Assembly: GCF_039539445.1 (NCBI RefSeq)
Contig: NZ_BAABDD010000001.1
Coordinates: 444,103-508,102, forward strand
Length of the DNA stretch: 64,000 nt
Reading direction: 5' to 3'
Source: Salinactinospora qingdaonensis
GTDB taxonomy: Bacteria; Actinomycetota; Actinomycetes; Streptosporangiales; Streptosporangiaceae
Under the pieces are notes generated by a model. It was given only the letters and a program-made list of their open reading frames with translations, ran no database searches and was not told the origin of the DNA. The translations under genes and the position numbers were made by a program. Within the stretch, counting starts at the first letter, position 1. Each line of letters begins with the position of its first letter. Shown one piece after another: positions 1 to 64,000 of the stretch.

Positions 1-790
1 CGGGCCATCGTCTTCAGCTCCTCATCGACGACCATGTAGAGTTCGTCGGTCTCCTTGGGGTCGGCGAGGAACTCCAGGAGGCCCGACAACGAGGGGCCGG
101 CCGGGGGGTAACGGTAGGTTCCACTGATCGGGTTCATCACCGCGGTGCCCCCGCTGAGGCTGACATGGCGCTCGGGGCTGGCACCGACCAGGGTGCGTTC
201 ACCGGTGTGGACGATGAACGTCCAGTAGGCGCCGGTCTCCCGTCTCATCAGGCGACGGAAGAAACCGAGTGCGCTCTGGGGCGAGTAACCGGTGATGTCG
301 GCAGTGAAGGAACGTTTGAGGACGAAGTTGGCTCCCTCTCCGGTCCCGATCTCGTCAGCGACGATTCTGCTCACGATCGCGGCGTAGTCCTCGTCGGAGA
401 CGTCGAAGTGGGCGTTGTCTAGCCGGATCGCGGGGTCGGGCAGCCGTGGTAGCACGGTGGAGACGTCCAGTGTTGCCTGCTCGCGCACCCGCATGGTCAG
501 CAGTGGCGTCCCGTCGTCGGGGCATGGGTCACCGCGCTCCGCGAGCTGGCGGAAGGGGATGAGGACTAGAACGTCTTGGCGTGGCGTACCGCCCTCCGCA
601 ACGGTGTCCTCCTCGGCTGGTAGCGGGATCGCACCGATGAGGTCCGTAGTCGTCACGTCGCCGAGCAGGACCTCGATACGGTCAGCTCCACTGCTCTCAG
701 GCCGGTTGAGCAGCGCAAACGGCGGCGGGTCTTCTCCCACGAGTCGCTCTATCAGGTCCAGGCCGGGCTGGAGCTCGCGATCGGCCATCA
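1..790 (-). CDS. PhzE-like 2-amino-2-deoxyisochorismate synthase (anthranilate synthase component I family); N-terminal part only, gene continues past the left window edge
   Basis: Hand translation of the minus strand from the ATG at ~789 gives [45 protein letters not shown]...MNPISGTYRYPPAG...LLEFLADPKETDELYMVVDEELK. The PPFALL-RPE N-terminus and the chorismate-binding region are PhzE/TrpE-like. ATGA overlap with the upstream isochorismatase. The ORF track shows no stop before position 1. Confidence 0.65.
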
Positions 791-1486
791 GGCGGCACTC
801 CCTTTGGCTGCACAGACCTGGGCGAGTAGCTCATCGGTGGTGGCGACGACCGCGCATCTTTGTGCTGTGTACTCGATCGCCATCCGGTGGTACTCGGGAG
901 TAAAGTCGGCGATGGCGTCAGCAGCCAGGAACGGCTGGATGTCGTTAGTGTAGGCGTCCAGTGCGGTCGCGAGGATTCCCACATGTGCGTACACTCCGCA
1001 CACCAGGAGCTGGTCGCGCCCGGCCTCGCGCATGCGCTCCAGCAGCCCGGTGCGGAAGAAGGCGCTGTAGCGCCACTTGGTGAGGTTCCAGTCCTCTGCT
1101 GCCGGTGCCAAGGGCTCAATGATCTGGCGATCGTGTGTGGAGGCCGTCATCCCGGGGCCCCAGAAGTCCTTGAGCAATCCCCGCTCGGCACTGGACATGG
1201 CACCGGGCTGGGCAGTGTAGGCCACGGGTATCCCCAGTTGCGCGCAGCGGTCACGCAGCCGGACGCTGTTGTGCGTCAACTCGGTGAGGGGAGAACGGGC
1301 GACGGGAAACGGCCTGAGGAAGTAGCGCTGCATGTCGTGGATTAGGAGGACAGCCCGACGCGGATCGGCCTTCCAGGTGGCGATGTTGCCGGGTAGCCCC
1401 TCCGCCGTGGGCATCGGATGAGGGACGATCTCGGGTATTCCTGTCACTGTTGACCCCGTTTCCTGTTCAGGCACCGAGTGTGGCAC
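788..1486 (-). CDS. isochorismatase family hydrolase (PhzD/EntB N-domain-like)
   Basis: 232-aa ORF. The [10 protein letters not shown] ... [17 protein letters not shown] motif is typical of isochorismatases. Overlaps the downstream PhzE-like gene and the upstream SDR. Confidence 0.8.
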
Positions 1487-2261
1487 CGCCGTCGACGATC
1501 AGGTCTTGCATGGTGATGTGGGATGCCTGGTCGGAGAGGAGGAAGGCGACCGCCTCGGCCACATCGGAGGGGGTCGCGAGCTTACGCAGCGGAATCCCGA
1601 CTCTGTATGCCTCAGGAGCCCCCTCGATCGACACCCGCTCGCCCGCCTCCCGAGAGTCTCCCCACAGCGAGGACAGCATGGGGGTGTCAGTCGATCCCGG
1701 TGCCACGACGTTGCAGCGAATGCCGTGGTGGGCCGCCTCTAGGCCCAGACACTTGGTAAACGCCGTAGCGGCGGCCTTGGACGCGGCGTAGGCGGCCATT
1801 TCCGTGCGGGCCGTGCCGGCGGCGTTGGAGGCCACAGTCACCATCGAGCCCGACGAACGCTGCGTCATTCGGGCGAGCACGGCACGTGACGTGAAGAAGA
1901 CACCGGTGGTGTTCACCGCGAACATGGCAGCCCACTCCTCGTCGGTGAGGTCGCAAACCTTCCGGGGCAGTAACACTCCGGCGGCGTTGACGAGATGCTG
2001 GATGGGCCCCAGCTCACGCTCCACGCGGGCAACGGTGTCGTTGACGTTTGCGCTGTCGGTCACATCGGCGGGGTAGGGCAGGGTGGCCAGACCGTCGTCG
2101 GCCATGCTCTTCGCTGTTTCGTGCAGTCGCTCGGCATCATGGTCGACAGCGGCCACGGTGGCGCCCAGACCGGCCAACGTCTGCACAACGGCTGTGCCGA
2201 TGCCACCCGCCGCGCCGGTCACCAGAGTTGTCGTGCCCGCGATCCCTCGGTTGTGCATCAT
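1467..2261 (-). CDS. short-chain dehydrogenase, 2,3-dihydro-2,3-dihydroxybenzoate dehydrogenase (EntA/DhbA)-like; probable DHHA dehydrogenase
   Basis: 264 aa. Rossmann motif [14 protein letters not shown], catalytic [19 protein letters not shown]. Sits between the isochorismatase and the DAHP synthase. Confidence 0.75.
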
Positions 2262-2301
2262 GCGGCTCCTCTCGAAATCCTGGCTCGTGGCCAGGGACGT
2301 C

Positions 2302-3627
2302 TCACCGGTCCGTCGACGCCTCGGCCGTACCCACTGTCAGGAACCGCCGGTGGTGGGAAGGCGCCCCCGCCAGACGCCACACCGAGGCCACGGTCAATGC
2401 CTGCTCAGGGTTGAGCCGGGGGTCACAGTGCGTCGTATAGCGCTCAGGCACCAGAGCAAGACGGTCGCTGTCCACGACGCACTCAGTCACCGGCTCTGGG
2501 GTCGTCTCCAGGTGGAGGCCGCCGGCTACGGCGTTCCTCGCCGCGAGCACGTCCTGGAATCTGTTCGCCTCACGGATCACCGCGGTGACGAAACGGGTCT
2601 TGTGCCCGGTCGGGCAGCTAAGTGTGTTTCCATGCATGGGGTCGCACAGCCACACGACGGGATGCCCCGCCTCGGCGACCGCTTCGACCAAGGGCGGCAG
2701 CCGGTCGCCGACCAGGTCGGCCCCCATGCGGGAGATGAGGGTGAGTCGTCCCGGTTCGCGCTGTGGATCAAGGCGCTCGCACAGCTCCAGTAGCTCGCTT
2801 GGGGCGGTGGTGGGGCCGATCTTGCAGGCGACGGGGTTGGCTACGCTCGACAGGAGTGCGACGTGGGCGTGGTCCAACTGCCGAGTACGGTTACCGACCC
2901 AGGGCCAGTGGGTCGAGGCCAGGAAAGTCCTGCCGTCGGAGGAACACCTCAGCATCGGGATTTCGTAATCGAGCAGGAGGGCCTCGTGACTGGTCCACAC
3001 CTCCTCTTGCGCTACGGCGGAAGCCTCGATAGCAGCAGCGGCGTGGCGGGCGGCGCGGTGGCCCAGCAGTAGTCGGTTGGGATCGGGGCGACGCGACCGC
3101 GGGTCGGGAAGAGGACTGTTGACCATGTGCCCGCGGTAGACGGGCAGCTCGATCCCGTCGTAGTGCTCCGTGGGGCGCGAGCGCGGCTTGGCGAACTGGC
3201 CGGCGATACGTCCGACGGGAGTGACTGGCATATCCGAGCCCGCAGACATGGTGGCCGCGAGACCGGCGAGCAGCTCACTCTTGGCGGCGATGGCTTCGGA
3301 ACCGCAGTCGGCGAAGTCCTCGGCACAGTCACCAGCTTGAATGACGAGGCGCTCGCCCCTGGCCACTTCGGCGAGGATCGTTTTGAGTCGCAGCACGGCT
3401 TGGAACCCCACCAGACCAGGCAGGCGGGAAAGCTCGTCACGTACGTGGGAGATCCGTGGATGGTCGGACCACTCTGGTTGCTGCTGGGCGGGCAGCATCC
3501 AAAGCAGTGCGCTCTCAGAGGGCTGTGCTCTGGCGGCGCCCTCGGTCGTAGCGGACAAGGAGCGGGGGGATTTCATCAACCGCCTCCGGTTCAGTTTTTC
3601 GCCTGTGACATTCATAACGATCCTCAC
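2302..3627 (-). CDS. class II 3-deoxy-D-arabino-heptulosonate 7-phosphate (DAHP) synthase (PhzC-like)
   Basis: 441-aa ORF (true start may lie a few codons inside). Class II DAHPS hallmarks include LVIQAGDCAE, KPRS, DPMHGNT. Confidence 0.85.
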   Translation of the reverse strand: MRIVMNVTGEKLNRRRLMKSPRSLSATTEGAARAQPSESALLWMLPAQQQPEWSDHPRISHVRDELSRLPGLVGFQAVLRLKTILAEVARGERLVIQAGDCAEDFADCGSEAIAAKSELLAGLAATMSAGSDMPVTPVGRIAGQFAKPRSRPTEHYDGIELPVYRGHMVNSPLPDPRSRRPDPNRLLLGHRAARHAAAAIEASAVAQEEVWTSHEALLLDYEIPMLRCSSDGRTFLASTHWPWVGNRTRQLDHAHVALLSSVANPVACKIGPTTAPSELLELCERLDPQREPGRLTLISRMGADLVGDRLPPLVEAVAEAGHPVVWLCDPMHGNTLSCPTGHKTRFVTAVIREANRFQDVLAARNAVAGGLHLETTPEPVTECVVDSDRLALVPERYTTHCDPRLNPEQALTVASVWRLAGAPSHHRRFLTVGTAEASTDR

Positions 3628-4768
3628 AGCCGCAGTGACTTACCTAGAGCCCCCTCTTTCTCAAGAGGACTCCGAAGCCCATACACCAATAAAGGAAGCC
3701 AATAAAAAATAAGGAAACACTCTCCACGAATCTCTCGAACCATCAAAAATATAATCGAAAAATCTCGCAACAGAGGTTCATATTTTATTTAAAATGACAC
3801 CCCTCCACTTTGTTTTCGATATTCCCAACAAGAGGCAGTACCTACGAAACGTACAATAAAATCGAAGGGGACGTTGCCACCCTAAAATTAAAACAGAAAA
3901 CACGCAAAACCAAAAGGGAAATATATTACAAATCATGTCGATTTTGAAATTTTAATTCCTGTTAAATTGATACACCCAATACTATCGAATCTCTCGACAT
4001 GGAAACATAGTTCGAAATCGAAATACACAATCACTGGGCCTCGGAAGTATTGCTGGGGCCACTGCACACACCATCCACCGACAAAAATAATTCGTGCCTG
4101 TTTCTCCCAGATTTCTTGTCGATTTCTTGCCTGGAAGTCAGGGGTACCAACACGGCCCGGAGGAGGTGACCGAACTCTCCAACAGGGGCAGGAAAGGCAC
4201 AGCGGTAGGTGCCTCCGCCCTGTGGGGGATGTTCGGGCAAACCTCACATCCGACGCCGCAGTGATGTGAGCTGTGCTCTCGGATGGGTAGCCACGTTCCG
4301 ATCCGTGGCTCGTTTCCGATGACGCCCTTGCGGCCGCCCCTGACCGCTCCCCCATCTGAAGATCATCTTATTTGTTGCGATAGTATCTGCCATGATCAAG
4401 AAATCTCGCACTCGGCTATGTGACTCTAAAAGCGGCCGAGTGTGAGGGTAAACCTGCCGCGATACCCCCGAGAGCCCCCGAAATCCTAATCTGCCCTGCT
4501 ACAGACACGCACCAGGTGAACCGCCGTGTCCCAAGCGCACCCAGCGCTCGGTACGCACGTACCGACGACGAGAAGCCGAACAAGGGGCAAAGATTTCGAC
4601 TGACCGCTTAAAACATCCCTCACCAGCAAAGAAGCTATCTTCACAAGCAGCAACGACAATTATGTCGACTTCTCACACTTCTTCTGATAGAAAAAAGACG
4701 CCCCGAACCAGAAGAAAAGCGCAAAACCTAGGCAGGTCCCTACTCTCGTAATATATAGAGATCGATAT
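3628..4768. promoter_or_regulatory. 1.1-kb strongly AT-rich divergent intergenic region between the DAHP synthase operon and the SARP regulator
   Basis: Base composition drops abruptly (long A/T runs between 3690 and 4060; about 35-40% GC by eye) against a genome of about 70% GC. Perfect 8-bp stem hairpin CTCACATC...GATGTGAG at about 4243-4270 and GCCACG..CGTGGC at about 4291-4310. Confidence 0.5.
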
Positions 4769-7726
4769 ATGGAGCACAAGGTCAACCTTCTGGGACCACT
4801 TGAAATCTTCGTCGGCAATGACATGGTCCCACTGCGCTCCGAGCGCGAACGCACGGTCATGGCCCTACTTGCACTCAATCTCGGACGTCCAGTGGCTGCT
4901 GACAGCCTTATCGATGCTGTCTGGTCGGGCAACCCACCACAGACGGCACGCAACCAACTGGCCATATGCGTCTCTTCGTTGCGTAAAGAGCTGTACGCTC
5001 CCAAGAACTCCCTGATCGCGACTACCCCGGCGGGCTACACTCTCCAGGCCGCATCGGTGACGACCGATTTGCGGCTTGCCGAACAGCGGATCAACAAGGC
5101 CCGCGCCGCCCGCAGCGCCTCCTGTGACGAAGATGCCGTGCGCCACCTACGCTCGGCCATCGCCCTGTGGCGAGGCACCACCTTGGGCGACCTCTCTAGC
5201 CTGATGCTGCGGTCCGAGGCGGCTCGCATCGAACGGTGGCGCGCTTCGGTTCAGGAGGAGTGCCTCGAACTGGAGATCGAGCAGGGTTGGTACCAGGATG
5301 CCGTCAACGAGCTGACGCTCCTGGTGGACCACGAGCCCTATCAAGAGCATCTGCGTGCGCTGCTGATGCGTGCGTTCTACGGGATGGGGCAGCGCAGCGA
5401 GGCACTGGCGGTCTTCAGCGAAACCCGGAAACTGCTGGCTGAGGAGCTGGGGATCGATCCGGGGGCCGAGCTCCAAGAAACTCATGGGATGATCCTGCGC
5501 GGCGCCGCCGTCCCCCCGCCCCGCGCCCTGCCCGCCTACTCTGTAGAGAGTGCACCCCTGAGCTGGGAAAGCACCGGAACCGGCACCGTTTCACAGGGCA
5601 CGGGTAGTGGGACCATCCCACAACAGCTCCCGCCACCTCCTGTGGGATTCCGCGGGCGCGACGACGAACTCAGCCGGCTACACCAAGAGTTCGAGCTGCG
5701 CACGAAACTGAACATCACCCCCAGGATCGTCATCACGGGGATGGGCGGCGTTGGCAAGACGGCACTGGCCCTGAACTGGACGCATCAGGTCGCCAAGCGC
5801 TTCCCCGACGGTCAGCTCTACATCGACATGTGTAGCTTCACCGAGGGGGCGACCCCTCTGTCCGCTTCGGACGTCCTCCACACGTTCCTGCGCGCGCTCG
5901 GCATCTCGGGAGAGCTCATCCCGACCGAGCTCAAGGAGCAAGAGAGCCTCTTCCACGCCGAACTATCGCGACGACGGATCTTGATGTTGCTGGACAACGT
6001 CCACAGCTCTGAGCAAATCCGACCGCTGCTCTCCTCCGAACCGGGGAGTGCGGTGCTGATCACCAGTCGCAACGCCCTTGAGGGGCTCGCCGTCACCCAT
6101 GGAGTAAGCCATCTGCACCTGTCGACGCTGAACCGTGGCGAGGCGATCGACCTTCTCAAGTCTGTCCTGGAACTACGAACCACGGCCTGCGGCATGGACG
6201 ACGCCGCGCTGGGGGAACTCGCCGCGCTATGCGACGGTCTCCCCCTGGCGCTGCGGATCGCCGCAGCCCGGATCACCGTCCGCCCCGGACAAAGCGTTGC
6301 GAACCTCACCCGACGTTTGGCCAACGAGCAGCGCCGACTGGCCGAGCTGAGCTGTGGCGAGGTGAACCTAGCCGCCAACTTCGCCCTCAGCTATGGCGCG
6401 CTCAGACCGGAATCGGCCCGCCTGTTCCGGCTACTGGGACTGGTCGACATGCCCGACCTACCGGAATGGACCGTGTGCGCGCTCCTGGATACCGACTCGC
6501 TAAGCGGCAACGATCTGCTACAGGAACTCTTAGACGCCCACTTGGTGGAGATCGCATGCGAGGACGATCTCGGCCAGATGCGGTACCGGATGAACGACCT
6601 CGTGCGGCTCTACGCCCGGGAACGTGCACTGGCGGAAGAGACTGAGTCCGACCGCCGCACCGTGCTGCAACGGTGCCTGGGCGGCTGGCTCTTCCTGGCC
6701 AGGGAAGCCAGGCGCCGGAGCACAGGGCGCGAGGCCGATATGGTGCGATCGGAATTCCCGCTCTGGTCACCAGATCCGGCAGATGTGGCGGCACTGCTGA
6801 ACTCACCGGTCAACTGGTACCTGACAGAGCGCCGCCCCCTCATCAGCGCTGTGAGGCAGGCGGCCGACTACGGCCTGAGCGAGCTGGCCTGGAACCTCGC
6901 GACGTCGTGCGCCCAGTTCTTCCTATACAACAGCCAGATCAAGGACTGGCGCGAGACCCATGAGAAGGCGTTGGAGGTGGTACGACGTGCCGGTGACCAG
7001 CGAGGGGAAGCCGCACTGCTGTGCGGTCTGGGCCAGTTACACAACCATACTGGCAGGCCCGCCAGCGAGCTCTTCCACAGAGCCATCGAAATCTTCGCCC
7101 AGATCGGCGATGACCACGGGCGCGGCCTGGCGCTGGCCGCTTACGCTGTGGAGAAGCGCATGTGGGGCGAGCTGTGGCAGGCACTGGACCTCGACTCGCA
7201 GGCGTTGAAAGCGCTTCGCGACGCCCGTGACAACGAGAGCCAAGTCCAGGTGCTCTTCCACCTGGCCCGCATACGGATCGAGCTCGGCGACCTGAACGGC
7301 GCCGAATCTGACCTCGACTGTGCCCAACAGACAGCTCGTGATCCCTCTCACTGGGACCTGTCTGCACATCTCTGGCGTCGCAGAGCCGAGCTGTGTGGGG
7401 CGCGTGGGGACTTCCGCGGCGCTGTCGATGCCTACACCCGTGCGTTCGAGTTCGTCTGCGACGGCTCGGACCTCAACGGTCAGGCTCATTTGTTGCGGGA
7501 TCTGGCCGCGGCCCTGCTGCGTGCCGGCGACGTCGAGACCGCCCACGAGAAGGGAATCGCCGCGCTGGACCTCGGTGAGCACCTGAACGATCCGCGGTGC
7601 TATGCCCTCATCTGCCACACGATGGCCGAGATCTACGGGGCACGCGGAGACATCGCCTCCCAGACTCGCTACATCCGCGAGGCCAACGCGCGGTTCCGGG
7701 AGATGGGTATCCCTAAACCCGGCTAG
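4769..7726 (+). CDS. AfsR/SARP-family transcriptional regulator (BTAD DNA-binding + NB-ARC ATPase + TPR)
   Basis: 985 aa. N-terminus LLGPLEIFVGNDMVPL...RTVMALLALNLGRPV...LWRG is a SARP/BTAD domain. P-loop GMGGVGKTALA. C-terminal TPR-like repeats. Confidence 0.85.
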   Translation: MEHKVNLLGPLEIFVGNDMVPLRSERERTVMALLALNLGRPVAADSLIDAVWSGNPPQTARNQLAICVSSLRKELYAPKNSLIATTPAGYTLQAASVTTDLRLAEQRINKARAARSASCDEDAVRHLRSAIALWRGTTLGDLSSLMLRSEAARIERWRASVQEECLELEIEQGWYQDAVNELTLLVDHEPYQEHLRALLMRAFYGMGQRSEALAVFSETRKLLAEELGIDPGAELQETHGMILRGAAVPPPRALPAYSVESAPLSWESTGTGTVSQGTGSGTIPQQLPPPPVGFRGRDDELSRLHQEFELRTKLNITPRIVITGMGGVGKTALALNWTHQVAKRFPDGQLYIDMCSFTEGATPLSASDVLHTFLRALGISGELIPTELKEQESLFHAELSRRRILMLLDNVHSSEQIRPLLSSEPGSAVLITSRNALEGLAVTHGVSHLHLSTLNRGEAIDLLKSVLELRTTACGMDDAALGELAALCDGLPLALRIAAARITVRPGQSVANLTRRLANEQRRLAELSCGEVNLAANFALSYGALRPESARLFRLLGLVDMPDLPEWTVCALLDTDSLSGNDLLQELLDAHLVEIACEDDLGQMRYRMNDLVRLYARERALAEETESDRRTVLQRCLGGWLFLAREARRRSTGREADMVRSEFPLWSPDPADVAALLNSPVNWYLTERRPLISAVRQAADYGLSELAWNLATSCAQFFLYNSQIKDWRETHEKALEVVRRAGDQRGEAALLCGLGQLHNHTGRPASELFHRAIEIFAQIGDDHGRGLALAAYAVEKRMWGELWQALDLDSQALKALRDARDNESQVQVLFHLARIRIELGDLNGAESDLDCAQQTARDPSHWDLSAHLWRRRAELCGARGDFRGAVDAYTRAFEFVCDGSDLNGQAHLLRDLAAALLRAGDVETAHEKGIAALDLGEHLNDPRCYALICHTMAEIYGARGDIASQTRYIREANARFREMGIPKPG

Positions 7727-7782
7727 TGCCCCCAGATCGCGGGCGGGCTGGCCCCCGTTGCCGTGGAGCGAAGCCACGGCCC

Positions 7783-8769
7783 CTACTCCTGAGTTCCGAT
7801 GTGGAGCACCAGACGTCTGCCGCTGGCCTTACCGCTCTCGACTAGGCGATGAGCCTGGGCCGCGGCGCTCAGCGGGAGTGTCTCGGTGCTCCGCGGGCGG
7901 AGCCGCCCGGTTGCGAGTAGGCGGTTGATGACGGCCGCGGCCTCGGCGAGGTCAGCGCTCGCAGCGTGGGAGATGACGAATCCGCCTACCTGGCAATCCT
8001 TCATGTACAGCGCCCCCACCGGCAGGACAGGACGGCTCCGGGCCCCGGCGAGCAGGACGATTCTGCCGCGCCGGGCAAGTAGGTCGACGGCCATCTCGAG
8101 ATTGTTGACACCGGCGGCATCAAGGTAGAGGGCGGCCCCCTGCGGACACTTCTCGGACAGCTCGTCCCACAGACGAGCGTCACGGTAGTCGAGGGCGTGG
8201 GCCGCGCCCAGCCTACGACAATACTGGGCGTCACGCGCGGCGGCGACGGCGACCACCCGGGCCCCCGCCTGGGCCGCGAGTACGGTTAGCGCGCTGCCGA
8301 CGTTGCCGGCGGCGCCGGTGACGACCACCGTTTCTCCGGGAGTGAGCCGACAGTGGACGAACAGGGCCAGATAGGCCGTGGCGGCCGGATGCACCGTGGC
8401 CACTGCCTCCACGGGACCAACCCCCGCCGGCAGATGATAGAGCCGCTCCGCCGGGACCACGGCCCGCTCTGCCGCTGCTCCCTGCCGGCCACCGTGCCCG
8501 AGACTGTTGCACCACACCCGGTCACCGACGGCGAACCCGGACACGCCTGGACCGACTTCGGCAACGGTGCCGACCGCGTCTCGCCCGATGACGAACGGGA
8601 AAGGGGTGGGGGTGCGGAAGAGCCCGGACCGTACGAAGGTGTCCACGTGGTTGACGGTGGTGACTGAAACATCCACCAACACGTCGGTAGGCCCCGGGCG
8701 TGGCGCGGGAAGCTCACCACAGCGGATGGCCTCCGGTGGGCCGAGCTGCTCGATGTAGGCGGCGCGCAT
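7783..8769 (-). CDS. zinc-type alcohol dehydrogenase / NADPH:quinone oxidoreductase (MDR family)
   Basis: 328 aa. GroES-like N-domain and Rossmann motif VVVTGAAGNVGSALTVLAAQAGARVVAV. Confidence 0.75.
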   Translation of the reverse strand: MRAAYIEQLGPPEAIRCGELPAPRPGPTDVLVDVSVTTVNHVDTFVRSGLFRTPTPFPFVIGRDAVGTVAEVGPGVSGFAVGDRVWCNSLGHGGRQGAAAERAVVPAERLYHLPAGVGPVEAVATVHPAATAYLALFVHCRLTPGETVVVTGAAGNVGSALTVLAAQAGARVVAVAAARDAQYCRRLGAAHALDYRDARLWDELSEKCPQGAALYLDAAGVNNLEMAVDLLARRGRIVLLAGARSRPVLPVGALYMKDCQVGGFVISHAASADLAEAAAVINRLLATGRLRPRSTETLPLSAAAQAHRLVESGKASGRRLVLHIGTQE

Positions 8770-8852
8770 GACTGTACTCTCCTGCTCAGGGGACCGGCGA
8801 TGGGGATGCGGTACGGGCCCGCCCCCATGGTGGGGGCGGGTGTGGGGAGAGG

Positions 8853-10451
8853 TCAGGATTGGGAACGAAGAGCGTGCCCCGCTGTCCCGTGACCGTTCTC
8901 AGCCAGCACACGAGCGAGTTCGAGCCGCTTGATCTTAGTGGTGGCCGTATGGGGCAGGTCGTCGATCCGCCACTGCACGGGCTCGGCCATGGGGGGGAGC
9001 TCCCGTGTGGCACGCTGCCAGGCGGTGGTGTCCAGCGGCGTGTCGTCGTGGGTGCTTACCACGGGGACCGGGGTACCGTCCGCCCCCCGAACGATGATCA
9101 CCTCGGTGAGCTCGGGAAGGCGGGCCAGCAGCGTGTCCTCAGTGGCCAGGGTGGAACCGAACCCCTCGATCACGTCGACCTCGCGATCGAGCAGGTAAAG
9201 GCGCCCCCACCGGTCTCGATAGCCTACGTCGCCCATACGCCACCAGCCGTCCTCGGTAACTTGCTTGGCGTAGCGCTCGGGCTCCCCTAGGAAGGTGATC
9301 GCCCGACCGTCGCTACGCACCTCGATATATCCAGGGTTGGACTCCGAGGGCGGGGCGCCGTTGCGGCTGACGACACGCACATCGGTCATCCCCGGGAAGG
9401 GAACACCAACCCGACGCCCATTGGACTCCGGGAGCTGGCTTCGGGTGAAGGAGGAGGCAACGATGGGCCCGGTCTCGCTCTGGCCGTACAACTGGGCGAA
9501 CAGCGGCATCTGGCGGTTACTGGCGTGCAGGAGACGGTGCACGGTGCGCGGATGGATGGCGTCGAACGTACTGGAGAAGTACTTCACGTGAGCAAGGGGG
9601 CGGCGGGAGTCCTCGGTGAGCTGCTCCCACTCCATGAACGAGTTGGGGTGAGCCTCGATGATGCCTGGGCGAAACCGGGCGAACAGCTCCGCGACGTTCT
9701 CGGGGTCGGAGTCTCTGAGGACCAAAAGTGGGAAGCCGCGGGACAGGGCGATGGTCATGGCGCTGACGACCCTGGAGTGGACGAAGGACACGTGCATGGC
9801 CACTGTCTCGCGCTTGCGTACGAGGGCGACCGCGGAGGCTTGCGGGCGGTAGCGTGCCATGAGGCTGTAGCCGGTGTGCACCGCCAGCTTCGGCAGGCCG
9901 GTGGTGCCGGAGGTGTGCGTCACCAAGGTTGGGTGGTTGGCCGGCATCGTGATGGGGTCGACGCGCTGGGCTCCGGCGAGGGCGTGCATCGGGAGGGCGT
10001 CGGGGTGGTCTCCGGAGGCCAGCAGCACCTTTTCAGCGATCTGGAAGACCGTGTCCGTGAGTTCGTTGTCAAGCTTGGCCTGGTCGGTCAGGAAGTACGC
10101 CGGGGTCGCTCGGCGCAGCAGTTCGGTGACCGACTCCCCGTCGAGCTTGGGGGACAGCATCACCGGCACGGCGCCGATGCGGGCCACGGCACAGGCCAAG
10201 AGCGAGATGTCGAAGCCGTCGGACTTGTAGACCACCACGCGCTCTCCCGGGCGCACCTTCGCGGCCCATAGTCGGGAAGCCAGATCGGCTACCAGGTCGG
10301 CCACCTCAGCCGCGGTCAGTCGACGGTTGCGCTCCGGAGCGACATCGAGATCGTGATCGAGGATGACAACGTTCGACGGGTGGCGGGCGGCCACACGGTC
10401 GAAGACCGTTCCCAAGCGAATTCCTTTGTTGCCAAGGCGCTGCAATAGCAT
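8853..10451 (-). CDS. AMP-dependent synthetase/ligase (ANL adenylating enzyme)
   Basis: 532 aa. A3 motif HTSGTTGLPK, A5 YGQSETG, A10 TATTKIKRLEL. Shine-Dalgarno GAGAAGGG precedes the ATG. Confidence 0.8.
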   Translation of the reverse strand: MLLQRLGNKGIRLGTVFDRVAARHPSNVVILDHDLDVAPERNRRLTAAEVADLVADLASRLWAAKVRPGERVVVYKSDGFDISLLACAVARIGAVPVMLSPKLDGESVTELLRRATPAYFLTDQAKLDNELTDTVFQIAEKVLLASGDHPDALPMHALAGAQRVDPITMPANHPTLVTHTSGTTGLPKLAVHTGYSLMARYRPQASAVALVRKRETVAMHVSFVHSRVVSAMTIALSRGFPLLVLRDSDPENVAELFARFRPGIIEAHPNSFMEWEQLTEDSRRPLAHVKYFSSTFDAIHPRTVHRLLHASNRQMPLFAQLYGQSETGPIVASSFTRSQLPESNGRRVGVPFPGMTDVRVVSRNGAPPSESNPGYIEVRSDGRAITFLGEPERYAKQVTEDGWWRMGDVGYRDRWGRLYLLDREVDVIEGFGSTLATEDTLLARLPELTEVIIVRGADGTPVPVVSTHDDTPLDTTAWQRATRELPPMAEPVQWRIDDLPHTATTKIKRLELARVLAENGHGTAGHALRSQS

Positions 10452-10509
10452 GTTCCTGCCCTTCTCACACTGCTTGAGACGACGGGTGGGGCTCCGGTGT
10501 CAGAAATGG

Positions 10510-11076
10510 TTACGGAAGCTGGGGGCGCGCTGTCCGGTCGTTGACGATCACATCTCTAATGCGGTGGAGCGTGCTTTCGAGATCTTGCTCGATCTTGACG
10601 TTCCACTCGCGAAAAAAGCGCTGCTTCTGCGCTTCGTCCATCTCGGCCGTGATATTCAGAATTCCTTCGGTGGCCCTGCCCATACGGAAATGGTGGGTAA
10701 GCACGCATCCGCCCTGGGCGGGCTCGAGCTCGAAGGCCCACACGCTGTCCTGCTTTTCCCCTGAATTGGTGCGCATCGCCCAGTGGAAACTACGCCCGGG
10801 ATCGGCGACGATCACCTCGGATTCGGTGTGCCACCTACCGCGTACCACCGGCGCCCAGGAGACCACATCCTCCTTGCGCACATTCTCGCCGCGGAAAACC
10901 GACCCCACCGCTGCGGGTTCGCCCAGAACCCACTCCCCGCCTACGCATTCCGGGCTCCACTCCCCACTGCGAGGAAGGTCGCTCACCACGGAATAGGTTT
11001 CCTCTGCGGTTGCGGGAACGAAGATTTCGGCGCTAGCCAGGAGAAGATGTTGCATCTCACTGTGTTTCTCTCCCAT
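10510..11076 (-). CDS. SRPBCC (polyketide cyclase/START/Bet v1-like) family protein
   Basis: ORF 10510..11133. The likely start is an internal Met (MGEKHSEM / MQHLLL). Small hydrophobic ligand-binding fold signature. Start uncertain. Confidence 0.55.
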   Translation of the reverse strand: MGEKHSEMQHLLLASAEIFVPATAEETYSVVSDLPRSGEWSPECVGGEWVLGEPAAVGSVFRGENVRKEDVVSWAPVVRGRWHTESEVIVADPGRSFHWAMRTNSGEKQDSVWAFELEPAQGGCVLTHHFRMGRATEGILNITAEMDEAQKQRFFREWNVKIEQDLESTLHRIRDVIVNDRTARPQLP

Positions 11077-11289
11077 AACAAGCAAAGTGCCAGATTCCCG
11101 GTGGCCGATGCGATGCTTTCGTTGCGGCGTCAAATCATCAGCCGGCCTCGCAGCGGTCGCACGCGGTGCTGTCGTGGCGGCGGTGCCCGGTCACCAAGGG
11201 GGCCGATGTACGGTAGGGACTCCTCCGCCTGATCAACCGGTGATCCGAAATATCGGGCCGGCCTGCGCCAGCCGACGGTTCTGCGGTGT

Positions 11290-11809
11290 CCCATCGGTTG
11301 TCCCCCCGTGCTGTCGCGGGAGTGCGCCGCGCCACTGGACCTGCTGCTGCTGGAGCGCCACGACAGCGGGCCGTTGGTGAGCTTCGACGTCAACTACCGC
11401 CCGAAACTGTGGCCGCGCGGGAGTGAGTCCGGGCCCACGGGCGCCAGAACGGTTGCTGGAGTTGGCTCGATCCGCCGACGTGGTACTCGTGGGGCGCGAC
11501 GAGGCCGAGACTCTCTGGGCAACCACGACCGTCGATGAGATCCGCGGGCTCCTGCCTGACGTGGCCCAGTTAGTGGTCAAGGACGCCGAGTTCGGCGCCA
11601 CTGGCTTCGAGGCGGATGCGCGCAGCCACGTGGCCTCCCCACAGGTCGAGGTGATCGAACCGGTGGGCGCAGGTGATGCCTTTGCCGCGGGTGATCTGTC
11701 GGGGCTGCTGTCTGGGCGGAGCATGGTGCCACGGTTGTGCTCGGGGCACTTGTGCGCGGCGATGACGCTGCGCTGCACCGGTGACACGGCGCCCGCTTCC
11801 GGTTCCTGA
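11290..11809 (+). pseudogene. PfkB-family sugar kinase (2-dehydro-3-deoxygluconokinase-like) remnant, N-terminus missing and frameshifted
   Basis: Frame 1 has LVSFDVNYRPKLW (PfkB motif). Frame 2 has PVGAGDAFAAG (PfkB ATP motif). No N-terminal about 100 aa. The two pieces are in different frames. Confidence 0.55.
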
Positions 11810-12115
11810 GACAGCCGAGCGGCTCTGGCCGTGCCGGAGGCGAGTTGGGTGGCGGAAGCCTCGGCGGCGCTCGCCTTGAGCTAAGGGCGGTAGCCGCCTG
11901 CGGCAGAGGTGGCGCCGGCCCCGGCAACGGGTGGTGAGAAATCTGGCCGCGGGTGGCGATGACACCCCAGTGAAGCGCGTCGTTTGTCGGTGCTCAAAAG
12001 CCGCGCTGTCGAAAAATCCCCGTCAGCAGCAGCTATAAGTTGCACAATAAGAAACAGCGGAATATCGCCGTAATCCTTTACACACAGACTTTCAATCGCT
12101 ATTATTGCCAAGCTT

Positions 12116-12129
12116 TGGGAGCGCTCCCA
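12116..12129. promoter_or_regulatory. CelR/CebR-type operator palindrome TGGGAGCGCTCCCA
   Basis: Perfect 14-bp inverted repeat about 50 bp upstream of the CBM2-SGNH esterase start. It matches the known LacI-family CelR (Thermobifida) / CebR (Streptomyces) cellulase-regulon box. Confidence 0.6.
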
Positions 12130-12176
12130 ATAGGGCTCTCATCATCCCCCAGCAAATCTTTCGCAAGGAGAGATGG

Positions 12177-13274
12177 ATGCGCGAAAAATCCGGATGGGCC
12201 GCAGCGGGGTTCGGCCGGTTAGCGGCAGTGGCCGTTCTCTCGCTCGGCGCCGGCCTGCTGTATACCCCGGCGGCCTCGGCGGCGGCCCAGTGCGAGGCCG
12301 ACTACACGGTGACCAACGATTGGGGCAGCGGCTTTACCGCCCAGGTCACTGTCACCAACGCCGGCGACGCCAGCGGCTCTGACTGGACAGTCACCTGGAC
12401 CTTCCCCGGCGACCAGCAGATCACCAACCCATGGAACGGTTCGGTGACCCAGGACGGCCAGGAGGTGACCGCGACGAGCGCCGGCTGGAACAGCGAGGTC
12501 GCCCCAGGCAGCAGCGCATCGCTGGGGTTCCAGGCGACCTACTCCGGCTCCAACACCGCACCCGCCGATGTCAGTTGCACCTTCGCCAACGGCGGAGACG
12601 ACGGAGGTGACGATGGTGGAGACGACGGAGGCGATGACGGCGGAGACGACGGGGGTGACACCGCCACCCGGATCATGCCGTTGGGCGACTCCATCACCGG
12701 CTCTCCCGGTTGCTGGCGCGCGCTGCTCTGGCAGGAGCTGCAAAACAGTGGCTACACCAACATCGACTTCGTAGGCAGCCTGCCCGAACAGGGCTGTGGT
12801 GTCGCTCACGACGGCGACAACGAGGGCCACGGGGGCGCGCTGGTGACCAACGTCGCCAACCAGGGACAACTGGTGGGCTGGCTCGACCAGACCAATCCCG
12901 ACATCGTCATGATGCACTTCGGCACCAACGATGTCTGGAGTGCGGTGGACACGCAGACCATCCTGGATGCCTACAGCACGCTGGTGGCCCAGATGCGGGC
13001 GAATAACCCGAACATGACGATCCTGGTGGCCCAGATCATCCCGATGGACTCCGCGCAGAGCTGCTCGACCTGTGCCCAAGGTGTTCAGGAGCTCAACGCC
13101 GCCATCCCCGACTGGGCAGCCGCCGAGAGCACGACGCAGTCCCCGGTCGTGGTGGTGGACCAGTGGACCGGTTTCGACACTGCCACCGACACCTACGACG
13201 GGGTGCACCCCAACGACTCCGGTAACGAGAAGATCGCCGAGGACTGGTTCGACGCGCTGGACTCCATCCTCTAG
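12177..13274 (+). CDS. secreted CBM2 (cellulose-binding) - Gly/Asp linker - SGNH/GDSL hydrolase (carbohydrate esterase)
   Basis: RBS AAGGAGAG then ATG at 12177. Signal peptide AAVAVLSLGAGLL..ASAAAQ. CBM2 motifs CEADYTVTNDWGSGF, WTVTWTF. (GGDD)n linker. GDS block MPLGDSIT and DGVHPN. Confidence 0.8.
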   Translation: MREKSGWAAAGFGRLAAVAVLSLGAGLLYTPAASAAAQCEADYTVTNDWGSGFTAQVTVTNAGDASGSDWTVTWTFPGDQQITNPWNGSVTQDGQEVTATSAGWNSEVAPGSSASLGFQATYSGSNTAPADVSCTFANGGDDGGDDGGDDGGDDGGDDGGDTATRIMPLGDSITGSPGCWRALLWQELQNSGYTNIDFVGSLPEQGCGVAHDGDNEGHGGALVTNVANQGQLVGWLDQTNPDIVMMHFGTNDVWSAVDTQTILDAYSTLVAQMRANNPNMTILVAQIIPMDSAQSCSTCAQGVQELNAAIPDWAAAESTTQSPVVVVDQWTGFDTATDTYDGVHPNDSGNEKIAEDWFDALDSIL

Positions 13275-13774
13275 CGACACGGCCGGTTCCTCACGGCAGA
13301 GCGGTCATCGGCCGGGACGGTACCTCCTGTGCCGTCCCGGCCAAGCGCGCGCCACCAGGACTTTGGGGCGTGCGACGACAACAGCGACCTCCCACCGAAG
13401 CACGGAAGGCGAGCCCCGAACCACACCATCGGCGGCGTGCTCCAAAGGGCGTGTAGCTGGGCGGCGATGTCGGCCAGCGCTCCCCTTTCACCGCCGGCGC
13501 CTCGCACAGCCGGCCCGGCGCTTTGGACTCCGTGCCGGGCACCGTCTGCACCCTGTTTCTCACTCCCACCAGTGAGCCGGGCACTCCCCTGCGGAGCGGG
13601 CAGCTCCATGCTTATGGCTGGAAGCGGGGCCCCTGGGCCGAAATAGCGCTTATTCGCTGGTCAACGGGGATTAGAGAGCCGGTGGAAATTTTTCGGCGAA
13701 AAATCGTTGTCCCCGGCAGGGTCGGTGGCTCTTACAGGTGTACGCGCAACAACCGTCCACACCGAGGAGCACTC

Positions 13775-14593
13775 GTGCGTAAGTTCACCTCCCGCGCCAT
13801 CGCCCTTTCCGCGCTGTGCGCCACTTCCACCCTGCTGAGCCCGCTGACCGCTGTGCCGGCCGCTGCCTCCCCCTCCTGGCCCATCGGGGAGGACTTTCCC
13901 GGCCCCGGCGGCCTGGGCGGTAACCCGTCGATCGATATCCCCACGGACGTTCCCAGCGGTCCCGAACCCTCGGGCGAAGACTCGGGCCTCGCGGATGTTC
14001 CCGTCGAGGAACTGCCCATGCCGGACGATCTCGTCGAGGACGGCTGCTGGTTTGAGACTCCCGGCTACTGCCCTCCCGACCCGCCGACGGACTTTCCCAC
14101 CGATCTCCCCACGGACCTGCCTACCGACTTCCCTACCGATTTCCCCACTGACTGGCCTACCTTCTGGCCGTCCGAGGAGCCTTCGGAGGAACCGTCCGAC
14201 GAGCCCTCGGATGAGCCCTCCGACGAGCCTTCAGATGAGCCTTCAGATGAACCCTCCGACGAACCCTCCGACGAGCCTTCAGATAAGCCTTCAGATGAAC
14301 CCTCCGACGAACCCTCCGACGAGCCTTCAGATAAGCCTTCAGATGAACCCTCCGACGAACCCTCCGACGAGCCTTCAGATGAACCCTCCGACGAACCCAC
14401 TCCGGATGACGAGCGCACTCCCGAGGACGGCACCACCACGCCCGACGGTAAAGACGGTCTCCAGGGCCTGCCGGTGACCGGTCCTGGAGCAGCCTTTCTG
14501 TTCGTAGGCGGCGCCGGACTGGTGATCTGCGGCGGGGCCGCCTTCTGGATCTTTCGGCGCCGCGAGGACCACGACGACGCGCTTCTCGACTGA
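13775..14593 (+). CDS. LPxTG cell-wall-anchored surface protein with (EPSD)n tandem repeats
   Basis: GTG start after GAGGAG RBS. Signal peptide. 20+ copies of EPSDEPSD(E/K)PSD. Sortase motif LPVTG followed by a hydrophobic stretch and RRRE tail. Confidence 0.7.
14160..14400 (+). repeat. 12-nt tandem coding repeat (GAGCC(C/T)TC(G/A)GAT)n inside the LPxTG gene
   Basis: Directly visible as repeated gagccctcggat / gagccttcagat units. Confidence 0.7.
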
Positions 14594-14709
14594 GAAGCTC
14601 ACGGGGTGTCACCGCCCCTGCCGGCCACGGGCCGACAGGGGACCGGACCCAAGATGTTGTTACCCAATCGGCACTGACCACTATCCAGTGGCGAGGCTAG
14701 GTTCGGCGT

Positions 14710-16236
14710 ATGCGGGACGCTGAGATCGTGGACGCGATGCTCGCGGGAGAGCCACACGGGTTGGCGGAAGCCTACCGCTACTATGCGGACCGTCTCCACG
14801 ACTACTGCTTGAGACTGCTCGACGACTACGAGGCGGCAGCCGACGCCGTCCACGACACGTTCATCATCGCTGGAGAACGTGTGGGTCGTCTCCGGAACCC
14901 CGATGCGCTGCGGCCGTGGCTGTACGCAATCGCCCGATCTCAGTGTCACCGGGTGTTGCGCCGCCGCTCTCGCTTCGCCGCCTCGTTAGAGGAAATACCG
15001 GAGATGACCGACGAATCTCAGGAGACCCCCGAACGCGGCCTCCACCGCGAGGAGGTTCGCACCCTGGTGCGCGCGGCGATGGCCGGGCTCAACCCGCGCG
15101 AACGTGAGGTCATCGACTTGACGCTGCGTCACGAGTTGAGCGGCACCGAACTGGCGGGAGTGCTGGGGGTTCCCGCCAAGCAGGCCAACGCGGTCGCAGC
15201 CACGGCCCGCGCCCAACTAGAGCGTGCGTTGGGAACCCTACTGGTGGCCCGCACCCGCGGTAAGGACTGCCCGGAGTTGCGCACCTTGCTCGCTGACTGG
15301 GATGGCGAGTTCACGCCGCTGTGGCGTAAGCGCATCAACCGGCACCTGAAGTCGTGCCGGCGTTGTGAGGAGCAGCGCGGTGCCCTCCTCACCCCGGCGT
15401 CTCTCCTCAACGCGCTGCCTCTCGTAGCGGCACCGCCGGAACTGTACGAGCAGCTCATGTCCAGCACCAGCGATACGGGGTTGGCCGGCCACAACAGCGA
15501 GTTCGCGGAGAAGGCGGGCACCTACGACCGGGATGGTTTTCCCGTGCAGGCGGGGCTGGGCGGCGGTGGCAGCTACTCGACGATCGCGATGTTCGTGACC
15601 GTCGGCGGGCTACTGCTCATGCTGATCGGTGGACTGCTCCTCCTGCCGGGGTTGTGGAGGTCCTACGTCGCGCCGTTGGATCCGATAGCGGCGCCTTCGG
15701 TGTCCTCGGCTGGGGAGCCGGCACCGTCCCCGGCGGGAGCTAGCGAATCCTCGACAGTAGCCGGAGCGAGTGCGGCCGAAACCTCAGCCCCTTCCACTCC
15801 CGCTCGGGAGAATACCCCCGGCTCGCCTCCTGGGGGCCAGGTAGCAGCTCCCGAAGAGCCCCCATCGCCCACGAGTGAGGAGCCGCTTGACGACGGCGTG
15901 AGCGGGTCCGTATCGGAATCGGCCACGGTTGAGGCGCCGGTGTCGGTGCTCGGGGCCACGGCTGAAGACGTCTCGCAGGGGTGCGGCGGCCCCTGGACCA
16001 TGAGCGTCTCGGCGCAGACGAGCATGGGCGCGACGTCGGTGGTGGTGAATTGGGAGTCAGCGTCGGCGAGTGGCCAGCAGCCAATGAGTACGGGTGCTGA
16101 GCCCGGAGTGTGGAGCGCCACAGTCGGCGGGCTGCCGTTCGGCGAGTCGGTGAGGTGGTGGGTGAGCGCGTCAGGCCCCGGAGGCACCGACACCGGAACC
16201 CAGCAGAAGCTGAGCCAACTCCCCTGCGTGTACTGA
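14710..16236 (+). CDS. ECF sigma factor fused to a zinc-finger anti-sigma / transmembrane / extracytoplasmic domain
   Basis: 508 aa. Region 2 DAVHDTFIIAGERVGRL...PWLYAIARSQC. Region 4 LNPREREVIDLTLRHELSGTELAGVLGVP. Then HLKSCRRCEE (ZAS-like motif), a TM helix IAMFVTVGGLLLMLIGGLLLL, and a Pro/Ser-rich extracellular region. Confidence 0.7.
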   Translation: MRDAEIVDAMLAGEPHGLAEAYRYYADRLHDYCLRLLDDYEAAADAVHDTFIIAGERVGRLRNPDALRPWLYAIARSQCHRVLRRRSRFAASLEEIPEMTDESQETPERGLHREEVRTLVRAAMAGLNPREREVIDLTLRHELSGTELAGVLGVPAKQANAVAATARAQLERALGTLLVARTRGKDCPELRTLLADWDGEFTPLWRKRINRHLKSCRRCEEQRGALLTPASLLNALPLVAAPPELYEQLMSSTSDTGLAGHNSEFAEKAGTYDRDGFPVQAGLGGGGSYSTIAMFVTVGGLLLMLIGGLLLLPGLWRSYVAPLDPIAAPSVSSAGEPAPSPAGASESSTVAGASAAETSAPSTPARENTPGSPPGGQVAAPEEPPSPTSEEPLDDGVSGSVSESATVEAPVSVLGATAEDVSQGCGGPWTMSVSAQTSMGATSVVVNWESASASGQQPMSTGAEPGVWSATVGGLPFGESVRWWVSASGPGGTDTGTQQKLSQLPCVY

Positions 16237-16454
16237 CCCTCCAGTCGAGTCACGATGGCGGCGGCCTTCCCGAAAGGCCGCCGGCGCTGTCCCACAATGA
16301 ACCGTCGCAGTAGGCACCAAGGCTGCGGGGCAGACACCTGAACCACGGCGCGACCATGGGGGTGGAGCGGGCGGCGCAGCCACGGCTGTCGAGTGGGAAC
16401 GGGCGAACTCGCCGGACTAAGCTGGCTAGAGTCGGTTGATCCAGGAGAACGGCC

Positions 16455-19427
16455 ATGTTCGAGTTCCGCGTGCTCGGCGCGTTGGAGATCACCCGCGACG
16501 GTGTGCGGGTGCCTGTGCCGAGCCGTCGGCAACGAGCCCTGCTCGTTCGGCTACTGGTAGGGGACGGACGTGTGGTGCCCGCCGACGACCTCATCACGGC
16601 CGTGTGGGAGGACGATCCCCCGCGGCGGGCGCAGCACGCCCTGCACACCCAGGTATCGCGACTACGTAGCCTGCTCGCCCCGGCCTGTGAACTCGTGGTG
16701 ACCCAGCCGCCGGGCTACGCCCTCCCCGTAGCCCCCGAGACGGTCGACGCACGGCGCTTCGAAGCTGCGATCGAGCGGGCACGCGCCCTGCTGGCCGAGA
16801 CTCCCACTGCGGCGGCCGAGACTTTCAACGCGGCGTTGACATTGTGGCGCGGCCCGGCCTACGCCGAGTTCGCAGAGTCGTTCGCGCAAGCTGCGGCGGT
16901 GCGCCTGGAGGAGCTCCGGCGCGCTGCTCGCGAGGAGCGGTGCGAGGCGCTGCTGGCAGCAGGGGAGCCAGAGCGGGCCGTAAGCGAACTCGGCGCCGTG
17001 GTGGCGGCTCACCCGCTACGGGAACGTCCGCACGGCCAGCTCATGCGGGCACTGTCGCTGACCGGCCGCCAGTCCGAAGCGCTACGCGTCTACCGCGACT
17101 TCCAGCAGCGTCAACGCGACGAGTTGGGGGTGGACCCCTCGCCCGCGCTGGGCCGGCTGCATGAACAGGTACTGCGCCACGAGATCGAGCGGTCTGCGGC
17201 GGCTCCGCCAAGGGGCGACGTCAGTGAACAGGAACCGGGGGCGACGACGGCGATCCCCACACCGTTGACCGGCTTTGTGGGGCGGGCGGCGGAACTACAC
17301 ACGTTGGGCGAGCTGATCGAGGAAAACCGTATCGTCACGCTGGTGGGGCCGGGCGGTATAGGCAAAACCCGACTCGCGTGGGAGTTGGCGCTACGACTGT
17401 CCAAAGCTTCCCGCCCGGTGTGGTGGGTGGACCTCAGCCCGGCGGGAGAGGCTGCCGATGTCGTCCACCGCTTCAGCCGCGCGTTGGGACTGCACGAACC
17501 GGCCGAAGGAGATATGGCGGAGTTCCTGGTTGAGGCGTTACGTGGCGTGAACGGCGTCATCGTGGTCGACAACTGCGAGCATGTCGTGTGTGCGGTCGCC
17601 GGACTGCTGGAACGGATCGCGCAGTGGTGCCCGGGCGCGGTTCTGTTGGCCACCAGCCGTGAACGACTCGCGGTACCCGGTGAGCGGGTGATGGCGGTCT
17701 CGTCGTTGCCCACCGTTGAACACTCCGGCGAGGCGGGACGGTGGGAAAGTGCCGCGGTGGCGCTGTTCGTGGACCGGCTCCATTCCTCGGGCGGCCCCGA
17801 CTTGGACAGTGGCGATATGGCGCTGGTGGCTGAGCTGTGCCGGCGGTTAGACGGGTTGCCGCTGGCTATCGAGTTGGCCGCGGCACGTTCCCGCAGTTTG
17901 GGGCTCGCTGCGATGGCCGAGCGTTCCCCGCTGGAGTTGTTGGGCGGTGGCCGCGGTGACGAGGGGCGCCACCGCAGCGTACGCGCGGTCTTGGACTGGT
18001 CGTACGACCTACTGTCGGCTGAGGAACGGGCGCTGCTGCGCCGGCTGACCGTATTCAACGGGCACTTCACCCTCGACGACGCCGAGCGGGTGTGCGCCGA
18101 CGAGTACCTCGAAAGCCGCCGGGTCGCGGTGTGTCTGGCCGGTCTCGTGGACAAGTCGATGGTGGCCGGACCGGAACGGGACCGCTACCGGCTACTCGAC
18201 ACGGTGCGGGCCTACGCGAGCGAGCGGTTGACTGAGCAGGAAGATACCGCTCTGCTCGACGCGGCGCACGCCCGCCACTTCGTAGAGATGGCCGAACGGG
18301 CCGCGCAGGAACTGCGCACCCCGGAGGAGCCGGTGTGGGTAGCCCGGATCACCGAGCGTCTCGACGAGTTCCGGATCGTGCACCGGTGGGCGTGTGCCAA
18401 CGACGTCGACCTGGCGGTACGGCTATCCGCGGCGCTGGCCGGCTACGCCGGATACCGGATGCGCTTCGAGGTCCAGGAGTGGGCCGAGACCGCGGCGGCG
18501 CTGCCGGGGGCCGCGCAGCATCCGCTGCGGGCGGCGGCGCTGGCCTCGGCCGCCAACGGGGCGTGGGGGCGCGGCGACTTCTCGCGCGCGGCGGAGTTGG
18601 CCAGGCAGGGCCTGGCCGCGGCTGCGGGCGGCTCCCCTGTGCTGGCCGCCGCGTCGCTGCTTGTCCTCGGCGACGTCGCGCTGCTGGAGGGCAAGTTCGT
18701 TGAGGCCGCTGAAACCTACGGTGCGGTGGCAGGGGCTGCCGGTGACGACGATTTGGTCAGTGCCGCTGAAGCGCTGGGCAGCCAGGCGGTGGCGCTGAGC
18801 TACCAGGGCGACACCACCGAGGCGCTGCCTCTGGCGGACGCAGCCCGCCGTGTGGCCCAGGAACTGGGGGCGCCCGGGCCGATCGCGCTGTCGCTGTACT
18901 TCTCGGGCGAGTGCCGGCTGGTCGACGCTCCGGAGCGGGCGCTAGAACTGCTGTCGCAGTCGCGGCGACTGGCTGCGGAGGTGGATGCGGTGTTCATCAC
19001 CGGAGTCGCAACCGTGTCGTCGGTGTCGTTGCGGGCGCGCGCGGCGAGTGACCCGGTGGCGGCCCTGGCCGCCTACCGGGAAGCGGTCGAACACTGGCGT
19101 CGGATCGGCAACCGGACGCAGCAGTGGGTGACGCTGCGCAACGTGGTCCCGTTGCTGGTGCGAGCGGGCCAGGAGGAGACAGCGTGCCTGCTGCACGGTG
19201 CCCTGGCAGCGGCCCCGGCTCGGCTGCCCGACGACGCGCCCGAAGCCTCGCCGCTGGCCGCTGCCATCGCTCGAGCACGGCGGCTGCTGGGCGACGCGGC
19301 GGCCGAGGCCGCCCAGCAGCGAGGCCGTCGGGCGGGCCTGGACGATCTGGTCAACCGCGTTCTGGCCGCGGTCGAGGCCGCGGCGGCCGGACGAGTGCCT
19401 GTGGATCAGGCGGGGTCGAGCCGGTAG
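16455..19427 (+). CDS. second AfsR/SARP-family regulator (BTAD + NB-ARC + TPR)
   Basis: 990 aa. FRVLGALEITRDGVRVPV...RALLVRLL BTAD domain. P-loop GPGGIGKTRLA. Confidence 0.85.
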   Translation: MFEFRVLGALEITRDGVRVPVPSRRQRALLVRLLVGDGRVVPADDLITAVWEDDPPRRAQHALHTQVSRLRSLLAPACELVVTQPPGYALPVAPETVDARRFEAAIERARALLAETPTAAAETFNAALTLWRGPAYAEFAESFAQAAAVRLEELRRAAREERCEALLAAGEPERAVSELGAVVAAHPLRERPHGQLMRALSLTGRQSEALRVYRDFQQRQRDELGVDPSPALGRLHEQVLRHEIERSAAAPPRGDVSEQEPGATTAIPTPLTGFVGRAAELHTLGELIEENRIVTLVGPGGIGKTRLAWELALRLSKASRPVWWVDLSPAGEAADVVHRFSRALGLHEPAEGDMAEFLVEALRGVNGVIVVDNCEHVVCAVAGLLERIAQWCPGAVLLATSRERLAVPGERVMAVSSLPTVEHSGEAGRWESAAVALFVDRLHSSGGPDLDSGDMALVAELCRRLDGLPLAIELAAARSRSLGLAAMAERSPLELLGGGRGDEGRHRSVRAVLDWSYDLLSAEERALLRRLTVFNGHFTLDDAERVCADEYLESRRVAVCLAGLVDKSMVAGPERDRYRLLDTVRAYASERLTEQEDTALLDAAHARHFVEMAERAAQELRTPEEPVWVARITERLDEFRIVHRWACANDVDLAVRLSAALAGYAGYRMRFEVQEWAETAAALPGAAQHPLRAAALASAANGAWGRGDFSRAAELARQGLAAAAGGSPVLAAASLLVLGDVALLEGKFVEAAETYGAVAGAAGDDDLVSAAEALGSQAVALSYQGDTTEALPLADAARRVAQELGAPGPIALSLYFSGECRLVDAPERALELLSQSRRLAAEVDAVFITGVATVSSVSLRARAASDPVAALAAYREAVEHWRRIGNRTQQWVTLRNVVPLLVRAGQEETACLLHGALAAAPARLPDDAPEASPLAAAIARARRLLGDAAAEAAQQRGRRAGLDDLVNRVLAAVEAAAAGRVPVDQAGSSR

Positions 19428-20503
19428 AAGCGCCACAGGTCGTGCTCGATCGGCAGTTCCGCGCACTCGGCGAACCCCGCCTGCTGTGCATACGCGCAGA
19501 GGGTGTCGGGGCGCAGTACGGTCCCGGCCTCGACGGTGGCGCCCTCTGCCCGGGTCGCGGGCAGGCAGTGCAGCACGCTGAAGCCGTAGTTGAGCCGTTC
19601 CAGCAGGTCGCCGGGCGCTGTGAAGTGTTGGGCGACGCGCTCGTCGGCGATGAGCACCGCTCCCCCGTCTGTGAGGAGGCTACGCGCGGTGCGCAGCACC
19701 GCCACCGGGTCGGCCATGTCGTGGAACGCCTCGAAGACGCACACCAGGTCGTAGCCCGGGGCGGCCGCCTCGGGTGCGGCGGCGTCGGCGTGTTCAAAGG
19801 TGACACGCTCGCTCAGTCCAGAGCGCTGGGCGTTGGCGCGGGCCTCGTCGACGGAAGCCGCGTCGAGGTCGACGCCGTGCACGCTCACGGCAGGGAACGC
19901 CTCGGCGATCGCGATACTGGACCAGCCGGTGCCACACCCCAGGTCGAGTACGCGGGCGGGACCGGTGGTGAGGCGGGCGTGGATATCGGGCAGGGTGGCG
20001 ACCCATTCGGTGATCTGGCTGAGGTATCCCGGCCGGTTGACACCGGCGATGCCGTGGCGCGTGCCCGCCCCGTAGGTCTCGTAGCTGACGCCGCCGCCGC
20101 TGCGGAAGGCTTCGGCCACCTCGGGCAGCACCGTGACGAAGCTGGTGATGAAGCCGGGCAATGTGGCGACGTAGGCGGGGCTGTCCTCGTCGAGCAGGGC
20201 TTCGCGCGGGCCGTCGGGCAGCGTGAACACGCGAGCGTAGGGGTCGGTGTCGGTGTCCGCGGCGCGTACGAGCCCGACGACGGCCTGCTGCTCCAGCCAC
20301 TCGCGGGCGTAGCGCGGGTGGATACCGGCGCTCTCGGCCAGCCCGCGGGGATCGGTGGCACCTTCGGCGAGCACGCGGTACAGCCCTAGCCGCACGCCCA
20401 ACTCGGTACCGAGCACCTCCATCATCGTGGCGGCGTTACCGATGAACCGCTCGGCGGTCTCCTCTGCGGTGGGGGCCGTCCAGGTGGTCGCGTCGGTAGT
20501 CAT
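19406..20503 (-). CDS. class I SAM-dependent methyltransferase with N-terminal winged-helix/dimerisation domain
   Basis: 365 aa. SAM motif I VLDLGCGTGWSSIAIAE. Confidence 0.75.
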   Translation of the reverse strand: MTTDATTWTAPTAEETAERFIGNAATMMEVLGTELGVRLGLYRVLAEGATDPRGLAESAGIHPRYAREWLEQQAVVGLVRAADTDTDPYARVFTLPDGPREALLDEDSPAYVATLPGFITSFVTVLPEVAEAFRSGGGVSYETYGAGTRHGIAGVNRPGYLSQITEWVATLPDIHARLTTGPARVLDLGCGTGWSSIAIAEAFPAVSVHGVDLDAASVDEARANAQRSGLSERVTFEHADAAAPEAAAPGYDLVCVFEAFHDMADPVAVLRTARSLLTDGGAVLIADERVAQHFTAPGDLLERLNYGFSVLHCLPATRAEGATVEAGTVLRPDTLCAYAQQAGFAECAELPIEHDLWRFYRLDPA

Positions 20504-20671
20504 GGGTGACCTCCTTGAGATCGGTCAGAGTCTGGTTGTCAGGTTCACTGCCCCGGCTCACAGCCGGCTCACGCCGCACTCCCAACCTGGTGTGAGCCCG
20601 GTGAAAGCGGGGTGTGAGCCGGGGGCGGTGCCATAGCGAATGCAACCGAGTGGCCGACCAAGACTGAGGAG

Positions 20672-21475
20672 GTGATGGTCGTGTCTATGGCAGAGACCAT
20701 CTCCGACGCCCGCTCCGACGCGGCGGGCGACACGCTGACCGGACAGTTCGTCCGAAACGTCGCCGCGGCCTGTGAGGGGCCGGTCGCAGCGATGGGTGGC
20801 GTGGTGCGGCGCACGCCGGAGGTGTCGATCGCGGTGCTGGACCGGCCGTTCGGCTGGCTGCACGGGGCGACCCTGCTGCGTCCGCTGACCGCCGAGCGTG
20901 TCGATCCGGTGCTGGAGCAGGTGGAGCACGCGGCGGCGGGCGGCGCGGGCGAGGTGCTGCTGTGGAGCGCGTGGCCCACCCCTGATCTGCGGGAACGCGG
21001 GTGGCAGCTACACGGGTACCCGACGTTTTTGGTGCTGCCGCCGGGAGGGCTGGCCGGGCCGGCGCCGCAGGCGGAAGTGAGCGAGGTGACCGACACCGAG
21101 GGGGTGCGCGTCTACGAGCGCATCGTGGTCGAGGGGTATCCGATCCCCGAATTGCAGCCCTACCGGCCCGGCTGCTATCTGGATGAGCGCATCCTCGCGG
21201 AGCGGCGGCAGCGGATGTGGGTGGCCTGGCACGAGGGAGAGCCGGCCGCCATCGGCACGTTGTTCACCGAGGCGGGAATCGCGCACCTGGCGCTGGGGGT
21301 GACCCTGCCGCACGCCCGGCGGCACGGGTTGTGGAAAGCGCTGGTGCACGAGCGGGTCGCCAGCGCCAGTGGTCTGCCGGTCGGCGTGATCGCCAGCGAC
21401 ATGAGCCGCCCGGGACTGGAAGAGCTGGGCTTTTTGAGCATCAACCGCTTCACGCTGTGGGGCCTGTCGCGCTGA
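20672..21475 (+). CDS. hypothetical protein, C-terminal GNAT-like acetyltransferase fold
   Basis: 267 aa. HARRHGLWKALV resembles GNAT motif A. Weak. Confidence 0.4.
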   Translation: MMVVSMAETISDARSDAAGDTLTGQFVRNVAAACEGPVAAMGGVVRRTPEVSIAVLDRPFGWLHGATLLRPLTAERVDPVLEQVEHAAAGGAGEVLLWSAWPTPDLRERGWQLHGYPTFLVLPPGGLAGPAPQAEVSEVTDTEGVRVYERIVVEGYPIPELQPYRPGCYLDERILAERRQRMWVAWHEGEPAAIGTLFTEAGIAHLALGVTLPHARRHGLWKALVHERVASASGLPVGVIASDMSRPGLEELGFLSINRFTLWGLSR

Positions 21476-21576
21476 GCGCATCGCGGGCCCGGCTCGGCGA
21501 AAATGCGGCGGCGTCCCTGCCGGAACCGGTGCCGATCGGCCCGGTCAGGGACGCTGCGGTGGCTGCTAGTCGCCGC

Positions 21577-22623
21577 TCACCGCTGCTCGGCGCGGCCGTA
21601 GGTGACCGCGTGCACCGGCGCCAGGCCGAACGAACCGATGTCGGTAAAACCGTGCCGGGAGAGCAGCCCGTCGTAGAAGCTGCGGGCGACGAGCTGGTCG
21701 TCGATCTGGGCCTCGAAGAACTGGATGCCGCTCATGATGCGCCCGGGCACGCTGCGCAGGCCCGTCTCGTCTTCGGGGAAAGGGAAGTCGGAGATGACGA
21801 ACCACCCGCCCGGCTTCAGGGCACGGTGGATGTTGTCGGTCACTCGGTCGATGTCGCGGCACTCGTGCATCGAGATGTTGTTGATGACGACGGTGTACGA
21901 GGCGTCGAGGTCGAGGTCCTCCAGCGGGCTCACCATCAGATGGACCCGATCGGCCACCCCCGCCTCTCGGAGTCGCTCGGCGGCCATCTCCACCGAGTGG
22001 GCGTCCCCGTCCACGCCGGTGATCTCGCAGTTCGGGTAGGTCTGGGCCAGCCGCACGAGCCCTGTTCCCGAACCGCAGGCGGTGTCGAGCACCCGACAGC
22101 CCGCCTCGAGGTGTTGGGCGAGGCCGGGAATCTGTTCGAGCCCGCCGGGCACTAGTCGGGTGTAGAAGGGAGTGCCGGTACCGGCGACCTCCCGGATGAA
22201 CTCAGGGCTGCACTCGTCCCACCACAGCCGCTCGCCTGTGGCGAGCGTGCGCTCGAATCGGTCGAAGACCTCCGGCTGGTTCAAGACGGTGAACAGCCCG
22301 CCGGCATAGGCCGGCGACGAGACGTCGAGGAGCAGGGTCGCCATGTGGGGCGCGAGCCGGTAGGTCGCGCCGTCGCGCTCGCACACGCTCGCACCGAAGG
22401 CGGCCCGGCACCACACACCGACGTAGAAGGGGTCGAGATCGAGCTGTTCCGCGAGGTCGTCAGCGCTGGCGCCGCCGGGCTCGGCCGCGGCCAGCGCCTC
22501 AATGAGTCCGGAGCGCAGTCCCAGGGCGACGGTGCGGTAGCCGATGTAGCCGGCGGGTAGCTGCAACAGCGTTTTGGCCTGGTCGGCGAGTGGGGCCTCG
22601 GTGGTGGGGTGGGTGGCGGTCAT
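21577..22623 (-). CDS. class I SAM-dependent methyltransferase (paralog of 19406..20503)
   Basis: 348 aa. VLDTACGSGTGLVRLAQ motif I. Same domain order as the other MTase. Confidence 0.75.
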   Translation of the reverse strand: MTATHPTTEAPLADQAKTLLQLPAGYIGYRTVALGLRSGLIEALAAAEPGGASADDLAEQLDLDPFYVGVWCRAAFGASVCERDGATYRLAPHMATLLLDVSSPAYAGGLFTVLNQPEVFDRFERTLATGERLWWDECSPEFIREVAGTGTPFYTRLVPGGLEQIPGLAQHLEAGCRVLDTACGSGTGLVRLAQTYPNCEITGVDGDAHSVEMAAERLREAGVADRVHLMVSPLEDLDLDASYTVVINNISMHECRDIDRVTDNIHRALKPGGWFVISDFPFPEDETGLRSVPGRIMSGIQFFEAQIDDQLVARSFYDGLLSRHGFTDIGSFGLAPVHAVTYGRAEQR

Positions 22624-22764
22624 GGTTGTTCTCTCCTCACACAGGTGTGACCGGACATGACCACGATCGGGGTGTGAGGAGGGCGCTGACCAGTACTGGA
22701 GCTGTACTCCCCCGGTACAACATCTGTACTACCCAGAGGGGAGCGGCTGGCCTAGTCTCGCGAT

Positions 22765-23451
22765 ATGGGCACCTACAAACAGTTCTGTCCCGTCGCCAAG
22801 GCGATGGAACTGCTCGACGAGCGCTGGACGCTGCTGATCATCCGGGAGCTGATCGCCGGGAGCACGCACTTCAACGAACTGCGGCGCGGGGTGCCGCGCA
22901 TGTCGCCGGCGCTGCTGAGCAAGCGGTTGCAGCGCCTGGTCCGCGCCGGGATCGTGGAGCGCCACGACGACGGCAACCGGGTGAGGTATGCCCTCAGCCC
23001 CGCCGGGCGGGAGCTGGAACCGGTGGTGGAGACGCTGGGCACATGGGGAATCCGGTGGATCGGCGAGTTGGGCGACGAGGATCTCGACCCACAGCTACTC
23101 GTCTGGGACATGCACCGCAACATCGACCTTGCCGCCGTCCCCCGAGGTCGCACCGTGGTCAGGCTGTCGTTTACCGACGTAGCGCACGGTAGCCGAAGCT
23201 GGTGGCTGGTCATCACGCCCGAGAGCGTCGATGTATGCGACAGCGACCCGGGCCACCCGATTGACCTCGGGGTGCACTGCGGGCTTCGGACCCTCGTGCG
23301 GATATGGCGTGGCGACATCGACTGGAGCACAGCGCTGTGCGAGGAGTTGTTGGAGGTCGTGGGCTCACCCCACCTCGCCCGGGCGTTCCCAAGATGGCTG
23401 CGGCTGTCGATGTTCGCGAGCGTGCCCCGGGCCTCTGCGCCCCTGGGCTGA
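22765..23451 (+). CDS. HxlR-family (MarR-like) transcriptional regulator with C-terminal extension
   Basis: CPVAKAMELLDERWTLLIIREL...FNELRRGVPRMSPALLSKRLQRL is a canonical HxlR wHTH. Confidence 0.75.
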   Translation: MGTYKQFCPVAKAMELLDERWTLLIIRELIAGSTHFNELRRGVPRMSPALLSKRLQRLVRAGIVERHDDGNRVRYALSPAGRELEPVVETLGTWGIRWIGELGDEDLDPQLLVWDMHRNIDLAAVPRGRTVVRLSFTDVAHGSRSWWLVITPESVDVCDSDPGHPIDLGVHCGLRTLVRIWRGDIDWSTALCEELLEVVGSPHLARAFPRWLRLSMFASVPRASAPLG

Positions 23452-23580
23452 CCCTTGCCCGCTCGCAGCGGTGAGATGCCGGCCGGCGGGTGCCTCCCAG
23501 TACACTCCCCTTGTGCCCCTGCAGATCTGGCGCTGTGGGAGGCCGTGCGTAACGTGGCGCGCCCCGGGGGCCGATTAACA

Positions 23581-23653
23581 GTGCGCCATCAGGGACTCGA
23601 ACCCCGAACCCACTGATTAAGAGTCAGTTGCTCTGCCGATTGAGCTAATGGCG
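23581..23653 (-). tRNA. tRNA-Lys (anticodon CTT)
   Basis: Minus-strand sequence GCGCCATTAGCTCAATCGGCAGAGCAACTGACTCTTAATCAGTGGGTTCGGGGTTCGAGTCCCTGATGGCGCA folds as a cloverleaf: 7-bp acceptor, D arm GCTC/GAGC, anticodon loop CTCTTAA, T loop TTCGAGT. Confidence 0.85.
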
Positions 23654-23951
23654 CGGGTTGTGCCGCCAGCGGTTGCGGCGCTCAACTGGGTCTTAGTTTA
23701 TCCGATGGGCGGGGCGCTCTCGCCCGTAACGCCGCTACGGGCGACCATCGTGACGGCTGTTTCCGTGGCCGCGTGACCCGCGGAGCTGCTTGGGTAGCCA
23801 ACGGCGACGGTAACAGCGCCGCTGGGCTGGTACACGATCGTGTCATCACCGGCCCCAGAGATCTAAGCTCGACCCATAAGCCCCGCGCGCCACACACCCA
23901 GGACGGCTACGTGACAGACCAACAAGGACACCCCCGCCCCGACCGCGTTCC

Positions 23952-25070
23952 GTGCACCGCCCAGCGCGGCGCGCGCCCGGCAGCGCTGGTCAGATCCAAG
24001 GACACGCCATGATCGCGCGGGGGCCGCGCCGGCTACAGCGCCTCCGCCCCGACGATCCGCGCACCGTGGGCGCCTATGACATCGTCGGCCGTATCGGTTC
24101 GGGCGGCATGGGCACCGTCTATGCGGGCACGACCGACGAACTCAGTGGCTATATCGCGATCAAGGTCGTTCACGGCGAGCACGCGGCCAACCAAGAGTTC
24201 CGCAAGCGTTTCGCTCGCGAGGCCAAGCTGATGGCCCGCGTCGACAGCCCGTGCCTGGCCCGGTTCATCCACGCCGACGTGGAGGCCGAACTGCCGTGGT
24301 TGGCCACCGAGTTCGTCCCCGGCCCGACACTGCGCCATTACGTGGAACGCCACCAGCCGCTGCGCGGCGGCATGCTGTTGGGGTTGGCGGCCGGCACGGC
24401 CGAGGCGCTGCGGTCGATCCATGCGGCGGGCATCGTGCACCGCGACTTGAAGCCGAGCAACATCATCTTGGCCCCCGAAGCGCCGAAGCTACTCGACTTC
24501 GGGATCGCCTACGCCGACGAGGACCCGACCTGGTGGCTGCGGGTGCGCCGGGTCTACCGGGGGGCGCGCGAGCGGCGCGTTTCCCCGCCCCGCGTGCCCA
24601 GCCAGTCGAGCAAATCGGGCTCGGGGGGAGGCGACCGGGTGGGGACGCCCGGCTGGATCAGCCCGGAGCAGTACCAGCGCAAGGCGGTCAGTGACCGCTC
24701 TGACATCTTCCTGTGGGGAGCGCTGGTGGGCTTCGCCGCGGCGCGGCACGACCCGTTCGGCCATGGCCCACCTAAGGAGATGGCCCGGCGGGTCCTGCAC
24801 GAGCAGCCCGACCTACAGGGGCTCCCCCCTCAGCTCAAGGAGTTGGTGCTGGCGGCGATGGCGAAGAACCCTGATGACCGCCCCAGCTCCAAAGAGGTCC
24901 TTCAGCGCGTTCTGGAGCTTGCCGAACCGGGCGAGGAGGCGCCCGCGGGCGACCGGCAGCGGTTGCGGGCCCTGCTCAGCAGGGAGTGGACCCGCGTCTC
25001 GGACCGGCTGCCCAAACCTCCCCGGCCGGCGCTGCGGGAGATACTGACCAGCCGACGCGAGCAGCCGTGA
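23952..25070 (+). CDS. Ser/Thr protein kinase (Hanks type) with unusually long activation-segment insertion
   Basis: GRIGSGGMGTVY (Gly loop), AIKVV (VAIK), HRDLKPSNI, DFG ... ISPEQ (APE). About 55 residues lie between DFG and APE. The start could be the internal M at 24010. Confidence 0.8.
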   Translation: MHRPARRAPGSAGQIQGHAMIARGPRRLQRLRPDDPRTVGAYDIVGRIGSGGMGTVYAGTTDELSGYIAIKVVHGEHAANQEFRKRFAREAKLMARVDSPCLARFIHADVEAELPWLATEFVPGPTLRHYVERHQPLRGGMLLGLAAGTAEALRSIHAAGIVHRDLKPSNIILAPEAPKLLDFGIAYADEDPTWWLRVRRVYRGARERRVSPPRVPSQSSKSGSGGGDRVGTPGWISPEQYQRKAVSDRSDIFLWGALVGFAAARHDPFGHGPPKEMARRVLHEQPDLQGLPPQLKELVLAAMAKNPDDRPSSKEVLQRVLELAEPGEEAPAGDRQRLRALLSREWTRVSDRLPKPPRPALREILTSRREQP

Positions 25071-25211
25071 CCCGTCCCGCCAGACAGGCCACGTGACCAC
25101 CTGCCGGCCGGCGAACCGTTAACCGAGCCGATAGCCTTGGCCTGGCGGCTTCCGCGCCACGATCGCCACGCAGGGCGCCCTCGTGGCGCGGTTTCGGGGC
25201 CGGCGGCGCAC

Positions 25212-25913
25212 CTACCCGTGTTCGCGCGCGTGGCCGTCGGTGCCGTCGTCTTCCTGGGCGGCCAGCTTCTTGGCCTTGCGCACGCCTGCGGCGTCGACGA
25301 TGTTGTCCTCGTCAAGGTGGGAGAGCGGGCTCTGTTCGAGGTGGGTGACGACGGTTTCGGTGATGACATAGCCGCTCAGGTCGGTGTCAAGGGCGCTGAG
25401 GAGGCGGTCGCGGAACTCGTCGGGGTTGTTGAGCAGCTCGAGGAAGTCGAACTGCGCTCCGACGGCCTTGAGCGCGTCGTGGAACCCACCGTGGAACGTC
25501 TCTTCCAGGCGTTGCTGGGTGCTGGCCCCCGTGTCGTACTGGAGGGAGGCGGCCTTGATCACGTCTTCAGCGGTGTGGTTGACGCGCAGCGAGAACGTGA
25601 TGGTGATGTCGGCGCGGATACCGTCACGGCAGAGCATCCCCTCCCGACCGCTGCGAGATATCTCGATGCGCTTGGGGGAGAGATCGACCCGATCGGCCTT
25701 GTCGAGAAATCTCGGCAGCACGGCCCTGGTGAAGCTGACTTCGGGCTCCGCCGGTTTCGCGTGCCGGTGAATGATCAGCGCCTCGTCCTCCTTAGCGGTG
25801 TAGAACACGTAGTTGAACAGATAGACGAGCACGATGGCGATGACACAGACGACGCCGAAAATCGGCTCGACGAGGTTGAGGTAGGCGAGCATCGGAGGGC
25901 TGGAGGCGAGCAT
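25212..25913 (-). CDS. SPFH/band-7 (flotillin N-domain-like) membrane protein, paralog of the flotillin N-terminus
   Basis: N-terminal TM helix, then an SPFH core. Clear similarity to residues 1-230 of the 670-aa flotillin (RDGIRADITITF vs RDNIRADIRITF). Confidence 0.7.
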   Translation of the reverse strand: MLASSPPMLAYLNLVEPIFGVVCVIAIVLVYLFNYVFYTAKEDEALIIHRHAKPAEPEVSFTRAVLPRFLDKADRVDLSPKRIEISRSGREGMLCRDGIRADITITFSLRVNHTAEDVIKAASLQYDTGASTQQRLEETFHGGFHDALKAVGAQFDFLELLNNPDEFRDRLLSALDTDLSGYVITETVVTHLEQSPLSHLDEDNIVDAAGVRKAKKLAAQEDDGTDGHAREHG

Positions 25914-26011
25914 CGAGGACTCCCGCGGGTAACTGGCCGGTTGGGGCAAGCGGGCAGGGGGACGGCCACGCCTGGGGGCACGGGGCGGCGGGACCTGCCG
26001 ACGCTAGAGTC

Positions 26012-29000
26012 TCACTGGTCGGGTGTGGAGCGTTCGGCGGCACGGGCGATGGCCCGCTCGACCGCGCCCACCTGGTCGGCCAGCAGCCCCACCGCCGCAA
26101 CGGCCCTGCTCATGGGGTCGTCGGCGCCGCCGAGCGCTCGTTCGCGCAGGTAGGCGTCCTTGACTTCGGCCCAGCGTTTGGCCTGCTCCTCGGTCATCGT
26201 GCCCCGCAGCTCAGCCAGCTTGAGCAGGTTGGCCTCGGCTCCTGAGGTCAACGTCTGGGCCTCCCCCAGGTAGTGGTCGTCGATCAGGGCACTCAACTCG
26301 GCGTCGTTGAGCACCGGCATGACCCGTTCGGCCAGCTTGTTCATGTTGCGGTAGGAGCCCTGCAACTGGAACGGCGGCTCGGTGCGCGCGGCGTCGGACT
26401 GGGCGGCCGAAGCGATGTAGGCCTGGTTGTTGGTCAAGACCACGCGCTGGACCACGAGCAGCTTGCGCAGCACAGCCAGGATCTGCTCCAGTTCCACCGC
26501 GGAGTAGGGGTGGGTGAGCTGGTCGGGCCGGACCGACTCGTCACCGTTGGCCAGACGCACCAGCAATTCCACATCGCCGCGGTCGCGCGTGGACAGCGGG
26601 GCCAGCACCGGGTTGGAGGTCAGCGCGTTTTCGATGTAGCTGAGTGCGAACAGGTCGTCCTTGCCGGAAAGCACGTCGCCGAGGTTGTAGACGTCGGCGC
26701 GGTTGGCGAGCATGTCGGGCACCTGGAAACGCTGCCCGGACTCGGTGTAGGGGTTGCCGGCCATGCACACCGCGAACCGTTTGCCCCGCAGGTCGTAGGT
26801 GCGGGTCTCGCCCTCCCACACGCCTTCCATGCGCCGCTGGGCGTCGCACAGCGAGATGAACTTCTGGAGCAGTTCGGGCGAGGTGTGTTGGATGTCGTCC
26901 AGGTACAGCAGCACGTTGCTGCTCATCTCCAGCGCAAACGAGATCTTCTCGACCTCTTGGCGGGCCGTGGCGTTGGGGGCCTGCTCCGGATCGATCGAGG
27001 TGACCTCCTGGCCCAGGGCGGGGCCGTTGACCTTGACGAACACCAGGCCGAGCCGACTGGCCACGTACTCCATGAGCGTGGTCTTGCCATAACCGGGCGG
27101 GGAGATGAGCAGCAGGAGGCCCATCTGGTCGACGGTGGCGCCGTCGCCGGCCGTGCCGAGTTGTTTGGCGAGGTTGTCGCCGATCAGCGGCAGGTAGACC
27201 TCGTCGAGCAGCCGGTTGCGCACGAACCCGCTCATCACCCTGGGCTGGTAGTCGTCCATGCGCAGCCGGTGCCGCTCGCGCTGGGCCAACTCGGTGCGGC
27301 GACGCTGGTAGTCGCGGTAGGCGGGGACCCGCTCGGTACGGAACCGGCGGGTGCGGGCGAGGATCTCGTCGAGGCGGAGCTCTAGGCGGCGTTCGGTGAT
27401 ACGCGGATGGGTGCCGAGCAGATCGGGGATGGTGGCGCTGAGCTGGGCCGTGACCTCGTAGCGGGGAAGGTCGTGGCCGCCCAGGAGGAGGGCTACCGAT
27501 TCGGGTAGGTCGGCTGCGGGGATGTCGGGGGCGGTTGTGCTGCGGAAAGAGGCCAGCCATGCGTGGGTGAGCTGGTGGCGCGCGGTCAGGTCGGTGTCGA
27601 GGGCGGCGAGGTCGGCGTCGAACTCGCGGCGGGCGGCAGCGTCGGGGCCGCCGAGGTGGCGCTGGAACCGTTCCACCAGCTCTTGGGCGCCCGGGCCGGT
27701 GACGAAGCCTTCTGGTTGGGCGGCCAGTTCTTCGAACAGGTACTCCCCCACTAGTTCCTCGCCGGAGGGCTGTGTGGGAAGGCCGGTGGTGCGGGTGAAC
27801 GCGGCAACGGCGCCGCCCAGCTCGTCGGCTAGCTCGGTGATCGCCTCCGAGTGGCCGAACAGGGCGCGGGCCCGCGCCAAGGAGGCGGCCCGCGCGCTCC
27901 ACGCCGCCTTGGCGTCGGTGTCGGCGCCGAAGGCCCAGAACAGTTGGGCGGCGCTGCGCGCGTGGGGCGGGTAGCGCAGCAGGCCGGCCTCGGCGCGCAG
28001 CCGGAGCAGGGCCGCCAGGATCGCCGTGGCGTCGTGGTCGTGGACGCCGCGCTCGTAGCCCTCGTCATAGCGGGTCTCGGCGGCGCGGCGCACTACGTCG
28101 AGGAGTCCGCTGTCGGTGGCCGCGGACTCGTACAGCGCGTCCAGAGAGACCTCGCCCTGGCCAGACTCGGCGTGAGCCAGGATCGAAGTGGCCAGGTGTT
28201 CGGCGCGGTAGACCTCGGGGGACTCCGACACCAGGTGCTGGTCCCAGAACCGTTTTGTGCCGGCGAAGTCGGCGTCGCGCACGGGCGAGCGGTAGTCGGT
28301 TCCGGTGATGGTGAAGGTCATCTCGCCCTCGTGGGGGACGAGGGTGAGGTCGATGGGTTGGGTGTTGACCGCGAAACTGTGGCGGCCCAGCCGGATGGTC
28401 TGGCCGCTGTCGCCGTAGAGGTCGGCGCGGTCGAGCAGGGCGCGGCCGGCCTCCTGGCGGGCGGCGCGGATACGTCCTTCGAGCTCCTCGGCGCGCACCT
28501 GGTCGCCCAGCGAGCGCAGTTCCTCGACGCTTTGGCGCAGCTTGGCCACCATGGAGTCGGTGGCGAAGTAGGTGTTGACCTCGTCGGTGGACGACAGGGT
28601 GACGGCGCGGCGGTGCACGCTGGCGAGGATGCGTTCGGCCGAGGCGGCCACGCGGTCGGCGCGGCGGGTGCGCTCGTCGAGCAGGGCTTGTTTACGCGCG
28701 GCGAAGGCATCGGTGATCTCGTCGCGTTTGTCGGCGAGTTCGGTGCGGAAATCGTCGAACTCGCCGAAGCGCGCCTCAAGGTTCTCCAGCCGCAGCAGGA
28801 GCCGGCTGAGTTGTTCGTCGCAGGACTCGGGGGTGTCGGCCGCGGCGAGCGCACCGGTGACAGCCTGGCCGAGGAGGGCGAACTCGGCGGCGAACTCGGC
28901 GCGTCCTTCGGTGGAGAGCAGTTCTTGGCGACGCAGGTCCACAGTGGCGCGGGCGCGGTTGATGCCGCCCAGCACCTCGCCGATGTGTTCCAGGATGGTG

Positions 29001-30988
29001 GTGCGCACCGTGGCGTCGGCGATGTCGATGGAGCCGACGACTTCGGTGAGGGTCTCCAGCCCTTCGGAGTGTTCGGCGAGCCGGTCGGTGATGGGTTGGG
29101 CTTGGGCGACGGTGGTGATGGCGCCTGCCTCGGCGGCGAGGCTCCCCACGGTGTCGTGGTAGCTGGTGAAGGCGTCCTCGGCGCTGAGGAAGGCGATGGC
29201 GCGTTCGCCGGTGTCGGCGAGCGCGTCAGTGAGTTGGGCAGCCAGCTCGTCGATGCGCTCGGAGTCGATGTAGCGCATCTCCCGCAGAGTTTCCAGGTGG
29301 CCCTGGAGGCGGCGCAGTTCGGCCAGGCGACTCACCCAGGCGTCGGCTGTGGTGGGGTCGTCCTCGCGGGTCTGGCGCACCAGGGCGGTGATGCGGGTGG
29401 CGGCGTCGTCGAGGGCGGTGGCGGCCTGCTGGGTGAGAGCCTGGACGTTGGCGAACTCGTCCAGGACCTGCTTGGCGGTCTCGCGTAGCTCTTCGAGGGG
29501 GCTGCTCAGGTCTTCGAGCTCGTCCTCGGACAGCCAGTGGTAGTGGTCGAAGGCGCGCTGGCAGGCGGCGATGAGCGCTTGGAACACCGGGACGGCGGGG
29601 GCCATCTCGTCGACCATCCGGGCTACGGACAGGCAGTCGGAGATACCGCGGACCAGTTCGGCGTTGCCAAGGCGTTCCAGCGGGCCGGTGCCGGTGGGTT
29701 GGGCGGCGGCGTGGGTGTCGGACTGGTAGGGGGTACGCCACACCTGCATGGGGTGCACGCGGGTGGGCTCCTCGGAGAAGGCGCGGAAGACCATGAGGGT
29801 TCCGTCGCCGAACAGCGAGTAGCCGTGGCAGGGGATCGGAGTGGCGACCTCCTTGCGGATCACGTTGTAGGGCAGGAGCAACGAGCGGCCGTCGTCGCGG
29901 GAGTGGAAGACATAGAGCGCGTCCTCGCCGTTGGGCGAGCGGATGACCCGTTCAAACTCCAGGTTGGTCACGTCGGTGTCGAAGGTCTTGTTGACACCGG
30001 TGGTCAGGTAGTAGCCGCCGGGGAAGATGATCCCGTGGTCCTCCGGTAGACGCTGGCAGGCCTGACCGATCCCGTCGAGGCGCACAACGTCGCCGGTTCT
30101 GGTGTTGCACACCAGATGGCGCCACTCGTTCTCCTTGTAGGGGCGGATACGCAGCAGGATCAGCGATCCCACCCGTGCGTAGTGCACCTCGGCGTCGGCC
30201 AGGCTCTGCAACGGCTCGTCGACCGGCTCGCTGTAGCTGCCCTGGTCGGTCTCGGTGTCGTTGTCGAGTTTGACGGTGAGGCTGCCGCCGAGGGTGTCGA
30301 CGAAGAACTCACCGAGGATAGAGATGTGGGGGTGGCGGCCGGCCACGTGGTCTTCCCGGGTGGCCGACTGCCATTCAAAGTCTTGCGCGGGCGGGAAGAC
30401 GTGCTGGCGGTCCCCCCGGTTGTCCAGGTAGGTGACCGTGCCGTCGGTGTCGATCCGCCAGCGCAGCACCCGGATATCGGCGGTGCGCGGACCGGTCTGG
30501 AACACGGCCAGCAGCGTGTCCTCAAAGCCGCGCAACTGGAGCAGGCGGGTATCGCGGTAGTAGCGGTACAGCTCCCCGAAGTCGCGGAGGAACCGCTCGT
30601 CGCACAACAGCCCGTGGGGAGCCTGGTCGGTCTCGTCGAGCTGAATGCCGTCACTGTCGTGGGTGAAGTGACGCAGCGCAAAGACGTCGCTGACGCTGGT
30701 CTCAGTCTTGGAACCGACCAGGGGGTTGAACCCGATCAGCATGAGCTGGCCGATCGACACGATGTCGCGGGGGACACAGTTGTGTTCGGTGTGGACCCGC
30801 TGCGTGCCGATCTGGCGCAGCTCGGTGCTGCCGAAAACCTCCAGGCGCCGCTCGTTGAGCAGCTCGGCCCGCCGGGTCAGCTCGGCGGCCTGCTCAAAGA
30901 GCCGGCTCCGCAGCACCTCGTAGGTGCCGGCGTCGAGTTCGGCACGGTCCTGGCTGTCGTCGGGAGGCGTCGTGGAGGCATCGGTCAC
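26012..30988 (-). CDS. giant (1658-aa) multidomain protein with C-terminal AAA+ ATPase domain, long central coiled-coil/helical region and N-terminal domain of unknown function
   Basis: GTG start immediately after the flotillin stop. Walker A ISPPGYGKTTL, Walker B NVLLYLDDIQH, sensor-1 CMAGNP and RAD arginine lie at about aa 1265-1420 (nt about 26730-27200). The central region is rich in L/A/E/R heptad-like segments. Confidence 0.7.
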   Translation of the reverse strand: MTDASTTPPDDSQDRAELDAGTYEVLRSRLFEQAAELTRRAELLNERRLEVFGSTELRQIGTQRVHTEHNCVPRDIVSIGQLMLIGFNPLVGSKTETSVSDVFALRHFTHDSDGIQLDETDQAPHGLLCDERFLRDFGELYRYYRDTRLLQLRGFEDTLLAVFQTGPRTADIRVLRWRIDTDGTVTYLDNRGDRQHVFPPAQDFEWQSATREDHVAGRHPHISILGEFFVDTLGGSLTVKLDNDTETDQGSYSEPVDEPLQSLADAEVHYARVGSLILLRIRPYKENEWRHLVCNTRTGDVVRLDGIGQACQRLPEDHGIIFPGGYYLTTGVNKTFDTDVTNLEFERVIRSPNGEDALYVFHSRDDGRSLLLPYNVIRKEVATPIPCHGYSLFGDGTLMVFRAFSEEPTRVHPMQVWRTPYQSDTHAAAQPTGTGPLERLGNAELVRGISDCLSVARMVDEMAPAVPVFQALIAACQRAFDHYHWLSEDELEDLSSPLEELRETAKQVLDEFANVQALTQQAATALDDAATRITALVRQTREDDPTTADAWVSRLAELRRLQGHLETLREMRYIDSERIDELAAQLTDALADTGERAIAFLSAEDAFTSYHDTVGSLAAEAGAITTVAQAQPITDRLAEHSEGLETLTEVVGSIDIADATVRTTILEHIGEVLGGINRARATVDLRRQELLSTEGRAEFAAEFALLGQAVTGALAAADTPESCDEQLSRLLLRLENLEARFGEFDDFRTELADKRDEITDAFAARKQALLDERTRRADRVAASAERILASVHRRAVTLSSTDEVNTYFATDSMVAKLRQSVEELRSLGDQVRAEELEGRIRAARQEAGRALLDRADLYGDSGQTIRLGRHSFAVNTQPIDLTLVPHEGEMTFTITGTDYRSPVRDADFAGTKRFWDQHLVSESPEVYRAEHLATSILAHAESGQGEVSLDALYESAATDSGLLDVVRRAAETRYDEGYERGVHDHDATAILAALLRLRAEAGLLRYPPHARSAAQLFWAFGADTDAKAAWSARAASLARARALFGHSEAITELADELGGAVAAFTRTTGLPTQPSGEELVGEYLFEELAAQPEGFVTGPGAQELVERFQRHLGGPDAAARREFDADLAALDTDLTARHQLTHAWLASFRSTTAPDIPAADLPESVALLLGGHDLPRYEVTAQLSATIPDLLGTHPRITERRLELRLDEILARTRRFRTERVPAYRDYQRRRTELAQRERHRLRMDDYQPRVMSGFVRNRLLDEVYLPLIGDNLAKQLGTAGDGATVDQMGLLLLISPPGYGKTTLMEYVASRLGLVFVKVNGPALGQEVTSIDPEQAPNATARQEVEKISFALEMSSNVLLYLDDIQHTSPELLQKFISLCDAQRRMEGVWEGETRTYDLRGKRFAVCMAGNPYTESGQRFQVPDMLANRADVYNLGDVLSGKDDLFALSYIENALTSNPVLAPLSTRDRGDVELLVRLANGDESVRPDQLTHPYSAVELEQILAVLRKLLVVQRVVLTNNQAYIASAAQSDAARTEPPFQLQGSYRNMNKLAERVMPVLNDAELSALIDDHYLGEAQTLTSGAEANLLKLAELRGTMTEEQAKRWAEVKDAYLRERALGGADDPMSRAVAAVGLLADQVGAVERAIARAAERSTPDQ

Positions 30989-30995
30989 AGGAGAT

Positions 30996-33008
30996 TCACC
31001 GCTTCAGTGCGTGCAGGTCGGCGACGGGGGCTTCGGCCACGCCCAGGCGTTGGGCGGTGTCGAGCAGTTCGCGCAGTTGGGACTCCTGGGCGCCACCCTG
31101 GTTGATCAGCCGCATCAGCAGCGCCGACAGTGAGAGGTTGGCGACGTCGGAGGTGTTGACCGAGCCGACGAGCCGCGACACGTCTTCGGGCAGGCTCGCT
31201 TGGCCGTCCAGGTAGGGCTGGGCGAGGTTCTGGGCGGCGGTGGAGTGGGCCAGGAAACCGTCGACGGCCTTACCGGCGCTGATGGAGCCGACCATGCGGT
31301 CGAAGAACGCGCCATCGCCGCCGACGATGTCGATGTCGGCCTTTTCCAGCCCGGCGGCCAGCACTGACGCCTGCGACTCGGCGACCTGGCGCTGCACGTC
31401 GATGCCGGCGAGCCGGACCTCCTTGTCGGCCTCCAGCCGCAGCCGGTACTCCTCGTGTTCGCGGGTGGCCTCGTCCAGCGCGGCCATCGCCTCGGCCTTG
31501 TCGGTGAGACCTTCGGCTTCGGCCTTGAGCTTCTCGCGCATCGCCTCGGCTGTGGCCTTTTCCTTCTCGCGGGCGGCTGCGGCCTCGGCCCGGCCGACCC
31601 GTTCGATGGCCTCGGCGTCGCGTTCGCGCACCTGTACCTCGGCCAGGCCGGCAGCGGCGGCCTCGGCCTGCTTGCTCTCGGCCAGCCGGATGTTGGCCTG
31701 GGCGTCGAGTTCGGCGGCCTGCTGGCGCCCCTCGGCAAGCGCCTTCTCTTCGCGGACCTTGTGCTGGGCGGCCTGTTCGGCGGCCTCGGCCGCCTTGATG
31801 TCCTTGACCAAGTTCTCTTGGGCTTCGGCTTCGGCCTCGATCACCTTGGTCTGGCGCTGGCGCTCGGCCTCCTCGACGGCGCGCACGCGCTTGATGCTCT
31901 CCTCCTGCTCGGCCACGGTCTTGTCGACGGCGACACGCTCGCGGATGGTCTCGGCGATCTCGCGCTTCTCGGTCTCGACCTCTTTGTCCTTGGCGATGCG
32001 GGACAGCTCGGTTTCGCGGTCGCGGGCGATGACCTCAAGCAGCCGGTCTTTTTCGATGCGCTCGGCCTCGATGGCGATGACCCGTTCCCGGTTCTTCTCG
32101 GCCACGGCGACCTCGCGGTCGCGGTTCTGGCCGGCGACGCCGATCTGCTCTTCGGTGCGCAACTGCGCGGTGCGGGACTTGAGCTGTTCCTCGGCCTGCA
32201 CGGCGGCGGTCTCGGCCTCCTTGCGGGCGCGCATGGTCTCGACCTCGTTTTGGTGCTTGGCCTCGGCTTCGGCCTGGCGCCGCTGTAGCTCCAGGATGGC
32301 CTCGCGCGCCTCGACGTTTTGGCGCTCGATCTCCTTTTGCTGGTCGCGCGTGTGCTCGTTGGTGCTGACGCTTTCGATCGCGGTCAGCTCGGTGATCTTG
32401 CGGATGCCCTGAGCGTCGAGGATGTTGGCCGAGTCGAGCTGGGCCATGGGGGTCTGCTCAAGGTAGTCGATGGCGGCGTCCTCAAGGCTGTAGCCGTTGA
32501 GGTCGGTGCCGATGACGCTGACGATGCGGTCCCGGAACTCGTCACGCTTGGTGTAGAGGTCGACGAAGTCGAGTTGCTTGCCGACGGTCTTGAGCGCCTC
32601 GGAGAACTTAGCGTTGAACAACTCCTGTAGCGTCTCCTGGTCACTGGCCCGGTCGGTGCCGATGGCCTGGGCGACCTTTATCACGTCCTCAACGGTCTTA
32701 TTGACCCGGACGAAGAACGTGATGCGGATGTCGGCGCGGATGTTGTCTCGACAGATCAACCCTTCCTTACCGGTGCGGTTGATGTCGATGGTCTTGACCG
32801 AGATGTCCATGTACTCGGCCTTGTGCAGCACCGGCAGCACCACGGCGCCGGTGAAGGTGACGTCGACCTTCTTGATCTTGGAGACGATCAGGGCCCGGCC
32901 TTGGGGGACTTTGCGGAATAGGCGGCCGATGACGAAGACAATGGCGAGGAGAGCGAGGAGGACGACGGCGATCAGTACGCCGACGCCAATGGTGATGGCT
33001 TCCATCAA
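30996..33008 (-). CDS. flotillin-family protein (FloT/YuaG-like): TM + SPFH domain + long EA-rich coiled coil
   Basis: 670 aa. N-terminal TM helix, SPFH core, (E/A/K/R)-rich coiled coil of about 250 aa, flotillin C-terminal domain. Confidence 0.85.
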   Translation of the reverse strand: MMEAITIGVGVLIAVVLLALLAIVFVIGRLFRKVPQGRALIVSKIKKVDVTFTGAVVLPVLHKAEYMDISVKTIDINRTGKEGLICRDNIRADIRITFFVRVNKTVEDVIKVAQAIGTDRASDQETLQELFNAKFSEALKTVGKQLDFVDLYTKRDEFRDRIVSVIGTDLNGYSLEDAAIDYLEQTPMAQLDSANILDAQGIRKITELTAIESVSTNEHTRDQQKEIERQNVEAREAILELQRRQAEAEAKHQNEVETMRARKEAETAAVQAEEQLKSRTAQLRTEEQIGVAGQNRDREVAVAEKNRERVIAIEAERIEKDRLLEVIARDRETELSRIAKDKEVETEKREIAETIRERVAVDKTVAEQEESIKRVRAVEEAERQRQTKVIEAEAEAQENLVKDIKAAEAAEQAAQHKVREEKALAEGRQQAAELDAQANIRLAESKQAEAAAAGLAEVQVRERDAEAIERVGRAEAAAAREKEKATAEAMREKLKAEAEGLTDKAEAMAALDEATREHEEYRLRLEADKEVRLAGIDVQRQVAESQASVLAAGLEKADIDIVGGDGAFFDRMVGSISAGKAVDGFLAHSTAAQNLAQPYLDGQASLPEDVSRLVGSVNTSDVANLSLSALLMRLINQGGAQESQLRELLDTAQRLGVAEAPVADLHALKR

Positions 33009-33029
33009 AGATTCCTGTACGTCGATGGA

Positions 33030-33692
33030 TCATTCGGGGGGACGGTTCGGGTCGAGCTCGGCGTCATAGGGAGCGACCCAAAAGAACCCGCCCTCGGCGC
33101 TGTACTCGTAGATCAGCGCGCTACTACCGGTCGTGAAGGTGTCGGTGCCGATCTGGCGCACCTGCACGAGGGAGGAGGAGCCGTCGGCCGCGGTGACCTC
33201 AGCCTGACCGAAGTCGGCGGTGACGCGGCCGGTACGGATGACACAGACCCTGCCGATGAAGTCCTGCTGGGAGGGGCTACGCCCGTCGGGGAAGAGACGG
33301 CGCCACAACAGCGCCAGCATGCTGGTACACAGCCAGGCGCAGACGAGGGCGAGCAGGAGTACGGCGATGGAGAGGGCGACCAGCAGGGGGGTGGACACGG
33401 CGAGCCCCTCGATCACCACGTTGCCGGTGAGGCTGACGAACCAGGCCACGGCGATCAGCAGCGAGAGCGCGACGGTGGCCGGCACCCCACCCATGCCCGC
33501 TCCGGCGAGGGCGCTCGCCAACCCCCCTGCGGCCAGTCCTTCCGTGCCCACGGCGCTGCCAGGGTCGACGTCAAGTGCGTCGAGCTCCGCGGCGCCGAGA
33601 AGTACGAGCACCCAGTAGCCGGCGACGACGAGCAACGAGAACGTAAACAGTGCGGTGGGAAAAGTGATTACTGCGGCAAGGAACTCACGCAT
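33030..33692 (-). CDS. NfeD-family membrane protein (YuaF-like, flotillin operon partner)
   Basis: 220 aa. Several TM helices, then a C-terminal OB-fold GRVCVIRTGRVTADFGQAEV...LVQVRQ. Lies 22 bp upstream of the flotillin gene. Confidence 0.75.
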   Translation of the reverse strand: MREFLAAVITFPTALFTFSLLVVAGYWVLVLLGAAELDALDVDPGSAVGTEGLAAGGLASALAGAGMGGVPATVALSLLIAVAWFVSLTGNVVIEGLAVSTPLLVALSIAVLLLALVCAWLCTSMLALLWRRLFPDGRSPSQQDFIGRVCVIRTGRVTADFGQAEVTAADGSSSLVQVRQIGTDTFTTGSSALIYEYSAEGGFFWVAPYDAELDPNRPPE

Positions 33693-34659
33693 CGGTTTTC
33701 ACTCTCCCACCTATTCCACTGCAACGCCCCCGGAAAATGGCAACTGGACGAGGACTCTACACCTATTCGTCACCGTCGGAACCAATGGCTGGAGACCTCA
33801 TCCGGCCATATCGGGGAAACACCGGCGACCCCGCCATCATCTGGCACAGTGGATTGCTGCTCATGGCGCTATGGGCATTTTGGTTCCATTCCAAAGAGGT
33901 GGTACTCGCAACACTCACGACGGTGCGCCACGGTGGGCGAGGAGCCGTCGGCGGCGCTTGGCAGGCACCGGGTGGCGGCACGGAACCCGCTGTAGCACAC
34001 GGACTCCTGCCTTCCGAGCGGGTCGAGACATGGCGCGCCTGAGGCGAGGCTAGTGGCTCCCACCCGCGCGCTCTCGTCGCCGGCGCTTTCCTCGGATCTC
34101 AGCTTCCTGTCTCCAAACGCCGCCGGGGATCGGTGCCGCACCAATGAGGAGGGCTTCCATGAGAGATTCCTGTGAATCGAGGAATCAATTGGGATACCGC
34201 AGGGGCGGAGATCGCGTTAAGAAAATCCTCTCACAAGGAATCCACACCCGACTTCGTACCTGGCAATCGCGCGATACCACACAGTGAAAATGCCGGTTAC
34301 AATCCGAGGAACCCGCCCGCCGATGTGTTTTCGCTTTCCGCTGTTCCCGCCGCGGCGCCGCCTGGAAAATGCCGACTGTACGAGGTTCTCTCACCGGTTG
34401 GCGGTGCTCGCCCGCGGGCGGAAGTGCCTGCGGCAGCCAGGCCGTGGCGTCGACACCGATCTGTGTCCGGCCTCGGCACCGCAGATGAGCTCTGCCCCAC
34501 CACGGCGAAGCCGTGGTGGCCCCATCGAGGCGGCCCACCACGAAACGCACGGTGGCGCGCTGGAGCACAGCGCGTGTGGAGCGAGGTGAGGAACAGCCGC
34601 GCCCGGCGTAAGCCCACCGGGCGCCACACGATGCCTTGGCTTTAGCCGACCCTTAGGGC

Positions 34660-34702
34660 AGGAGACACGAAACGGGCCCTTCTCCTATAAGAGAAGAGCC
34701 CG
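34660..34702 (-). terminator. putative intrinsic terminator downstream of tRNA-Lys copy 2
   Basis: Hairpin CGGGCCCTTCTC-CTATAA-GAGAAGAGCCCG, followed on the minus strand by UUUCGUGUCU. Confidence 0.45.
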
Positions 34703-34747
34703 TCGAATCGTATTAAGCACGCCCAACGACTCCGTTGGCCTTGCTTG

Positions 34748-34821
34748 GTGCGCCATCAGGGACTCGAACCCCAAACCCACTGATTAAGAGTCAGTTGCTC
34801 TGCCGATTGAGCTAATGGCGC
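34748..34821 (-). tRNA. tRNA-Lys (anticodon CTT), second copy
   Basis: 73/74 nt identical to the copy at 23581..23653. One G>A change in the T-stem that keeps a G-U pair. Confidence 0.85.
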
Positions 34822-35151
34822 CCGCGGTGCGGGGGTATGTTCCCCGTGCAGCGCGGTTAACTTTACCAGCGGGGCGAAGGCGGCGCGAACCGATAAAACC
34901 GCCGGTGGGCGATCAACTGTCCCCAAGGCGACCGTCCACCGGCGTCGGAAGCTATGGCGGAAAACGCCCGCCGGGGCACCCCAAGGGCCTGACTCCGGGG
35001 CGAACCACCTGCGGATATGACGCCGGACAGCCAAAAGACGGGCAGGCGCGCAGCGCGCGTCACACCCTGGTACGGCTTTGGCAGGTACGCGCGCAGCGGC
35101 GACCGGTGCGCGAGCCCTGCGATGGATCGGGGAAGCGGAAGCCCTTCCCGG

Positions 35152-35337
35152 CTACCCCCAGAGCATGACGATCGTCACGACGATGACGACCGCAAGGACG
35201 ACACCAACGCCCACAAGGACATAGGGCAGGACGGGACGCCGCGGGGCGGTCTCCCGCTCTTTGTTCTCGGTGACGAAACGCCGGAAGCTCTGCGTGGAGC
35301 CGGCGGGATCAACGTTGTCTTCTTCGTACTGTGACAT
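35152..35337 (-). CDS. small hypothetical membrane protein (C-terminal TM helix)
   Basis: MSQYEEDNVDPAGSTQSFRRF...VLVGVGVVLAVVIVVTIVMLW. Weak RBS. Confidence 0.3.
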   Translation of the reverse strand: MSQYEEDNVDPAGSTQSFRRFVTENKERETAPRRPVLPYVLVGVGVVLAVVIVVTIVMLWG

Positions 35338-35446
35338 GAGCCTGACATTAGCGACTCGACGGGAGTACTCAAAGCCGTTTCCGGCATCGCAGCCGGCCAC
35401 AACCATGATTTGATCGCCCCCACGGTACAACTCAATCCTCAGCAGG

Positions 35447-36418
35447 TCACCCCGACTGTGTCGGCGCTACGGCGAGTAACCGGGCGTGCGCCTCAGTGGA
35501 GCCGATACGGTGCAGCGCCAGCCCAGCGGCACCGCAGGCACCGTCAACCGCGCGCACCGGGCGCACCCCGTGGAACTGCCATAGTCGTGCCGTCACAGCC
35601 TCAGCCACCAGGCCGCCAGCGAGCACGGAACCGGCCAGCACCACCGGTATCGGCTCGCGCTCGCCCCTAGTCACGGCCTGGGGGATCACTGTGGCAGCGG
35701 CGGAAAGCAGCCGCCGCGTGGCCTCGGCCACCAGGGTGTTGGCCACGGCGTCTCCTGCGGCGGCTGCCCCGGTGACCTCAGGGGCGAGCAACCCAAGCTC
35801 GGCGGGCGGCCGGTCATAGACCGCTGTGACGATGGACCGAGGGTCACCGGGCGCTGCCCCCAACGCCGGCGGCAGGCGGGACGTCAGAGAGGTAGCCGGG
35901 CCACGGCCGTCGAGTTCAGCCAGCACAGCGCGGAGCGCGCGCACGGCGAGCCACACCGAGGACCCCTCGTCTCCCAGCAACCAGCCGTAGCCGTCGCAGC
36001 GGCGCACCACCGCGCCCTCACACACGTGCGCCGCCACCGCTCCTGTCCCGGCGATGACGACCACCCCTTCCCGCTCGGCACTGCCCGCAGCGAAGGCGAC
36101 GGCGATGTCATCGCACACATGGGGTGCGCCCAGCAGGCCACACCGGTGCCAACTGTCGAGCACCCATGCTTGGACACGCGCGTGTCCGGCGCCGGCGGCA
36201 CCGGCGATGCCGCACACCGCCGCCGCCACGGTGACGTCGCCGGCAGCCTCCAGTGCCGGGAGCAGCGCTTCCCGCAACGCCGTGGCGGGGGCGGCGCTGG
36301 AGTACTGGTTGGCTCCGCCCGCCTCGCCGCGCGCGACGACCCGACCGTCGAGTGTGGCCACGACGCACCGAGTTGCGGTGCCGCCGGCGTCGACGCCGAT
36401 GACTACGGATTGCCTCAT
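35447..36418 (-). CDS. BadF/BadG/BcrA/BcrD-type ATPase, N-acetylglucosamine / MurNAc kinase-like
   Basis: VVIGVDAGGTATRCVVA N-terminal actin-like ATPase motif. Adjacent to murR/murQ. Confidence 0.7.
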   Translation of the reverse strand: MRQSVVIGVDAGGTATRCVVATLDGRVVARGEAGGANQYSSAAPATALREALLPALEAAGDVTVAAAVCGIAGAAGAGHARVQAWVLDSWHRCGLLGAPHVCDDIAVAFAAGSAEREGVVVIAGTGAVAAHVCEGAVVRRCDGYGWLLGDEGSSVWLAVRALRAVLAELDGRGPATSLTSRLPPALGAAPGDPRSIVTAVYDRPPAELGLLAPEVTGAAAAGDAVANTLVAEATRRLLSAAATVIPQAVTRGEREPIPVVLAGSVLAGGLVAEAVTARLWQFHGVRPVRAVDGACGAAGLALHRIGSTEAHARLLAVAPTQSG

Positions 36419-36669
36419 CCGGTGGTGGCGCTTCCCCTCTCGTCGCGCGCGAGGGCGGCAGCCGAGCGGCCGTGGAAGCGCCGCCCCCTCCCTGTGGTCG
36501 TCGGCACCGCCGGCAGGTTCGCGCGGGCAGTACGCGGTACTCCCGCGCCGCCCCCACTGCTCACGATGGGGTCATGCTCGCACGGATGAGCTTCAACACT
36601 GGACTGAATCTACTGTTTCGCCTGTTCATGGATTGACTGTTACTGAGGCGGCGAAGGAAACTTTCCAAC

Positions 36670-37614
36670 ATGGGGAGACCTTGGAAAACCTCCGGCAGCG
36701 ATCCAGACCCCGGCGACGCGCCCGACCCGCCTGACCGTGACGAGCGCGGGCCGAGCACCGTCGTCCGTATCCGGGCGCTGCTGCCGTCGCTGGCTCCAGC
36801 CGAGCAGCGGGTCGCCCAGCGCATCATCGACGATCCCGAGGGGGCCGCCGCGTCCTCGATCACCCAACTCGCGCACGACTGCGACACCTCTGAAGCCACA
36901 GTCATCCGGTTCTGCCGCACGATCGACTTCACCGGCTACCGCGATCTACGGCTGGCGCTGGCGCGGGAGGCGGGCCAACAGCGTGGGGCCCACCCCGAAA
37001 CCCGCGAACTGGCCAGCGACATCGACCCCGACGACACGCTGGTCACCGTGGTGGAAAAGATCGCCTTCACTGACGCCCGCGCGGTCGAGGAGACGGCGGC
37101 CCAACTCGACGTCGAGGTGCTACAGCAGGTCATCGACGCATTGTCGGGCGGGCGACGCATCGACATCTACGGAGTGGGGGCGAGCGCGTTTGTGGCAGCC
37201 GACCTTCAGCAAAAGCTGCACCGGATCGGGCTGACCTCGTTCGCCTGGTCCGATGCCCACGTCATGGTCACTAGCGCCGCTGTCCTGGGAGAGGACGACG
37301 TCGCGATCGCCATCTCCCACAGCGGCACCACGCGCGACACCGTCGAAGCACTGGCAGCAGCGCGGCGACGCGGGGCGAGAACGGTGGCACTGACCAACTT
37401 CCCTCGTTCGCGCATCGTCGAAAGCGCCGACCTGGTATTGACCACGGCGGCGCGCGAGACGACATTCCGCTCGGGCGCCACGGCAAGCCGGTTGGCCCAG
37501 CTCACTGTGGTGGACTGTGTATTCGTGGGGCTGGCCCAACTGCGCTACGCCGAGAGTCGCCAAGCGTTGGAGTCGACCTACGCAGCAGTGCGTGACTTGC
37601 GCACCGACCACTGA
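36670..37614 (+). CDS. murR: RpiR/MurR-family transcriptional regulator (HTH + SIS)
   Basis: HTH_6 region LAPAEQRVAQRIIDDPE...ITQLAHDCDTSEATVIRFCR, then a SIS domain. Confidence 0.8.
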   Translation: MGRPWKTSGSDPDPGDAPDPPDRDERGPSTVVRIRALLPSLAPAEQRVAQRIIDDPEGAAASSITQLAHDCDTSEATVIRFCRTIDFTGYRDLRLALAREAGQQRGAHPETRELASDIDPDDTLVTVVEKIAFTDARAVEETAAQLDVEVLQQVIDALSGGRRIDIYGVGASAFVAADLQQKLHRIGLTSFAWSDAHVMVTSAAVLGEDDVAIAISHSGTTRDTVEALAAARRRGARTVALTNFPRSRIVESADLVLTTAARETTFRSGATASRLAQLTVVDCVFVGLAQLRYAESRQALESTYAAVRDLRTDH

Positions 37615-37721
37615 ACTGGCCGCACCGGGCCAGGCTGCCAGACAGGGAGCAGGCGACACCGCGAGTACCGGGGCTGCTCCGGCACCGCTCCGAACGCGGA
37701 AAAACGCACCTGGAGGAACGA

Positions 37722-38696
37722 ATGAATCCGGAGGCCGCAGAGGTGCCGGGAGGGGAGCCCGGAGCGGGAGCCGTACCGCCGCAGCCGGGCGAGGAAGTCG
37801 AGATCGTGCGTTCTCCCACCGAGGAGCGCAGTTGGCTGGGCCGGGACATCGACCAAGTGGCCACGATCGACGTGCTGCGCCGGATCAACGTCGAGGACGC
37901 CGGCGTGGCGGGGGCTGTCGCGCAGGTGTTGCCGGAGTTGGCGCGCGCGGTCGACATGGGGGTGGCCGCGTTGCGCGGCGGTGGCCGCATCCACTACTTC
38001 GGGGCTGGGACCTCAGGCAGGATCGCGGTCATGGACGCCGCTGAACTGCCTCCCACGTTCGGCCTGGCCGAGGGGCGGGTGGTGGCCCACCACGCCGGGG
38101 GCGAGCTCGCCTTCGGCCAAGCGCTGGAGGGGGCCGAGGACGACGAGCGTCGGGGGCGCGCCGACGCGGCCTCGCTGGTGGCCGGTGACGTGGCGGTAGG
38201 CGTCACCGCCAGCGGGCGGACCCCCTACGTCGCCGGCGCGCTACGGCACGCCCGGCGCCAACACGCGGCTGCGGTGCTGGTCAGCGCGAACCCGCGTGCC
38301 GAACTCGCCGAGGAAGCCGATGTGCACGTCGGAGCCGACACCGGCGCCGAGGTGATCGCCGGATCGACGCGCATGAAAGCGGGCACGGCGCAGAAGTTGA
38401 TCTTGAACGGGTTCTCCACGGCGGTGATGGTGCGGCTGGGCTACACCTACTCGAACCTCATGGTCGGAGTGAACGCGACGAACGCCAAGCTGCGCGGGCG
38501 CGTGGTGACGATCCTGACCGAGGCGACCGGACTTGAGGCGGGGGTGTGCGAGGCGGCGCTGGCCGCCGCCGGAGGCGACACGCGAGTGGCCCTGGTGAGC
38601 CTGCTGGCTGGTGTGGAGATCCCGACCGCCGCCAGCGCCGTAGGCGAGGCCGAAGGATCGGTGCGCGAGGCGCTGCGGCTGCTGGGCACCGGCTGA
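37722..38696 (+). CDS. murQ: N-acetylmuramic acid 6-phosphate etherase
   Basis: SIS-domain etherase with GRIHYFGAGTSGRIAVMDAAELPPTFG and the conserved C-terminal Glu-containing region. Confidence 0.85.
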   Translation: MNPEAAEVPGGEPGAGAVPPQPGEEVEIVRSPTEERSWLGRDIDQVATIDVLRRINVEDAGVAGAVAQVLPELARAVDMGVAALRGGGRIHYFGAGTSGRIAVMDAAELPPTFGLAEGRVVAHHAGGELAFGQALEGAEDDERRGRADAASLVAGDVAVGVTASGRTPYVAGALRHARRQHAAAVLVSANPRAELAEEADVHVGADTGAEVIAGSTRMKAGTAQKLILNGFSTAVMVRLGYTYSNLMVGVNATNAKLRGRVVTILTEATGLEAGVCEAALAAAGGDTRVALVSLLAGVEIPTAASAVGEAEGSVREALRLLGTG

Positions 38697-38800
38697 CGGG
38701 CCGGTGTGGCCGCTGAAGCTGTCCTGGAAATCCGGGCGACGGTGACGCCCCCGTAGGTGGGGCCTGGGGCGTGGTGCGGGTTGGGGCTGAGCAGAGCAGG

Positions 38801-38905
38801 CGGTGTTTCCCGTCGCTCGTGCCTCGATCGCTGCGCGATCTCGGCAGCCTGGGACGGGCTGTGGCCACGGTGAGGCGGGTATCGCGACGGACGGACTGGG
38901 GCTGC
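38801..38905 (+). repeat. REP-like palindromic interspersed element, copy A (core GCTCGTGCCTCGATCGCTGCGCGATCTCGGCAGCC)
   Basis: The same about 50-90-bp element recurs at 39060-39135 (inverted), 57885-58010 (inverted) and 63900-64000 (direct). The core is itself an imperfect palindrome. Confidence 0.6.
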
Positions 38906-39059
38906 GGTAGATACCGCGGCTCAACGTCTTCTGGAACGCCCTCCACTACCGCCCCCGCAGAGACGCCGCCCACCGCTGTCCCCCCGCCACAGCACCACCC
39001 CACGAAAAGCGACACCCCGCGCTGGAGCGAGGTTCCTTCACCCCTGTGACTGTCCGCGT

Positions 39060-39135
39060 CGTTTCCTGTCGCCTCAGCCACGGCGCCCCCGTGAGGCTGC
39101 CGAGATCGTGCAGCGATCGAGGCACGAGCGAACGG
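39060..39135 (-). repeat. REP-like element copy B (inverted relative to copy A, about 280 bp away)
   Basis: GGCTGCCGAGATCGTGCAGCGATCGAGGCACGAGCG is the reverse complement of the copy A core, with 1 mismatch. Confidence 0.6.
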
Positions 39136-39229
39136 CACCATCCCCACCACACCCCGCTCGACACCCCCATACCCCCCACGAGCGGGGCGCGACTCCGTGG
39201 GGCGGCCTTGAGGCCGACGATGCCACGGC

Positions 39230-39880
39230 TCAGTCGGTGGAGGTGAGCTTGGCCCTGGCGTGGGGGTCGAGCGGTTCGACCCGCATCGGGGCCGGGCGTA
39301 CCAGCACGTCGCGCACCGCCTTGACGTTGGCGCCGGCCTCCCGCAGGTAACCGCGCAGGGTGGGCCCCAACCGGCGGTGGAACGCCGGATCGCCCACGCC
39401 GACCGTGTCGATACCGGCCGCGGCGCACAGCACGAGCGAGCGAGGCAGGTGAAACGCTTGGGTTACCACGGTCGCGGCCGAAATCCCGTAGGTCTGGCGG
39501 GCCCGCGCGGCACTGTCCCATGTCCGGAACCCGGCCGGGTCGGCGACGATGACCGAAGCCGGGACGCCGCTGCGCACGAGGTAGGCGAGCATCACGTCGG
39601 TCTCGCGGTTGGACATCGCCCGGTTGTCGCCGCTGACGAGGAGGGCGCCGACCTTGCCGGTGTGGAACAGTTCGGCGGCGATGTCGAGGCGGCGGGCGAG
39701 CAACGGTGACGGGCCCGTGGGCCAGGCGCCGGCGCCGAGCACGAGCGCCACCGGCCGGAACGGGACGGTCGCCGGGGTGAACCGGCGGCGCGCGGTCACC
39801 GCGTACATGCCCACCGTGGGTGCGACCCCCATCCCCACGACGACACCGGCGGCTAGCACCGCCCACGCTGCCCACTGCAC
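39230..39880 (-). CDS. DUF218 / SanA-YdcF-ElyC family protein
   Basis: 216 aa. N-terminal TM helix. VLGAG...LLVSGDN-type core. Confidence 0.55.
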   Translation of the reverse strand: MQWAAWAVLAAGVVVGMGVAPTVGMYAVTARRRFTPATVPFRPVALVLGAGAWPTGPSPLLARRLDIAAELFHTGKVGALLVSGDNRAMSNRETDVMLAYLVRSGVPASVIVADPAGFRTWDSAARARQTYGISAATVVTQAFHLPRSLVLCAAAGIDTVGVGDPAFHRRLGPTLRGYLREAGANVKAVRDVLVRPAPMRVEPLDPHARAKLTSTD

Positions 39881-40227
39881 CTCGGCCGCTCCCCTGCCTC
39901 GTCTGCGGCGCCCCTACGCCGTCACTGCCGAGACTAGTGGGCCGAGACAGCCGATTGTGGGGCTGTGGGGGAAGTTCGTGACGGAAGCGGCGGCTGAGCC
40001 ACACGAGTGGCGAGCCAGCGGGAAAATGTGGCGCGCCGGGGTGCCCGAAGCAACGAACCGTCTCGGGACACCACGACGCGGCCGGCGCGCCGGCCGTCCC
40101 GGCAAGGGGCGACCGGTGCGCTCTGCGTCGCTGGTGCGACGCCGGCACGTCACCAGGACTCGCTCTTCAGCCTGGTCCTTGGGCTTTCGCCGGCTACGAG
40201 AGACCGTCGGGCCGGTCGCCCATGTGG

Positions 40228-41154
40228 TTAGGACACCTCGATGGCGATCTTGCCGCGCGGGTGCCCCTCGGCGCTGCGGCGCTGCGCCGCGGCGGCCTGG
40301 GAAAGCGGGAACGTCTCCGCCACCTCGATGGTGAGCTCGCCCCGCTCCACCATGTCCACCAGTGCCGACAGGTCGGCACTGTCGGGCCGGACGAAGACGT
40401 AGCTGCCGCCCTGCTGGGCCACGGACGGGTCGGCGACAGAGGCCACGCGGGCCTCGGGCGCGGCCAACTCCGAGGTGGTGGCGAGCGTGCCCGCGCCGTA
40501 GAGGTCGAGAACGGCGGTGGCGCCCTCGGGGACGAGCTCGCGCACCCGCTGGGGCAGGCCCTCCCCATAGCTCACCGGCTCAGCACCGAGCCCTCGGAGG
40601 AACTCGTGGTTGGCCGGGGAGGCGGTGCCGATCACGCGCGCTCCCAACGTTTGGGCGATCTGCACGGCGAAGAGCCCCACGCCGCCGGAGGCCGCGTGCA
40701 CCACCAGGGTGTCGCCCTTACCGACACGCAACGTCTTGAGTAGGGCCTGATAGGCCGTGAGCCCGGCCAGGGGCAGCGAGGCCGCCTGCGTCCAGGTGAC
40801 GTTGGCCGGTTTGCGGGCCAGGGTGCGCACCGGGGCGGCGACCAGCTCGGCGTAGGTGCCGCCGCCGACGACGTCCTTGCGCACGTAGCCGATCACCTCG
40901 TCACCGGGAGCGAACTCCGGGACCGCTATACCGGGCTGCTCGACCACACCGGCAACGTCCCAGCCGGGGATGGCGGGGAAGACCGTGTCCATGAACGCAT
41001 CCAGCCCGCCCTCACGCAGCTTCCAGTCGACCGGGTTGACCGAGGCCGCCTTGGCACGCACCAGCACCGAGTCGGGACCGACCTTGGGGTCGGCGACCTC
41101 GGCTAGCCGCAGTACCTCGGGCCCCCCATACTCGTCGTAGACGATCGCCTGCAT
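40228..41154 (-). CDS. NADPH:quinone oxidoreductase (zinc-binding MDR family)
   Basis: MQAIVYDEYGGPEVL..., GDTLVVHAASGGVGLFAVQIA. Confidence 0.8.
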   Translation of the reverse strand: MQAIVYDEYGGPEVLRLAEVADPKVGPDSVLVRAKAASVNPVDWKLREGGLDAFMDTVFPAIPGWDVAGVVEQPGIAVPEFAPGDEVIGYVRKDVVGGGTYAELVAAPVRTLARKPANVTWTQAASLPLAGLTAYQALLKTLRVGKGDTLVVHAASGGVGLFAVQIAQTLGARVIGTASPANHEFLRGLGAEPVSYGEGLPQRVRELVPEGATAVLDLYGAGTLATTSELAAPEARVASVADPSVAQQGGSYVFVRPDSADLSALVDMVERGELTIEVAETFPLSQAAAAQRRSAEGHPRGKIAIEVS

Positions 41155-41532
41155 GTCTGCCTCTCTTCACTGACACTGTGGCCAGGTGCCGTCCTCCGGC
41201 GGGCGCCGGGACACCTGTCGTGCGGCGTGGCCGCAGTGATCGGCAACACGCGCCACCGCTGCCACATTTCCCGCCCGGGCTATGACATGTGACATGGGTA
41301 CGCCCCGGCGGAAAGGGAAAGCGGCCATGCCCCGCAAGGACAACAGCCATGCGACAACGGCAGAACCAACAAGTCCCGAATCGACGCCCGACAGACCCGA
41401 GCGGTTCACCGATTGGCCGCTTCCGGCCTATTTGTCAGCACCTTCGGTTAAAAAATGAGGGGAAGACATTCCGGAGAAGAGCGCGACGCGGGCTCCCCCC
41501 GGTGTGTCCGACGTCCGTAGCGAAGGAGGCCC

Positions 41533-43812
41533 ATGCCCCATCTGGCCATCGACGCGACGTGTCTTCCCCAGTACGACAAGCTCGACCGGCCGACTCGGGA
41601 ACGGCTTCTCGCCGCGACGCGCAAGTTCCGTGAGCTCTCCCTCGACGCTCTGTACGCTCACCCGGACCTGCGCATCCGCTCCCTTCCGGCCGGTCAGGAC
41701 CCCCGTATCCGCACCTTCCGGATCAGCGACTCCTGGACGGGGGTGATGCTCGCCCCCGAATCGGGGGAGACGTTCCTGCTCGTACACTTGCTGCCGCGCG
41801 AGTCGGCCGATGCGTGGGCCAAGGACCAGCGCCACGACGTCAACACCGTCATGGGCACGCTGGAGCGGCGCGACGCCGCAGCGTTAGAGCGCGAGGAGGC
41901 CCGGCGCGGCGCCATGGACCGGGCAGCCGGCGAGAGCGCCGCATCGGGCTGGGACGCCCCCACCCCGATGCGGCGCGCCGCCGGCGGTTCGACCGTGCTC
42001 AGCGCCCCCACCACCACGGCCACAGCCCCTTCCCCGCCCGCCCCCGCCTCGACCACCAGCGGGGCCGCGGCGAGCGGGGCCGAACTCTTCGCCCACGTCA
42101 GCGACCACGAGCTGCGCCGGCTCGGCGTCGACGCCGAGATCGTCAACTTCTGTCGGTCGTTGAGCACTGCCGAGGAGCTGCGGATGTGGGCGGCGGCGCT
42201 GCCGCAGGACCAGTACGAGGTGCTGTCGCACCTGGCCGATGGGCTGTCGGTGGAGCGGGTGCTGCGCGAGGTGGTCGAGCCGCGCCGGCCGGCTGTGGGA
42301 GCGGTGGCCACCGACGACTACGACACCGCGATCCGCCACACGCGGGAACGGGTCATCGTGGTCAACGACGACCGCGAGATCGAAGACGTGCTGGCCGGGG
42401 AGTTCAACGCCTGGCGGATCTACCTCCACCCCAAGCAGCGCGACCTCGCCTACCGGCCGCGCTTTCGCGGCCCGGCGAAGGTCTCGGGCGGTCCGGGCAC
42501 GGGCAAGACAGTGGTGGCGCTGCACCGGGTCAAGTACCTGGCCGAACATCTGCCGCTGGGTGGGCGGGTGTTGCTCACCAGCTTCACCAACGCCCTCGTC
42601 GAGACGCTCAAGCGCAACCTGGGGCTGCTGGTGACGGCCGAACTCCTTGACGACGTCGACGTGATCACGGCCGACAAGTTCGCCATGGACGTGGTCAAGG
42701 AGGTTTCGCCTGAGATCAGCTTCTGGCCCGACCACGACGTGCGCGGGCTGTTCGCCAACGTGGCCGGCAAGCACGACCTGCCGTGGTCGGGGGAGTTCCT
42801 GTTCCAGGAGTACAAGCACGTGGTCATGGCGCACGGCTTGACGACGCTGGAGGGCTACCTCGACCCCGACGCGCGGCGTGGCCGTTCGACTCCGTTGGAC
42901 GTGCAGCAGCGACGCGACGTGTGGCACGCCATCGCCGAGGCTCGCGCGCGCATGCGCCGCACCACGCGGCTACCGGCCTTGGAGCTGCACGCCAAGGCCA
43001 CCCAACTGCTGGAGGAGCGGGCCGAGAAGCCCTACACCAACGTGGTCATCGACGAGGCCCAAGACCTGCACCCGGCCCAGTGGCGCACGTTGCGCGCGGC
43101 GGTGCCGCCCGGCCCCAACGATTTGTTCATCGCCGGTGACAACCGGCAGCGCATCTACGACACCACCGTGTCGTTCAAGCAACTGGGGATCACGATCGTG
43201 GGGCGCTCCTACCCGCTGCGGGTCAACTACCGCACCACGACCGAGATCCTGGCGTGGGCCAACGAGATCATGCGCGGCCAGTCGGTGGCCGAGCTGGGCG
43301 AGTCCGCGCCAGAGCCCGCTGGCAGCACGCGCTCGGTGCTGCAAGGCGAGGCGCCCGAACTCTACGGTGCGCCCGACGAGGCCACGGAGTTGGCGGCGCT
43401 GGCCGAGCGGGTCCGGCGGTGGCTCGCCGACGGGGTGGCCGCCGGTGATATCTGCGTGGCCACGCGCACCCGCGGTATCCGCAACACGGTCACCAAGGAG
43501 CTGCGTAACCGCGGGCTGCCCGCCGTGGTCTTTAACGCTCAGGAGGACACGGTTACCGAGCAGTCGGAATCGGTGCGGGTGACCACGATGCACAGTGTCA
43601 AGGGGCTGGAGTTCCGGGCGATCGCGGTCGTCGGCGTCACAGCCGAGGCGCTGCCGCAGATGGAGCGGGTCACCGACGCCGAGATCGACCAGAACCAGCA
43701 CGAGGCCGACCTCGCCGCCCAGCGTTCTTTGCTGTACGTGGCCTGCACCCGCGCCCGCGAATGGCTCTACGTCTCTTGGCACGGCCGCCCCAGCTCGTTC
43801 CTGCCGGTGTGA
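41533..43812 (+). CDS. UvrD/REP superfamily-1 helicase with about 280-aa N-terminal extension; HelD-like (possible RNA-polymerase-associated helicase)
   Basis: RBS GAAGGAGG. Motif I GGPGTGKT, motif II VVIDEAQDL (DEAQD form typical of HelD), motif VI TMHSVKGLEFRAIAVV. A Pro/Ala-rich linker sits in the N-terminal extension. Confidence 0.6.
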   Translation: MPHLAIDATCLPQYDKLDRPTRERLLAATRKFRELSLDALYAHPDLRIRSLPAGQDPRIRTFRISDSWTGVMLAPESGETFLLVHLLPRESADAWAKDQRHDVNTVMGTLERRDAAALEREEARRGAMDRAAGESAASGWDAPTPMRRAAGGSTVLSAPTTTATAPSPPAPASTTSGAAASGAELFAHVSDHELRRLGVDAEIVNFCRSLSTAEELRMWAAALPQDQYEVLSHLADGLSVERVLREVVEPRRPAVGAVATDDYDTAIRHTRERVIVVNDDREIEDVLAGEFNAWRIYLHPKQRDLAYRPRFRGPAKVSGGPGTGKTVVALHRVKYLAEHLPLGGRVLLTSFTNALVETLKRNLGLLVTAELLDDVDVITADKFAMDVVKEVSPEISFWPDHDVRGLFANVAGKHDLPWSGEFLFQEYKHVVMAHGLTTLEGYLDPDARRGRSTPLDVQQRRDVWHAIAEARARMRRTTRLPALELHAKATQLLEERAEKPYTNVVIDEAQDLHPAQWRTLRAAVPPGPNDLFIAGDNRQRIYDTTVSFKQLGITIVGRSYPLRVNYRTTTEILAWANEIMRGQSVAELGESAPEPAGSTRSVLQGEAPELYGAPDEATELAALAERVRRWLADGVAAGDICVATRTRGIRNTVTKELRNRGLPAVVFNAQEDTVTEQSESVRVTTMHSVKGLEFRAIAVVGVTAEALPQMERVTDAEIDQNQHEADLAAQRSLLYVACTRAREWLYVSWHGRPSSFLPV

Positions 43813-43894
43813 AAAGGCGGACACCGTACCGGCCAAGTGCGGCGGTGCGGGCAGGCTCTCGGGGACGGCGCAGCAGGGCCTGCCCGCATCAGAG

Positions 43895-45082
43895 TCAGAA
43901 GGGGGTCAGGGTGATCTCGAAGAGGGTGGGTGCGCCGTCCTCGATGTAGGGGGCGAAACCTTCGACATCGTCGAAGGCGAAGCCGTAGGCCCTCCCGTCG
44001 ACGGTGTTGGCGTGCAGGATGCGGGCGTAATGATTGCTGATGTCGGTTTGGTAGAAGCCGGCTGGGTCGCCGGTGGGCTGCTGCGCTGAGTCCAGCAGGG
44101 TCGACCGGTTGAAGGCCGCGCCGAGGACCGCGGCCACGGGGCCGGTGAGCCCGTCGTTGGGAGCGGCGAGCGCACCGTGGCAGAAGAAGACGTCGCGGGT
44201 GCTGGGCTTGGTTATGGGGTCTACGCCGCCGTCGAAGCGCAACTCCTGGGAGACGGGGTCGACCCGGCCGGTGAAGGTGCCCGCGTCGGTGGTGACGCGC
44301 AGGTCGGTGTCGGTGTAGCGACGCCACACCTCGTCGATGTAGGGGGCGAAGTAGTCGCCGGCGAATCGGCCGGCGTCAAGACCGTGCCCCGGGGCGATCA
44401 CACGGAGCCGGTCACCGACGAGGAGCGGAGAAAAGTCGGGGTGGGCGGCGAGGGCGTCGAAGATCGCGGTCCGGCCTCCCTCGACGAGGGTGCCGGTGCT
44501 TTGGTCGCGCCGGCCCACGAGTCGAATCCCGATCGGGACGCTGAACTGGTCGACCATGGTGGTGTTGCAGTGCATGCCGGCGCCGTCGTGGGTGAATTCC
44601 ACGTAGTCGTGCATGACCTCGAAGTTGGGGTCGCTGTCCACCCAGCCGGCGGGGTAGGCCAGGGCGGGGCTACCGTCGCCGGCGGTGACGGCCTTGAACC
44701 TGAGTTTGGCGCCGAGAGCGATGTAGATGCGGCCCGACATGTGGGGCAGCGACAGTCCGGCGCCGGCCTGCGGCAGTGGTATCGCGTAGTCGGTGTAGCC
44801 GTCGTCGACGTTGTCCGAGAGTTGCACCGGCACTGCCGTGCCGTCGGAGGTGACGTGACACTGCCGGCCGGTGGCGAGGTCGGTGCCCACGATGTAGAGG
44901 CGGATCTGACTGTCGGGAAAGGCCTCACTGGCGTTGACGACGCTCAGCGGCAAGGCCCCACTCGCCGCCTGGGCGGCTGGGGCGGCCGAGGCGAGGTGCG
45001 CCCCTGGGCGACGACAGCCCATGAGCGGGGTACCGGCGACGGCCAGCGCGAAGCCGCTGAGGAAGGATCGTCGGTTGATCAC
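43895..45082 (-). CDS. secreted (Tat signal) glycoside hydrolase, GH64 beta-1,3-glucanase-like
   Basis: GTG start after GGAGACG. Twin-arginine signal NRRSFLSGFALAVAG. Family assignment is from recollection of GH64 sequences and should be checked. Confidence 0.5.
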   Translation of the reverse strand: MINRRSFLSGFALAVAGTPLMGCRRPGAHLASAAPAAQAASGALPLSVVNASEAFPDSQIRLYIVGTDLATGRQCHVTSDGTAVPVQLSDNVDDGYTDYAIPLPQAGAGLSLPHMSGRIYIALGAKLRFKAVTAGDGSPALAYPAGWVDSDPNFEVMHDYVEFTHDGAGMHCNTTMVDQFSVPIGIRLVGRRDQSTGTLVEGGRTAIFDALAAHPDFSPLLVGDRLRVIAPGHGLDAGRFAGDYFAPYIDEVWRRYTDTDLRVTTDAGTFTGRVDPVSQELRFDGGVDPITKPSTRDVFFCHGALAAPNDGLTGPVAAVLGAAFNRSTLLDSAQQPTGDPAGFYQTDISNHYARILHANTVDGRAYGFAFDDVEGFAPYIEDGAPTLFEITLTPF

Positions 45083-45589
45083 GTTGCGTCTCCTTGGGCT
45101 AGCGGGACATAACGCGGCCAATGTGACGATCCGGTAGCACAGGGTCAATAGCCGGACGCCTCCTCGAGACACACACGGTGGGTCGCCCCTGGAAAGCGAA
45201 TCGTAGTGTGACGCGAATCACTTCCTCTATCGAAAGGTTTCCTTCCTTTTTGATGCGCCCACCCCGACGCCGAACGTCCACATGAACACCGAGCGTCACC
45301 AACCGACAGACATGGGTGCTTACCGCCGCCGGCTCGACACCGGGATCGTCCCACGCGCGGACAGACGCGACACCGTCACACCTGGCCGTTCGCCACTGAC
45401 GCTCGATCACGCCTCGCACCAAGAGCAAACGGGCGGTCATACCCACGACGAAAACCCAATAAAAATACACCTCCAACTTTCCACCGCAATACACCCTGAC
45501 AACCGAGAGTAATCAATTTATCACCGATCCGGTGTTACGGTGTTTCTCGAACTGCCAGACATCGGCAACCCCAGAGAGGAATAATTATC

Positions 45590-46141
45590 TTGGGCGCGAG
45601 AAAGAAGGTTTTGCGTCTCGGTGCCACAGCGGGGACGACCGCCCTGATCAGCGCCGCACTGGCCGGTGGCACCGCCCATGCGCAGGATGCCGACCACTGC
45701 ATCGAGAGCCTCGACACCGGCGAAAAAGAGTGCTTTTCGGAATTCGAGACGGCCATCTCCGCCGCTGAGGAGCGCACCGGAAACACAATCGCCGAACAGA
45801 AAAGAATGATGAAGTCCAAGCAGAGCAGCCGGGCTATGACCACCGCGGCCGCAAACGACATCATTCTGGGAACGTTTTTCATTCACGAGCAGTACGGTGG
45901 GGCAACGTTCACCCTCTACGGCGACTCGCTGTGCTCCAAAGACGGCCAAATGGAATACGTCTACAACTTCAGTGGCGACTGGGTCGACAGCATCTCCTCT
46001 GTCCAACCGTGGGCCAACTGCTGGATCTGGCTCTACCCCGAGCCCGACTTGGGCGGCGACCGCGACGGTCCCTACAAGGAGAACACCCCCTATGTGGGCG
46101 ACTATATGAACGACCGCACCGAGTCCGTCGGATTTAGCTGA
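45590..46141 (+). CDS. small secreted Cys-containing protein of unknown function
   Basis: Signal peptide (LRLGATAGTTALISAALAGGTAHA). Preceded by a lower-GC region. TTG start inferred. Confidence 0.5.
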   Translation: MGARKKVLRLGATAGTTALISAALAGGTAHAQDADHCIESLDTGEKECFSEFETAISAAEERTGNTIAEQKRMMKSKQSSRAMTTAAANDIILGTFFIHEQYGGATFTLYGDSLCSKDGQMEYVYNFSGDWVDSISSVQPWANCWIWLYPEPDLGGDRDGPYKENTPYVGDYMNDRTESVGFS

Positions 46142-46186
46142 TCCCCTCCCCTTCCCCCTCCCGAGAGTTCCCCCGACGAAGGAAAC

Positions 46187-46801
46187 GTGAGCATGCGAAA
46201 GCGCTCCTGGTCCGCGCTGGCACTTTCGAGCGCCACCGCCGGACTGGTCGTGCTCGCCGCCGCTCCCGCCGCCGCGGCCGAGCCCACGAACCGCCAACTC
46301 CTGGAACAGTGCAACAACGGCACCGACACCTGCGTCTTCCACCCCGACGGCCCACCGCAGTACTACACCGGCCCGGCGCGCCAAGTCGGCGACTCCGTCT
46401 ACAACTGCACCAACGGTGTACAGCGCTTCAACGTCTCGTGGTCGGACACCACCTCGCAGAGCAACAGCGTCGGGATCGCCATGACCACCGAGGCCGGATT
46501 CGGCGAGGCCTTCGCCGTCAGCTACGAACAGTCCTACGAGCACACCTGGAAGACCTCCCACACCGAGAGCCAGACCACCTACGTCGACACCGGCCCTTAC
46601 CAGGTCGGCTGGGTCGAACGGCAGCCGCGGATGGAACGGGTCAGCGGCACCTACGAGATGCACTTCGGCGACCCCTACTACGGCCACTACATCTGGTACG
46701 TCCCCTTCGAGGCCCGGGGACCGGCCTCTGACGGCGCCTCGGAAGCGATCGTGCAGCACAACCGGGATATGACCGATGCGGAAAAGGCGGCGTGCCCATG
46801 A
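46187..46801 (+). CDS. secreted protein of unknown function, paralog A of a tandem pair
   Basis: Signal peptide, 4 Cys. Conserved blocks AAEPTNRQLLEQC.NGTDTCVFHPDGPPQYY and RVSGTYEMHFGDPYYGHYIWYVPFEA are shared with paralog B. Confidence 0.6.
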   Translation: MSMRKRSWSALALSSATAGLVVLAAAPAAAAEPTNRQLLEQCNNGTDTCVFHPDGPPQYYTGPARQVGDSVYNCTNGVQRFNVSWSDTTSQSNSVGIAMTTEAGFGEAFAVSYEQSYEHTWKTSHTESQTTYVDTGPYQVGWVERQPRMERVSGTYEMHFGDPYYGHYIWYVPFEARGPASDGASEAIVQHNRDMTDAEKAACP

Positions 46802-47421
46802 CGACCCGCAACCGAACCGGCACGCGCGGAAGCGCCAGCGCGGGGGCGGTGGCCGCCACGGCCCTGCTGGCCGCGATACTGCCGGCGGCCCCGGCCGCCG
46901 CGGCCGAGCCCACGAACCGCCAACTGCTCGAACAGTGCGGTAACGGCACCGACACCTGCGTCTTCCACCCCGACGGCCCACCGCAGTACTACCAGAACAC
47001 CAGCGAGGTCGTGGGCAGCCCGGCCTACAACTGCACCGACCGTTCCCAACTGATGTCGGTGACGTGGTCGGACACGGTCTCGGAGTCCAACAGCGTGGGA
47101 ATCTCGATGAGCGCGACCTTCGGGACGGTCTTCAAGACCACGTTCGAGGCCAGTTACGGCTACGAGTGGAGCGAGTCCCACACCGAGAGCCAGACCACCT
47201 ACGTGGATGTCCCCGTTGGCCATGTGGGACGGGTCTACTACGGCGCCATGATGCAACGGGTCAGCGGCACCTACGAGATGCACTTCGGCGACCCCTACTA
47301 CGGCCACTACATCTGGTACGTCCCCTTCGAGGCCACCGGCCCCGCCGAGGACCAGGGCGGCGCGTGGACCCAGTCCACCTCCGTCATGACGGCCCAGGAA
47401 CGCGCCACCTACTGCGACTGA
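46792..47421 (+). CDS. secreted protein of unknown function, paralog B (overlaps the A stop by ATGA)
   Basis: Same architecture. An identical about 80-nt stretch is present in both genes. Confidence 0.6.
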   Translation: MPMTTRNRTGTRGSASAGAVAATALLAAILPAAPAAAAEPTNRQLLEQCGNGTDTCVFHPDGPPQYYQNTSEVVGSPAYNCTDRSQLMSVTWSDTVSESNSVGISMSATFGTVFKTTFEASYGYEWSESHTESQTTYVDVPVGHVGRVYYGAMMQRVSGTYEMHFGDPYYGHYIWYVPFEATGPAEDQGGAWTQSTSVMTAQERATYCD

Positions 47422-47501
47422 CCTGCCTTCCGCCCCTGACAGGCCGGCCGTGGCACCGCAGCGCCCGCGGCCGGCCCCTCGACGCGACGGGGAATCCTTC
47501 C

Positions 47502-48287
47502 TCACCCGGAGGGAGCGGGCAGGGGGAGCAGGTAGGGGCGCTCGCCGTTCATCAGCGCGCGGAAGTGGCCGACGACGCGAGCCACAGCGGCCGGGTCGCG
47601 CAGCAGCACCCCCAGTTCGATGTTGTCGGTGAGCGCGCGTGCGGTGAGGTTGGCGCTGCCGATCAGCGCGGCGGAACGGTCGGCGGCGATGACCTTGGCG
47701 TGCAGCGCCGCTCTACCGTCGCCGCCCCTGCGGTGGGCGGGCCAGTGCCAAAAGTGAGCTCGGCGCCGCAGCCGCGCGAACGGGGCGTGGGCGTTGGTGC
47801 TTTCCTCCAGCACCAGGTCGATGCGTACGCCGCGGTCGGCGGCGGCGACCAGTTCGGTTACGAGCGGAGAGGTGTGGGAAGCGGCGAAGCTGACGATCAG
47901 CACCTCGCGCTGGGCCTGGCGGATGAGTTGGCTCAACACCGCCGTGGTCAGCCGCGCCGGCTGGCCGGCCGAACGGGGGCCGCTGACCACTACGGCGGGC
48001 CGGTGACGGCGGGTTCGCTCGGCCATCGTCGCTGCGGCCCGCAGCGCCGCGGCCGCCGCTGCGGCCGGGGTCGCCGGCTCTCCCCGCCATGCGCGCACGA
48101 TCCGGGCGGCGTCGGCGGCCATACCGTAGCCGGGACGCGCGGCTAGCAGCGCCGCCTCCAGGCCGGGCTCGTCGGGGCCGGCAGCGGCGGCGAGAACGTC
48201 GGCCCAGGCGCTCGCGTGCTCGCCGGGGAGCCGGTCGGCGAGGGCGCAGAGCTCTTCGATGAGCCCCGTGTTGGGGGGATCGCTCAT
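47502..48287 (-). CDS. drmC: phospholipase D-family (HKD) protein, DISARM DrmC-like
   Basis: Starts MSDPPNTGLIEEL. HKD motif HAKVIAADRSAALIGSANLT. ATGA overlap with the drmB stop. The 679-aa ORF in the track is an artefact that runs on in-frame over drmB. Confidence 0.75.
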   Translation of the reverse strand: MSDPPNTGLIEELCALADRLPGEHASAWADVLAAAAGPDEPGLEAALLAARPGYGMAADAARIVRAWRGEPATPAAAAAAALRAAATMAERTRRHRPAVVVSGPRSAGQPARLTTAVLSQLIRQAQREVLIVSFAASHTSPLVTELVAAADRGVRIDLVLEESTNAHAPFARLRRRAHFWHWPAHRRGGDGRAALHAKVIAADRSAALIGSANLTARALTDNIELGVLLRDPAAVARVVGHFRALMNGERPYLLPLPAPSG

Positions 48288-50146
48288 TGGACGAAGCCGG
48301 TGCCGGCGGGGCCACTGGCGAGCGTGTCGACGACGAGAGCGCGGTCCAAGTAGTGGTTGTTGCGCTCGCACGAGGTCTCGGCGGCGAACATGCAGGCGTG
48401 ACAGGCCGCACCGTAGAGTCGGGCGTGGTCGTGGGGCTCCTGTTCGGCGCATAGCGGGTCGGAGCTGCACAGCCGGGCCGCCTCCAGCGCCTGCTCGATA
48501 AGCGTGTCGAGCCGGTCGGGGTCTTGGCCCAGCGACACCAGACCGCCGAGTGTGCCCTCGCTGTCGGAGGCGGCTGTGTAGAGCAGTACACCCGCCATCG
48601 GGTCGTCGCCGTCGCGAGCGTAGACCCGTTCGGCGATCCCGGAGGCGCTGTAGCCCGACTCCAGCGCGAACTCGCGGATGAGCGCGTGGGCGAAGGAGTG
48701 CAGCATCAGGTAACGCACGCCGGGCCACCCGCCCGAGTCGAGTCCTCGGGCCAGGCGCCAACGCTGGTGTCCGTCGCGCAGCCGTTTCTCCCGGCGCACC
48801 ACTTCGGGCCGGCGCTCCCACGCGGCGACCTGCTCCTCGCGGAACCGCAGGAATATCCCCTCGCCGCGCTGTTCGGCGCAGGGCACCCACGTGGGCGATC
48901 CGCTCGCCAACGGTGCGATCCGTTTGTCTTCGGTGCTGCGCACCTCGAACTCGGGAGCGCCGATGCGCGTGAAGCCGTAGAGGGCGCTGACCTCGCGCAG
49001 CCGGGGTACGAGCGTTACCCGCCGCAGGAACGCGCCGGCCCGGCGGGGGGTGGCGACCCGGGTGGTCGTGAAATCGGGGAGATGCACCTCCTCGTCGCGG
49101 GTGAAGGCCTGCCACTCCGGGCCGGCGAGGTCGTCCTCGCCGAGTTCGGGCTCCGAGCCGGCGGTGTCGGAGCGCTGGGCGCGGCGCTGGATCGCGCGCC
49201 AGACCTTGGCCAACCCGTGATGCTCCAACTGGGGCCAGCACGGCAGGACCTCCAGCACGGGCCGGGCCTGCTCCTGCGACAGGGAGACCAGCGGTTCCAG
49301 CGTCGACCAGTTCTCGGCGAGGGTGTTGTCGAGCGGATCGTCCTCCCGCGGGAGGCTGAACACGCGAATCTGGGTGGGGAACCAACTGTTGGTGGCGCCC
49401 AGCGAGAGCGCCCGAGTGGACTGGTCGCAGCCTTCGAAGAGGCTCAGGTGGGGGTGGCGGCCCCGGCAGGCCGGCAGGTTCTTGGCGGCGTTGTCGGGGC
49501 CGATGGCCTCGGACATGGCGCGTCCTTGGCCGCAGGCGCACACCACCCGCACGTTGGCCGCCTCACCTGAGGTGCCGGTCTCGACGAGTTTGAGGGTGTG
49601 GGGCTGCTCGCCGCCGGGCTCGGGGACGCTGCCGCGGTGGACGAAGAACATCCACGGGAAGTCGTCGAGGTGACCTTTCTCGCAGGCCAGCACGAACCGG
49701 GCCGGCACCACGGTGGGGCGGCTGCGCCCCTGGCCGTAACAGTTGTGGACGATGCGGGTCTTGTCGGGACGGTAGGGGGAAAAGATCGGTTGGAACGAGC
49801 CGGCGTCGACGGGGCCGAGGTAGTTGCAGTCGCCTTTGGTGCAGCGCAGCCACCGCGGAAACAGCGCGACCGGCACGCCGATGCGGCTCCACTCGTCGTG
49901 GACGTTGCGGTGGTTGGGTGGGGTGTAGGGCGGGGTGCGCAAGCTTTCCACCTGCGTTCCGAGTTCGCGGCGTACCGCAGCCAGCAGCCGGGGCTCGGGG
50001 ATGACGGTGGTGCGGGCCGGGTCCCAGTGGTCGAGCCCGAGGATGGTCACCGACAGGTTGGGCATGTCGGCGATGGCTCCCACACCGAAGGTGTGCAGCA
50101 GTTGGCTGGTGCGCAGTTCTCCCACGCGCTGGGGCGGGGTGGTCAT
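48284..50146 (-). CDS. drmB: DUF1998-domain protein, DISARM DrmB-like
   Basis: Likely start MTTPPQRVGELRTSQLL (ATGA overlap with drmA stop). C-terminal Cys cluster CAEQ...CHACMF...SCERNNHYLDR typical of DUF1998. Confidence 0.75.
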   Translation of the reverse strand: MTTPPQRVGELRTSQLLHTFGVGAIADMPNLSVTILGLDHWDPARTTVIPEPRLLAAVRRELGTQVESLRTPPYTPPNHRNVHDEWSRIGVPVALFPRWLRCTKGDCNYLGPVDAGSFQPIFSPYRPDKTRIVHNCYGQGRSRPTVVPARFVLACEKGHLDDFPWMFFVHRGSVPEPGGEQPHTLKLVETGTSGEAANVRVVCACGQGRAMSEAIGPDNAAKNLPACRGRHPHLSLFEGCDQSTRALSLGATNSWFPTQIRVFSLPREDDPLDNTLAENWSTLEPLVSLSQEQARPVLEVLPCWPQLEHHGLAKVWRAIQRRAQRSDTAGSEPELGEDDLAGPEWQAFTRDEEVHLPDFTTTRVATPRRAGAFLRRVTLVPRLREVSALYGFTRIGAPEFEVRSTEDKRIAPLASGSPTWVPCAEQRGEGIFLRFREEQVAAWERRPEVVRREKRLRDGHQRWRLARGLDSGGWPGVRYLMLHSFAHALIREFALESGYSASGIAERVYARDGDDPMAGVLLYTAASDSEGTLGGLVSLGQDPDRLDTLIEQALEAARLCSSDPLCAEQEPHDHARLYGAACHACMFAAETSCERNNHYLDRALVVDTLASGPAGTGFVQ

Positions 50147-53100
50147 TGCTCGCCTCGGTCGTCGGTCTCGGAGGAGGTGTAGGGGATGAAGGGGGGTTCG
50201 GCGCCGTCGCCGAGATCCTGGCCCGGATCGAGGACGAGCCGGATGCCGGGTTCGACCTCGCGCAGCGAGGTCGGGCAGGTGGTGGGCTTCCACGGGGCGC
50301 CGTCGGGGCTGTCCAGCAGCGCCTGGGCGTCGGTGTTCTTCGGCGGCTCTTTGTAGACCAGCCGCACGCCTTGCTTTCTTCGGCGGGCTTCCCAGACGTC
50401 GAGCCGGTTGTCGAGTTCGTCGTGGATATCGCGGGCGGCCTGGCTGCTGCCGGTGACGGTGCGGGCGCGCCGGTCGATCTCGTTGACGATGTGGTCGGCG
50501 ACCTTGCCGGAGCGGTCGAACATGCGGGCGGCGTCGTTGGGGTTGAGGGCGGTCTCCAGGTTGCGCACGAGGGAGACCAGCACTCCCATCAGGCCGCGGT
50601 CGACGGCCCGTGCGGCGAACGGCGTCACCGACAGCGCTTCGACGTGACGGTACATGGTGGCGTGGAAGGCGTGGAAACGCTCGTAGTGGGAGAGGTCGCG
50701 CGGGCGCGACCAGTTGTAGACGGTGAACACCAGCCCGGGGGCGCGGCGCCCCACCCGGCTGGTGGCCTGGATGTACTCGGCGGTGGACTTGGGCTGGTTG
50801 TTGACCGTCATGACGCCGAGCCGGGCGACGTCGACCCCGACGGCGATCATGTTGGTGGCCAACAGCACGTCGATCGGGCGCTTGGTGCGGTCGGCGGCCG
50901 AGACGGCGAGCCGTTCCAGCACGGCGGGGATGTCGTCGGAGCCCAGCCGCGAAGTCAGCTCCGCAGCCCAGGGGGTGCGGCGCCGGGCCAGGCCGCGCTG
51001 GTCGGCGCGCCCCAGCCGGGTGGCCACGTCGTCGTCGACTAGGCGGCGCATCCCGCCCAGGTCACGCAGGCTGTTGAAGTAGCCCACCAGGGTCATGTAG
51101 GGGTCGGTGACCTCGTTGCCGCCGTAGGTGTCGTGCAGGCGCTGGGCGGCGGCCAGGATCGCGACGAACACCCGGATCTGCACCGACTTGATGCGCACGC
51201 CGTGGGCGCATAGGCCGATGTAGCGCCGGCCGTCGCGGCGTTCGGGGGCGCGCTGGCGGGAGAAGAAGTTGTCGGCGGCGTCCAGGCCCTGCGGCGGGAA
51301 CACGCGGGTGTCGCGGCCGGCGAACAGCGCGCCGATCTGGCGGGTGGCGCGACGCACGGTGGCGGTGGAGGCGATGACTTTGGGCCGCACCTGCACCGTC
51401 GCGCCGCTGCCGGGAGCGGTGTAGTCCCAGGAGGCGAGGCGGTCCACCGCGGTCTCGTACAGCCCCACCAGCGACCCCAGGGGGCCGGAGATGAGGTGCA
51501 GCTCGTCCTGAACGATCAGGTCGGGCGGACGCAGCGCGGCGGTGGGTTTGACGTGGGCGGCCGGCAGCGACCGAGGACGGGTCTCGGCCTGGTGCTGCGA
51601 CACCCCGCCGCAGACCTGCTGGTGCAGCTCGCCGGCGAGGTAGCCGTGCCGGGTGCAGACCCGACCCACCCGACCGAATAGCGCCTGGGTCTCGCCCTGC
51701 CAGGCGAGCTGGGCGAACTTGTCGACCGTGGCGATGATCAACGAGGGCACCAGCCGGTAGATCTCGTCGTCGACGACGAGGACCGGCAGCCCCTCGCCGC
51801 CGCTGGGGTAGGCGCTGAAGGGGCACTCCAGGTCGGGGCAGCGAATGCGGGTGCGCTGCTCGGCGGGGTCGACGTCGATGTCGGAGCCGGAATCGACCGT
51901 CGCGCCGCACCAGGGGCAGGTGACCAACTGGTGCGGCGAGCCGTCGGCGCGATTGCCGGCCCCGCCCCGCTGGCTGCGCCGCGCCCGCACCCACTCCTCG
52001 GCGGCCTTGGTGCGGTTGGGGGTGACCCTGCCGCCCACCCACAGGCCGATCCGAAACGGCACGCGCCCCCACGTGTCCTCGTCGTCGCGGCGCAGCACCT
52101 CGCAGGCGCAGATGAGGGCGGCGGCGCGCTGGAACTGCTGGATGGTCAGCAGCCGCAGCGTGTAGCGCATCAGCACCGCCACACCGGAGCGCCCGCGCAC
52201 GTCGGCGCCGTCGAGGTCGCCCTGCAACCGCCGGATCGCCAGCGTGTAGGCGGTCAGGCCCAGGTAAGCCTCGGTCTTGCCGCCGCCGGTGGGAAACCAC
52301 AGCAGGTCGGCGACCCGGCTTTCGGGAGCGGCGCGTTCCTCGTGGGCGGGGTCGGTGAGCGATGGCAGGTTGAGGAGGAGAAACGCGAGCTGGAAGGGGC
52401 GCCAACTGCGGTTTCGCGGCGTGTCGAGCTCGGCGGCGACCTCGTCGATGGCGCGGGTGGTGTCACCGCCGCGCGCGGCGGCTGCCAGGGAGTGCACGCG
52501 CTGACGGCGCATGGCCTCGTTGGCGAACTGGAAGGCGCGCAGCGCGGCGGGGTCGGTGGCGAGCAGCTCGACGGCGGCCTCGATGCGGTGTGCGGCGCGC
52601 TCGGCGTCGGCGAGGTTCTTCTCGGCCTCGGCGCGGTACTCGGCGAGGTGGGCGGCCGGGTCGGTGATGCGGTCGCGCTGCCGGGCGATCCAGGCGCGGT
52701 AGCCGGTGACGAGCGGGTCCAGGCCGGCGCGCACGTCACCGGCCTGCATCCGGGCGAGTTCGCTCATGTCGAGGGTGAGGCGGGCCAGCTCGGGCAGGTC
52801 GGGGTCCTCCTCGGCGCTGGGCACGTCGGTGTGGGGCAGCTCGTAGCGGGGGACGCTCGCGGTGCGCACCGCGACGGCCCGCATGGGGTCGTCGGGCGCG
52901 GGGTCGACCGCCACGGCGGTGCTGTGGCCCACGGCGAACTCGCCGGCGAAGCGGTAGGTCATGGCCAGCCGGCGCTGTTCTTCGCGGTCGAGCTGGTCGC
53001 CGCCGGAGGAGTGGTCGGGGCGCGGGACGAACACCGGCGCGGCGCCGTCGGCGGCGGTGGCCCTCAGTTCGGCTTGGAACAGCCACTTCTTCCACTCGCG

Positions 53101-53688
53101 GTCCTCTCCGGTCTGCCCGTTGACCAGGAACAGGGTGACCAGGGTGTGGCCGGCGAAGGAGCGGACCCGACCGCGCAGGCACACGCCGGGCTGTTCGGGG
53201 TCGAGTTCCACGGCGGGGATCTCGCCCTCGGCCAGCGAGATGAGGGTCTGGCCACTTCGGGGGTCGCGGCGGCGCACCTGCTTGCCGGAGCCGTCGTCGG
53301 CGGTGGCGTCGACGTAGCGTGCCCAGGTGGCCCGCACGAGCAGCCGCTCGGTGTCGGGGGCCACGGAGGCGGTGAACCCGTGGGCCGAGCAGGACATGCT
53401 GGGGGTGGCGGGGGCTTCGGGCTCGGGATCGTCGTCGTCGGGGTCCAGTGCGACCTCGTCACCGCTGTTGAGACCGACTTCGGCGAGGTTGTCCTGCTCC
53501 TCGGGGTGGAACACCGCCCCGTTGGGGGCGAGCCGCCCTAGGATGTAGCGGTCGGTGGGGCGCTCGCCGGAGAACTCCTCGTGCTCGTCGCCGCCGATGG
53601 GACCGTACAGGTCGGCGACGACCAGCTCCTCCAACTCGGCTCGGATCTCGCGCGCCGAGGGCACTTTCAACACCCGCTGCTCAACCAT
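50143..53688 (-). CDS. drmA: SF2 DExH helicase, DISARM DrmA-like
   Basis: Start MVEQRVLKV at 53688 (the ORF track extends 117 aa further upstream in-frame). Motif I FPTGGGKTEAYL, motif II IVQDELHLISGP, C-terminal domain LLATNMIAVGVDVARL...YIQATSRVGRR. Confidence 0.75.
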   Translation of the reverse strand: MVEQRVLKVPSAREIRAELEELVVADLYGPIGGDEHEEFSGERPTDRYILGRLAPNGAVFHPEEQDNLAEVGLNSGDEVALDPDDDDPEPEAPATPSMSCSAHGFTASVAPDTERLLVRATWARYVDATADDGSGKQVRRRDPRSGQTLISLAEGEIPAVELDPEQPGVCLRGRVRSFAGHTLVTLFLVNGQTGEDREWKKWLFQAELRATAADGAAPVFVPRPDHSSGGDQLDREEQRRLAMTYRFAGEFAVGHSTAVAVDPAPDDPMRAVAVRTASVPRYELPHTDVPSAEEDPDLPELARLTLDMSELARMQAGDVRAGLDPLVTGYRAWIARQRDRITDPAAHLAEYRAEAEKNLADAERAAHRIEAAVELLATDPAALRAFQFANEAMRRQRVHSLAAAARGGDTTRAIDEVAAELDTPRNRSWRPFQLAFLLLNLPSLTDPAHEERAAPESRVADLLWFPTGGGKTEAYLGLTAYTLAIRRLQGDLDGADVRGRSGVAVLMRYTLRLLTIQQFQRAAALICACEVLRRDDEDTWGRVPFRIGLWVGGRVTPNRTKAAEEWVRARRSQRGGAGNRADGSPHQLVTCPWCGATVDSGSDIDVDPAEQRTRIRCPDLECPFSAYPSGGEGLPVLVVDDEIYRLVPSLIIATVDKFAQLAWQGETQALFGRVGRVCTRHGYLAGELHQQVCGGVSQHQAETRPRSLPAAHVKPTAALRPPDLIVQDELHLISGPLGSLVGLYETAVDRLASWDYTAPGSGATVQVRPKVIASTATVRRATRQIGALFAGRDTRVFPPQGLDAADNFFSRQRAPERRDGRRYIGLCAHGVRIKSVQIRVFVAILAAAQRLHDTYGGNEVTDPYMTLVGYFNSLRDLGGMRRLVDDDVATRLGRADQRGLARRRTPWAAELTSRLGSDDIPAVLERLAVSAADRTKRPIDVLLATNMIAVGVDVARLGVMTVNNQPKSTAEYIQATSRVGRRAPGLVFTVYNWSRPRDLSHYERFHAFHATMYRHVEALSVTPFAARAVDRGLMGVLVSLVRNLETALNPNDAARMFDRSGKVADHIVNEIDRRARTVTGSSQAARDIHDELDNRLDVWEARRRKQGVRLVYKEPPKNTDAQALLDSPDGAPWKPTTCPTSLREVEPGIRLVLDPGQDLGDGAEPPFIPYTSSETDDRGEQ

Positions 53689-53780
53689 GAGGGCCACTCT
53701 AGGACGCCGCGCCGACACCGGCAGCGCCGACGGCGAACCGGAAAGCGGGAGGCCGACCCGCGTCTCGGGCGCGAACCTAT

Positions 53781-54419
53781 TCAGGTGTGGGCGAGCAGTC
53801 GCCCGACGAGGATGTGGACATCGGTCCAGGGGTTTTTGGCAGTGGGGTGGGCCTGCTCTGGGAAGTTCTCGGCGAGCTTGGCCGCCCGGTCGATGGCGTC
53901 CCGACGCCGTTGACCGGTGAAGTGGGCGGGGTTGATGTCCTTGTCGGCGGTGTAGCAGCAGTTGAGCCTGCGCATCCGGTCTTGGGCTTGGCCGGTGGTC
54001 AGATAGCCCGTGTGCGAACGCTGGTGCAACAGCAGCCACAGTTCGAAGCAGGGGGTGGTCAGGGCACAGCGGATGTTGTTCCTGCGGGCGAGGGCGAGCG
54101 CTTCATCGAGGGAGGAGTGCGGCTGGGGAGCCTCGACGTCGAGGACACACCAGACCTCATCGTAGGGTTCTCCCTGGTCGGCTCGCCGCTTACCAGCGCT
54201 GTCCTGGCGGATTTTCGCCTTTTTAACCATTTTGAGAGGTTCGCCGGCTTCTCCGTCGATATCGACCTTAAGGCCGGAAAAGCGCAGTTCCCTCTTAATC
54301 GCCCTGAAGTAACTGGGAGCGGCATTTTTGTCCTCACAACAGATGAGGAAACGGCGTTTCTCCTGCTTTGTTCCGGTCTTCGGTTGCAGCGAGGACCGCT
54401 TTTTCAGTTTTGACCCCAC
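53781..54419 (-). CDS. RloB-like (Toprim-like) protein, AbiLii-like
   Basis: 212 aa. RloB-family conserved features (LICCEDKN.. ETNYF; ..CFELWLLLH). Sits 10 bp downstream of the AAA ATPase. Confidence 0.55.
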   Translation of the reverse strand: MGSKLKKRSSLQPKTGTKQEKRRFLICCEDKNAAPSYFRAIKRELRFSGLKVDIDGEAGEPLKMVKKAKIRQDSAGKRRADQGEPYDEVWCVLDVEAPQPHSSLDEALALARRNNIRCALTTPCFELWLLLHQRSHTGYLTTGQAQDRMRRLNCCYTADKDINPAHFTGQRRRDAIDRAAKLAENFPEQAHPTAKNPWTDVHILVGRLLAHT

Positions 54420-54428
54420 ATGGCCATG

Positions 54429-55739
54429 CTAGCGAGCATGCTCCACGATTTTGCTCGTATCGGGCAGAGACTCTTCCTCGAAGACCGGGACACCGCCAAA
54501 GCGTCCGAGGAGGTAACGGCGCAGCACATCGTCTCGGGAATCGCGGACCCCGTACTCGCGTAGGGCGGTGAGTTCGGTGACTCCCTCTTGGCTCTTCTCC
54601 GTCAGCCAGACTTGGTCGCGCGTCAGCCGACCGAAGGAACGCCGGTCCAGCAGCGTGACGTCGTGGGTGTTGAACACGAGTTGTGCGCCGTTGGGGTTGG
54701 TCGTGGGCTCCTGGAACAGCCGCACTAGCTGGCCGGCGAGGTTGGGGTGCAGCCGCGCGTCGAGTTCGTCGACGATGAGGAGCGTGCCGTGGGTGAGCGT
54801 GAAGGCGACGGCACCGATCAACTCCAGCCAGGTACGCGTCCCGCTCGACTCCACGTCGTAGGGCAGCTCCACATCACCGTCCGTCGTCGTGTGCGCGACC
54901 CGGATTTCGGGACCGGCTGTGAGTGAGTGCGGGTCCACCAGCTCGGCGTCCTCGGGATGGAGGAGTTTGATCGCTTCGACGAAGTGCGTGGCGGCTTCGG
55001 CCGGCATCTCCCGCTGCTTGGAGCGAAGGTCGCTGATGCCCAGATCGGCGAAGCGGATGAGGTCGCGCAACTGCGGCATCTCGCCGCTCTCCAGCAGGTC
55101 GAGCGTGAACTGCAACCGCGGGTAGGCGTCGTGTTCGTGGGCGATGCGCAACTGCTGGAACCAGTCGTAGACACGGGTCAGCAGCGGGTGGTTGTTGGCC
55201 GCGCCGGCGGAGACGAGCAGGCTGTTGGGCCGCACGGCCTCCCTAGCGAGCCGGCTGAGCTGGCCGTAGCCCTTACGCAGGTGGGGGCCGAAGTCCACCC
55301 CGTCCTCTCGGGTGCGCTCGAACAGCCGGCGCGGTCGCCCTTTGGGCCAGGACAGCAGCCACTCCTCGACGATCTCGCGGTCGTCGAGGGCGAAGCCGTA
55401 CTCGTAGCGCACGCCGTCGATGACCATGTCGAAGGCGAACTCGCTGGACTGCTCGGCCATAGCGGGATCGAGCCGGAACGGTTCCCGCCGGGTGGGCGCG
55501 TTGGGCTTCCACCCCTGGTGGGAGGAGAGCACCACTTCGCGGGCGTAGAACATCGAGTGGATCAGCTTGGACTTGCCGGAGGCGTTGGCCCCGAGGACAC
55601 CGACGACCGGCAGGGCCTGGAAGTGTGTGCCCGGGACATCGCGCACCGCCAGGTCCTCATGCCTGTCTGCGGCGATCAGACTGAGTTCCTGCTCGTCACG
55701 GATCGAGGCGAAATTGGCGACCCGGAACCGAAGCAACAC
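54429..55739 (-). CDS. AAA_21/ABC-type ATPase, AbiLi-like
   Basis: MLLRFRVANFASIRDEQEL (SMC-like N-terminus), Walker A GANASGKSKL, Walker B/D-loop LLIVDELDARLHP. Confidence 0.65.
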   Translation of the reverse strand: MLLRFRVANFASIRDEQELSLIAADRHEDLAVRDVPGTHFQALPVVGVLGANASGKSKLIHSMFYAREVVLSSHQGWKPNAPTRREPFRLDPAMAEQSSEFAFDMVIDGVRYEYGFALDDREIVEEWLLSWPKGRPRRLFERTREDGVDFGPHLRKGYGQLSRLAREAVRPNSLLVSAGAANNHPLLTRVYDWFQQLRIAHEHDAYPRLQFTLDLLESGEMPQLRDLIRFADLGISDLRSKQREMPAEAATHFVEAIKLLHPEDAELVDPHSLTAGPEIRVAHTTTDGDVELPYDVESSGTRTWLELIGAVAFTLTHGTLLIVDELDARLHPNLAGQLVRLFQEPTTNPNGAQLVFNTHDVTLLDRRSFGRLTRDQVWLTEKSQEGVTELTALREYGVRDSRDDVLRRYLLGRFGGVPVFEEESLPDTSKIVEHAR

Positions 55740-55962
55740 GACCGGACTCCTGAAGGTTTACTCTTAACGACCTACCGGAGCGTATACCCGAGGAACGAAC
55801 TCTTATTGGCGTTTTCGGGAAACTTCTCGGCAGAATCTTCCCAGAACCGCCTCTTGATTGTCTCGACGAAGCGTTCGAAGTGGTCATAGCAGTACGACGG
55901 CAGAGGACGACTGGCCGCCCCGCCCACGCGTTAGGCTCTCGCTTCGCCCCGTCGACCTCACC

Positions 55963-56724
55963 TCAGGACTGGTGCAGCACACACGTCTCAAGGTCGAATC
56001 GGGTGTGGGTCACCCGGTCGAGCAGCGGCTTGGCGTGCTCGTACTTGGGTTGCAGCTCCCGGGCGAGTACGACGGTGGCCACCGTGTGCGCCCCGGCCCG
56101 CTTGAGGCGGTGGGCCGCCGACTGGGCGCGTGCGCCGGTGACCCAAGTGTCGTCGATCAACAGCACGTTCGCCCCCTCGACACTCGTGGACTCGCCCGAG
56201 AGGTCGAACCAGTCGGCGTGGAACGAACGGCTGGCGGTGTCGATGCCGGTGTTGACGACGAGCTCGACGCGGTTGAGCGAGATCTTGGGCGCGAGCAGGA
56301 CTTGCAGGGGATGGACCGCCTCCGTGTGCTTCGTGCTGGGCACGAAGCACACGTGGGTGAAGCGCTCGATCCCCACGGACTGCTTGACGCAGGTGATGTG
56401 GGTCTTGCAGAAGTACCAGAAGAGGGCGTGCAGCCGGCGCCGTGCCGCCTCGTTGCCTCGCAAGGGACGCTTGTACATCACGAGATCCTGGGCGTGCTGC
56501 CCGTTGTCGTTGACCCGGTAGGAGATGGGGACGACCGCGTCGGCGAGCACTCCCCCGGAGCTGTTCCGGGCTTCCACGCAGCGCCAGCAGCGGGAGAGCT
56601 CGACCGGCACGGCGCCGTAGCAGACCTCGCAGGCTCCCGCGGCGGCGGGAAGCGCAGCGTGCAGGTAGTTGACCTGCACCGCCACCTGGTGACGGATGAT
56701 CTCCCAGGAACTCTCACCAGGCAA
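55963..56724 (-). CDS. ComF-like phosphoribosyltransferase with N-terminal Zn-ribbon; ShosT-like candidate
   Basis: CEVCYG...CWRC zinc ribbon. PRTase type I motif VLLIDDTWVTGARAQSAAHRLKRAGA. Confidence 0.55.
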   Translation of the reverse strand: MPGESSWEIIRHQVAVQVNYLHAALPAAAGACEVCYGAVPVELSRCWRCVEARNSSGGVLADAVVPISYRVNDNGQHAQDLVMYKRPLRGNEAARRRLHALFWYFCKTHITCVKQSVGIERFTHVCFVPSTKHTEAVHPLQVLLAPKISLNRVELVVNTGIDTASRSFHADWFDLSGESTSVEGANVLLIDDTWVTGARAQSAAHRLKRAGAHTVATVVLARELQPKYEHAKPLLDRVTHTRFDLETCVLHQS

Positions 56725-57667
56725 TGTCGACGGCCTCGTGCAGATCCTCGGGGGTCAGCTCGGCTTCCCGGATCAGGGCGTCGACCGTGGCGGCGAGCTG
56801 ATCGAGGCTGTCGACCACGTGCACGCCGGGGAATTCGGCGTAACGACGCGCCCACTCGTTGACCAGCAGCTCGCGCGGAAAGATCACGGGACGTCCGTGT
56901 TGCAAGGCGAAGCGGGCCTGGATACGGGCGCCGCTGTGCTCACCGGCCTCCACGACGACGGTGGCGGTGGCATAACCGCTCATCACAGCGTTGCGCATGG
57001 GGAAGCTGCGCTTGGACGGCGGGGCGTCGGGCAGGAACTGGCTCAGCAGCATGCCGCGCCGCGCGATCGTCTCGTGCAACTCCCGGTTCTGCTTGGGGTA
57101 ACAGCGGTTGATCCCGGTGCCCAGGACGGCGACGGTGCGCCCGCCGTGGGCGAGGGCGGCGGTGTGGGCGGCGGTGTCGATGCCGAGGGCCAGACCGCTG
57201 ACCACGGTGATGCCGCGCGAGGCGAGCATGCCGGCGATGTTCTCGGCGATCTCCAGCCCGCGCTGGGACGCTTTGCGCGATCCCACGACAGCGATTGCGT
57301 GGGCATCAGAGCGCAGTTCACCCCAGGTGAAGACTATGGGGGGCATCTCGTGGATCTCGCGCAGCCGCGCCGGGTACTCCTCGTCGAGGAAGCTGAGGAC
57401 CCGCACGCCACGCTTCTCGCAGTCGGCCAGCAGATCGTGGGCGGCCGTGACCTCGGTCGGCGGCTCAGCAGCCGAAAACAACGCCTCTTGGGGGGCTGGT
57501 TGGCGCTGCAACACGGTTACGGCGCTACCGGCCTCCATCACGGTCTCGGTAATGGTCCGCCATCGCGAGCCTTCGCGCAGCAGCAGTGCCACCATCGCGG
57601 TCCGCTCGTCGATCTGCTGCATGCGTCCGATCGTAGAAGCTCGCCGCCCCCTGCCCAACTCCGACAT
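56714..57667 (-). CDS. DprA/Smf (SLOG)-family protein; ShosA-like candidate
   Basis: Rossmann-like DprA core AIAVVGSRKASQRGLEIAENIAGMLASRGITVVSGLALGIDTAAH. 11-nt overlap with the PRTase gene. No competence or housekeeping neighbours. Confidence 0.55.
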   Translation of the reverse strand: MSELGRGRRASTIGRMQQIDERTAMVALLLREGSRWRTITETVMEAGSAVTVLQRQPAPQEALFSAAEPPTEVTAAHDLLADCEKRGVRVLSFLDEEYPARLREIHEMPPIVFTWGELRSDAHAIAVVGSRKASQRGLEIAENIAGMLASRGITVVSGLALGIDTAAHTAALAHGGRTVAVLGTGINRCYPKQNRELHETIARRGMLLSQFLPDAPPSKRSFPMRNAVMSGYATATVVVEAGEHSGARIQARFALQHGRPVIFPRELLVNEWARRYAEFPGVHVVDSLDQLAATVDALIREAELTPEDLHEAVDIAW

Positions 57668-57884
57668 CGCGACCGCCCTTACAACGGTGTGACCTTACAC
57701 CGGTTTCCGGTGATGTACTTACCGATATCCACAATAGAACACACGTTCTAACGATGATCTTGTGGTCTACCGTACAGAGGGCTGCGGGAGCGAGAGGAGA
57801 AGGAGAGACGGCTCGGTGCTCGCGAGAAGCCGGGGCGACGACAGAAGCAGTCCTAGCGGGGCCAGGTTCTGTTCTTTGGAGGGA

Positions 57885-58010
57885 CGGCCGGGGCCGGCGG
57901 TGGGCGCACGCGGGCGAGCGCGCCCGCTATCAGCCCACGCGGGCTGCCGAGATCGCGCAGCGATCGAGGCACGAGCGGACGACGAACACCCCACAGCCCC
58001 ACTCCAGCCG
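57885..58010 (-). repeat. REP-like element copy C (inverted), left boundary of the 58.0-63.9 kb block
   Basis: The reverse complement of 57921-58005 aligns to 63911-64000 at about 90% identity. Confidence 0.6.
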
Positions 58011-58702
58011 CTCAAAAAACAGAACCCAGGGCGCTAACCACAGAGCAACTCCATGAGTTCCTGCGCGCTCATGCCCGCGGTTTCCGCAGCGGTGCCACTG
58101 CCGTACAGCCTCCACGCCATACGCTGCTCCCGCGTCTGCGCGCCCGCCACCCGCACAGGCACAGTGCGCCGTCCTCACCTTCAGCAACGTCGGCCTCGCC
58201 ACCTTCGTACCATCCGACCTTGTCGCGAAGCTCGGCCGAGATCGTGACCTGCCCCTTGTTGTCGATCCGCACCCTCACTCCTCCGTATTACGTCTATTAC
58301 GCAATACTGGCTGTCTCCGATGTGGTGAGAAGGCACACGAGCCGCGGGCGAAAGACACGTCGCAAGCCCGGTGAGGCGGAACCACACGCGGTTGCCTTGG
58401 CGACGGGACCGCAACTCCGGAGGGTGATTGACGAATAGCCTTCATTTGCCGACAGAAGGGAAGATCCGCCACATTGGTCAAGATTAATTAGCAGCAGGTC
58501 AAAACCCTTCGACTCATCTCAAGCAGCCGTGGCGAAACAAGGCGCCCCGACCGGGGATAGCTGGCATTCGATCCCCGAAACATCTCAATTAGCGACATAC
58601 CACCTGCCCAGAACTTGGGAAGCATTCTTGAAACATTGCGCGACGAACGACCCCAGTTGACCGCAGTTCGCCTTACGTTTCCGGAACTGCTAAGAAAGAC
58701 CC

Positions 58703-59512
58703 GTGCAACTCCCCATGTCGAAGGCTCAGATCGGTAGACTCGGCCAACGACTGATCCGTTCAGAGACTCCTTCCGAGGAGGACATCGCCGCCCTCCGGGA
58801 GCTACTTTTAGTGTACTCCCAGATGTTGGCCGAGACAGTTGAGTTTGTAACCTCAAGGCTGGAGCTGCTGCCGAGCTCTCGAACGAAGACGGAAGAGACG
58901 ATCCTGGAGAAGCTACGCCGCGGTGGCGGCCGTTGGCTACGGGACGTTCAGGACCTAGCCGGTATGCGCTTTGTCTTTGAGGGAGACCTCAAAGAACAGG
59001 ACAGGCTGGTTGAACAGGTTTCAGGATTGTTTATCGACTGTCCGAAACCCGTAAGGGTTATTGACCGCCGCAACGAGCCCAGTCACGGCTACCGAGCTGT
59101 CCACGTAATCGCGTTTCCTCACGGTATACCTGTCGAGATTCAGATACGCACATTGCTACAGCACGAGTGGGCGGAGACATTCGAGAAGCTCGCCGACCTC
59201 GCCGGCAGAGGCATACGGTATGGGGACAATCCTTCTCACATGGTTGTTCATAGTGCTAGTGCTTCTTTGTGGATTGCTGCGCCGGTTGATGATCCACGCG
59301 CACCAGCCATGCGCGCGGCCGCTCCACCGGGTAGCAGGCTGGCGATTGAAAGCATGCGGGAACTCGCGGCGCTGATCGCGGATCATGAAGAGCGGTGCAC
59401 GGAGAGACCCGACGACGTAGAGCTGTCGCAGGCTACACTGGAGTTCCAGGAGACGCTGAGCACATTCAAACAGATGTTGATCGGCCTAGCCTCATCACCT
59501 CCGGACGAGTAG
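58703..59512 (+). CDS. RelA/SpoT-domain nucleotidyltransferase (small alarmone synthetase-like; toxSAS-like candidate)
   Basis: DLAGMRFVFEGDLKEQDRLV...GYRAVHVIA...IPVEIQIRTLLQHEWAE is a canonical RelA_SpoT synthetase domain. No hydrolase or regulatory domains. Confidence 0.7.
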   Translation: MQLPMSKAQIGRLGQRLIRSETPSEEDIAALRELLLVYSQMLAETVEFVTSRLELLPSSRTKTEETILEKLRRGGGRWLRDVQDLAGMRFVFEGDLKEQDRLVEQVSGLFIDCPKPVRVIDRRNEPSHGYRAVHVIAFPHGIPVEIQIRTLLQHEWAETFEKLADLAGRGIRYGDNPSHMVVHSASASLWIAAPVDDPRAPAMRAAAPPGSRLAIESMRELAALIADHEERCTERPDDVELSQATLEFQETLSTFKQMLIGLASSPPDE

Positions 59513-59517
59513 GGGAC

Positions 59518-59778
59518 ATGGTGAAGAACTTCCTGCTGGTCTACGACCGCCGCCGGGGAGAACTTCTTCGCGAGGAGGAGTTCAGTGACCCCCGGGAAGC
59601 GATGATGGCCAGGTTTGATGCTGAGGACAAGTTCCGGGGCACAGGACGCAACGTCGAGATCGTCGTGCTGGGGGCGCAGTCCCGCGAGGACCTGCTGCGT
59701 ACTCACGGCCGTTACTTCTCCACAGCGAGCCAACTGGTCGACAGGCTCTCCAGCTCGCTGAAGATCACACCTGCTTGA
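59518..59778 (+). CDS. small protein (86 aa) translationally coupled to the RelA/SpoT gene; candidate antitoxin/partner
   Basis: ATG 5 nt after the upstream TAG, with a GAGTAGGGGA RBS embedded in the upstream gene's end. MVKNFLLVYDRRRGELLREEEF... Confidence 0.4.
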   Translation: MVKNFLLVYDRRRGELLREEEFSDPREAMMARFDAEDKFRGTGRNVEIVVLGAQSREDLLRTHGRYFSTASQLVDRLSSSLKITPA

Positions 59779-59882
59779 GCGGAGCGTCGACGCTCAGGGG
59801 CGGCCCATAGCGAACGTACTCAGCGGGCGCCGGGGAGAGCGGAAGACTCCCTGCCCTTGCCGACAACGCTTCGGCGAGTGCC

Positions 59883-60590
59883 TTAGTCGGCGGGAACATG
59901 CCGTTGGCCGCACTGCTCGGCGTCTTCACAGAACCGGTTCCACGAGCGGTTGGAGCCCATCGGCGAACCGAGGTCCTCCTCATTCGCGATGACGCTGAAG
60001 ACCTTCGGAGCGTCCGACTCGCTGTACCTTCGTCCCCCCTTCTTGGGAACGTCCTGCATCAGCACCTTCTTCGGGTCGGCGATCTTGCCGGTATCTTTTC
60101 CCCTGAAGCGCACCGGAACCTGCCACGTTGACACCACGCTGCGCAGCGCGTGGGGGAAGAGCAGCAGCCACGCCTCCATCTCAGCTACCGCCAGCACGTA
60201 GTGGGCGCTGCCGAGATGGGCGTGCAGCTCGCGTTCCACCTTCTCGTGTACGGCCAGATAGTTTTCGCTGTCCACTCCGTCGAGATCCTCGTGGACGAAC
60301 ACGCACGCCACCTCGGTGTTCTCGCGCTGCGCGCGGGCTTTGATCTTGCCGGCCAGTGTCTTGACCCGTTGGGAGAGCCGGCTGCCGGTGGCTTGACGCA
60401 GCCGCACATCATCGCTGATCTCCACGATCCGACCGCTCATGTGCGGACAGATCGCTTCGAGGAGGGCGCGCAGGCTCTGCCGGTCGTTGCGGTCTTCCCC
60501 CGCCACCACGACCACCGGTTTCTTGACCGCTTTCCTGCGGGTACCGCCGCGAGGGCTCACAGATCCCCTCCCAGCGCCCCGGAGAACCAC
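59883..60590 (-). CDS. DUF4276-like (Toprim/OLD-C-terminal-like) protein, partner of the AAA_21 ATPase
   Basis: 235 aa. Acidic VFVHEDLDG and AEMEAWLL motifs resemble Toprim. Overlaps the AAA gene end. Start uncertain. Confidence 0.5.
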   Translation of the reverse strand: MVLRGAGRGSVSPRGGTRRKAVKKPVVVVAGEDRNDRQSLRALLEAICPHMSGRIVEISDDVRLRQATGSRLSQRVKTLAGKIKARAQRENTEVACVFVHEDLDGVDSENYLAVHEKVERELHAHLGSAHYVLAVAEMEAWLLLFPHALRSVVSTWQVPVRFRGKDTGKIADPKKVLMQDVPKKGGRRYSESDAPKVFSVIANEEDLGSPMGSNRSWNRFCEDAEQCGQRHVPAD

Positions 60591-61798
60591 AGCTCCCCCA
60601 AAGGCAGCCCTTCGCTGGCGGTCACGATCCGTTCCATCTCGCGTGCGGAGAGCGCGGGAATGTCGGAGGCGCCGTCGTCGCCGCGTTGGCAGACCACGAG
60701 TTCCGTGGGGCGCAGCCTGTCGGCGAGGGCAGGCGAATGCGTGGCGATGAGGAACTGGGTGTGCTCGCTGGCTTGGCGGACCCGTTCCACGAGCATCTCC
60801 AGCGCCTGCGGATGCAACCCGTGGTCGATCTCCTCAATGCAGGTCAGCGCGGGCGGCTGCGGATCGTAGAGCAAAGCGAGCAGCCCGAGGAGCCGGATCG
60901 TTCCGAAGGAGGCGTCGGCGAGTTCGGTGCTGCCGCGCAGCCCGTCCTCTTCCAGCACGACGATGACCTCGCGCGCCGCGCCGGAGGGAAAGCGGAAGTC
61001 GACGGCGCGCAACCCCGGCAGTACCCGCCTGGCGTCCTCCTCAAGGCGCTGCCAGGCGTCCTCGTCCCTGCTGCGCAGCGACAGCAGGAACGCGGCGAGG
61101 TTGGCCGCATCGTCGTCGAGCTTTTCATTGTCGGTTCGGGGAAACCGTGAGGGCGAACGCGCGAAGTCGACGTTGACGTCGAAAACCCGGAAGGAGGCGA
61201 GTTGCTCGGCCAGTGCCGCCACTTCAGCGCCGCCGGCGTCGTCGCTGAGCCGGGGGAGGGTCGACAGACCGCTGCTGAGCCGACGCAGACCGATCGAATG
61301 CTTTGTCTCTCCCTGGCTTTGCCTTTGGTCCACGACGTTGGCTTGCTCACCGCTGATCGTGATCCGCCGCCCCCGGCCCTGGGTCCGTTTGAACTGGAAG
61401 CTCTCCCTGCGCGAGAGGGAGACGCTGTCGCCTTTGGCTCGGCGGGTGATCCGCAGATCGTACTCGTCGGGCGCGCTCGCACTGCTGTAGCTGGTCCAGG
61501 TGGCTTGTAGCTTGATCCTGATGGACGGTGGGGTTCTCTCGCCGCCTCGAAACACCGTTCCGTCGAACCCGCCTCGGGCGTCGAGCGCGGGCTCGATGTC
61601 GGTGCGGATGATGTCGGCGAGGAACCGGAACACGTCAAGCACGTTGGTCTTTCCCGCACCGTTGGGGCCGACCAGCACGTTGAGCGGTCCGAGTGGGATC
61701 TTGACCTTGCGCAGACTCCGGAAGTTCTCGACTTCGAGTTGCAGCAGCCGCTTCTGCATAGGACCAGCATCCCATCTGATCGATCGCTGCGCTTCCAC
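60557..61798 (-). CDS. AAA_21/ABC-type ATPase (SMC-like)
   Basis: LQLEVENFRSLRKVKIPLGPLNVLVGPNGAGKTNVLD (Walker A), IEEIDHGLHP (Walker B/D-loop), LIATHSP (H-loop). Confidence 0.7.
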   Translation of the reverse strand: MEAQRSIRWDAGPMQKRLLQLEVENFRSLRKVKIPLGPLNVLVGPNGAGKTNVLDVFRFLADIIRTDIEPALDARGGFDGTVFRGGERTPPSIRIKLQATWTSYSSASAPDEYDLRITRRAKGDSVSLSRRESFQFKRTQGRGRRITISGEQANVVDQRQSQGETKHSIGLRRLSSGLSTLPRLSDDAGGAEVAALAEQLASFRVFDVNVDFARSPSRFPRTDNEKLDDDAANLAAFLLSLRSRDEDAWQRLEEDARRVLPGLRAVDFRFPSGAAREVIVVLEEDGLRGSTELADASFGTIRLLGLLALLYDPQPPALTCIEEIDHGLHPQALEMLVERVRQASEHTQFLIATHSPALADRLRPTELVVCQRGDDGASDIPALSAREMERIVTASEGLPLGELWFSGALGGDL

Positions 61799-61933
61799 CG
61801 CGAACGGTGCCCCCGGTTCGACGGAAGCGGTGGAGCGATGTCATGTGTCCGCGGCCCCGCCCCTGTGGGGGATGGACTCCGCCGGGGAGCCGTGACGAAC
61901 GCGGGGACCGGGGCCGTCGACGTGCCTTCCGAG

Positions 61934-62383
61934 TCAGGCGGCCGGCCAGTCGCTGCCGTCGAGGTCGTCGGCGAGGTGGAACCACACCATGCGGAACCCC
62001 GGCAGGCCGTTGTCGCCCCAGGAGGTGGAGAGGCTGTCCACCAGCGCCAGGCCACGGCCGTGCTCGGGGACGGTCTCGGGTTCCTCCTCTGGGACGGCCT
62101 CGGGATCGTGCCCGGTCGACGCTGCGGCCGGGCGCGGAACGAGGTGGACGGGAGCGCTGCCGTGGTGGTGGCCGGTCGCGTCGACGCCGTCGTCGCGGCA
62201 GGTCAACGTCATGCCGTCGCGGAAGCGCCGGGCGTGCAGCCGGAAGGTGCCGCCCACCCGGCCGGAGCGGGAGTGCTGGATCGCGTTGGCCGCCAGCTCA
62301 CCGCCGAGCAGGCCGAAGACGTAGCGGTAGTCCTCGGAGCGGTCGGCTGCGCACGTGTCGAGGAAGGCGTGCACCAGCGGCAT
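61934..62383 (-). CDS. HATPase_c-type ATP-binding protein (anti-sigma regulatory factor-like)
   Basis: ELAANAIQHS (N box), GRGLALVDSLSTSWG (G2 box). Confidence 0.65.
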   Translation of the reverse strand: MPLVHAFLDTCAADRSEDYRYVFGLLGGELAANAIQHSRSGRVGGTFRLHARRFRDGMTLTCRDDGVDATGHHHGSAPVHLVPRPAAASTGHDPEAVPEEEPETVPEHGRGLALVDSLSTSWGDNGLPGFRMVWFHLADDLDGSDWPAA

Positions 62384-62764
62384 GAGGACCGGATCGCCCC
62401 CGGAACTCGAACGAGCGCCGGGTGAACCGCCGCACCGGCCGTCGGTTGAAGTAGTACTCGCTGCCCGACGGGATCACCATCGAGAGCGGAACGGTCACTT
62501 CGGGTAGCGACGGCGGCGCCAACAGGCCGGGCGTGACGGGCATAGGGAGACTCCTTGTTCGCACGGGCCGCGACAGCGGCCGGGAAGCGGACAGCCCCAA
62601 CGGTTTCCGGCCATCCCCAGCCGGAGGAGGGGGCACGGGCGTAGCGTGGTGACCAACACTTTGAGCGACGGTTTGGTTACCTGATATAACTACATAGTGA
62701 GCGTGAAGTTCACTCACGTCAATGGCTAACGTGAAGTTCACCAAAAAGATCGAAGGCTGAGCCC

Positions 62765-63634
62765 ATGGCAATGCAGCGCCCCCACAGCCCTTCCCTCCGC
62801 CGTCGGCGACTCTCTGCCGAACTGAAACGCGCCCGGGAGAACATGGGCATGACGACGGCCCAGGTTGCCGGGGAACTCAAATGGGCTGTCGGCAAGATCA
62901 GCAAGATCGAGAACGCCGAGACCAAACGCATCAGCACCCCGGACCTGGACAGACTGCTGGATCTCTACAAGATCAGGGACCAGGAGACCCGGGAAGCGAT
63001 GCAAGCCCTCGCCCGGGACGCCCGGGAGCGCGGCTGGTGGTCGAAGTACAAGGAGATCTTCGGAGAACGCGCCCTTCCCGACTTCGAGGCCGAAGCTTCG
63101 AGCATCCGTAGCTTCGAAGCCTTGAGCATCCCAGGGCTACTGCAAACTCCGGAGTACGCAGAAGCAATCTTCAGAGGCGGACGCTACACAGCCCCTGAGG
63201 AGGTCAAACGCCGCGTGGACTTCCGGATGGCCCGCCGGGAGATCCTGCTGCGTTTCAACCCGGCACACCTGCGTGCGGTCATCGACGAGGCAGCACTCCG
63301 CCGAGTCATCGGTGACCGGGAGGTGATGCGAACCCAGTTGGAGCACCTGCTCTACATGGCGCAACTACCCAACGTTGACGTGCAGGTCCTCCCCTTCGAG
63401 GCTGGCGCGCACTCAGCACTTGCGGCTCCGTTCACGATCTTGGATTTCCCAGATCCGCTGGACACTCCGATTGTTTATATCGGTACAGTTACCGATGCTG
63501 TATTTCTAGAGGAACATGGAGACATCGAGCGATGCAGCGCGACCTTCGGCGACGTTCAGGGGGCTGCTATGAGCACTACACGATCAGCCGCCTTCATAAA
63601 AGACGTGATCGCATCTCTGGAGAGTGACCAGTGA
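62765..63634 (+). CDS. XRE-family HTH regulator with DUF5753 domain
   Basis: LRRARENMGMTTAQVAGEL HTH. The C-terminal Scr1/DUF5753 region is typical of the streptomycete HTH-DUF5753/DUF397 pairs. Confidence 0.8.
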   Translation: MAMQRPHSPSLRRRRLSAELKRARENMGMTTAQVAGELKWAVGKISKIENAETKRISTPDLDRLLDLYKIRDQETREAMQALARDARERGWWSKYKEIFGERALPDFEAEASSIRSFEALSIPGLLQTPEYAEAIFRGGRYTAPEEVKRRVDFRMARREILLRFNPAHLRAVIDEAALRRVIGDREVMRTQLEHLLYMAQLPNVDVQVLPFEAGAHSALAAPFTILDFPDPLDTPIVYIGTVTDAVFLEEHGDIERCSATFGDVQGAAMSTTRSAAFIKDVIASLESDQ

Positions 63635-63879
63635 ACGAGCTTCAGTTTCGGAAGAGCAGCTACAGCGGGCAAGATCAGAACTGTGTAGAAGTGGCCCACT
63701 TCTCTTCCAACTTCCATAAAAGCAGCTACAGCGGCCAAGGCCAAGGCTGCGTAGAAGTGGCTGACTTCCCCTGCGGAGCGGCTGTCAGAGACTCGAAGCG
63801 TCCCGAGCACGGCCACCTCGCCTTCCCCGCCAGTGAGTGGAAAGCGTTCCTGAAAGCAGCGTGCGAGGAACAGCTCTAG
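63631..63879 (+). CDS. DUF397-domain protein with internal 63-bp tandem duplication
   Basis: RKSSYSGQDQNCVEVAHF followed by HKSSYSGQGQGCVEVADF, then AVRDSKRPEHGHLAFPASEWKAFL. 4-nt overlap with the upstream DUF5753 gene. Confidence 0.8.
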   Translation: MNELQFRKSSYSGQDQNCVEVAHFSSNFHKSSYSGQGQGCVEVADFPCGAAVRDSKRPEHGHLAFPASEWKAFLKAACEEQL

Positions 63880-63899
63880 GTTCTGTTTTTGAACGGATG

Positions 63900-64000
63900 G
63901 GGCGTGGGGCCACGGGGGTGTTCGTCGTCCGCTCGTGCCTCGATCGCTTCGCGATCTCGGCAGCCCGCGTAGGCGGATAGCGGGCGCGCTCGCCCACGTG
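63900..64000 (+). repeat. REP-like element copy D (direct), right boundary of the 58.0-63.9 kb block; truncated by the window end
   Basis: Aligns to the reverse complement of copy C over about 90 nt. Confidence 0.6.

Follow-up and report, generated by a model that had tools for sequence, protein, structure and literature searches.

In the yuaF-floT(yuaG) operon of Bacillus subtilis and the yqiJ-yqiK operon of Escherichia coli, a small multi-transmembrane (TM) protein whose C terminus forms an OB-like domain is encoded just upstream of a flotillin-like protein made of a TM helix, an SPFH domain and a coiled coil, and neither operon is known to include a giant ATPase. SPFH cages paired with AAA+ machines have been characterised in HflK/C-FtsH and in prohibitin with the m-AAA protease, and HflK/C-FtsH sets the precedent for the concept of an SPFH scaffold functionally paired with a membrane AAA+ ATPase. 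FtsH is a classical-clade AAA+ protein with TM helices and a Zn-protease, placed inside a cage that faces the periplasm or intermembrane space. MoxR proteins (CbbQ, NorQ, RavA) are AAA+ proteins of ~270-500 aa that act with VWA-domain partners. In Vps4/ESCRT-III and PspF/PspA, an AAA+ ATPase controls a membrane-bound polymeric scaffold.

The closest described system was reported in silico by Ravi et al. (mSystems 2024, PMC11237479), as an operon of a YqiJ/YuaF protein, a flotillin and a beta-propeller/coiled-coil/AAA+ ATPase, found with or without CesT/Tir-PspA. Here we analyse a locus with a flotillin and an ATPase of these kinds and a probable YqiJ/YuaF-type protein, in the same order, from a 64,000-nt window of the Salinactinospora qingdaonensis genome (GCF_039539445.1). 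The initial annotation had regarded the arrangement as unprecedented, a claim that the 2024 description overturns. The locus resembles the 'abbreviated operon' without PspA but, unlike the published operon, is followed by an additional short SPFH paralog. That work was without structure, motif analysis or experiment; a MoxR/dynein class for the AAA+ module and an invariant Asp-Asp Walker B are added here. In the literature, no experimental study of any cassette member was found.

Organisation of the locus

ORF calls and translations recovered the four minus-strand genes where they had initially been placed (Table 1), and codon-position GC was coding-like in all of them (GC3 0.85-0.90). The flotillin more likely starts at the ATG at 33005 than at the TTG at 33008, so that the spacing from the stop of the NfeD-like gene is 24 or 21 nt, respectively. 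Only 7 nt separate the flotillin stop from the ATPase start. The distance from the ATPase stop to the short SPFH gene depends on the start chosen: the longest ORF extends to a TTG at 25949, giving 62 nt, while the annotated ATG at 25913 gives 98 nt. The gap of 60 bp given initially therefore suits the TTG start and not the gene end quoted with it.

Table 1. Features of the cassette and its surroundings, in window coordinates
Feature	Position	Strand	Remarks
tRNA-Lys(CTT)	23581..23654
Ser/Thr kinase gene	23952..25070	+	convergent to cassette
Short SPFH gene	25212..25913	-	ATG start, 233 aa, per NCBI annotation
Giant ATPase gene	26012..30988	-	1658 aa, GTG start; NCBI name 'DNA repair ATPase'
AAA+ module, lid and C-terminal helices (ATPase)	26015..27226	-	aa 1255-1658; AAA/AAA_5 Pfam
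Middle domain (ATPase)	27239..28417	-	aa 858-1250; small beta-sheet unit, then helical domain
Helical-repeat arm (ATPase)	28418..29536	-	aa 485-857; DUF7902 at aa 605-689; spectrin/plectin-like bundles
DUF3686 (PF12458; ATPase)	29537..30883	-	aa 36-484; E 2e-208; helix, then all-beta propeller-like domain
Flotillin-like SPFH gene	30996..33008 (TTG) or ..33005 (ATG)	-	669 aa from ATG
NfeD-like (YqiJ/YuaF-like) 3TM gene	33030..33692	-	220 aa; ORF and translation
Non-coding upstream region	33693..34745		~1 kb; no coding signal (frame-specific GC plot, ORF list)
tRNA-Lys(CTT)	34746..34821

The region upstream of the NfeD-like gene is presumed to be the promoter/leader region of the cassette; it contained no Rfam family and no sigma-70 consensus match. 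The two tRNA-Lys genes are complete, with bodies that differ at one base and unrelated flanks. A tRNA-integrated genomic island was considered and rejected, given the complete tRNAs, their unrelated flanks and the lack of an integrase among the neighbours. The kinase and the bracketing tRNAs, which had been thought to add to the interest of the locus, are indeed present but are bystanders: the kinase gene is convergent and not conserved as a neighbour, and no tRNAs lie near the cassette in the closest relatives, Actinorugispora and Nocardiopsis.

The flotillin, the 3TM protein and the short SPFH paralog

The window flotillin is flotillin-like in architecture: a TM helix at the N terminus is followed by an SPFH/Band_7 domain, ~300 aa of coiled coil rich in Glu, Ala and Arg, and a C-terminal region that is conserved. 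Its Band_7 score (24.8 bits) barely exceeds the 23.6-bit cut-off, and no PDB sequence matched it. Orthology to FloT was rejected on the score against the FloT equivalog (NCBIfam NF058507), which was 27.7 bits for a cut-off of 700 bits; in this it differs from the flotillin of yuaF-floT.

The NfeD-like protein combines three predicted TM helices and a variable loop rich in Gly and Ala with a conserved, beta-rich (OB-like) cytoplasmic domain at its C terminus, which has the blocks GRVCVIRTGRV..FGQAEV..VQVR..ALIYEY; an alignment of 15 orthologues showed conservation of both the TM and the C-terminal blocks. It had no Pfam or PDB sequence match, its profile matched nothing in the PDB, and for the 15 orthologues no HMM family, NfeD (PF01957) and YqiJ (PF21001, DUF1449) included, reached E <= 1, a difference from the YuaF/YqiJ proteins. 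The Niabella orthologue scored 18.3 bits against YqiJ_N, below the cut-off of 23. NCBI and UniRef call the protein and its orthologues 'DUF1449 family protein' or 'OB-fold-containing protein'. The label nfeD given initially is in keeping with topology, gene position and these source names, though no HMM confirms it.

The short SPFH protein consists of a TM helix and an SPFH domain (Band_7, 35.3 bits), lacks the coiled coil and C-terminal region, and shares 45% identity with residues 25-223 of the flotillin. Its gene is coding-like (GC3 0.868), and a search of 5.8 billion proteins returned no homologue besides itself. A downstream SPFH gene was found in none of the 78 loci scanned by tblastn (see below), and none is annotated in four distant loci. 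This does away with the initial picture of an ATPase inserted between two SPFH proteins: since no SPFH gene follows the ATPase elsewhere, the conserved unit is three genes, and the short SPFH gene is, on these searches, a species-specific addition outside it.

Conservation of the three-gene cassette

Homologous loci having upstream DNA were scanned by tblastn, giving 78 loci from many actinomycete genera, Acidobacteriota, Myxococcota and one Clostridia MAG. The flotillin gene lay immediately upstream of the ATPase gene, on the same strand, in all 78, with 48-77% identity to the window copy, and the NfeD-like gene lay upstream of flotillin in 75. Because the same gene order recurs in all of these related loci, the adjacency is far beyond chance. 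Synteny in other genomes had been set beforehand as the refutation test for the initial annotation, and its proposal that the giant AAA+ gene shares an operon with the flotillin and NfeD-like genes held up here as well as in distant lineages. A 4-nt stop/start overlap between flotillin and ATPase was frequent, occurring in many genera, and the identities of the two proteins to their window copies co-varied (r = 0.88, 73 loci).

The same trio was also found in Micromonospora, Amycolatopsis, Niabella (Bacteroidota) and Vibrio, and on the Pseudomonas megaplasmid pQBR103. In Deinococcus it was recognised from the order and lengths of the genes alone. In all, it is kept together in at least seven bacterial phyla. 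In Niabella the ATPase is 34% identical to the window ATPase over its full length and the flotillin 44.5% identical. The pQBR103 flotillin is 44% identical, and its NfeD-like protein matched the profile of 15 orthologues with an hhalign probability of 99.8%. The Vibrio flotillin is 27% identical over the SPFH domain. Across the compared loci no further gene is conserved around the cassette. These comparisons show joint inheritance of the three genes across phyla, with tight and often translational coupling. Within this three-gene module, which is widespread and vertically stable, the locus is an ordinary representative.

In two distant lineages, Niabella and pQBR103, the cassette immediately follows a PspA (bacterial ESCRT-III) operon. 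The Niabella order is CesT_Tir, PspA_IM30, further genes, flotillin and ATPase, and this locus, which holds homologues of the window flotillin and ATPase, is the full CesT/Tir-PspA version of the published operon. In pQBR103, genes for PspA, DUF2491, DUF350, DUF1190 and glutathionylspermidine synthase are directly upstream of the cassette. PMC11237479 likewise reports the association with PspA, which is not adjacent in the window or in most loci.

The contexts in Vibrio and on megaplasmids are accessory and mobile. Megaplasmids or chromids carry the cassette in 13 records, and in Vibrio alginolyticus it is flanked by an RNA-ligase/PNK-like/R2K cluster, HipAB, TelA and an IS605 element. Conflict systems commonly include large multidomain NTPases that have propeller sensors. 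These contexts, together with a patchy distribution outside Actinomycetes, would suit a conflict or anti-phage system of the abortive-infection type, in which the ATPase would use its propeller and arm to sense an invader and would act on the membrane through flotillin and the 3TM protein. We consider this improbable. The four proteins had no significant match in PADLOC (PADLOC-DB 2.0; P-loop-level similarity, E 1.5e-3 to 7e-3), 50,697 phage genomes contained no match, and the domain search gave no effector of the nuclease, protease or toxin type. Furthermore, the ATPase retains ~70% identity over 1650 aa among actinomycete families, whereas immune sensors typically diversify fast, which is not seen here, and the stable gene order and linkage to PspA membrane-stress operons also argue against a role in conflict.

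Domains and motifs of the ATPase

The ATPase matches an S. qingdaonensis database protein at 100% identity and has more than 5695 homologues, and its DUF3686-type N-terminal domain occurs in 753 clusters at 50% identity. A structural check of the N-terminal part and the AAA+ domain, as initially suggested, was carried out. AlphaFold2 models were confident (pLDDT 92.2; 88.7 for the N-terminal part). The N-terminal part was modelled as a helix (aa 20-52), a beta domain (aa 58-418) and a helical arm (aa 424-857) with spectrin-like matches. Foldseek related the beta domain to DCAF1 WDR, Vps18, PON1, prolyl oligopeptidase and the clathrin terminal domain; these are weak matches, with a probability of ~1 but a TM-score normalised by target (TMt) of at most 0.41, and suggest that the domain is propeller-like. 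The middle domain (aa 858-1250) had no fold or function match; its helical part contains an invariant G981-x-H983-D-x-D986-A motif.

The AAA+ module most closely resembles CbbQ, NorQ, dynein and midasin in structure and has a beta-hairpin before the sensor-1 strand, and on these models it is of the MoxR/dynein (helix-2-insert/pre-sensor-1 hairpin) class. Its putative catalytic motifs were invariant among 60 diverse members: Walker A (SPPGYGKT, 1296-1303) with its Lys, and a Walker B acidic pair that is Asp-Asp (D1364 D1365) rather than Asp-Glu, followed by Q1367 and H1368. GNPYT, with N1412 as the candidate sensor 1, and PDMLxNR (1424-1430), with R1430 as the candidate arginine finger (a position assigned in this analysis), were likewise invariant, as was QGSYRxM (1543-1549). 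On reading the sequence, no canonical aromatic pore loop was seen between Walker A and Walker B. With no such loop and an Asp-Asp Walker B, it is doubtful that the protein works by threading or unfolding, and its ATP hydrolysis may be slow or serve regulation.

The ATPase differs from the systems it recalls. Unlike FtsH, it is soluble, MoxR-class and free of a protease domain, and its predicted partner is a cage facing the cytoplasm. Compared with MoxR proteins, its module is C-terminal in a 1658-aa chain that also has a propeller-like domain, a helical arm and a middle domain, its Walker B is Asp-Asp, and no VWA partner gene is conserved near the cassette. A VWA gene does occur near the Myxococcus xanthus locus; it is convergent and not conserved. 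Vps4 and PspF are conceptual analogues; the protein lacks an MIT domain, and its homology to them stops at the AAA+ fold.

Both Pfam, which describes DUF3686 as 'ATPase involved in DNA repair', and the NCBI product name would make the protein a DNA-repair ATPase whose adjacency to flotillin is functionally meaningless. The name is joined by a weak P-loop similarity to RuvB, of 17 bits against a cut-off of 282; literature support for the name was not found. Domain searches revealed nothing of the DNA-binding, nuclease or helicase kind, the closest relatives of the AAA+ module are MoxR and dynein and not RuvB or clamp loaders, and the synteny, 78 of 78, is with membrane-protein genes, with no repair gene conserved nearby. 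Nothing supports a DNA-repair role for the giant ATPase, and such a reading is scarcely credible.

A model for cassette function

A membrane-scaffold-linked ATP-driven machine, as proposed in the initial annotation, is a reasonable reading of the cassette. In both the flotillin and the 3TM protein, the TM helices are followed by positively charged residues, and no TM segment or signal peptide is evident in the ATPase sequence, so the soluble parts would all lie in the cytoplasm. We infer that the cassette most likely serves to handle membrane stress by remodelling a cytoplasmic flotillin cage at the expense of ATP, and put the probability of this at roughly 0.55.

The proposed steps are as follows. 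Flotillin, anchored by its N-terminal TM helix, would assemble into an SPFH cage at the cytoplasmic side of the membrane, and the OB-like domain of the 3TM partner would sit with this cage, as in QmcA-YbbJ. The ATPase would oligomerise via its AAA+ module and dock onto the cage or its clients via the propeller and helical arm. ATP would then power assembly, disassembly or remodelling of the cage or of its clients while the membrane is stressed or under repair, much as Vps4 acts on ESCRT-III or MoxR ATPases act on partner complexes. In S. qingdaonensis the short SPFH protein is an extra confined to the lineage, and it may either modulate cage assembly or be a duplicate in decay.

A variant of this scheme has the machine acting mainly on client membrane proteins and not on the cage or the membrane itself. 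Clients held in the flotillin cage would be extracted, inserted or handed over, by analogy with FtsH inside HflK/C or with MoxR-VWA maturation chaperones. MoxR ATPases such as CbbQ, NorQ and RavA remodel or mature specific protein complexes, and SPFH cages enclose client proteins, as in HflK/C-FtsH. The MoxR class of the AAA+ module fits this variant, as does a published report on Staphylococcus aureus (PMC11222466) that FloA-NfeD stabilises unfolded proteins. Nonetheless, neither a VWA partner nor a protease nor a conserved client gene lies in the neighbourhood, the aromatic pore loop is absent, and the PspA linkage favours membrane integrity over a specific client, which leaves action on clients unlikely, if less so than a conflict role.

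Remodelling of the flotillin cage in response to membrane stress stays the preferred reading. It can tentatively be taken one step further: the DUF3686 ATPase might be the missing energy source of flotillin/PspA remodelling, with a MoxR-class ring carried on a coat-like propeller/helical-repeat arm. Such a ring would bind the flotillin cage in the cytoplasm and, in concert with ESCRT-III-like PspA, use ATP to bring about assembly, disassembly or membrane repair. If this less secure extension were true, the DUF3686 ATPase would be the functional counterpart of Vps4, which has been thought to be missing from bacteria.

Gene content of the locus

The four minus-strand genes proposed in the initial annotation were all present in the window, as ORFs with their translations. 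From the nfeD-like gene to the short SPFH gene they are separated, in order, by gaps of 21–24, 7 and 62–98 nt, and each has a GC3 of 0.85–0.90, so all four look like native coding sequence. Pfam assigned DUF3686 (E 2e-208), DUF7902 and AAA/AAA_5 to the giant protein and Band_7 to both SPFH proteins, and gave no family for the 220-aa protein. At 100% identity, the giant protein matches the 'DNA repair ATPase' of Salinactinospora qingdaonensis, the species from which the window comes; a role in DNA repair, for which this inherited name alone speaks, is highly improbable.

The roughly 1 kb on the 5' side of the cassette (the nfeD-like, flotillin-like and ATPase genes) contained no frame-specific GC3 signal, convincing ORF or Rfam family. 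This intergenic stretch is unusually long for the S. qingdaonensis genome and may contain the operon promoter/leader or an unannotated RNA; a scan for promoters and terminators returned nothing informative. Long antisense 'shadow' ORFs cross the flotillin and ATPase genes and have equivalents in 53 loci. These are artefactual and result from high GC and from coding sequence for Glu/Ala/Arg-rich coiled coil.

Features of the locus and of the rest of the window (window coordinates)
Feature	Position	Strand	Remarks
SARP-type regulator	4769..7726		large; Trans_reg_C + BTAD, then NB-ARC/AAA_16; also TPR
ECF-like sigma-domain protein	14710..16236		
SARP-type regulator	16455..19427		large; Trans_reg_C + BTAD, then NB-ARC/AAA_16
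tRNA-Lys(CTT)	23581..23654		same strand as the second copy, 11 kb apart
Ser/Thr kinase gene	23952..25070	plus	convergent with cassette
Short SPFH gene	25212..25913	minus	233 aa; ATG start per NCBI annotation; longest ORF to 25949
Giant ATPase gene	26012..30988	minus	1658 aa; GTG start
Shadow ORF	26273..27385	plus	
Walker B, Asp-Asp-x-Gln-His	26885..26899		ATPase aa 1364–1368
Shadow ORF	27851..29488	plus	
GxHDxDA motif	28028..28048		ATPase aa 981–987
Flotillin-like gene	30996..33008	minus	670/669 aa; TTG start, ATG at 33005 likelier
Shadow ORF	31240..32412	plus	
nfeD-like gene	33030..33692	minus	220 aa
Long intergenic stretch	33693..34745		
tRNA-Lys(CTT)	34746..34821		
Three-gene run	47502..55739	minus	possible defence cluster
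PLD-like nuclease-domain protein	47502..49541	minus	
Protein with Helicase_C	50143..54039	minus	1298 aa
AAA_21/AbiEii-like ATPase	54429..55739	minus	

Conservation of the three-gene cassette

A DUF3686-domain profile was searched against one genome per GTDB species and matched at least 599 loci, of which the best 80 were taken with 10-kb flanks and scanned by tblastn with the window proteins. In this set, a flotillin orthologue lay directly upstream of the ATPase gene, on the same strand, in all 78 loci having upstream DNA, and the 220-aa protein was encoded 5' of flotillin in 75 of these 78. The loci came from many actinomycete genera, including Streptomyces and Glycomyces, as well as from three Acidobacteriota MAGs, Myxococcota (M. 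xanthus and Corallococcus among them) and one Clostridia MAG. The flotillin stop and ATPase start overlap by 4 nt in many genera, and the identities of the two proteins to those of the window co-vary (r = 0.88, 73 loci). Called-gene tables for Micromonospora and Amycolatopsis each contained the trio.

More distant trios were found in Niabella (Bacteroidota; flotillin 44.5% and ATPase 34% identical), in Vibrio alginolyticus (27% identity in the SPFH domain, E 2e-22), on the P. fluorescens megaplasmid pQBR103 (flotillin 44% identical; hhalign probability of 99.8% for the three-TM protein) and, from gene order and lengths only, on a Deinococcus megaplasmid. Clustering of neighbouring genes, disturbed by the antisense ORFs within flotillin genes, gave no fourth conserved gene. 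The initial annotation would be refuted if the giant gene were not syntenic with flotillin in other genomes; synteny was found across the loci, so the link of the ATPase with the flotillin and nfeD-like genes is real and strong. The cassette is a co-inherited, tightly coupled three-gene module, and its flotillins form a subfamily whose ATPase partner is obligate and co-evolving, across at least 600 species.

In Vibrio alginolyticus (LJTH01000004.1) one side of the cassette is occupied by an RNA-ligase / HD-KTI12-AAA_33 / R2K ATP-grasp cluster and the other by HipAB and TelA, and an IS605 OrfB lies at the edge; these accessory-island surroundings differ from those in Actinomycetes. Accessory contexts of this kind, in Vibrio and on megaplasmids, would suit a conflict or defence system. 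However, there was no significant PADLOC match and no phage homologue, and sequence conservation is strong, which makes a defence function rather improbable.

Neighbouring genes outside the cassette

The placement of the ATPase between two SPFH proteins, a central element of the initial annotation, is not a conserved design. The short SPFH protein aligns with the first ~223 flotillin residues at 45% identity and is without the coiled coil and C-terminal region. No counterpart was found 3' of the ATPase gene in any tblastn-scanned locus (best 80 of at least 599), the annotations of the four distant loci (Niabella, Vibrio, pQBR103, Deinococcus) have none at that place, and a large protein search matched only the protein itself. 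A conserved four-gene machine with two SPFH proteins is ruled out by the missing downstream SPFH gene in the loci scanned and by the lack of homologues of the short protein in that search. The only further locus with a second SPFH copy is that of a Thermoanaerobaculia MAG, where a fragment (7198..7683 of that locus) 60% identical to flotillin residues 32–191 separates the NfeD-like gene from the full-length flotillin gene, a position different from that in the window.

The adjacent Ser/Thr kinase gene is present, but it is convergent with the cassette, and no more than 7 of 82 loci have a kinase within 10 kb of the cassette, and its position varies among them, which rules it out as part of the system. 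Similarly, both tRNA-Lys genes said to bracket the operon are real, but the arrangement is not kept in relatives: no tRNA gene lies near the cassette in the nearest ones, Actinorugispora and Nocardiopsis. Both genes are complete and differ by one base, and their flanks are unrelated; they are paralogues, not att repeats. The complete tRNAs, their unrelated flanks and the relatives without tRNAs at this place rule out a genomic island between them. In Amycolatopsis sp. Hca4 the cassette does lie between tRNA genes (locus positions 3661..3735 and 13110..13332; Thr upstream, Glu and Met downstream), probably by coincidence, since other relatives show none. The features most prominent in the initial annotation, namely the extra SPFH gene, the kinase and the flanking tRNAs, are local accidents.

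Elsewhere in the window, a three-gene run may be a defence cluster, and two large SARP-type regulators and an ECF-like sigma-domain protein are encoded (see table).

Anatomy of the cassette proteins

The ATPase was modelled with AlphaFold2 in two parts from a 65-sequence diverse alignment, giving a pLDDT of 88.7 for aa 1–870, and a pLDDT of 92.2 with pTM 0.84 for aa 851–1658. A long helix (aa 20–52) is followed by an all-beta domain (aa 58–418) with weak Foldseek matches to beta-propellers (DCAF1, Vps18, PON1, prolyl oligopeptidase, clathrin terminal domain), then by helical bundles resembling spectrin/plectin repeats (aa 424–857). Residues 858–1250 form a small beta unit and a helical domain bearing the GxHDxDA motif, to which structure comparison could assign no fold. 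This motif is invariant across 60 diverse members, as are the Walker A SPPGYGKT and the motifs GNPYT, PDMLxNR and QGSYRxM. Walker B has Asp-Asp in place of the usual Asp-Glu in 60 of 60 diverse members, and by our reading the protein appears to have no aromatic pore loop; together these features argue against a classical threading unfoldase. A sequence search of solved structures in the PDB found nothing beyond P-loop similarity. The ATPase is a cytoplasmic AAA+ protein of the MoxR class, built from several domains, whose catalytic residues are conserved.

The flotillin has a TM helix at its N-terminus with basic residues after it; then come an SPFH domain, ~300 aa of coiled coil rich in Glu/Ala/Arg, and a tail that is conserved. 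Although alike in architecture, it is not an equivalog of FloT, and a PDB sequence search with it found no relative. The 220-aa protein combines three TM helices with a variable Gly/Ala loop and, at the C-terminus, a beta domain that is conserved; in sources its family goes under DUF1449 / OB-fold-containing, and membership of NfeD or YqiJ found no confirmation in Pfam or in a PDB profile search. By the positive-inside rule, the soluble parts of the flotillin and of the 220-aa protein would be cytoplasmic, alongside the ATPase.

Linkage to PspA and proposed mechanism

The initial annotation knew of no characterized precedent for the membrane-raft-scaffolded, ATP-driven machine that it suggested. 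The idea is not new, because the operon was pointed out in 2024 in a survey of PspA neighbourhoods, at times with CesT/Tir-PspA and, per a supplementary table, in Dokdonia (Ravi et al. 2024, PMC11237479). The locus is an ordinary instance of a module that earlier work has noted, not a new discovery. The Niabella locus is the full CesT/Tir-PspA version and carries genes homologous to those of the window. On pQBR103, a megaplasmid of P. fluorescens SBW25 (NC_009444.1 85404-100852), a yjfJ-type PspA/polyamine operon (yjfJKLMC-like) encoding PspA/IM30, a rhomboid protease, DUF2491, DUF350 and DUF1190 proteins and a glutathionylspermidine-synthase-like protein runs directly into the cassette; an MvaT/MvaU-type gene lies 3' of it. 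Linkage of the cassette to PspA operons is recurrent. In B. subtilis, an SPFH protein is reported to link PspA to the membrane (PMC8581546). Our literature search found no experimental work on any cassette member, that on pQBR103 included.

SPFH cages paired with AAA+ machines are characterized, as in HflK/C–FtsH and prohibitin with the m-AAA protease. We propose that the flotillin would form a cytoplasm-facing cage together with its 3TM/OB partner, and that the ATPase would dock via its putative propeller and arm and use ATP to build, dismantle or remodel the cage or its clients under membrane stress. That the ATPase is instead a client-handling chaperone is unlikely, at about one chance in five. 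The ATPase is also a possible ATP-driven partner of PspA/ESCRT-III in bacteria.

The system is widespread and experimentally attractive, and the name 'DNA repair ATPase', carried by thousands of database entries, is misleading and due for correction. With tractable bearers in Myxococcus xanthus, Streptomyces, Thermobifida, Vibrio and the P. fluorescens plasmid pQBR103, the cassette opens bacterial flotillin function, and the possible active regulation of flotillin cages, to direct genetic and biochemical study.

What the first reader, a model, noticed from the sequence alone, without database searches (positions are those of the whole stretch)
47502..53688. DISARM-like drmA-drmB-drmC core with ATGA-coupled genes but no methyltransferase or DrmD/DrmE in view
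A helicase (DExH), a DUF1998 protein and a PLD protein sit in the canonical DISARM order. Both junctions overlap by ATGA. Known DISARM classes add an SNF2 protein and a modification methyltransferase (class 1 drmD/drmMI; class 2 drmE/drmMII). Upstream here is instead an ATPase/RloB pair, and downstream are unrelated secreted-protein genes. The system is either a stripped core, uses a distant methyltransferase, or is a variant in which another module substitutes.
Basis: partly seen in the sequence, partly recalled or inferred. Interest (0 to 1): 0.65.

Follow-up and report, generated by a model that had tools for sequence, protein, structure and literature searches.

The report
DISARM core that lost its partners
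These three genes are the helicase, partner and nuclease core of a known anti-phage system (class 1 DISARM) in a defence island of Salinactinospora qingdaonensis; the two partner genes that close relatives keep upstream are missing from the window and probably from the genome, which makes this an eroded known system rather than a new one.

Summary
On the minus strand, drmA (50143-53688), drmB (48284-50146) and drmC (47502-48287) are intact and joined by two ATGA overlaps. They match PADLOC DrmA/B/C models strongly. DrmA and DrmB align over nearly their full length with the solved Serratia class 1 DrmAB complex. No DNA methyltransferase or SNF2 gene lies anywhere in the 64 kb.

The locus is not a new variant. 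Close relatives (62-72% DrmA identity) carry drmD-drmMI-drmABC. Between drmMI and drmA they have a variable slot holding other cassettes: a WhiJ/BldB/AbaA-like regulator trio, HEC-01 or Shosta. The window shows the same layout: trio, HEC-01, a RelA_SpoT gene, Shosta, AbiL, then drmABC. The ATPase/RloB pair is therefore an independent AbiL cassette, not a substitute module.

In four Nocardiopsis genomes drmMI ends 52-61 bp beyond the DUF397 gene. Here a genome-specific repeat occupies that place. Protein-database searches find no full-length S. qingdaonensis DrmD or DrmMI, although 9 of 10 window proteins tested are on record. Loss or decay of the partners is likely but unproven, because I could not read the DNA beyond base 64000.

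Published Serratia data make a methylase-less DrmABC viable. Interest is low.

The parts
50143..53688 (-). drmA: SF2 DExH helicase of class 1 DISARM (1181 aa)
   Evidence: PADLOC DrmA E=0. PDB 7S9V_A 5.4e-265 over residues 8-1155. 100% identical to NCBI 'DISARM system helicase DrmA' of Salinactinospora qingdaonensis. Motifs GGGKT, DELH, TAT and QATSRVGR are present, as are the equivalents of Serratia R1294/V1296 (R1143/V1145).
48284..50146 (-). drmB: DUF1998/MZB partner of DrmA (620 aa); its ATG overlaps the drmA stop (ATGA)
   Evidence: PADLOC DrmB 5.7e-69 and Pfam MZB 4e-10. PDB 7S9V_B 5e-161 over residues 7-610. Junction sequence. Cys cluster C560/C566/C582/C585.
47502..48287 (-). drmC: PLD-family nuclease (261 aa); its ATG overlaps the drmB stop (ATGA)
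   Evidence: PADLOC DrmC 7.2e-86 and Pfam PLDc_2 1.3e-18. HxKx4D at residue 196 and GSAN at 210. NCBI names it 'DISARM system phospholipase D-like protein DrmC'.
41533..43812 (+). RelE/HigB-like N-terminal domain fused to a UvrD/GajB-like helicase (759 aa). The architecture resembles ArmD, and the gene recurs next to this DISARM lineage, so it may be an accessory.
   Evidence: Pfam UvrD-helicase/UvrD_C and PADLOC GajB/NERD+UvrD. The AF2 model of residues 1-136 (pLDDT 66) matches RelE/HigB/YoeB structures, with most top-20 probabilities 0.9-1.0 and E about 6e-3. A 77% identical ortholog lies downstream of drmC in M. sediminis. Homologs lie divergently beside drmD in N. mwathae, N. potens and metagenome L074.
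53781..55739 (-). AbiL cassette: AbiLii/RloB (53781..54419) and AbiLi/AAA_21 ATPase (54429..55739). It is independent cargo, 93 bp upstream of drmA.
   Evidence: PADLOC AbiLii 3.8e-20 and AbiLi 1.9e-83; Pfam RloB 1.8e-32 and AAA_21 3.8e-33. G+C is 0.61-0.66. It is not found upstream of drmA in any related locus, and it sits next to a regulator trio without DISARM in N. halotolerans L007.
55963..57667 (-). Shosta-like cassette: phosphoribosyltransferase (55963..56724) and DprA-like ShosA (56714..57667)
   Evidence: PADLOC ShosA 4.5e-68, ShosT 2.4e-5 and PsyrT 3e-9; Pfam DNA_processg_A 7.5e-64. A ShosA-ShosT pair is embedded between drmMI and drmA in metagenome locus L074.
58703..59512 (+). RelA_SpoT-domain protein (PADLOC candidate PDC-S33), embedded cargo
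   Evidence: Pfam RelA_SpoT 2.1e-13. PADLOC PDC-S33 1.6e-19. G+C 0.58.
59883..61798 (-). HEC-01 cassette: TOPRIM-like DUF4276 (HEC-01B, 59883..60590) and ABC-type ATPase (HEC-01A, 60557..61798)
   Evidence: PADLOC HEC-01B 1.1e-78 and HEC-01A 7.3e-193. Orthologs (62% and 74% identity) sit directly upstream of drmA in N. mwathae.
61934..63879 (.). WhiJ/BldB/AbaA-like regulator trio: HATPase_c_2 (61934..62383, -), HTH_31+DUF5753 (62765..63634, +) and DUF397 (63631..63879, +). In relatives it lies between drmMI and drmA.
   Evidence: Pfam results. The same trio in the same orientation lies between drmMI and drmA in N. potens, N. sp. EMB25, N. mwathae and N. metallicus, and upstream of drmD in S. 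algeriensis.
63915..64000 (.). Genome-specific repeat occupying the position where relatives have the 3' end of drmMI. An inverted copy lies at 57907..57992, and further copies at 38799..38850 and 39094..39145.
   Evidence: The inverted repeat is 86 nt and 95% complementary. The 35-nt core occurs four times in the window against 0 expected, and in none of 153 related loci. None of the three minus-strand frames of 63880..64000 holds the conserved DrmMI C-terminus ...DGALFPPDGALF*.

Best explanation
The locus is the drmA-drmB-drmC core of a class 1 (Serratia-type) DISARM anti-phage system in a defence island of Salinactinospora qingdaonensis. In this actinobacterial lineage the full system is drmD (SNF2 helicase), drmMI (PglX/MmeI-like N6-adenine methyltransferase), a variable cargo slot, and then drmABC. 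In four of the six related genomes examined the slot holds a WhiJ/BldB/AbaA-like regulator trio; other occupants are HEC-01, Shosta and a helicase-PLD gene. In the window the slot has grown to at least 10.3 kb: trio, HEC-01, a RelA_SpoT gene, Shosta and AbiL. The drmD-drmMI half is not where synteny puts it. It has most likely been deleted or degraded, leaving an orphan core. A RelE-UvrD helicase that travels with this DISARM lineage also remains.

Mechanism, inferred from the Serratia system rather than shown here: DrmA and DrmB form an autoinhibited helicase complex. An acidic loop in DrmA, aligned with the Serratia trigger loop, would occlude the DNA site. Single-stranded DNA with a 5' overhang on incoming phage or plasmid DNA would displace the loop and switch on ATP-driven translocation. 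DrmC is a PLD nuclease that is dispensable in tested systems. Without DrmMI there is no methyl mark to damp the complex on self DNA, and without DrmD the range of protection is probably narrower. The core may still give partial defence.

My estimates: about 0.5 that the core is still active in defence, and about 0.35 that it is an inert but recent remnant.
For: Shown here:
- Identity of DrmA/B/C and near-full-length homology to the solved Serratia class 1 DrmAB.
- All catalytic and DNA-contact motifs are intact.
- Complete drmD-drmMI-drmABC operons occur in close relatives: S. algeriensis (compact), M. sediminis, N. mwathae, N. sp. EMB25, N. potens and metagenome L074.
- The gap between drmMI and drmA ranges from about 50 bp to 6.7 kb and holds the trio, HEC-01, Shosta or a helicase-PLD gene.
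- The window has the same trio and HEC-01 orthologs in the same order and orientation as N. mwathae.
- The cargo has lower G+C (0.58-0.68) than drmABC (0.70-0.75).
- No DrmD or DrmMI remnant is in the window.
- The drmMI stop lies 52-61 bp from the DUF397 stop in four Nocardiopsis genomes. The corresponding 121 bp of the window hold a repeat and no DrmMI C-terminus.
- No S. qingdaonensis protein is among the best 120 hits to DrmMI (120th hit 54% identity) or DrmD (120th hit 64%). Yet 9 of 10 window proteins tested are in that database under this species, and its DrmA was the top hit.
- The DrmA/B/C distances from S. qingdaonensis to relatives are no larger than the distances among relatives with complete systems.

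From the literature:
- In Serratia class 1 DISARM, loss of the methylases causes no autoimmunity. Protection rests mainly on drmA and drmB, and DrmABC without methylases still protects against M13 (bioRxiv 10.1101/2021.12.28.474362).
- The trigger-loop and 5'-overhang mechanism comes from PMC9142583.
- Genes embedded in DISARM operons are described in bioRxiv 10.1101/2024.01.29.577857.
Against: I could not read the genome beyond base 64000. The assembly is absent from the searchable genome collection and from the gene-position index.

The case for loss is therefore indirect:
- A fragmented or pseudogenised drmMI or drmD, or a non-orthologous methyltransferase further upstream or elsewhere in the genome, would escape the top-120 protein lists.
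- By synteny the missing genes belong exactly on the unseen side.

No expression or activity data exist for this locus. In Serratia, deleting drmD and drmMI nearly abolished protection against one phage, so an orphan core may be weak. The normal evolutionary distances do not separate continued selection from recent loss.
Confidence: 0.72

Rival explanations
1. The system is a complete class 1 DISARM. Intact drmMI and drmD lie just beyond base 64000, past the repeat, and the window simply cuts the system inside an unusually long embedded-cargo slot.
For: In every relative examined, drmMI (intact or IS-split) lies on that side of the trio. The window ends only 121 bp after DUF397. Embedded cargo is common in DISARM.
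Against: Neither the DrmMI nor the DrmD search returns a full-length S. qingdaonensis protein, although the proteome is well represented in the database. The conserved drmMI 3' end is not at the syntenic position, where a genome-specific repeat sits instead.
Confidence: 0.13
2. This is a new DISARM variant in which the upstream ATPase/RloB pair, or another neighbouring module, functionally replaces DrmD and the methyltransferase and is co-transcribed with drmABC.
For: The pair is on the same strand, with only 93 bp between the RloB stop and the drmA start, and no convincing terminator lies between them.
Against: The pair matches AbiLi and AbiLii, a separate two-gene defence system. Its G+C is lower than that of drmABC. 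No AbiL lies upstream of drmA in 10 related loci, and AbiL occurs next to a regulator trio without DISARM in N. halotolerans. drmABC here is orthologous to the core of complete class 1 operons.
Confidence: 0.04
3. drmABC works with a non-cognate DNA methyltransferase or helicase encoded elsewhere in the genome, such as a BREX PglX or an orphan methylase. The system would then be dispersed rather than stripped.
For: Nothing here speaks directly for it. Class 1 DrmAB senses methylation status rather than a sequence (PMC9142583), so any dense methylation could in principle damp it.
Against: The 64 kb holds no DNA methyltransferase. In relatives the partners are always linked to drmABC. Serratia data show that no methylase is needed to avoid autoimmunity, so nothing requires a replacement.
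Confidence: 0.1

Closest known systems
Class 1 DISARM of Serratia sp. SCBI (DrmD, DrmMI, DrmA, DrmB, DrmC, plus DrmMII; DrmAB structures 7S9V/7S9W)
   Same: DrmA and DrmB align nearly end to end (5.4e-265 and 5e-161). The helicase motifs, the R1294/V1296 equivalents and an acidic loop aligned with the trigger loop are present. The order is drmA-drmB-drmC, with a PLD DrmC.
   Different: The window holds no drmD, drmMI or drmMII, and none is detectable as a full-length protein of this genome. At least 10 kb of unrelated defence cassettes lie upstream instead.
Actinobacterial class 1 DISARM operons of close relatives (Streptomonospora algeriensis, Marinitenerispora sediminis, Nocardiopsis potens, N. 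mwathae, N. sp. EMB25)
   Same: DrmA is 65-72% identical, DrmB 63-68% and DrmC 43-55%. The same WhiJ/BldB/AbaA-like trio and, in N. mwathae, the same HEC-01 pair lie upstream of drmA. The same RelE-UvrD helicase is a neighbour.
   Different: All of these keep drmD and drmMI within 0.05-6.7 kb of drmA. N. metallicus is an intermediate case, with drmMI split by a DDE transposase but drmABC intact.
ARMADA type II (ArmA BrxHII-like helicase, ArmB PglX-like methylase, ArmC YprA-like helicase, ArmD RelE-GajB helicase; bioRxiv 10.1101/2025.09.15.676423)
   Same: Both are built around a YprA-family helicase module. A helicase with a RelE-like N-terminus and a UvrD/GajB-like body sits nearby.
   Different: Here the YprA-like helicase is split into DrmA and DrmB and is followed by a PLD DrmC, which that paper gives as the hallmark of the DISARM branch. 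No BrxHII-like or PglX-like gene is present.
Defence genes embedded within DISARM/BREX/Hma systems ('guilt by embedding', bioRxiv 10.1101/2024.01.29.577857)
   Same: HEC-01, Shosta, AbiL and a PADLOC candidate sit in the slot that in relatives lies inside the DISARM operon.
   Different: In the window, and probably in the genome, one flank of the host system (drmD-drmMI) is missing. The cargo is therefore no longer demonstrably embedded.

Membership tests
DISARM class 1 | DrmA: SF2 DExH helicase of the DISARM branch | tested here: met
   PADLOC DrmA E=0; 7S9V_A 5.4e-265; motifs intact.
DISARM class 1 | DrmB: separate DUF1998/MZB protein encoded directly after drmA | tested here: met
   PADLOC DrmB 5.7e-69 and Pfam MZB; 7S9V_B 5e-161; ATGA overlap with drmA.
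DISARM class 1 | DrmC: PLD-family nuclease after drmB | tested here: met
   PADLOC DrmC 7.2e-86 and PLDc_2; HxKx4D and GSxN motifs.
DISARM class 1 | DrmD: SNF2-like helicase in the same locus. PADLOC requires all five genes (PMC9252829). | tested here: not met
   No SNF2 domain in any scanned ORF of the window. tblastn with two cognate DrmD proteins finds nothing. No S. qingdaonensis protein is among the best 120 DrmD homologs. DNA beyond base 64000 was not readable.
DISARM class 1 | DrmMI: N6-adenine (PglX/MmeI-like) methyltransferase in the same locus | tested here: not met
   No DNA methyltransferase domain in the window. tblastn is negative. The conserved 3' end is absent from the syntenic position. 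No S. qingdaonensis protein is among the best 120 DrmMI homologs.
DISARM class 1 | Orthology and synteny of the core with complete class 1 operons | tested here: met
   Relatives with 62-72% identical DrmA carry drmD-drmMI-(cargo)-drmABC, with the same trio and HEC-01 cargo.
DISARM class 1 | Anti-phage activity and host DNA methylation | not testable with these tools
   This needs plaque assays and a SMRT or nanopore methylome.
DISARM class 2 | DrmE and a C5-cytosine methyltransferase DrmMII flanking drmABC | tested here: not met
   No DrmE or DrmMII hit among the 18 neighbouring proteins scanned with PADLOC, and no C5 methylase domain by Pfam. The closest solved and genomic relatives are class 1.
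ARMADA (types I/II) | Single-gene ARMADA-clade YprA helicase with a BrxHII-like helicase and a PglX-like methylase | tested here: not met
   The helicase is split into DrmA and DrmB, with a PLD DrmC. No BrxHII-like or PglX-like gene is present. Only an ArmD-like RelE-UvrD helicase is nearby.
AbiL (the upstream ATPase/RloB pair) | AbiLi ATPase plus an AbiLii RloB-like protein as an adjacent pair | tested here: met
   PADLOC AbiLi 1.9e-83 and AbiLii 3.8e-20; Pfam AAA_21 and RloB.
Shosta | ShosA (DprA-like) plus ShosT (phosphoribosyltransferase) pair | tested here: inconclusive
   ShosA is strong at 4.5e-68. The PRTase is weak: ShosT 2.4e-5, PsyrT 3e-9, and Pfam Pribosyltran below its cut-off.

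The most novel reading that the evidence does not exclude
S. qingdaonensis would be a natural example of a DrmABC core, perhaps acting with the linked RelE-UvrD helicase, that selection has kept as a stand-alone defence after drmD and drmMI were lost. That core would need no methylase and no SNF2 partner. It would show that the class 1 core can work on DNA-end structure sensing alone. It would also suggest that the drmMI|drmA cargo slot, with its WhiJ/BldB/AbaA-like regulator trio, is a regulated hotspot for acquiring other defences.
Probability: 0.25. Interest if true: 0.45.

Novelty: new member of a known kind. Interest (0 to 1): 0.2.

Why it matters
The practical lesson is for annotation. 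A DrmABC triplet without its methylase is not by itself evidence of a new DISARM class. In actinobacteria the class 1 operon is routinely split by embedded cassettes, so partners can lie many kilobases away, be cut by insertion sequences (N. metallicus) or be lost. If the orphan core proves active, it would be a natural counterpart to the Serratia deletion experiments, which showed methylase-independent activity without autoimmunity. Two side observations may deserve a systematic survey more than the locus itself does: the regulator trio found in or beside the class 1 DISARM operon in five related genomes, and the ArmD-like RelE-UvrD helicase that travels with this system.

Tried and rejected
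1. I looked up the window's DrmA, DrmB and the NCBI version of DrmA in the gene-position index to get the contig. None is on record.

2. I spent the single genome-collection scan on the WhiJ-like protein near the window end, hoping to fetch DNA beyond base 64000. The S. qingdaonensis assembly is not in that collection (best hit 66-67% identity). The scan still returned 65 useful paralogous or orthologous loci.

3. The metagenome scan with DrmA gave 80 loci, but only about seven (43-64% identity, six of them at 55% or more) belong to this class 1 lineage. The rest (29-39% identity) are another DrmA clade without detectable DrmD, DrmMI or DrmC by tblastn, and say nothing about this locus.

4. 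I first read N. metallicus as lacking drmD. Comparison with N. sp. EMB25 shows that drmD would lie just outside the fetched range, so only the IS-split drmMI is established.

5. dN/dS between N. metallicus and EMB25 is 0.16-0.24 for drmABC and 0.10 for the split drmMI fragment. The disruption is therefore recent, and the numbers do not inform on long-term retention of an orphan core.

6. The promoter and terminator scan of 47-58.8 kb found nothing above the shuffled expectation.

7. Rfam found only two tRNAs, so the repeat is not a known RNA family. Its folding z-scores of -2.7 to -3.0 in one orientation are modest.

8. I rejected the two class I SAM methyltransferases at 19.4-22.6 kb as partners. 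They belong to small-molecule-type families and lie 25 kb away among metabolic genes.

Full report
**Observation.** The window is high-G+C actinobacterial DNA (0.67 overall). The DrmA search identifies it as Salinactinospora qingdaonensis, with a 100% match to that species' 'DISARM system helicase DrmA' on a 545,228-bp contig. Nine of ten other window proteins are on record under the same species and contig. Three minus-strand ORFs fill the reported span: 50143..53688 (1181 aa), 48284..50146 (620 aa) and 47502..48287 (261 aa). Both junctions read caATGAcc, so each start codon overlaps the previous stop. The ATG at 53688 is confirmed. NCBI's version is six residues shorter, which fits the TTG six codons downstream.

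**Identity.** PADLOC models give DrmA E=0, DrmB 5.7e-69 and DrmC 7.2e-86. Pfam gives Helicase_C, MZB (DUF1998) and PLDc_2. Against solved structures, DrmA aligns over residues 8-1155 with Serratia DrmA (7S9V_A, 5.4e-265), and DrmB over 7-610 with Serratia DrmB (5e-161). Helicase motifs I, II (DELH), III and VI are present. So are the equivalents of the DNA-contacting R1294 and V1296 of Serratia DrmA, an acidic loop aligned with the Serratia trigger loop (residues 176-232), the DrmB cysteine cluster and the DrmC HxKx4D/GSxN motifs. These are intact class 1-type DISARM core genes.

**What surrounds them.** Directly upstream, at higher coordinates on the same strand, lies an RloB protein with an AAA_21 ATPase. 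Both match the two components of AbiL. Next comes a DprA-like ShosA with a phosphoribosyltransferase (Shosta-like). After that come a RelA_SpoT-domain gene (PADLOC candidate PDC-S33), an ABC-ATPase/TOPRIM-like pair matching HEC-01A/B, and a HATPase_c_2 / HTH_31+DUF5753 / DUF397 trio. That trio is the WhiJ/BldB/AbaA-type cluster known from Streptomyces (PMC10294661). Downstream of drmC are two paralogous secreted proteins, a GH64 glucanase and a 759-aa UvrD/GajB-like helicase. The rest of the window is metabolic and regulatory. No ORF carries a DNA methyltransferase or SNF2 domain. tblastn with the cognate DrmD and DrmMI of two close relatives finds no remnant anywhere in the 64 kb.

**Relatives.**
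- The closest DrmA relative, Streptomonospora algeriensis (72% identity), has a compact drmD - drmMI - drmA - drmB - drmC operon, with the regulator trio just upstream of drmD.
- Nocardiopsis potens has drmD - drmMI - [DUF397, HTH_31, HATPase_c_2] - drmABC.
- N. sp. EMB25 has the same layout with extra small genes.
- N. mwathae adds an HEC-01 pair between the trio and drmA. That pair is 74% and 62% identical to the window's.
- Marinitenerispora sediminis has a helicase-PLD gene and two small genes in the slot.
- Soil metagenome locus L074 has a ShosA-ShosT pair there.
- N. metallicus has drmMI split by a DDE transposase while drmABC stays intact.

The gap between drmMI and drmA thus runs from about 50 bp to 6.7 kb. 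Many of the species and contigs in the top DrmA hits reappear in the top DrmMI and DrmD hits. This lineage is therefore class 1 DISARM with an internal cargo slot. Such embedding is already described for DISARM, BREX and Hma systems (bioRxiv 10.1101/2024.01.29.577857).

**Reading the window against that template.** In the drmA orientation the window shows trio - HEC-01 - PDC-S33 - Shosta - AbiL - drmABC. This is the N. mwathae layout with three more cassettes inserted. The cassettes have lower G+C (0.58-0.68) than drmABC (0.70-0.75). AbiL is not upstream of drmA in any of the 10 related loci, and in N. halotolerans it sits beside a trio without DISARM. The ATPase/RloB pair is therefore independent cargo, not a substitute for DrmD or the methylase.

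**Where are drmD and drmMI?** Synteny places drmMI immediately beyond the DUF397 gene, convergent with it. The two stop codons are 52-61 bp apart in four Nocardiopsis genomes, and every DrmMI ends in ...DGALFPPDGALF or a close variant. The window continues 121 bp past the DUF397 stop, yet none of its three minus-strand frames shows that ending. Positions 63915-64000 are instead a copy of a repeat that also lies, inverted, at 57907-57992 (95% complementary). Its 35-nt core recurs at 38814 and 39096 and is absent from all 153 related loci.

I could not read further. The assembly is missing from the genome collection and from the gene index. As a proxy I searched the protein database with N. mwathae DrmMI and with S. 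algeriensis DrmD. Orthologs of the expected 65-80% identity would rank near the top. No S. qingdaonensis protein appears among the best 120 of either list, whose weakest entries are 54% and 64% identical. Since the species' proteome is otherwise well covered, full-length cognate partners are most probably absent. Fragments, pseudogenes or a non-orthologous methylase would escape this test.

**State of the core.** The DrmA/B/C distances from S. qingdaonensis to its relatives (DrmA 65-72% identity) are no larger than the distances among relatives that keep the full system. There is thus no sign of decay. This fits either continued selection or recent loss. dN/dS between N. metallicus and EMB25 (0.16-0.24 for drmABC, 0.10 for the split drmMI) only shows that the N. 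metallicus disruption is recent.

**Mechanism.** The mechanism is inferred from the Serratia system, not shown here. DrmAB is an autoinhibited helicase complex. Its trigger loop is displaced by single-stranded DNA with a 5' overhang, ATPase activity is needed for defence, and methylated DNA lowers the ATPase rate (PMC9142583). In Serratia, removing the methylases causes no autoimmunity. Protection rests mainly on drmA and drmB, drmC is dispensable, and DrmABC alone still protects against M13. Removing drmD and drmMI, however, nearly abolishes protection against phage Nami (bioRxiv 10.1101/2021.12.28.474362). An orphan core is therefore viable and may give partial defence.

**Classification.** The locus meets the three core criteria of class 1 DISARM and its synteny criterion, but fails the DrmD and DrmMI criteria. 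Under PADLOC's five-gene rule (PMC9252829) it would not be reported as a complete system. It is not class 2: there is no DrmE or C5 methylase. It is not ARMADA: the helicase is split and a PLD DrmC follows, which is the hallmark of the DISARM branch.

**Side observations.** The 759-aa helicase at 41533..43812 has an N-terminal domain whose single-sequence model (pLDDT 66) matches RelE/HigB/YoeB toxins almost exclusively among its top hits. This is the architecture of ArmD in ARMADA type II. Its ortholog (77% identity) lies downstream of drmC in M. sediminis, and homologs sit divergently beside drmD in N. mwathae, N. potens and L074.

**Verdict.** This is an ordinary, already annotated defence system in an eroded or split state, not a new variant.

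Noticed in passing
window 41533..43812 (+): A 759-aa protein with a RelE/HigB-like N-terminal domain (low-confidence model, consistent fold hits) fused to a UvrD/GajB-like helicase, the architecture of ArmD in ARMADA type II. Homologs accompany class 1 DISARM in M. sediminis (77% identity, downstream of drmC), N. mwathae, N. potens and metagenome L074 (beside drmD). It may be an unrecognised accessory of actinobacterial class 1 DISARM.
   Followed up: partly
window 61934..63879; L153 8047-9874; L152 6879-8690; L067 14169-16141; L069 7454-9314; L068 320-2396: A WhiJ/BldB/AbaA-like trio (HTH_31+DUF5753, DUF397, HATPase_c_2) sits between drmMI and drmA in four Nocardiopsis genomes and upstream of drmD in S. 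algeriensis. Paralogous trios lie next to AbiL (L007), Shosta (L017) and a distant drmA-drmB pair in Streptomyces (L045, L046, L048). This suggests a regulator cassette associated with defence systems. My one literature search on this found no link to phage defence.
   Followed up: partly
window 38799-38850, 39094-39145, 57907-57992, 63915-64000: A genome-specific repeat with a 35-nt invariant core (GCTGCCGAGATCGNGNAGCGATCGAGGCACGAGCG) occurs four times against 0 expected, and in none of 153 related loci. One inverted pair flanks 243 bp. The other flanks the 5.9-kb PDC-S33/HEC-01/trio segment and occupies the place where relatives have the drmMI 3' end. It contains short GC-rich hairpins and has no Rfam match. 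It could be a MITE-like or REP-like element or a recombination scar.
   Followed up: partly
L069 2327-7398 (Nocardiopsis metallicus): drmMI is split into a 1121-aa fragment and a 230-aa TRD fragment by a DDE_Tnp_4 transposase gene, while drmABC remains intact. dN/dS of the fragment against the EMB25 ortholog is 0.10, so the disruption is recent.
   Followed up: yes
window 53781..61798; L074 8263-9920: Four separate defence cassettes (AbiL, Shosta-like, PDC-S33 RelA_SpoT, HEC-01) are stacked upstream of drmA. An independent metagenomic class 1 DISARM locus has a ShosA-ShosT pair in the same slot.
   Followed up: partly
window 23581-23654 and 34746-34821 (-): Two tRNA-Lys(CTT) genes (94% identical over 83 nt) flank an 11-kb segment. 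It encodes a 1658-aa DUF3686/AAA ATPase ('DNA repair ATPase'), two SPFH/Band 7 proteins and a Ser/Thr kinase. It may be an integrated element or a duplication.
   Followed up: no
window 46187..46801 and 46792..47421 (+): Tandem paralogous genes for about 205-aa secreted proteins with no Pfam or PADLOC match (77-94% identical DNA blocks at 620-626 bp spacing). They lie between drmC and a GH64 glucanase, interrupting the drmC-to-UvrD synteny seen in M. sediminis.
   Followed up: no
window 14108-14431 (+): A 12-nt tandem repeat (about 20 or more units) encodes a Pro/Ser/Asp/Glu-rich PT-repeat stretch in a 356-aa protein, next to a sigma-70-family gene.
   Followed up: no
L075-L151 (metagenome loci): Most metagenomic DrmA relatives at 29-39% identity have a drmB homolog but no DrmC, DrmD or DrmMI detectable by tblastn with the actinobacterial queries. 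They may be class 2 or uncharacterised DISARM-like clades. I did not analyse them further.
   Followed up: no

Follow-up and report, generated by a model that had tools for sequence, protein, structure and literature searches.

Gene content of the defence island

The window analyzed here is a stretch of 64,000 nucleotides of the Salinactinospora qingdaonensis chromosome, of which positions 47502 to 64000 form a genuine mosaic anti-phage defence island. A previous sequence-only reading had proposed at least six conflict systems in this region. Frame-plot gene calls combined with Pfam, PADLOC, and NCBIfam scans place all modules where that reading had put them; the HMM scans assign five modules to known or candidate anti-phage systems, but the sixth, a HATPase/XRE-DUF5753/DUF397 triad, belongs to a family of regulatory clusters. 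The island continues past the right end of the window (position 64000), and its right boundary lies outside.

The left part of the island carries a class 1 DISARM core on the reverse strand. The SF2 helicase gene drmA (50143-53697; PADLOC DrmA E=0, 1022 bits) scores 1323 bits against the NCBIfam DISARM_DrmAS cutoff of 950, and its GGGKT, DELH, and TAT motifs are all present. It is followed by drmB (48284-50146; Pfam MZB, 4.7e-10; PADLOC DrmB, 6.8e-69), encoding the DUF1998/MZB zinc-binding partner of DrmA (NCBIfam DrmB_fam, 671 bits versus a cutoff of 240), a protein recorded exactly as S. qingdaonensis WP_344966627. A 4-nt overlap joins the drmB stop to the start of drmC (47502-48287; Pfam PLDc_2, 1.8e-18; PADLOC DrmC, 1.1e-85), which encodes a PLD-family nuclease of the class-I type (NCBIfam DISARM_DrmC_I, 201 bits versus 133) with an HxK(x4)D motif at residue 196. 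DrmABC is intact, with nearly all conserved residues retained: 343 of 350 conserved columns in DrmA, 175 of 181 in DrmB, and 29 of 29 highly conserved columns in DrmC. At the drmA start lies the motif TGTCGG-N10-TAGAGT-N7-ATG (53695-53726, reverse strand), which by its conservation probably acts as a leaderless-type promoter. The corresponding site in the Nocardiopsis potens locus (L034) shares about 85% identity with it, TANNGT occurs 6 to 9 nt upstream of the drmA start in 31 of 35 loci (1.25% of shuffles), and the full composite motif is found in 22 of 35 (0% of shuffles).

Four cargo modules lie to the right of drmA. The first is the AbiL-like pair already suspected from the letters alone, with the ABC-type AAA_21 ATPase gene abiLi (54429-55739, reverse; Pfam AAA_21, 3.8e-33; PADLOC AbiLi, 1.9e-83) 9 nt upstream of the RloB-family gene abiLii (53781-54419, reverse; full-profile Pfam RloB match, 1.8e-32; PADLOC AbiLii, 3.8e-20), whose GC content of 0.61 is below that of its neighbors. 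Such a combination of an ABC ATPase and a TOPRIM-like protein of the RloB family would constitute an abortive-infection type system. As in AbiL of Lactococcus and in the RM-linked RloA/RloB, the two genes are adjacent and co-directional, but the window pair, from a high-GC actinomycete, is only distantly related to them in sequence.

In the second module, a DprA-family gene encoding a putative ShosA-like antitoxin (56714-57667, reverse; Pfam DNA_processg_A, 7.5e-64; PADLOC ShosA, 4.5e-68) precedes and overlaps a phosphoribosyltransferase (PRTase) gene encoding a putative ShosT-like or ComF-like toxin (55963-56724, reverse). The DprA-like protein matches both ShosA (9vzo, 4.8e-27) and DprA (3uqz, 4e-34) in the PDB and falls slightly short of TIGR00732 (186 bits versus a cutoff of 191). 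The PRTase matches at its PRPP loop alone (Pfam Pribosyltran, 4.7e-5, below the cutoff; PADLOC PsyrT, 3e-9, and ShosT, 2.4e-5), has the PRPP-binding motif VLLIDDTWVTG, and gave no match to ShosT in the PDB; we take it to resemble ComF-type PRTases. The proposed ShosTA-like assignment holds for the antitoxin and its PRTase partnership but not for the toxin's architecture, as the 164-aa N-terminal hydrolase domain of the 424-aa E. coli ShosT is replaced in this 253-aa protein by an N-terminal Cys4 motif. The pair otherwise resembles ShosTA and PsyrTA (PMC11961720, PMC12961424) in joining overlapping DprA-family and PRTase-motif genes, although here the antitoxin gene comes first, and its antitoxin would likewise bind DNA and counter a toxin of nucleotide metabolism. 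Other DISARM slots carry homologous pairs, with the PRTase at 37% identity in L016 and the DprA-like protein at 51% in L016 and 53% in L025. Upstream lies a tentative, possibly decayed AbrB/MazE-type antitoxin ORF (58069-58278, reverse; Pfam MazE_antitoxin, E=0.0084, below the cutoff) with an N-terminal RIDNKGQVTISAELRDKVG motif, a weak coding signal, and no toxin partner.

The third module, on the forward strand, pairs a phRel-type toxSAS gene, a synthetase-only RelA/SpoT (58703-59512; Pfam RelA_SpoT, 2.1e-13; PADLOC PDC-S33, 1.6e-19) having the lowest GC content in the island (0.577), with an aTphRel-type antitoxin gene (59518-59778) that is coding by frame plot and had no match in the Pfam or PADLOC scans. 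Homology of both products to the Mycobacterium phage Phrann proteins strengthens the earlier toxSAS assignment: the toxin is 40% identical to gp29 (E=2e-32) and the antitoxin 43% identical to gp30 over 47 aa (pairwise E=6e-8). Gene order and spacing also follow gp29/gp30, the antitoxin starting 5 to 7 nt past the toxin stop. In Phrann, gp29 is toxic, gp30 neutralizes it, and the pair defends against superinfection (PMC7229694); gp29-type toxins inhibit translation (bioRxiv 10.1101/2021.04.30.441581). By analogy, infection would release the RelA/SpoT-type toxin and block translation. The Phrann pair is prophage-borne, whereas the window pair is chromosomal and within a defence island, and the C-terminal ~80 residues of this putative toxin cannot be aligned with gp29.

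The fourth module, predicted earlier as an ATPase+DUF4276 pair, proved to be HEC-01, comprising the ABC ATPase gene HEC-01A (60557-61798, reverse; full-length PADLOC match, 7.3e-193; Pfam AAA_21, 8.8e-39) and the TOPRIM-like DUF4276 gene HEC-01B (59883-60590, reverse; PADLOC, 1.1e-78; Pfam DUF4276, 2.3e-5, below the cutoff), whose annotated start probably differs from the one called here. A HEC-01A homologue with 68% identity adjoins drmD in another locus (L011). HEC-01 is a candidate system that gave no protection in E. coli tests (bioRxiv 10.1101/2024.01.29.577857).

Each module most likely works independently. A single operon is made unlikely by the strand changes, among them the convergence of the phRel pair on HEC-01, and by the separate putative promoter of drmA; gene orientation rules out one continuous transcript running from the HATPase gene through drmC. 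The composition is equally mosaic, with GC contents from 0.58 to 0.75 across modules and 0.674 for the window overall. The low-GC intergenic stretches noted before at 58.2-58.7 and 45.2-45.6 kb are real, with values of 0.557 (58279-58702) and 0.564 (45173-45589). REP-like palindromic elements, which had been thought to separate the blocks, do exist: the copy at 57907-58032 (forward) is 88% identical over 129 nt to an inverted copy at 63873-64000 (reverse), and partial copies at 38802-38849 and 39085-39159 bring the number in the window to four, the shared core GGCTGCCGAGATCGCGCAGCGATCGAGGCACGAGCG recurring at 38.8 and 39.1 kb. They bracket only one island block, however, and also occur outside the island.

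Housekeeping-level conservation, which the sequence-only reading had set against a defence island, was not found. All island proteins checked are singletons at 90% clustering of about 15 billion proteins, and the nearest DrmA, full length and from N. potens, is 68% identical among 185,579 species genomes (64% for the nearest metagenomic DrmA). Presence/absence variation was seen only outside this island, at an equivalent site beside a homologous triad (L083 versus L082/L084).

The cargo slot of class 1 DISARM loci

Class 1 DISARM consists of drmD-drmMI-drmA-drmB-drmC (Ofir et al. 2018; Serratia sp. SCBI), and a structure of DrmAB is available (PMC9142583). The window core shares with it the drmA-drmB-drmC order, overlapping stop and start codons, catalytic motifs, scores above the NCBI curated cutoffs for all three proteins, and a class-I DrmC, and its closest relatives are bona fide five-gene class 1 loci. 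It differs in lacking drmD and drmMI in the window, and apparently also in the genome, and in the ~10 kb of unrelated cargo upstream of drmA. A further difference concerns a UvrD-like SF1 helicase gene (41533-43812, forward; Pfam UvrD-helicase and UvrD_C; PADLOC NERD+UvrD and GajB-like matches). In 10 genome loci and in L094, homologues (27 to 41% identity) precede drmD in divergent orientation, whereas here the gene is on the other side, 3.7 kb past drmC, with secreted-protein genes in between. It is a possible accessory of the DISARM neighborhood.

We compared the locus with those of ~35 actinomycete relatives (L001-L038), in which DrmD and DrmMI were confirmed by PADLOC (E=0). In these relatives the locus is two transcription units, drmD-drmMI (an SNF2 helicase and an N6-adenine methylase) and drmA-drmB-drmC, separated by a variable slot. 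Ten loci have an empty slot (<100 nt) and 21 a filled one. Slot contents include ShosA/ShosT homologues (L016), PDC-M02 (L026), a DUF262-like protein (L020/22), and extra methylases. The window has the same layout with ~10 kb of cargo; rather than being simply stacked side by side as originally described, its systems occupy what in relatives is the drmMI-drmA slot. This gap tolerates insertions and accumulates cargo.

Defence genes embedded in DISARM, BREX, type I RM, and Hma loci have already been described by the "guilt by embedding" approach (Payne et al. 2024, bioRxiv 10.1101/2024.01.29.577857). Like those loci, the window carries cargo between modification and helicase/nuclease halves, including HEC-01 and PDC-S33, families defined by that approach, and RloB/AbiL-type genes, which are classic RM-linked ORFs. 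It is unlike them in holding four modules plus a regulator cluster in one slot, in the apparent lack of the half of the host system that defines one side of the slot, and in carrying part of the cargo on the opposite strand.

The N. potens locus reads DUF397 and XRE leftward, then HATPase and drmA rightward, which is the window order minus 8.2 kb (53.7 to 61.9 kb). An ancestral unit plus an insertion is one of several possible histories, because orthology between the window XRE and the DISARM-linked N. potens XRE is not clear; N. potens has at least three XRE paralogues with 63 to 67% identity to it.

The drmD-drmMI half of the system

The DISARM-like core is thus confirmed for drmABC, but it is only half of a class 1 system. 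No match to drmD or drmMI was found by tblastn of the 64-kb window, nor is a DrmMI C terminus encoded in positions 63880-64000. Among the best 120 homologues of the N. potens proteins there was no S. qingdaonensis entry for either DrmMI (down to 52% identity) or DrmD (down to 61% identity), although Nocardiopsaceae orthologues occur there at 65 to 77% identity and, as a positive control, that database does contain seven other S. qingdaonensis island proteins, from the same contig. Both genes therefore appear absent from the S. qingdaonensis genome and were probably lost rather than relocated. The genome may nevertheless contain a drmMI or drmD pseudogene, a divergent methylase, or the genes themselves at a distance of more than 120 nt past the window end.

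The last of these would make the locus a complete class 1 DISARM, with drmMI and drmD to the right of the window and an unusually large embedded cargo in a slot of more than 10.3 kb. The window stops just 120 nt past the DUF397 gene, and DrmABC is fully intact with its promoter kept, as in a working system. A Micromonospora locus (L025), moreover, has no drmD or drmMI within 10 kb upstream of drmA, and its extended cargo contains, among other genes, ShosA and an XRE/DUF397 pair, so slots of more than 10 kb may exist. The database result points the other way, as does the gene arrangement: the DUF397 gene abuts drmMI in all 6 divergent-layout relatives, with the two 3' ends 0 to 60 nt apart, whereas here the right REP-like copy lies where relatives have the drmMI 3' end. 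We regard a complete system as rather unlikely. The joint reading that we favor, and consider probable, is a mosaic defence island built on a class 1 DISARM scaffold, with cargo in the slot and drmD/drmMI apparently lost.

On this favored reading the DrmABC core, if working, would act without its own methylation mark. This would be tolerable, since class 1 DISARM lacking drmMI or drmMII causes no autoimmunity, and drmC is dispensable as well (bioRxiv 10.1101/2021.12.28.474362). Deletion of drmD and drmMI from the Serratia class 1 system almost abolished protection against one phage (10.1101/2021.12.28.474362), so a core of drmABC alone may be weak or inactive.

A whiJ/bldB-type cluster at the edge of the slot

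The triad at the right edge was originally taken for a conflict system with no demonstrated function. It instead corresponds to the abaA/whiJ/bldB-type clusters, for which regulatory roles have been published (PMC10294661, PMC10364602, PMC6262351). The whiJ-like gene (62771-63634, forward; alternative start at 62765) encodes an XRE HTH and DUF5753 protein (Pfam DUF5753, 4e-60; HTH_31, 3.8e-12) that is 100% identical to the 287-aa S. qingdaonensis protein P0001 and 66% identical to the N. potens DISARM-slot copy. It overlaps by 4 nt the bldB-like DUF397 gene (63631-63879, forward; Pfam DUF397, 5.3e-28, in two stretches), in which a 51-nt repeat (63652-63702 and 63718-63768) duplicates the N-terminal motif. 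Divergently oriented is the abaA-like HATPase_c_2 gene (61934-62544, reverse; Pfam, 1.1e-8), frameshifted at a C5/G5 run (62395-62399): the N-terminal ~45 codons (ATG at 62544, ribosome-binding site AAGGAG) do not share the reading frame of the HATPase body (61934-62383), and both parts match intact homologues of 181 to 186 aa. Between the divergent genes are two exact copies, 28 nt apart, of the palindromic 12-mer CGTGAAGTTCAC (62702-62741), 30 to 70 nt upstream of the whiJ-like start. These are its only two matches in 64 kb (0.26 expected), and L034 and L082/83 have similar palindrome pairs at this position. The WhiJ-like regulator would bind this putative operator, as an analogy with WhiJ9 suggests (PMC10294661).

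The gene arrangement follows the abaA-whiJ-bldB clusters of Streptomyces (PMC10294661; for Scr1/Scr2, PMC6262351) in the XRE+DUF5753 gene overlapping a DUF397 gene, the divergent HATPase_c_2 gene, and the intergenic repeats. It is unlike them in its location on the border of a DISARM slot with cargo, in its frameshifted HATPase, and in its host, a member of the Nocardiopsaceae.

A toxin-antitoxin or abortive function, with DUF397 as toxin and XRE as antitoxin, was implied by counting the triad as a sixth conflict system. Comparative genomics has proposed that DUF397+HTH forms a mobile toxin-antitoxin-like pair and that some conflict systems recruited DUF397 as a co-effector (Makarova et al. 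2009, PMC2701414; Kaur et al. 2020, PMC7159879). Related proteins carry the NCBI name [quoted passage not shown], and XRE-DUF5753/DUF397 pairs are enriched in defence slots. We nevertheless find this function highly improbable. None of the three proteins has a PADLOC model or match; BldB, a developmental regulator that does not bind DNA, hetero-oligomerizes with its paralogues (PMC10294661); and fifteen XRE-DUF397 pairs of S. coelicolor are described as pleiotropic regulators (PMC10364602, PMC6262351, PMC12516864), with earlier work on one pair arguing against a toxin-antitoxin role.

The triad could alternatively be a functional part of the defence locus, in which a WhiJ-like activator, acting on the paired palindromes and antagonized by the BldB-like protein, controls the divergent genes: abaA-like and HEC-01A/B here, abaA-like and drmABC in N. 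potens. WhiJ9 acts through repeats in the intergenic region to activate its divergent neighbor, and abaA paralogues are derepressed when BldB is lost (PMC10294661); a conserved intergenic block and the palindrome pair would fit such control. Fourteen XRE-DUF5753/DUF397 genes occur in ~81 kb of drmMI-drmA slot DNA (13 of 32 loci), whereas the flanks of these loci have none; another DISARM lineage has only 2 pairs in what we estimate to be ~300 kb (~14 actinomycete loci). Because the counted loci are phylogenetically related, the independent associations number fewer than 13. The pairs take two consistent positions, either XRE>DUF397>drmA with a 75-nt gap or [drmMI>][<DUF397<XRE][small gene/HATPase> ... 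drmA>]; in L001, L002, L034, and L092 the gene immediately preceding drmA encodes an HATPase_c_2 protein, and the L096 slot also holds a pair. The closest XRE homologues adjoin type I RM and RmuC genes (L081), hsdMS (L083), caspase/EACC1 genes (L085), and an NACHT NTPase with a PT-HINT toxin (L091). Against this, drmABC has its own conserved promoter whatever lies upstream, the convergent phRel pair between the triad and drmABC means that at most HEC-01 would be driven from the divergent promoter, and the abaA-like gene is frameshifted. Genomes also encode numerous paralogues of this family, whose phenotypes are developmental and antibiotic-regulatory and which occur in many nondefence contexts, such as a Thermobifida core locus (L082/84/87). 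Any such role in the window is accordingly a tentative proposal made by analogy, somewhat improbable in our judgment.

Islands of this kind, with defence genes embedded in DISARM, are already known, and two leads from this one are worth pursuing. The first is a DISARM core without its own methylase. The second is the recurrence of whiJ/bldB modules in DISARM slots: our literature search on WhiJ/BldB and phage defence found no paper linking them, and the recurrence suggests that WhiJ/BldB-type regulators are connected with DISARM in a way not previously reported. If the triad does regulate its neighbors, a signal, for example infection or a stage of development, would switch on the defence cargo.

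Gene content of the island

Because spurious long open reading frames (ORFs) are common in high-GC DNA (window GC content, 0.674), genes were called from codon-position GC, followed by scans with Pfam, PADLOC, and NCBIfam. Every module of the defense island that a sequence-only reading had proposed at 47502 to 64000 was recovered in its place, and the left end of the defense genes falls at drmC, as that reading had drawn it. The activities given for all island modules are predictions from family membership. The modules would act as independent units, because of their gene orientation, with the phRel pair converging on HEC-01, and because drmA appears to have a dedicated promoter.

Next to drmA on the minus strand, an AbiL system consists of the genes for AbiLii (53781 to 54419; PADLOC AbiLii, 3.8e-20; Pfam RloB) and the ATPase AbiLi (54429 to 55739; PADLOC AbiLi, 1.9e-83; Pfam AAA_21), which lie side by side with a 9-nt gap. 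The pair that follows on the same strand had been called ShosTA-like. Its DprA-family member (56714 to 57667) is a convincing ShosA (PADLOC, 4.5e-68; PDB 9vzo, 4.8e-27), whereas its putative toxin is not the two-domain ShosT. Characterized ShosT joins an N-terminal hydrolase/pyrophosphatase domain to a C-terminal PRTase domain (PMC11961720), but the 253-aa PRTase protein encoded here (55963 to 56724, minus strand) carries an N-terminal Cys4 motif and no hydrolase domain. It matches the PADLOC PsyrT (3e-9) and ShosT (2.4e-5) models around the PRPP loop only and has no ShosT match in PDB. We regard the pair as a ShosTA-like variant.

The founding PhRel:ATphRel toxSAS pair is gp29/gp30 of Mycobacterium phage Phrann, and homology of both genes to it sharpens the toxSAS-like call. 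RelA_SpoT is the sole domain found (Pfam) in the product of the phRel-type gene (58703 to 59512, plus strand), which is 40% identical to gp29 (E = 2e-32). The small ORF that starts 5 nt behind it (59518 to 59778, plus strand) has 43% identity to gp30 over 47 aa (E = 6e-8), with the spacing seen in Phrann. The arrangement is that expected of a toxSAS module, a predicted synthetase-only RelA/SpoT homologue with a small putative antitoxin gene immediately 3' of it. A reading of both ORFs as one frameshifted PDC-S33-like gene was rejected, as the second ORF misses that model and matches gp30. In Phrann, gp29 is toxic and is neutralized by gp30, and the pair has been implicated in defense against superinfecting phages (PMC7229694); PhRel inhibits translation specifically (bioRxiv 10.1101/2021.04.30.441581).

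Facing this pair on the minus strand are the genes of HEC-01B (59883 to 60590; PADLOC, 1.1e-78; DUF4276/TOPRIM-like) and HEC-01A (60557 to 61798; PADLOC, 7.3e-193; ABC ATPase), both with full profile coverage. HEC-01 has the status of a candidate family, and Escherichia coli tests of it showed no protection (bioRxiv 10.1101/2024.01.29.577857). In our model, AbiL and HEC-01 would serve as sensors/effectors of the ATPase-nuclease type, and the PRTase/DprA-like and PhRel/ATphRel pairs as abortive modules of the toxin-antitoxin type.

Several observations bear on whether the region is an island in evolutionary terms. All island proteins tested were singletons at 90% identity among approximately 15 billion proteins. 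The GC content of the modules spans 0.58 (phRel) to 0.75 (drmC), and homologous modules are combined differently in other DISARM loci. The low-GC intergenic stretches noted earlier are present (GC content of 0.557 at 58279 to 58702 and 0.564 at 45173 to 45589). The REP-like elements said to separate the blocks do exist as a palindromic element (57907 to 58032, with an inverted copy at 63873 to 64000), but they do not lie between all blocks and are not island specific, as partial copies also occur at 38.8 and 39.1 kb. We also considered the block from 58.0 to 63.9 kb as an inversion or composite transposon between the inverted copies and rejected this, given that its orientation is already that of the relatives and that the element recurs at 38.8/39.1 kb. 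The element, whose predicted fold is unexceptional (z = -1.7), is an ordinary repeated intergenic element. Adjoining it, a short minus-strand ORF (58069 to 58278) may be what is left of another toxin-antitoxin module. Its N terminus has a motif of the AbrB/MazE type (Pfam E = 0.008), its coding signal is weak, and it is not paired with a toxin gene.

To the left of drmC, three plus-strand genes at 45590 to 47421 encode secreted Cys-rich proteins, the second and third being recent tandem duplicates whose DNA stretches are 93 to 94% identical. We did not count them as island members, given their signal peptides (judged by eye), their Cys-rich secreted features, and the lack of any Pfam or PADLOC match. 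Together with an adjoining GH64 beta-1,3-glucanase gene, they may form an antifungal or secreted-toxin cassette between drmC and a UvrD-like helicase gene.

Elsewhere in the window, an Rfam scan returned two tRNA genes only, both tRNA-Lys(CTT) on the minus strand (23581 to 23654 and 34746 to 34821). They bracket an 11-kb block encoding a Ser/Thr kinase, two SPFH/flotillin-like proteins, and a 1,658-aa DUF3686-DUF7902-AAA protein, and the duplicated tRNA suggests an integrated element. PADLOC returned nothing for the large genes at 25 to 33 kb, and a PD-T4-6 match of the kinase was set aside as probably generic kinase similarity. A 2-kb stretch of low GC content (3001 to 5000; 0.55) lies between genes for a class II DAHP synthase and a SARP/NB-ARC/TPR regulator.

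A drmABC core probably without drmD and drmMI

The DISARM-like core proposed earlier contains drmA, drmB, and drmC, which fit a class 1 system; drmD and drmMI were not found in the window. The three genes are all on the minus strand, neighbors overlapping by 4 nt, and each scores above its NCBI curated family cutoff: drmC (47502 to 48287; DISARM_DrmC_I, 201 bits against 133; PLD domain), drmB (48284 to 50146; DrmB_fam, 671 bits against 240; DUF1998/MZB), and drmA (50143 to 53697; DISARM_DrmAS, 1,323 bits against 950; PADLOC E = 0; pfam00271-type SF2 core). The catalytic motifs of all three proteins are intact, including HxK(x4)D in DrmC, and at columns at least 95% conserved in relatives, DrmA keeps 343 of 350 residues, DrmB 175 of 181, and DrmC all 29. 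The closest DrmA among 185,579 species genomes, from Nocardiopsis potens, is 68% identical, and the closest in metagenomes is 64% identical; a plasmid search gave two short matches and no more. By analogy with its family, DrmAB would load onto invading DNA, and DrmC would assist as a nuclease.

Neither drmD nor drmMI has a match within the window. A DrmMI remnant was sought in the last 120 to 400 nt and none was found. In relatives with divergent layout the DUF397 gene lies 0 to 60 nt from the 3' end of drmMI, and in the window the position of that 3' end is taken by the REP-like element. As an indirect test, N. potens DrmMI and DrmD were used as queries against a protein database of 5.8 billion clusters. 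No Salinactinospora qingdaonensis protein occurs among the best 120 matches to DrmMI (down to 52% identity) or among the best 120 matches to DrmD (down to 61% identity), lists in which Nocardiopsaceae orthologues rank at 65 to 77% identity. As a positive control, the S. qingdaonensis DrmB, DrmC, AbiLi, RloB, PRTase, PhRel, and UvrD-like proteins are all present in the same database. From these searches and the control, we judge that drmD and drmMI have probably been lost or are at least absent as intact genes, with the search covering the window up to position 64000 and the database homologue lists.

In Serratia, a class 1 DISARM system without its methylases caused no autoimmunity, and deletion of drmD and drmMI removed most of the protection against one phage (bioRxiv 10.1101/2021.12.28.474362). 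A core can therefore be viable without its methylases, although its potency is uncertain. A locus in Micromonospora sp. LOL_023 (L025) likewise has neither drmD nor drmMI within 10 kb upstream of drmA. Among its long cargo are a homologue of ShosA and an XRE/DUF397 pair in divergent orientation. This locus may be a further core without a methylase, or its drmMI-drmA gap may exceed 10 kb.

The gap between drmMI and drmA in actinomycete DISARM loci

A DrmA scan of the 185,579 species genomes yielded 80 loci, about 35 of them actinomycete loci at 55 to 68% identity, which were analyzed by gene calling and clustering with PADLOC confirmation and tblastn checks. These actinomycete loci share a uniform order of drmD (SNF2), drmMI (encoding an N6-adenine methylase of approximately 1,360 aa), a variable slot, and drmA-drmB-drmC. 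The slot is shorter than 100 nt in 10 loci, mostly of Streptomyces, and measures 1.6 to 8 kb in 21 others, where it holds ShosA/ShosT homologues (L016), PDC-M02 (L026), additional methylases, a DUF262-like protein (recognized by eye in the sequence), and genes without known function. The most common content is an XRE-DUF5753/DUF397 pair, found in 13 of the 32 loci whose slot could be delimited. Fourteen such XRE-DUF5753/DUF397 genes occur in approximately 81 kb of slot DNA, against none in the DNA flanking these loci and two pairs in roughly 300 kb (length estimated) of actinomycete loci from another DISARM lineage, an enrichment tempered by the phylogenetic nonindependence of the loci counted.

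Two layouts recur. In one, the XRE gene, the DUF397 gene, and drmA follow each other in the same direction with a 75-nt gap. In the second layout, drmMI is followed by the DUF397 and XRE genes in opposite orientation, and then by a small gene or HATPase gene, the cargo, and drmA, all running forward again. N. potens has exactly this arrangement without extra cargo, and the window has the N. potens order and orientations plus 8.2 kb between the HATPase gene and drmA, occupied by AbiL, the ShosTA-like pair, PhRel, and HEC-01.

A motif of the form TGTC[AG]G-N9-12-TANNGT-N6-9-ATG/GTG lies directly at the drmA start codon (window copy at 53695 to 53726, minus strand; approximately 85% identical to the N. 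potens copy). Among 35 sequences from these loci, TANNGT occurs at that distance in 31, compared with 1.25% of shuffles, and the full composite motif in 22, compared with 0% of shuffles. A -10-like hexamer placed 6 to 9 nt ahead of the start codon characterizes leaderless actinomycete promoters, and the motif looks like such a promoter with an upstream operator-like element. A sigma-70 consensus scan gave no promoter matches and a terminator scan gave matches at chance level, both uninformative in GC-rich DNA. The conserved motif suggests that drmABC forms a separate transcription unit, so that the slot would be an inter-operon gap in which insertions break neither half of the system. This fits published reports that embedded defense genes are common in DISARM, BREX, and type I restriction-modification (RM) loci (bioRxiv 10.1101/2024.01.29.577857). 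The promoter element was not described in the literature searched.

The UvrD-like helicase gene of the window (41533 to 43812, plus strand), whose product has an N-terminal region of approximately 300 aa without assignment, lies on the drmC side at a distance of 3.7 kb. Its homologues stand divergently upstream of drmD in 10 related loci and one metagenome contig (L008, L009, L012, L014, L019, L020, L022, L031, L034, L035, and L094), and in a more distant DISARM lineage (L050, L064, L066, L067, and L154) a UvrD-like gene follows drmB. The DISARM-related ARMADA II system also includes a UvrD-like helicase (PMC13463889). Circular permutation was considered as an explanation for the drmC-side position, and no scenario fits without extra deletions.

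A DISARM-related locus was also seen on the 927-kb plasmid p1 of Streptomyces fungicidicus (NZ_CP023408.1, 51343 to 64435). There, the gene of a DrmA-like helicase comes directly after that of a 1,273-aa protein annotated as a sigma-70 family RNA polymerase sigma factor, and is followed by genes for a DrmB family protein and a small "DNA helicase." At a distance of 6 kb upstream is an XRE/DUF397 pair.

The whiJ/bldB-type cluster

The island genes nearest the right end of the window are an abaA-like HATPase_c_2 gene (61934 to 62544, minus strand), a divergent whiJ-like XRE-HTH/DUF5753 gene (62771 to 63634, plus strand), and a bldB-like DUF397 gene (63631 to 63879, plus strand) that overlaps the whiJ-like gene by 4 nt, all assigned by Pfam. 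WhiJ/BldB(/AbaA) proteins are a large, long-enigmatic regulator family of actinomycetes with sporulation and antibiotic phenotypes. The triad had been described as having no demonstrated function, a statement that does not stand, as its arrangement is that of Streptomyces abaA/whiJ/bldB, for which regulatory roles are published (PMC10294661). Both clusters have the XRE-HTH/DUF5753 gene followed by the DUF397 gene and a divergent HATPase_c_2 gene, but in the window the latter is frameshifted. Streptomyces WhiJ9 is an activator of its divergent neighbor and binds repeats in the intergenic region, and BldB-family proteins antagonize this activation (PMC10294661). XRE-DUF397 pairs are reported as pleiotropic regulators and not as toxin-antitoxin systems (PMC10364602, PMC6262351).

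Two exact palindromic 12-mers, CGTGAAGTTCAC, occur in the whiJ-like promoter region (62702 to 62713 and 62730 to 62741) and nowhere else in the window. These repeats, a putative operator, adjoin the whiJ-like start and not the HATPase promoter. The first approximately 45 codons of the abaA-like gene (ATG at 62544, with a good ribosome binding site) are out of frame with the HATPase body, and both parts match intact homologues of 181 to 186 aa; the shift lies in a C5/G5 run at 62395 to 62399 and may be a genuine mutation that inactivates the gene or an error of sequencing. The DUF397 protein has an internal tandem duplication of a KSSYSGQ..CVEVA motif, seen in the DNA as a 51-nt repeat (63652 to 63702 and 63718 to 63768; 80% identical) and in Pfam as two DUF397 stretches. 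The cluster would directly control at most the abaA-like gene and HEC-01.

Close homologues of the XRE protein are flanked by type I RM and RmuC genes (L081), by caspase/EACC1 genes (L085), or by genes for a PT-HINT toxin and a NACHT NTPase (L091). In Thermobifida, the copy has a conserved housekeeping context. Three contigs (L082, L083, and L084) carry an identical XRE protein, P0004, in an otherwise identical Thermobifida-type core locus, which is also seen in L087. At the site equivalent to that in the window, directly beyond the 3' end of the abaA-like HATPase gene, hsdM-hsdS is present in L083 and absent from L082 and L084. This site behaves as an insertion hotspot. We did not treat the window triad as a strict orthologue of the DISARM-linked triad of N. 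potens, which would be unjustified given several paralogues of similar identity.

Recurrent whiJ/bldB-type pairs inside DISARM loci were not described in the literature searched. A joint reading, which we consider rather improbable, would have WhiJ/BldB(/AbaA)-type modules as recurrent built-in parts of DISARM and other restriction-type loci, serving as switches or infection sensors for the adjoining cargo, and would have drmABC, with its own TGTCRG-N10-TANNGT leaderless promoter, persist and work independently of methylases after loss of drmD-drmMI. The placement of whiJ/bldB in DISARM and the drmA promoter element are best taken as leads, not as findings on this window.

The island is one more case in which a DISARM locus houses other defense systems. 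Its host is a halophilic actinomycete of the Nocardiopsaceae, a poorly sampled one, and public data contain no close relatives of the island proteins. What is probably a natural example of drmABC that is intact and keeps its putative promoter, but lacks the methylase and the SNF2 partner, could matter, as it bears on whether the helicase-nuclease half of DISARM acts independently of methylation. The drmMI-drmA gap of actinomycete DISARM loci emerges as a defined inter-operon hotspot that could be mined for new defense genes. Paralogues of whiJ, bldB, and abaA number dozens per genome, and their roles have been unclear for decades; the enrichment of whiJ/bldB in this gap leads to a testable functional hypothesis for at least some of them.
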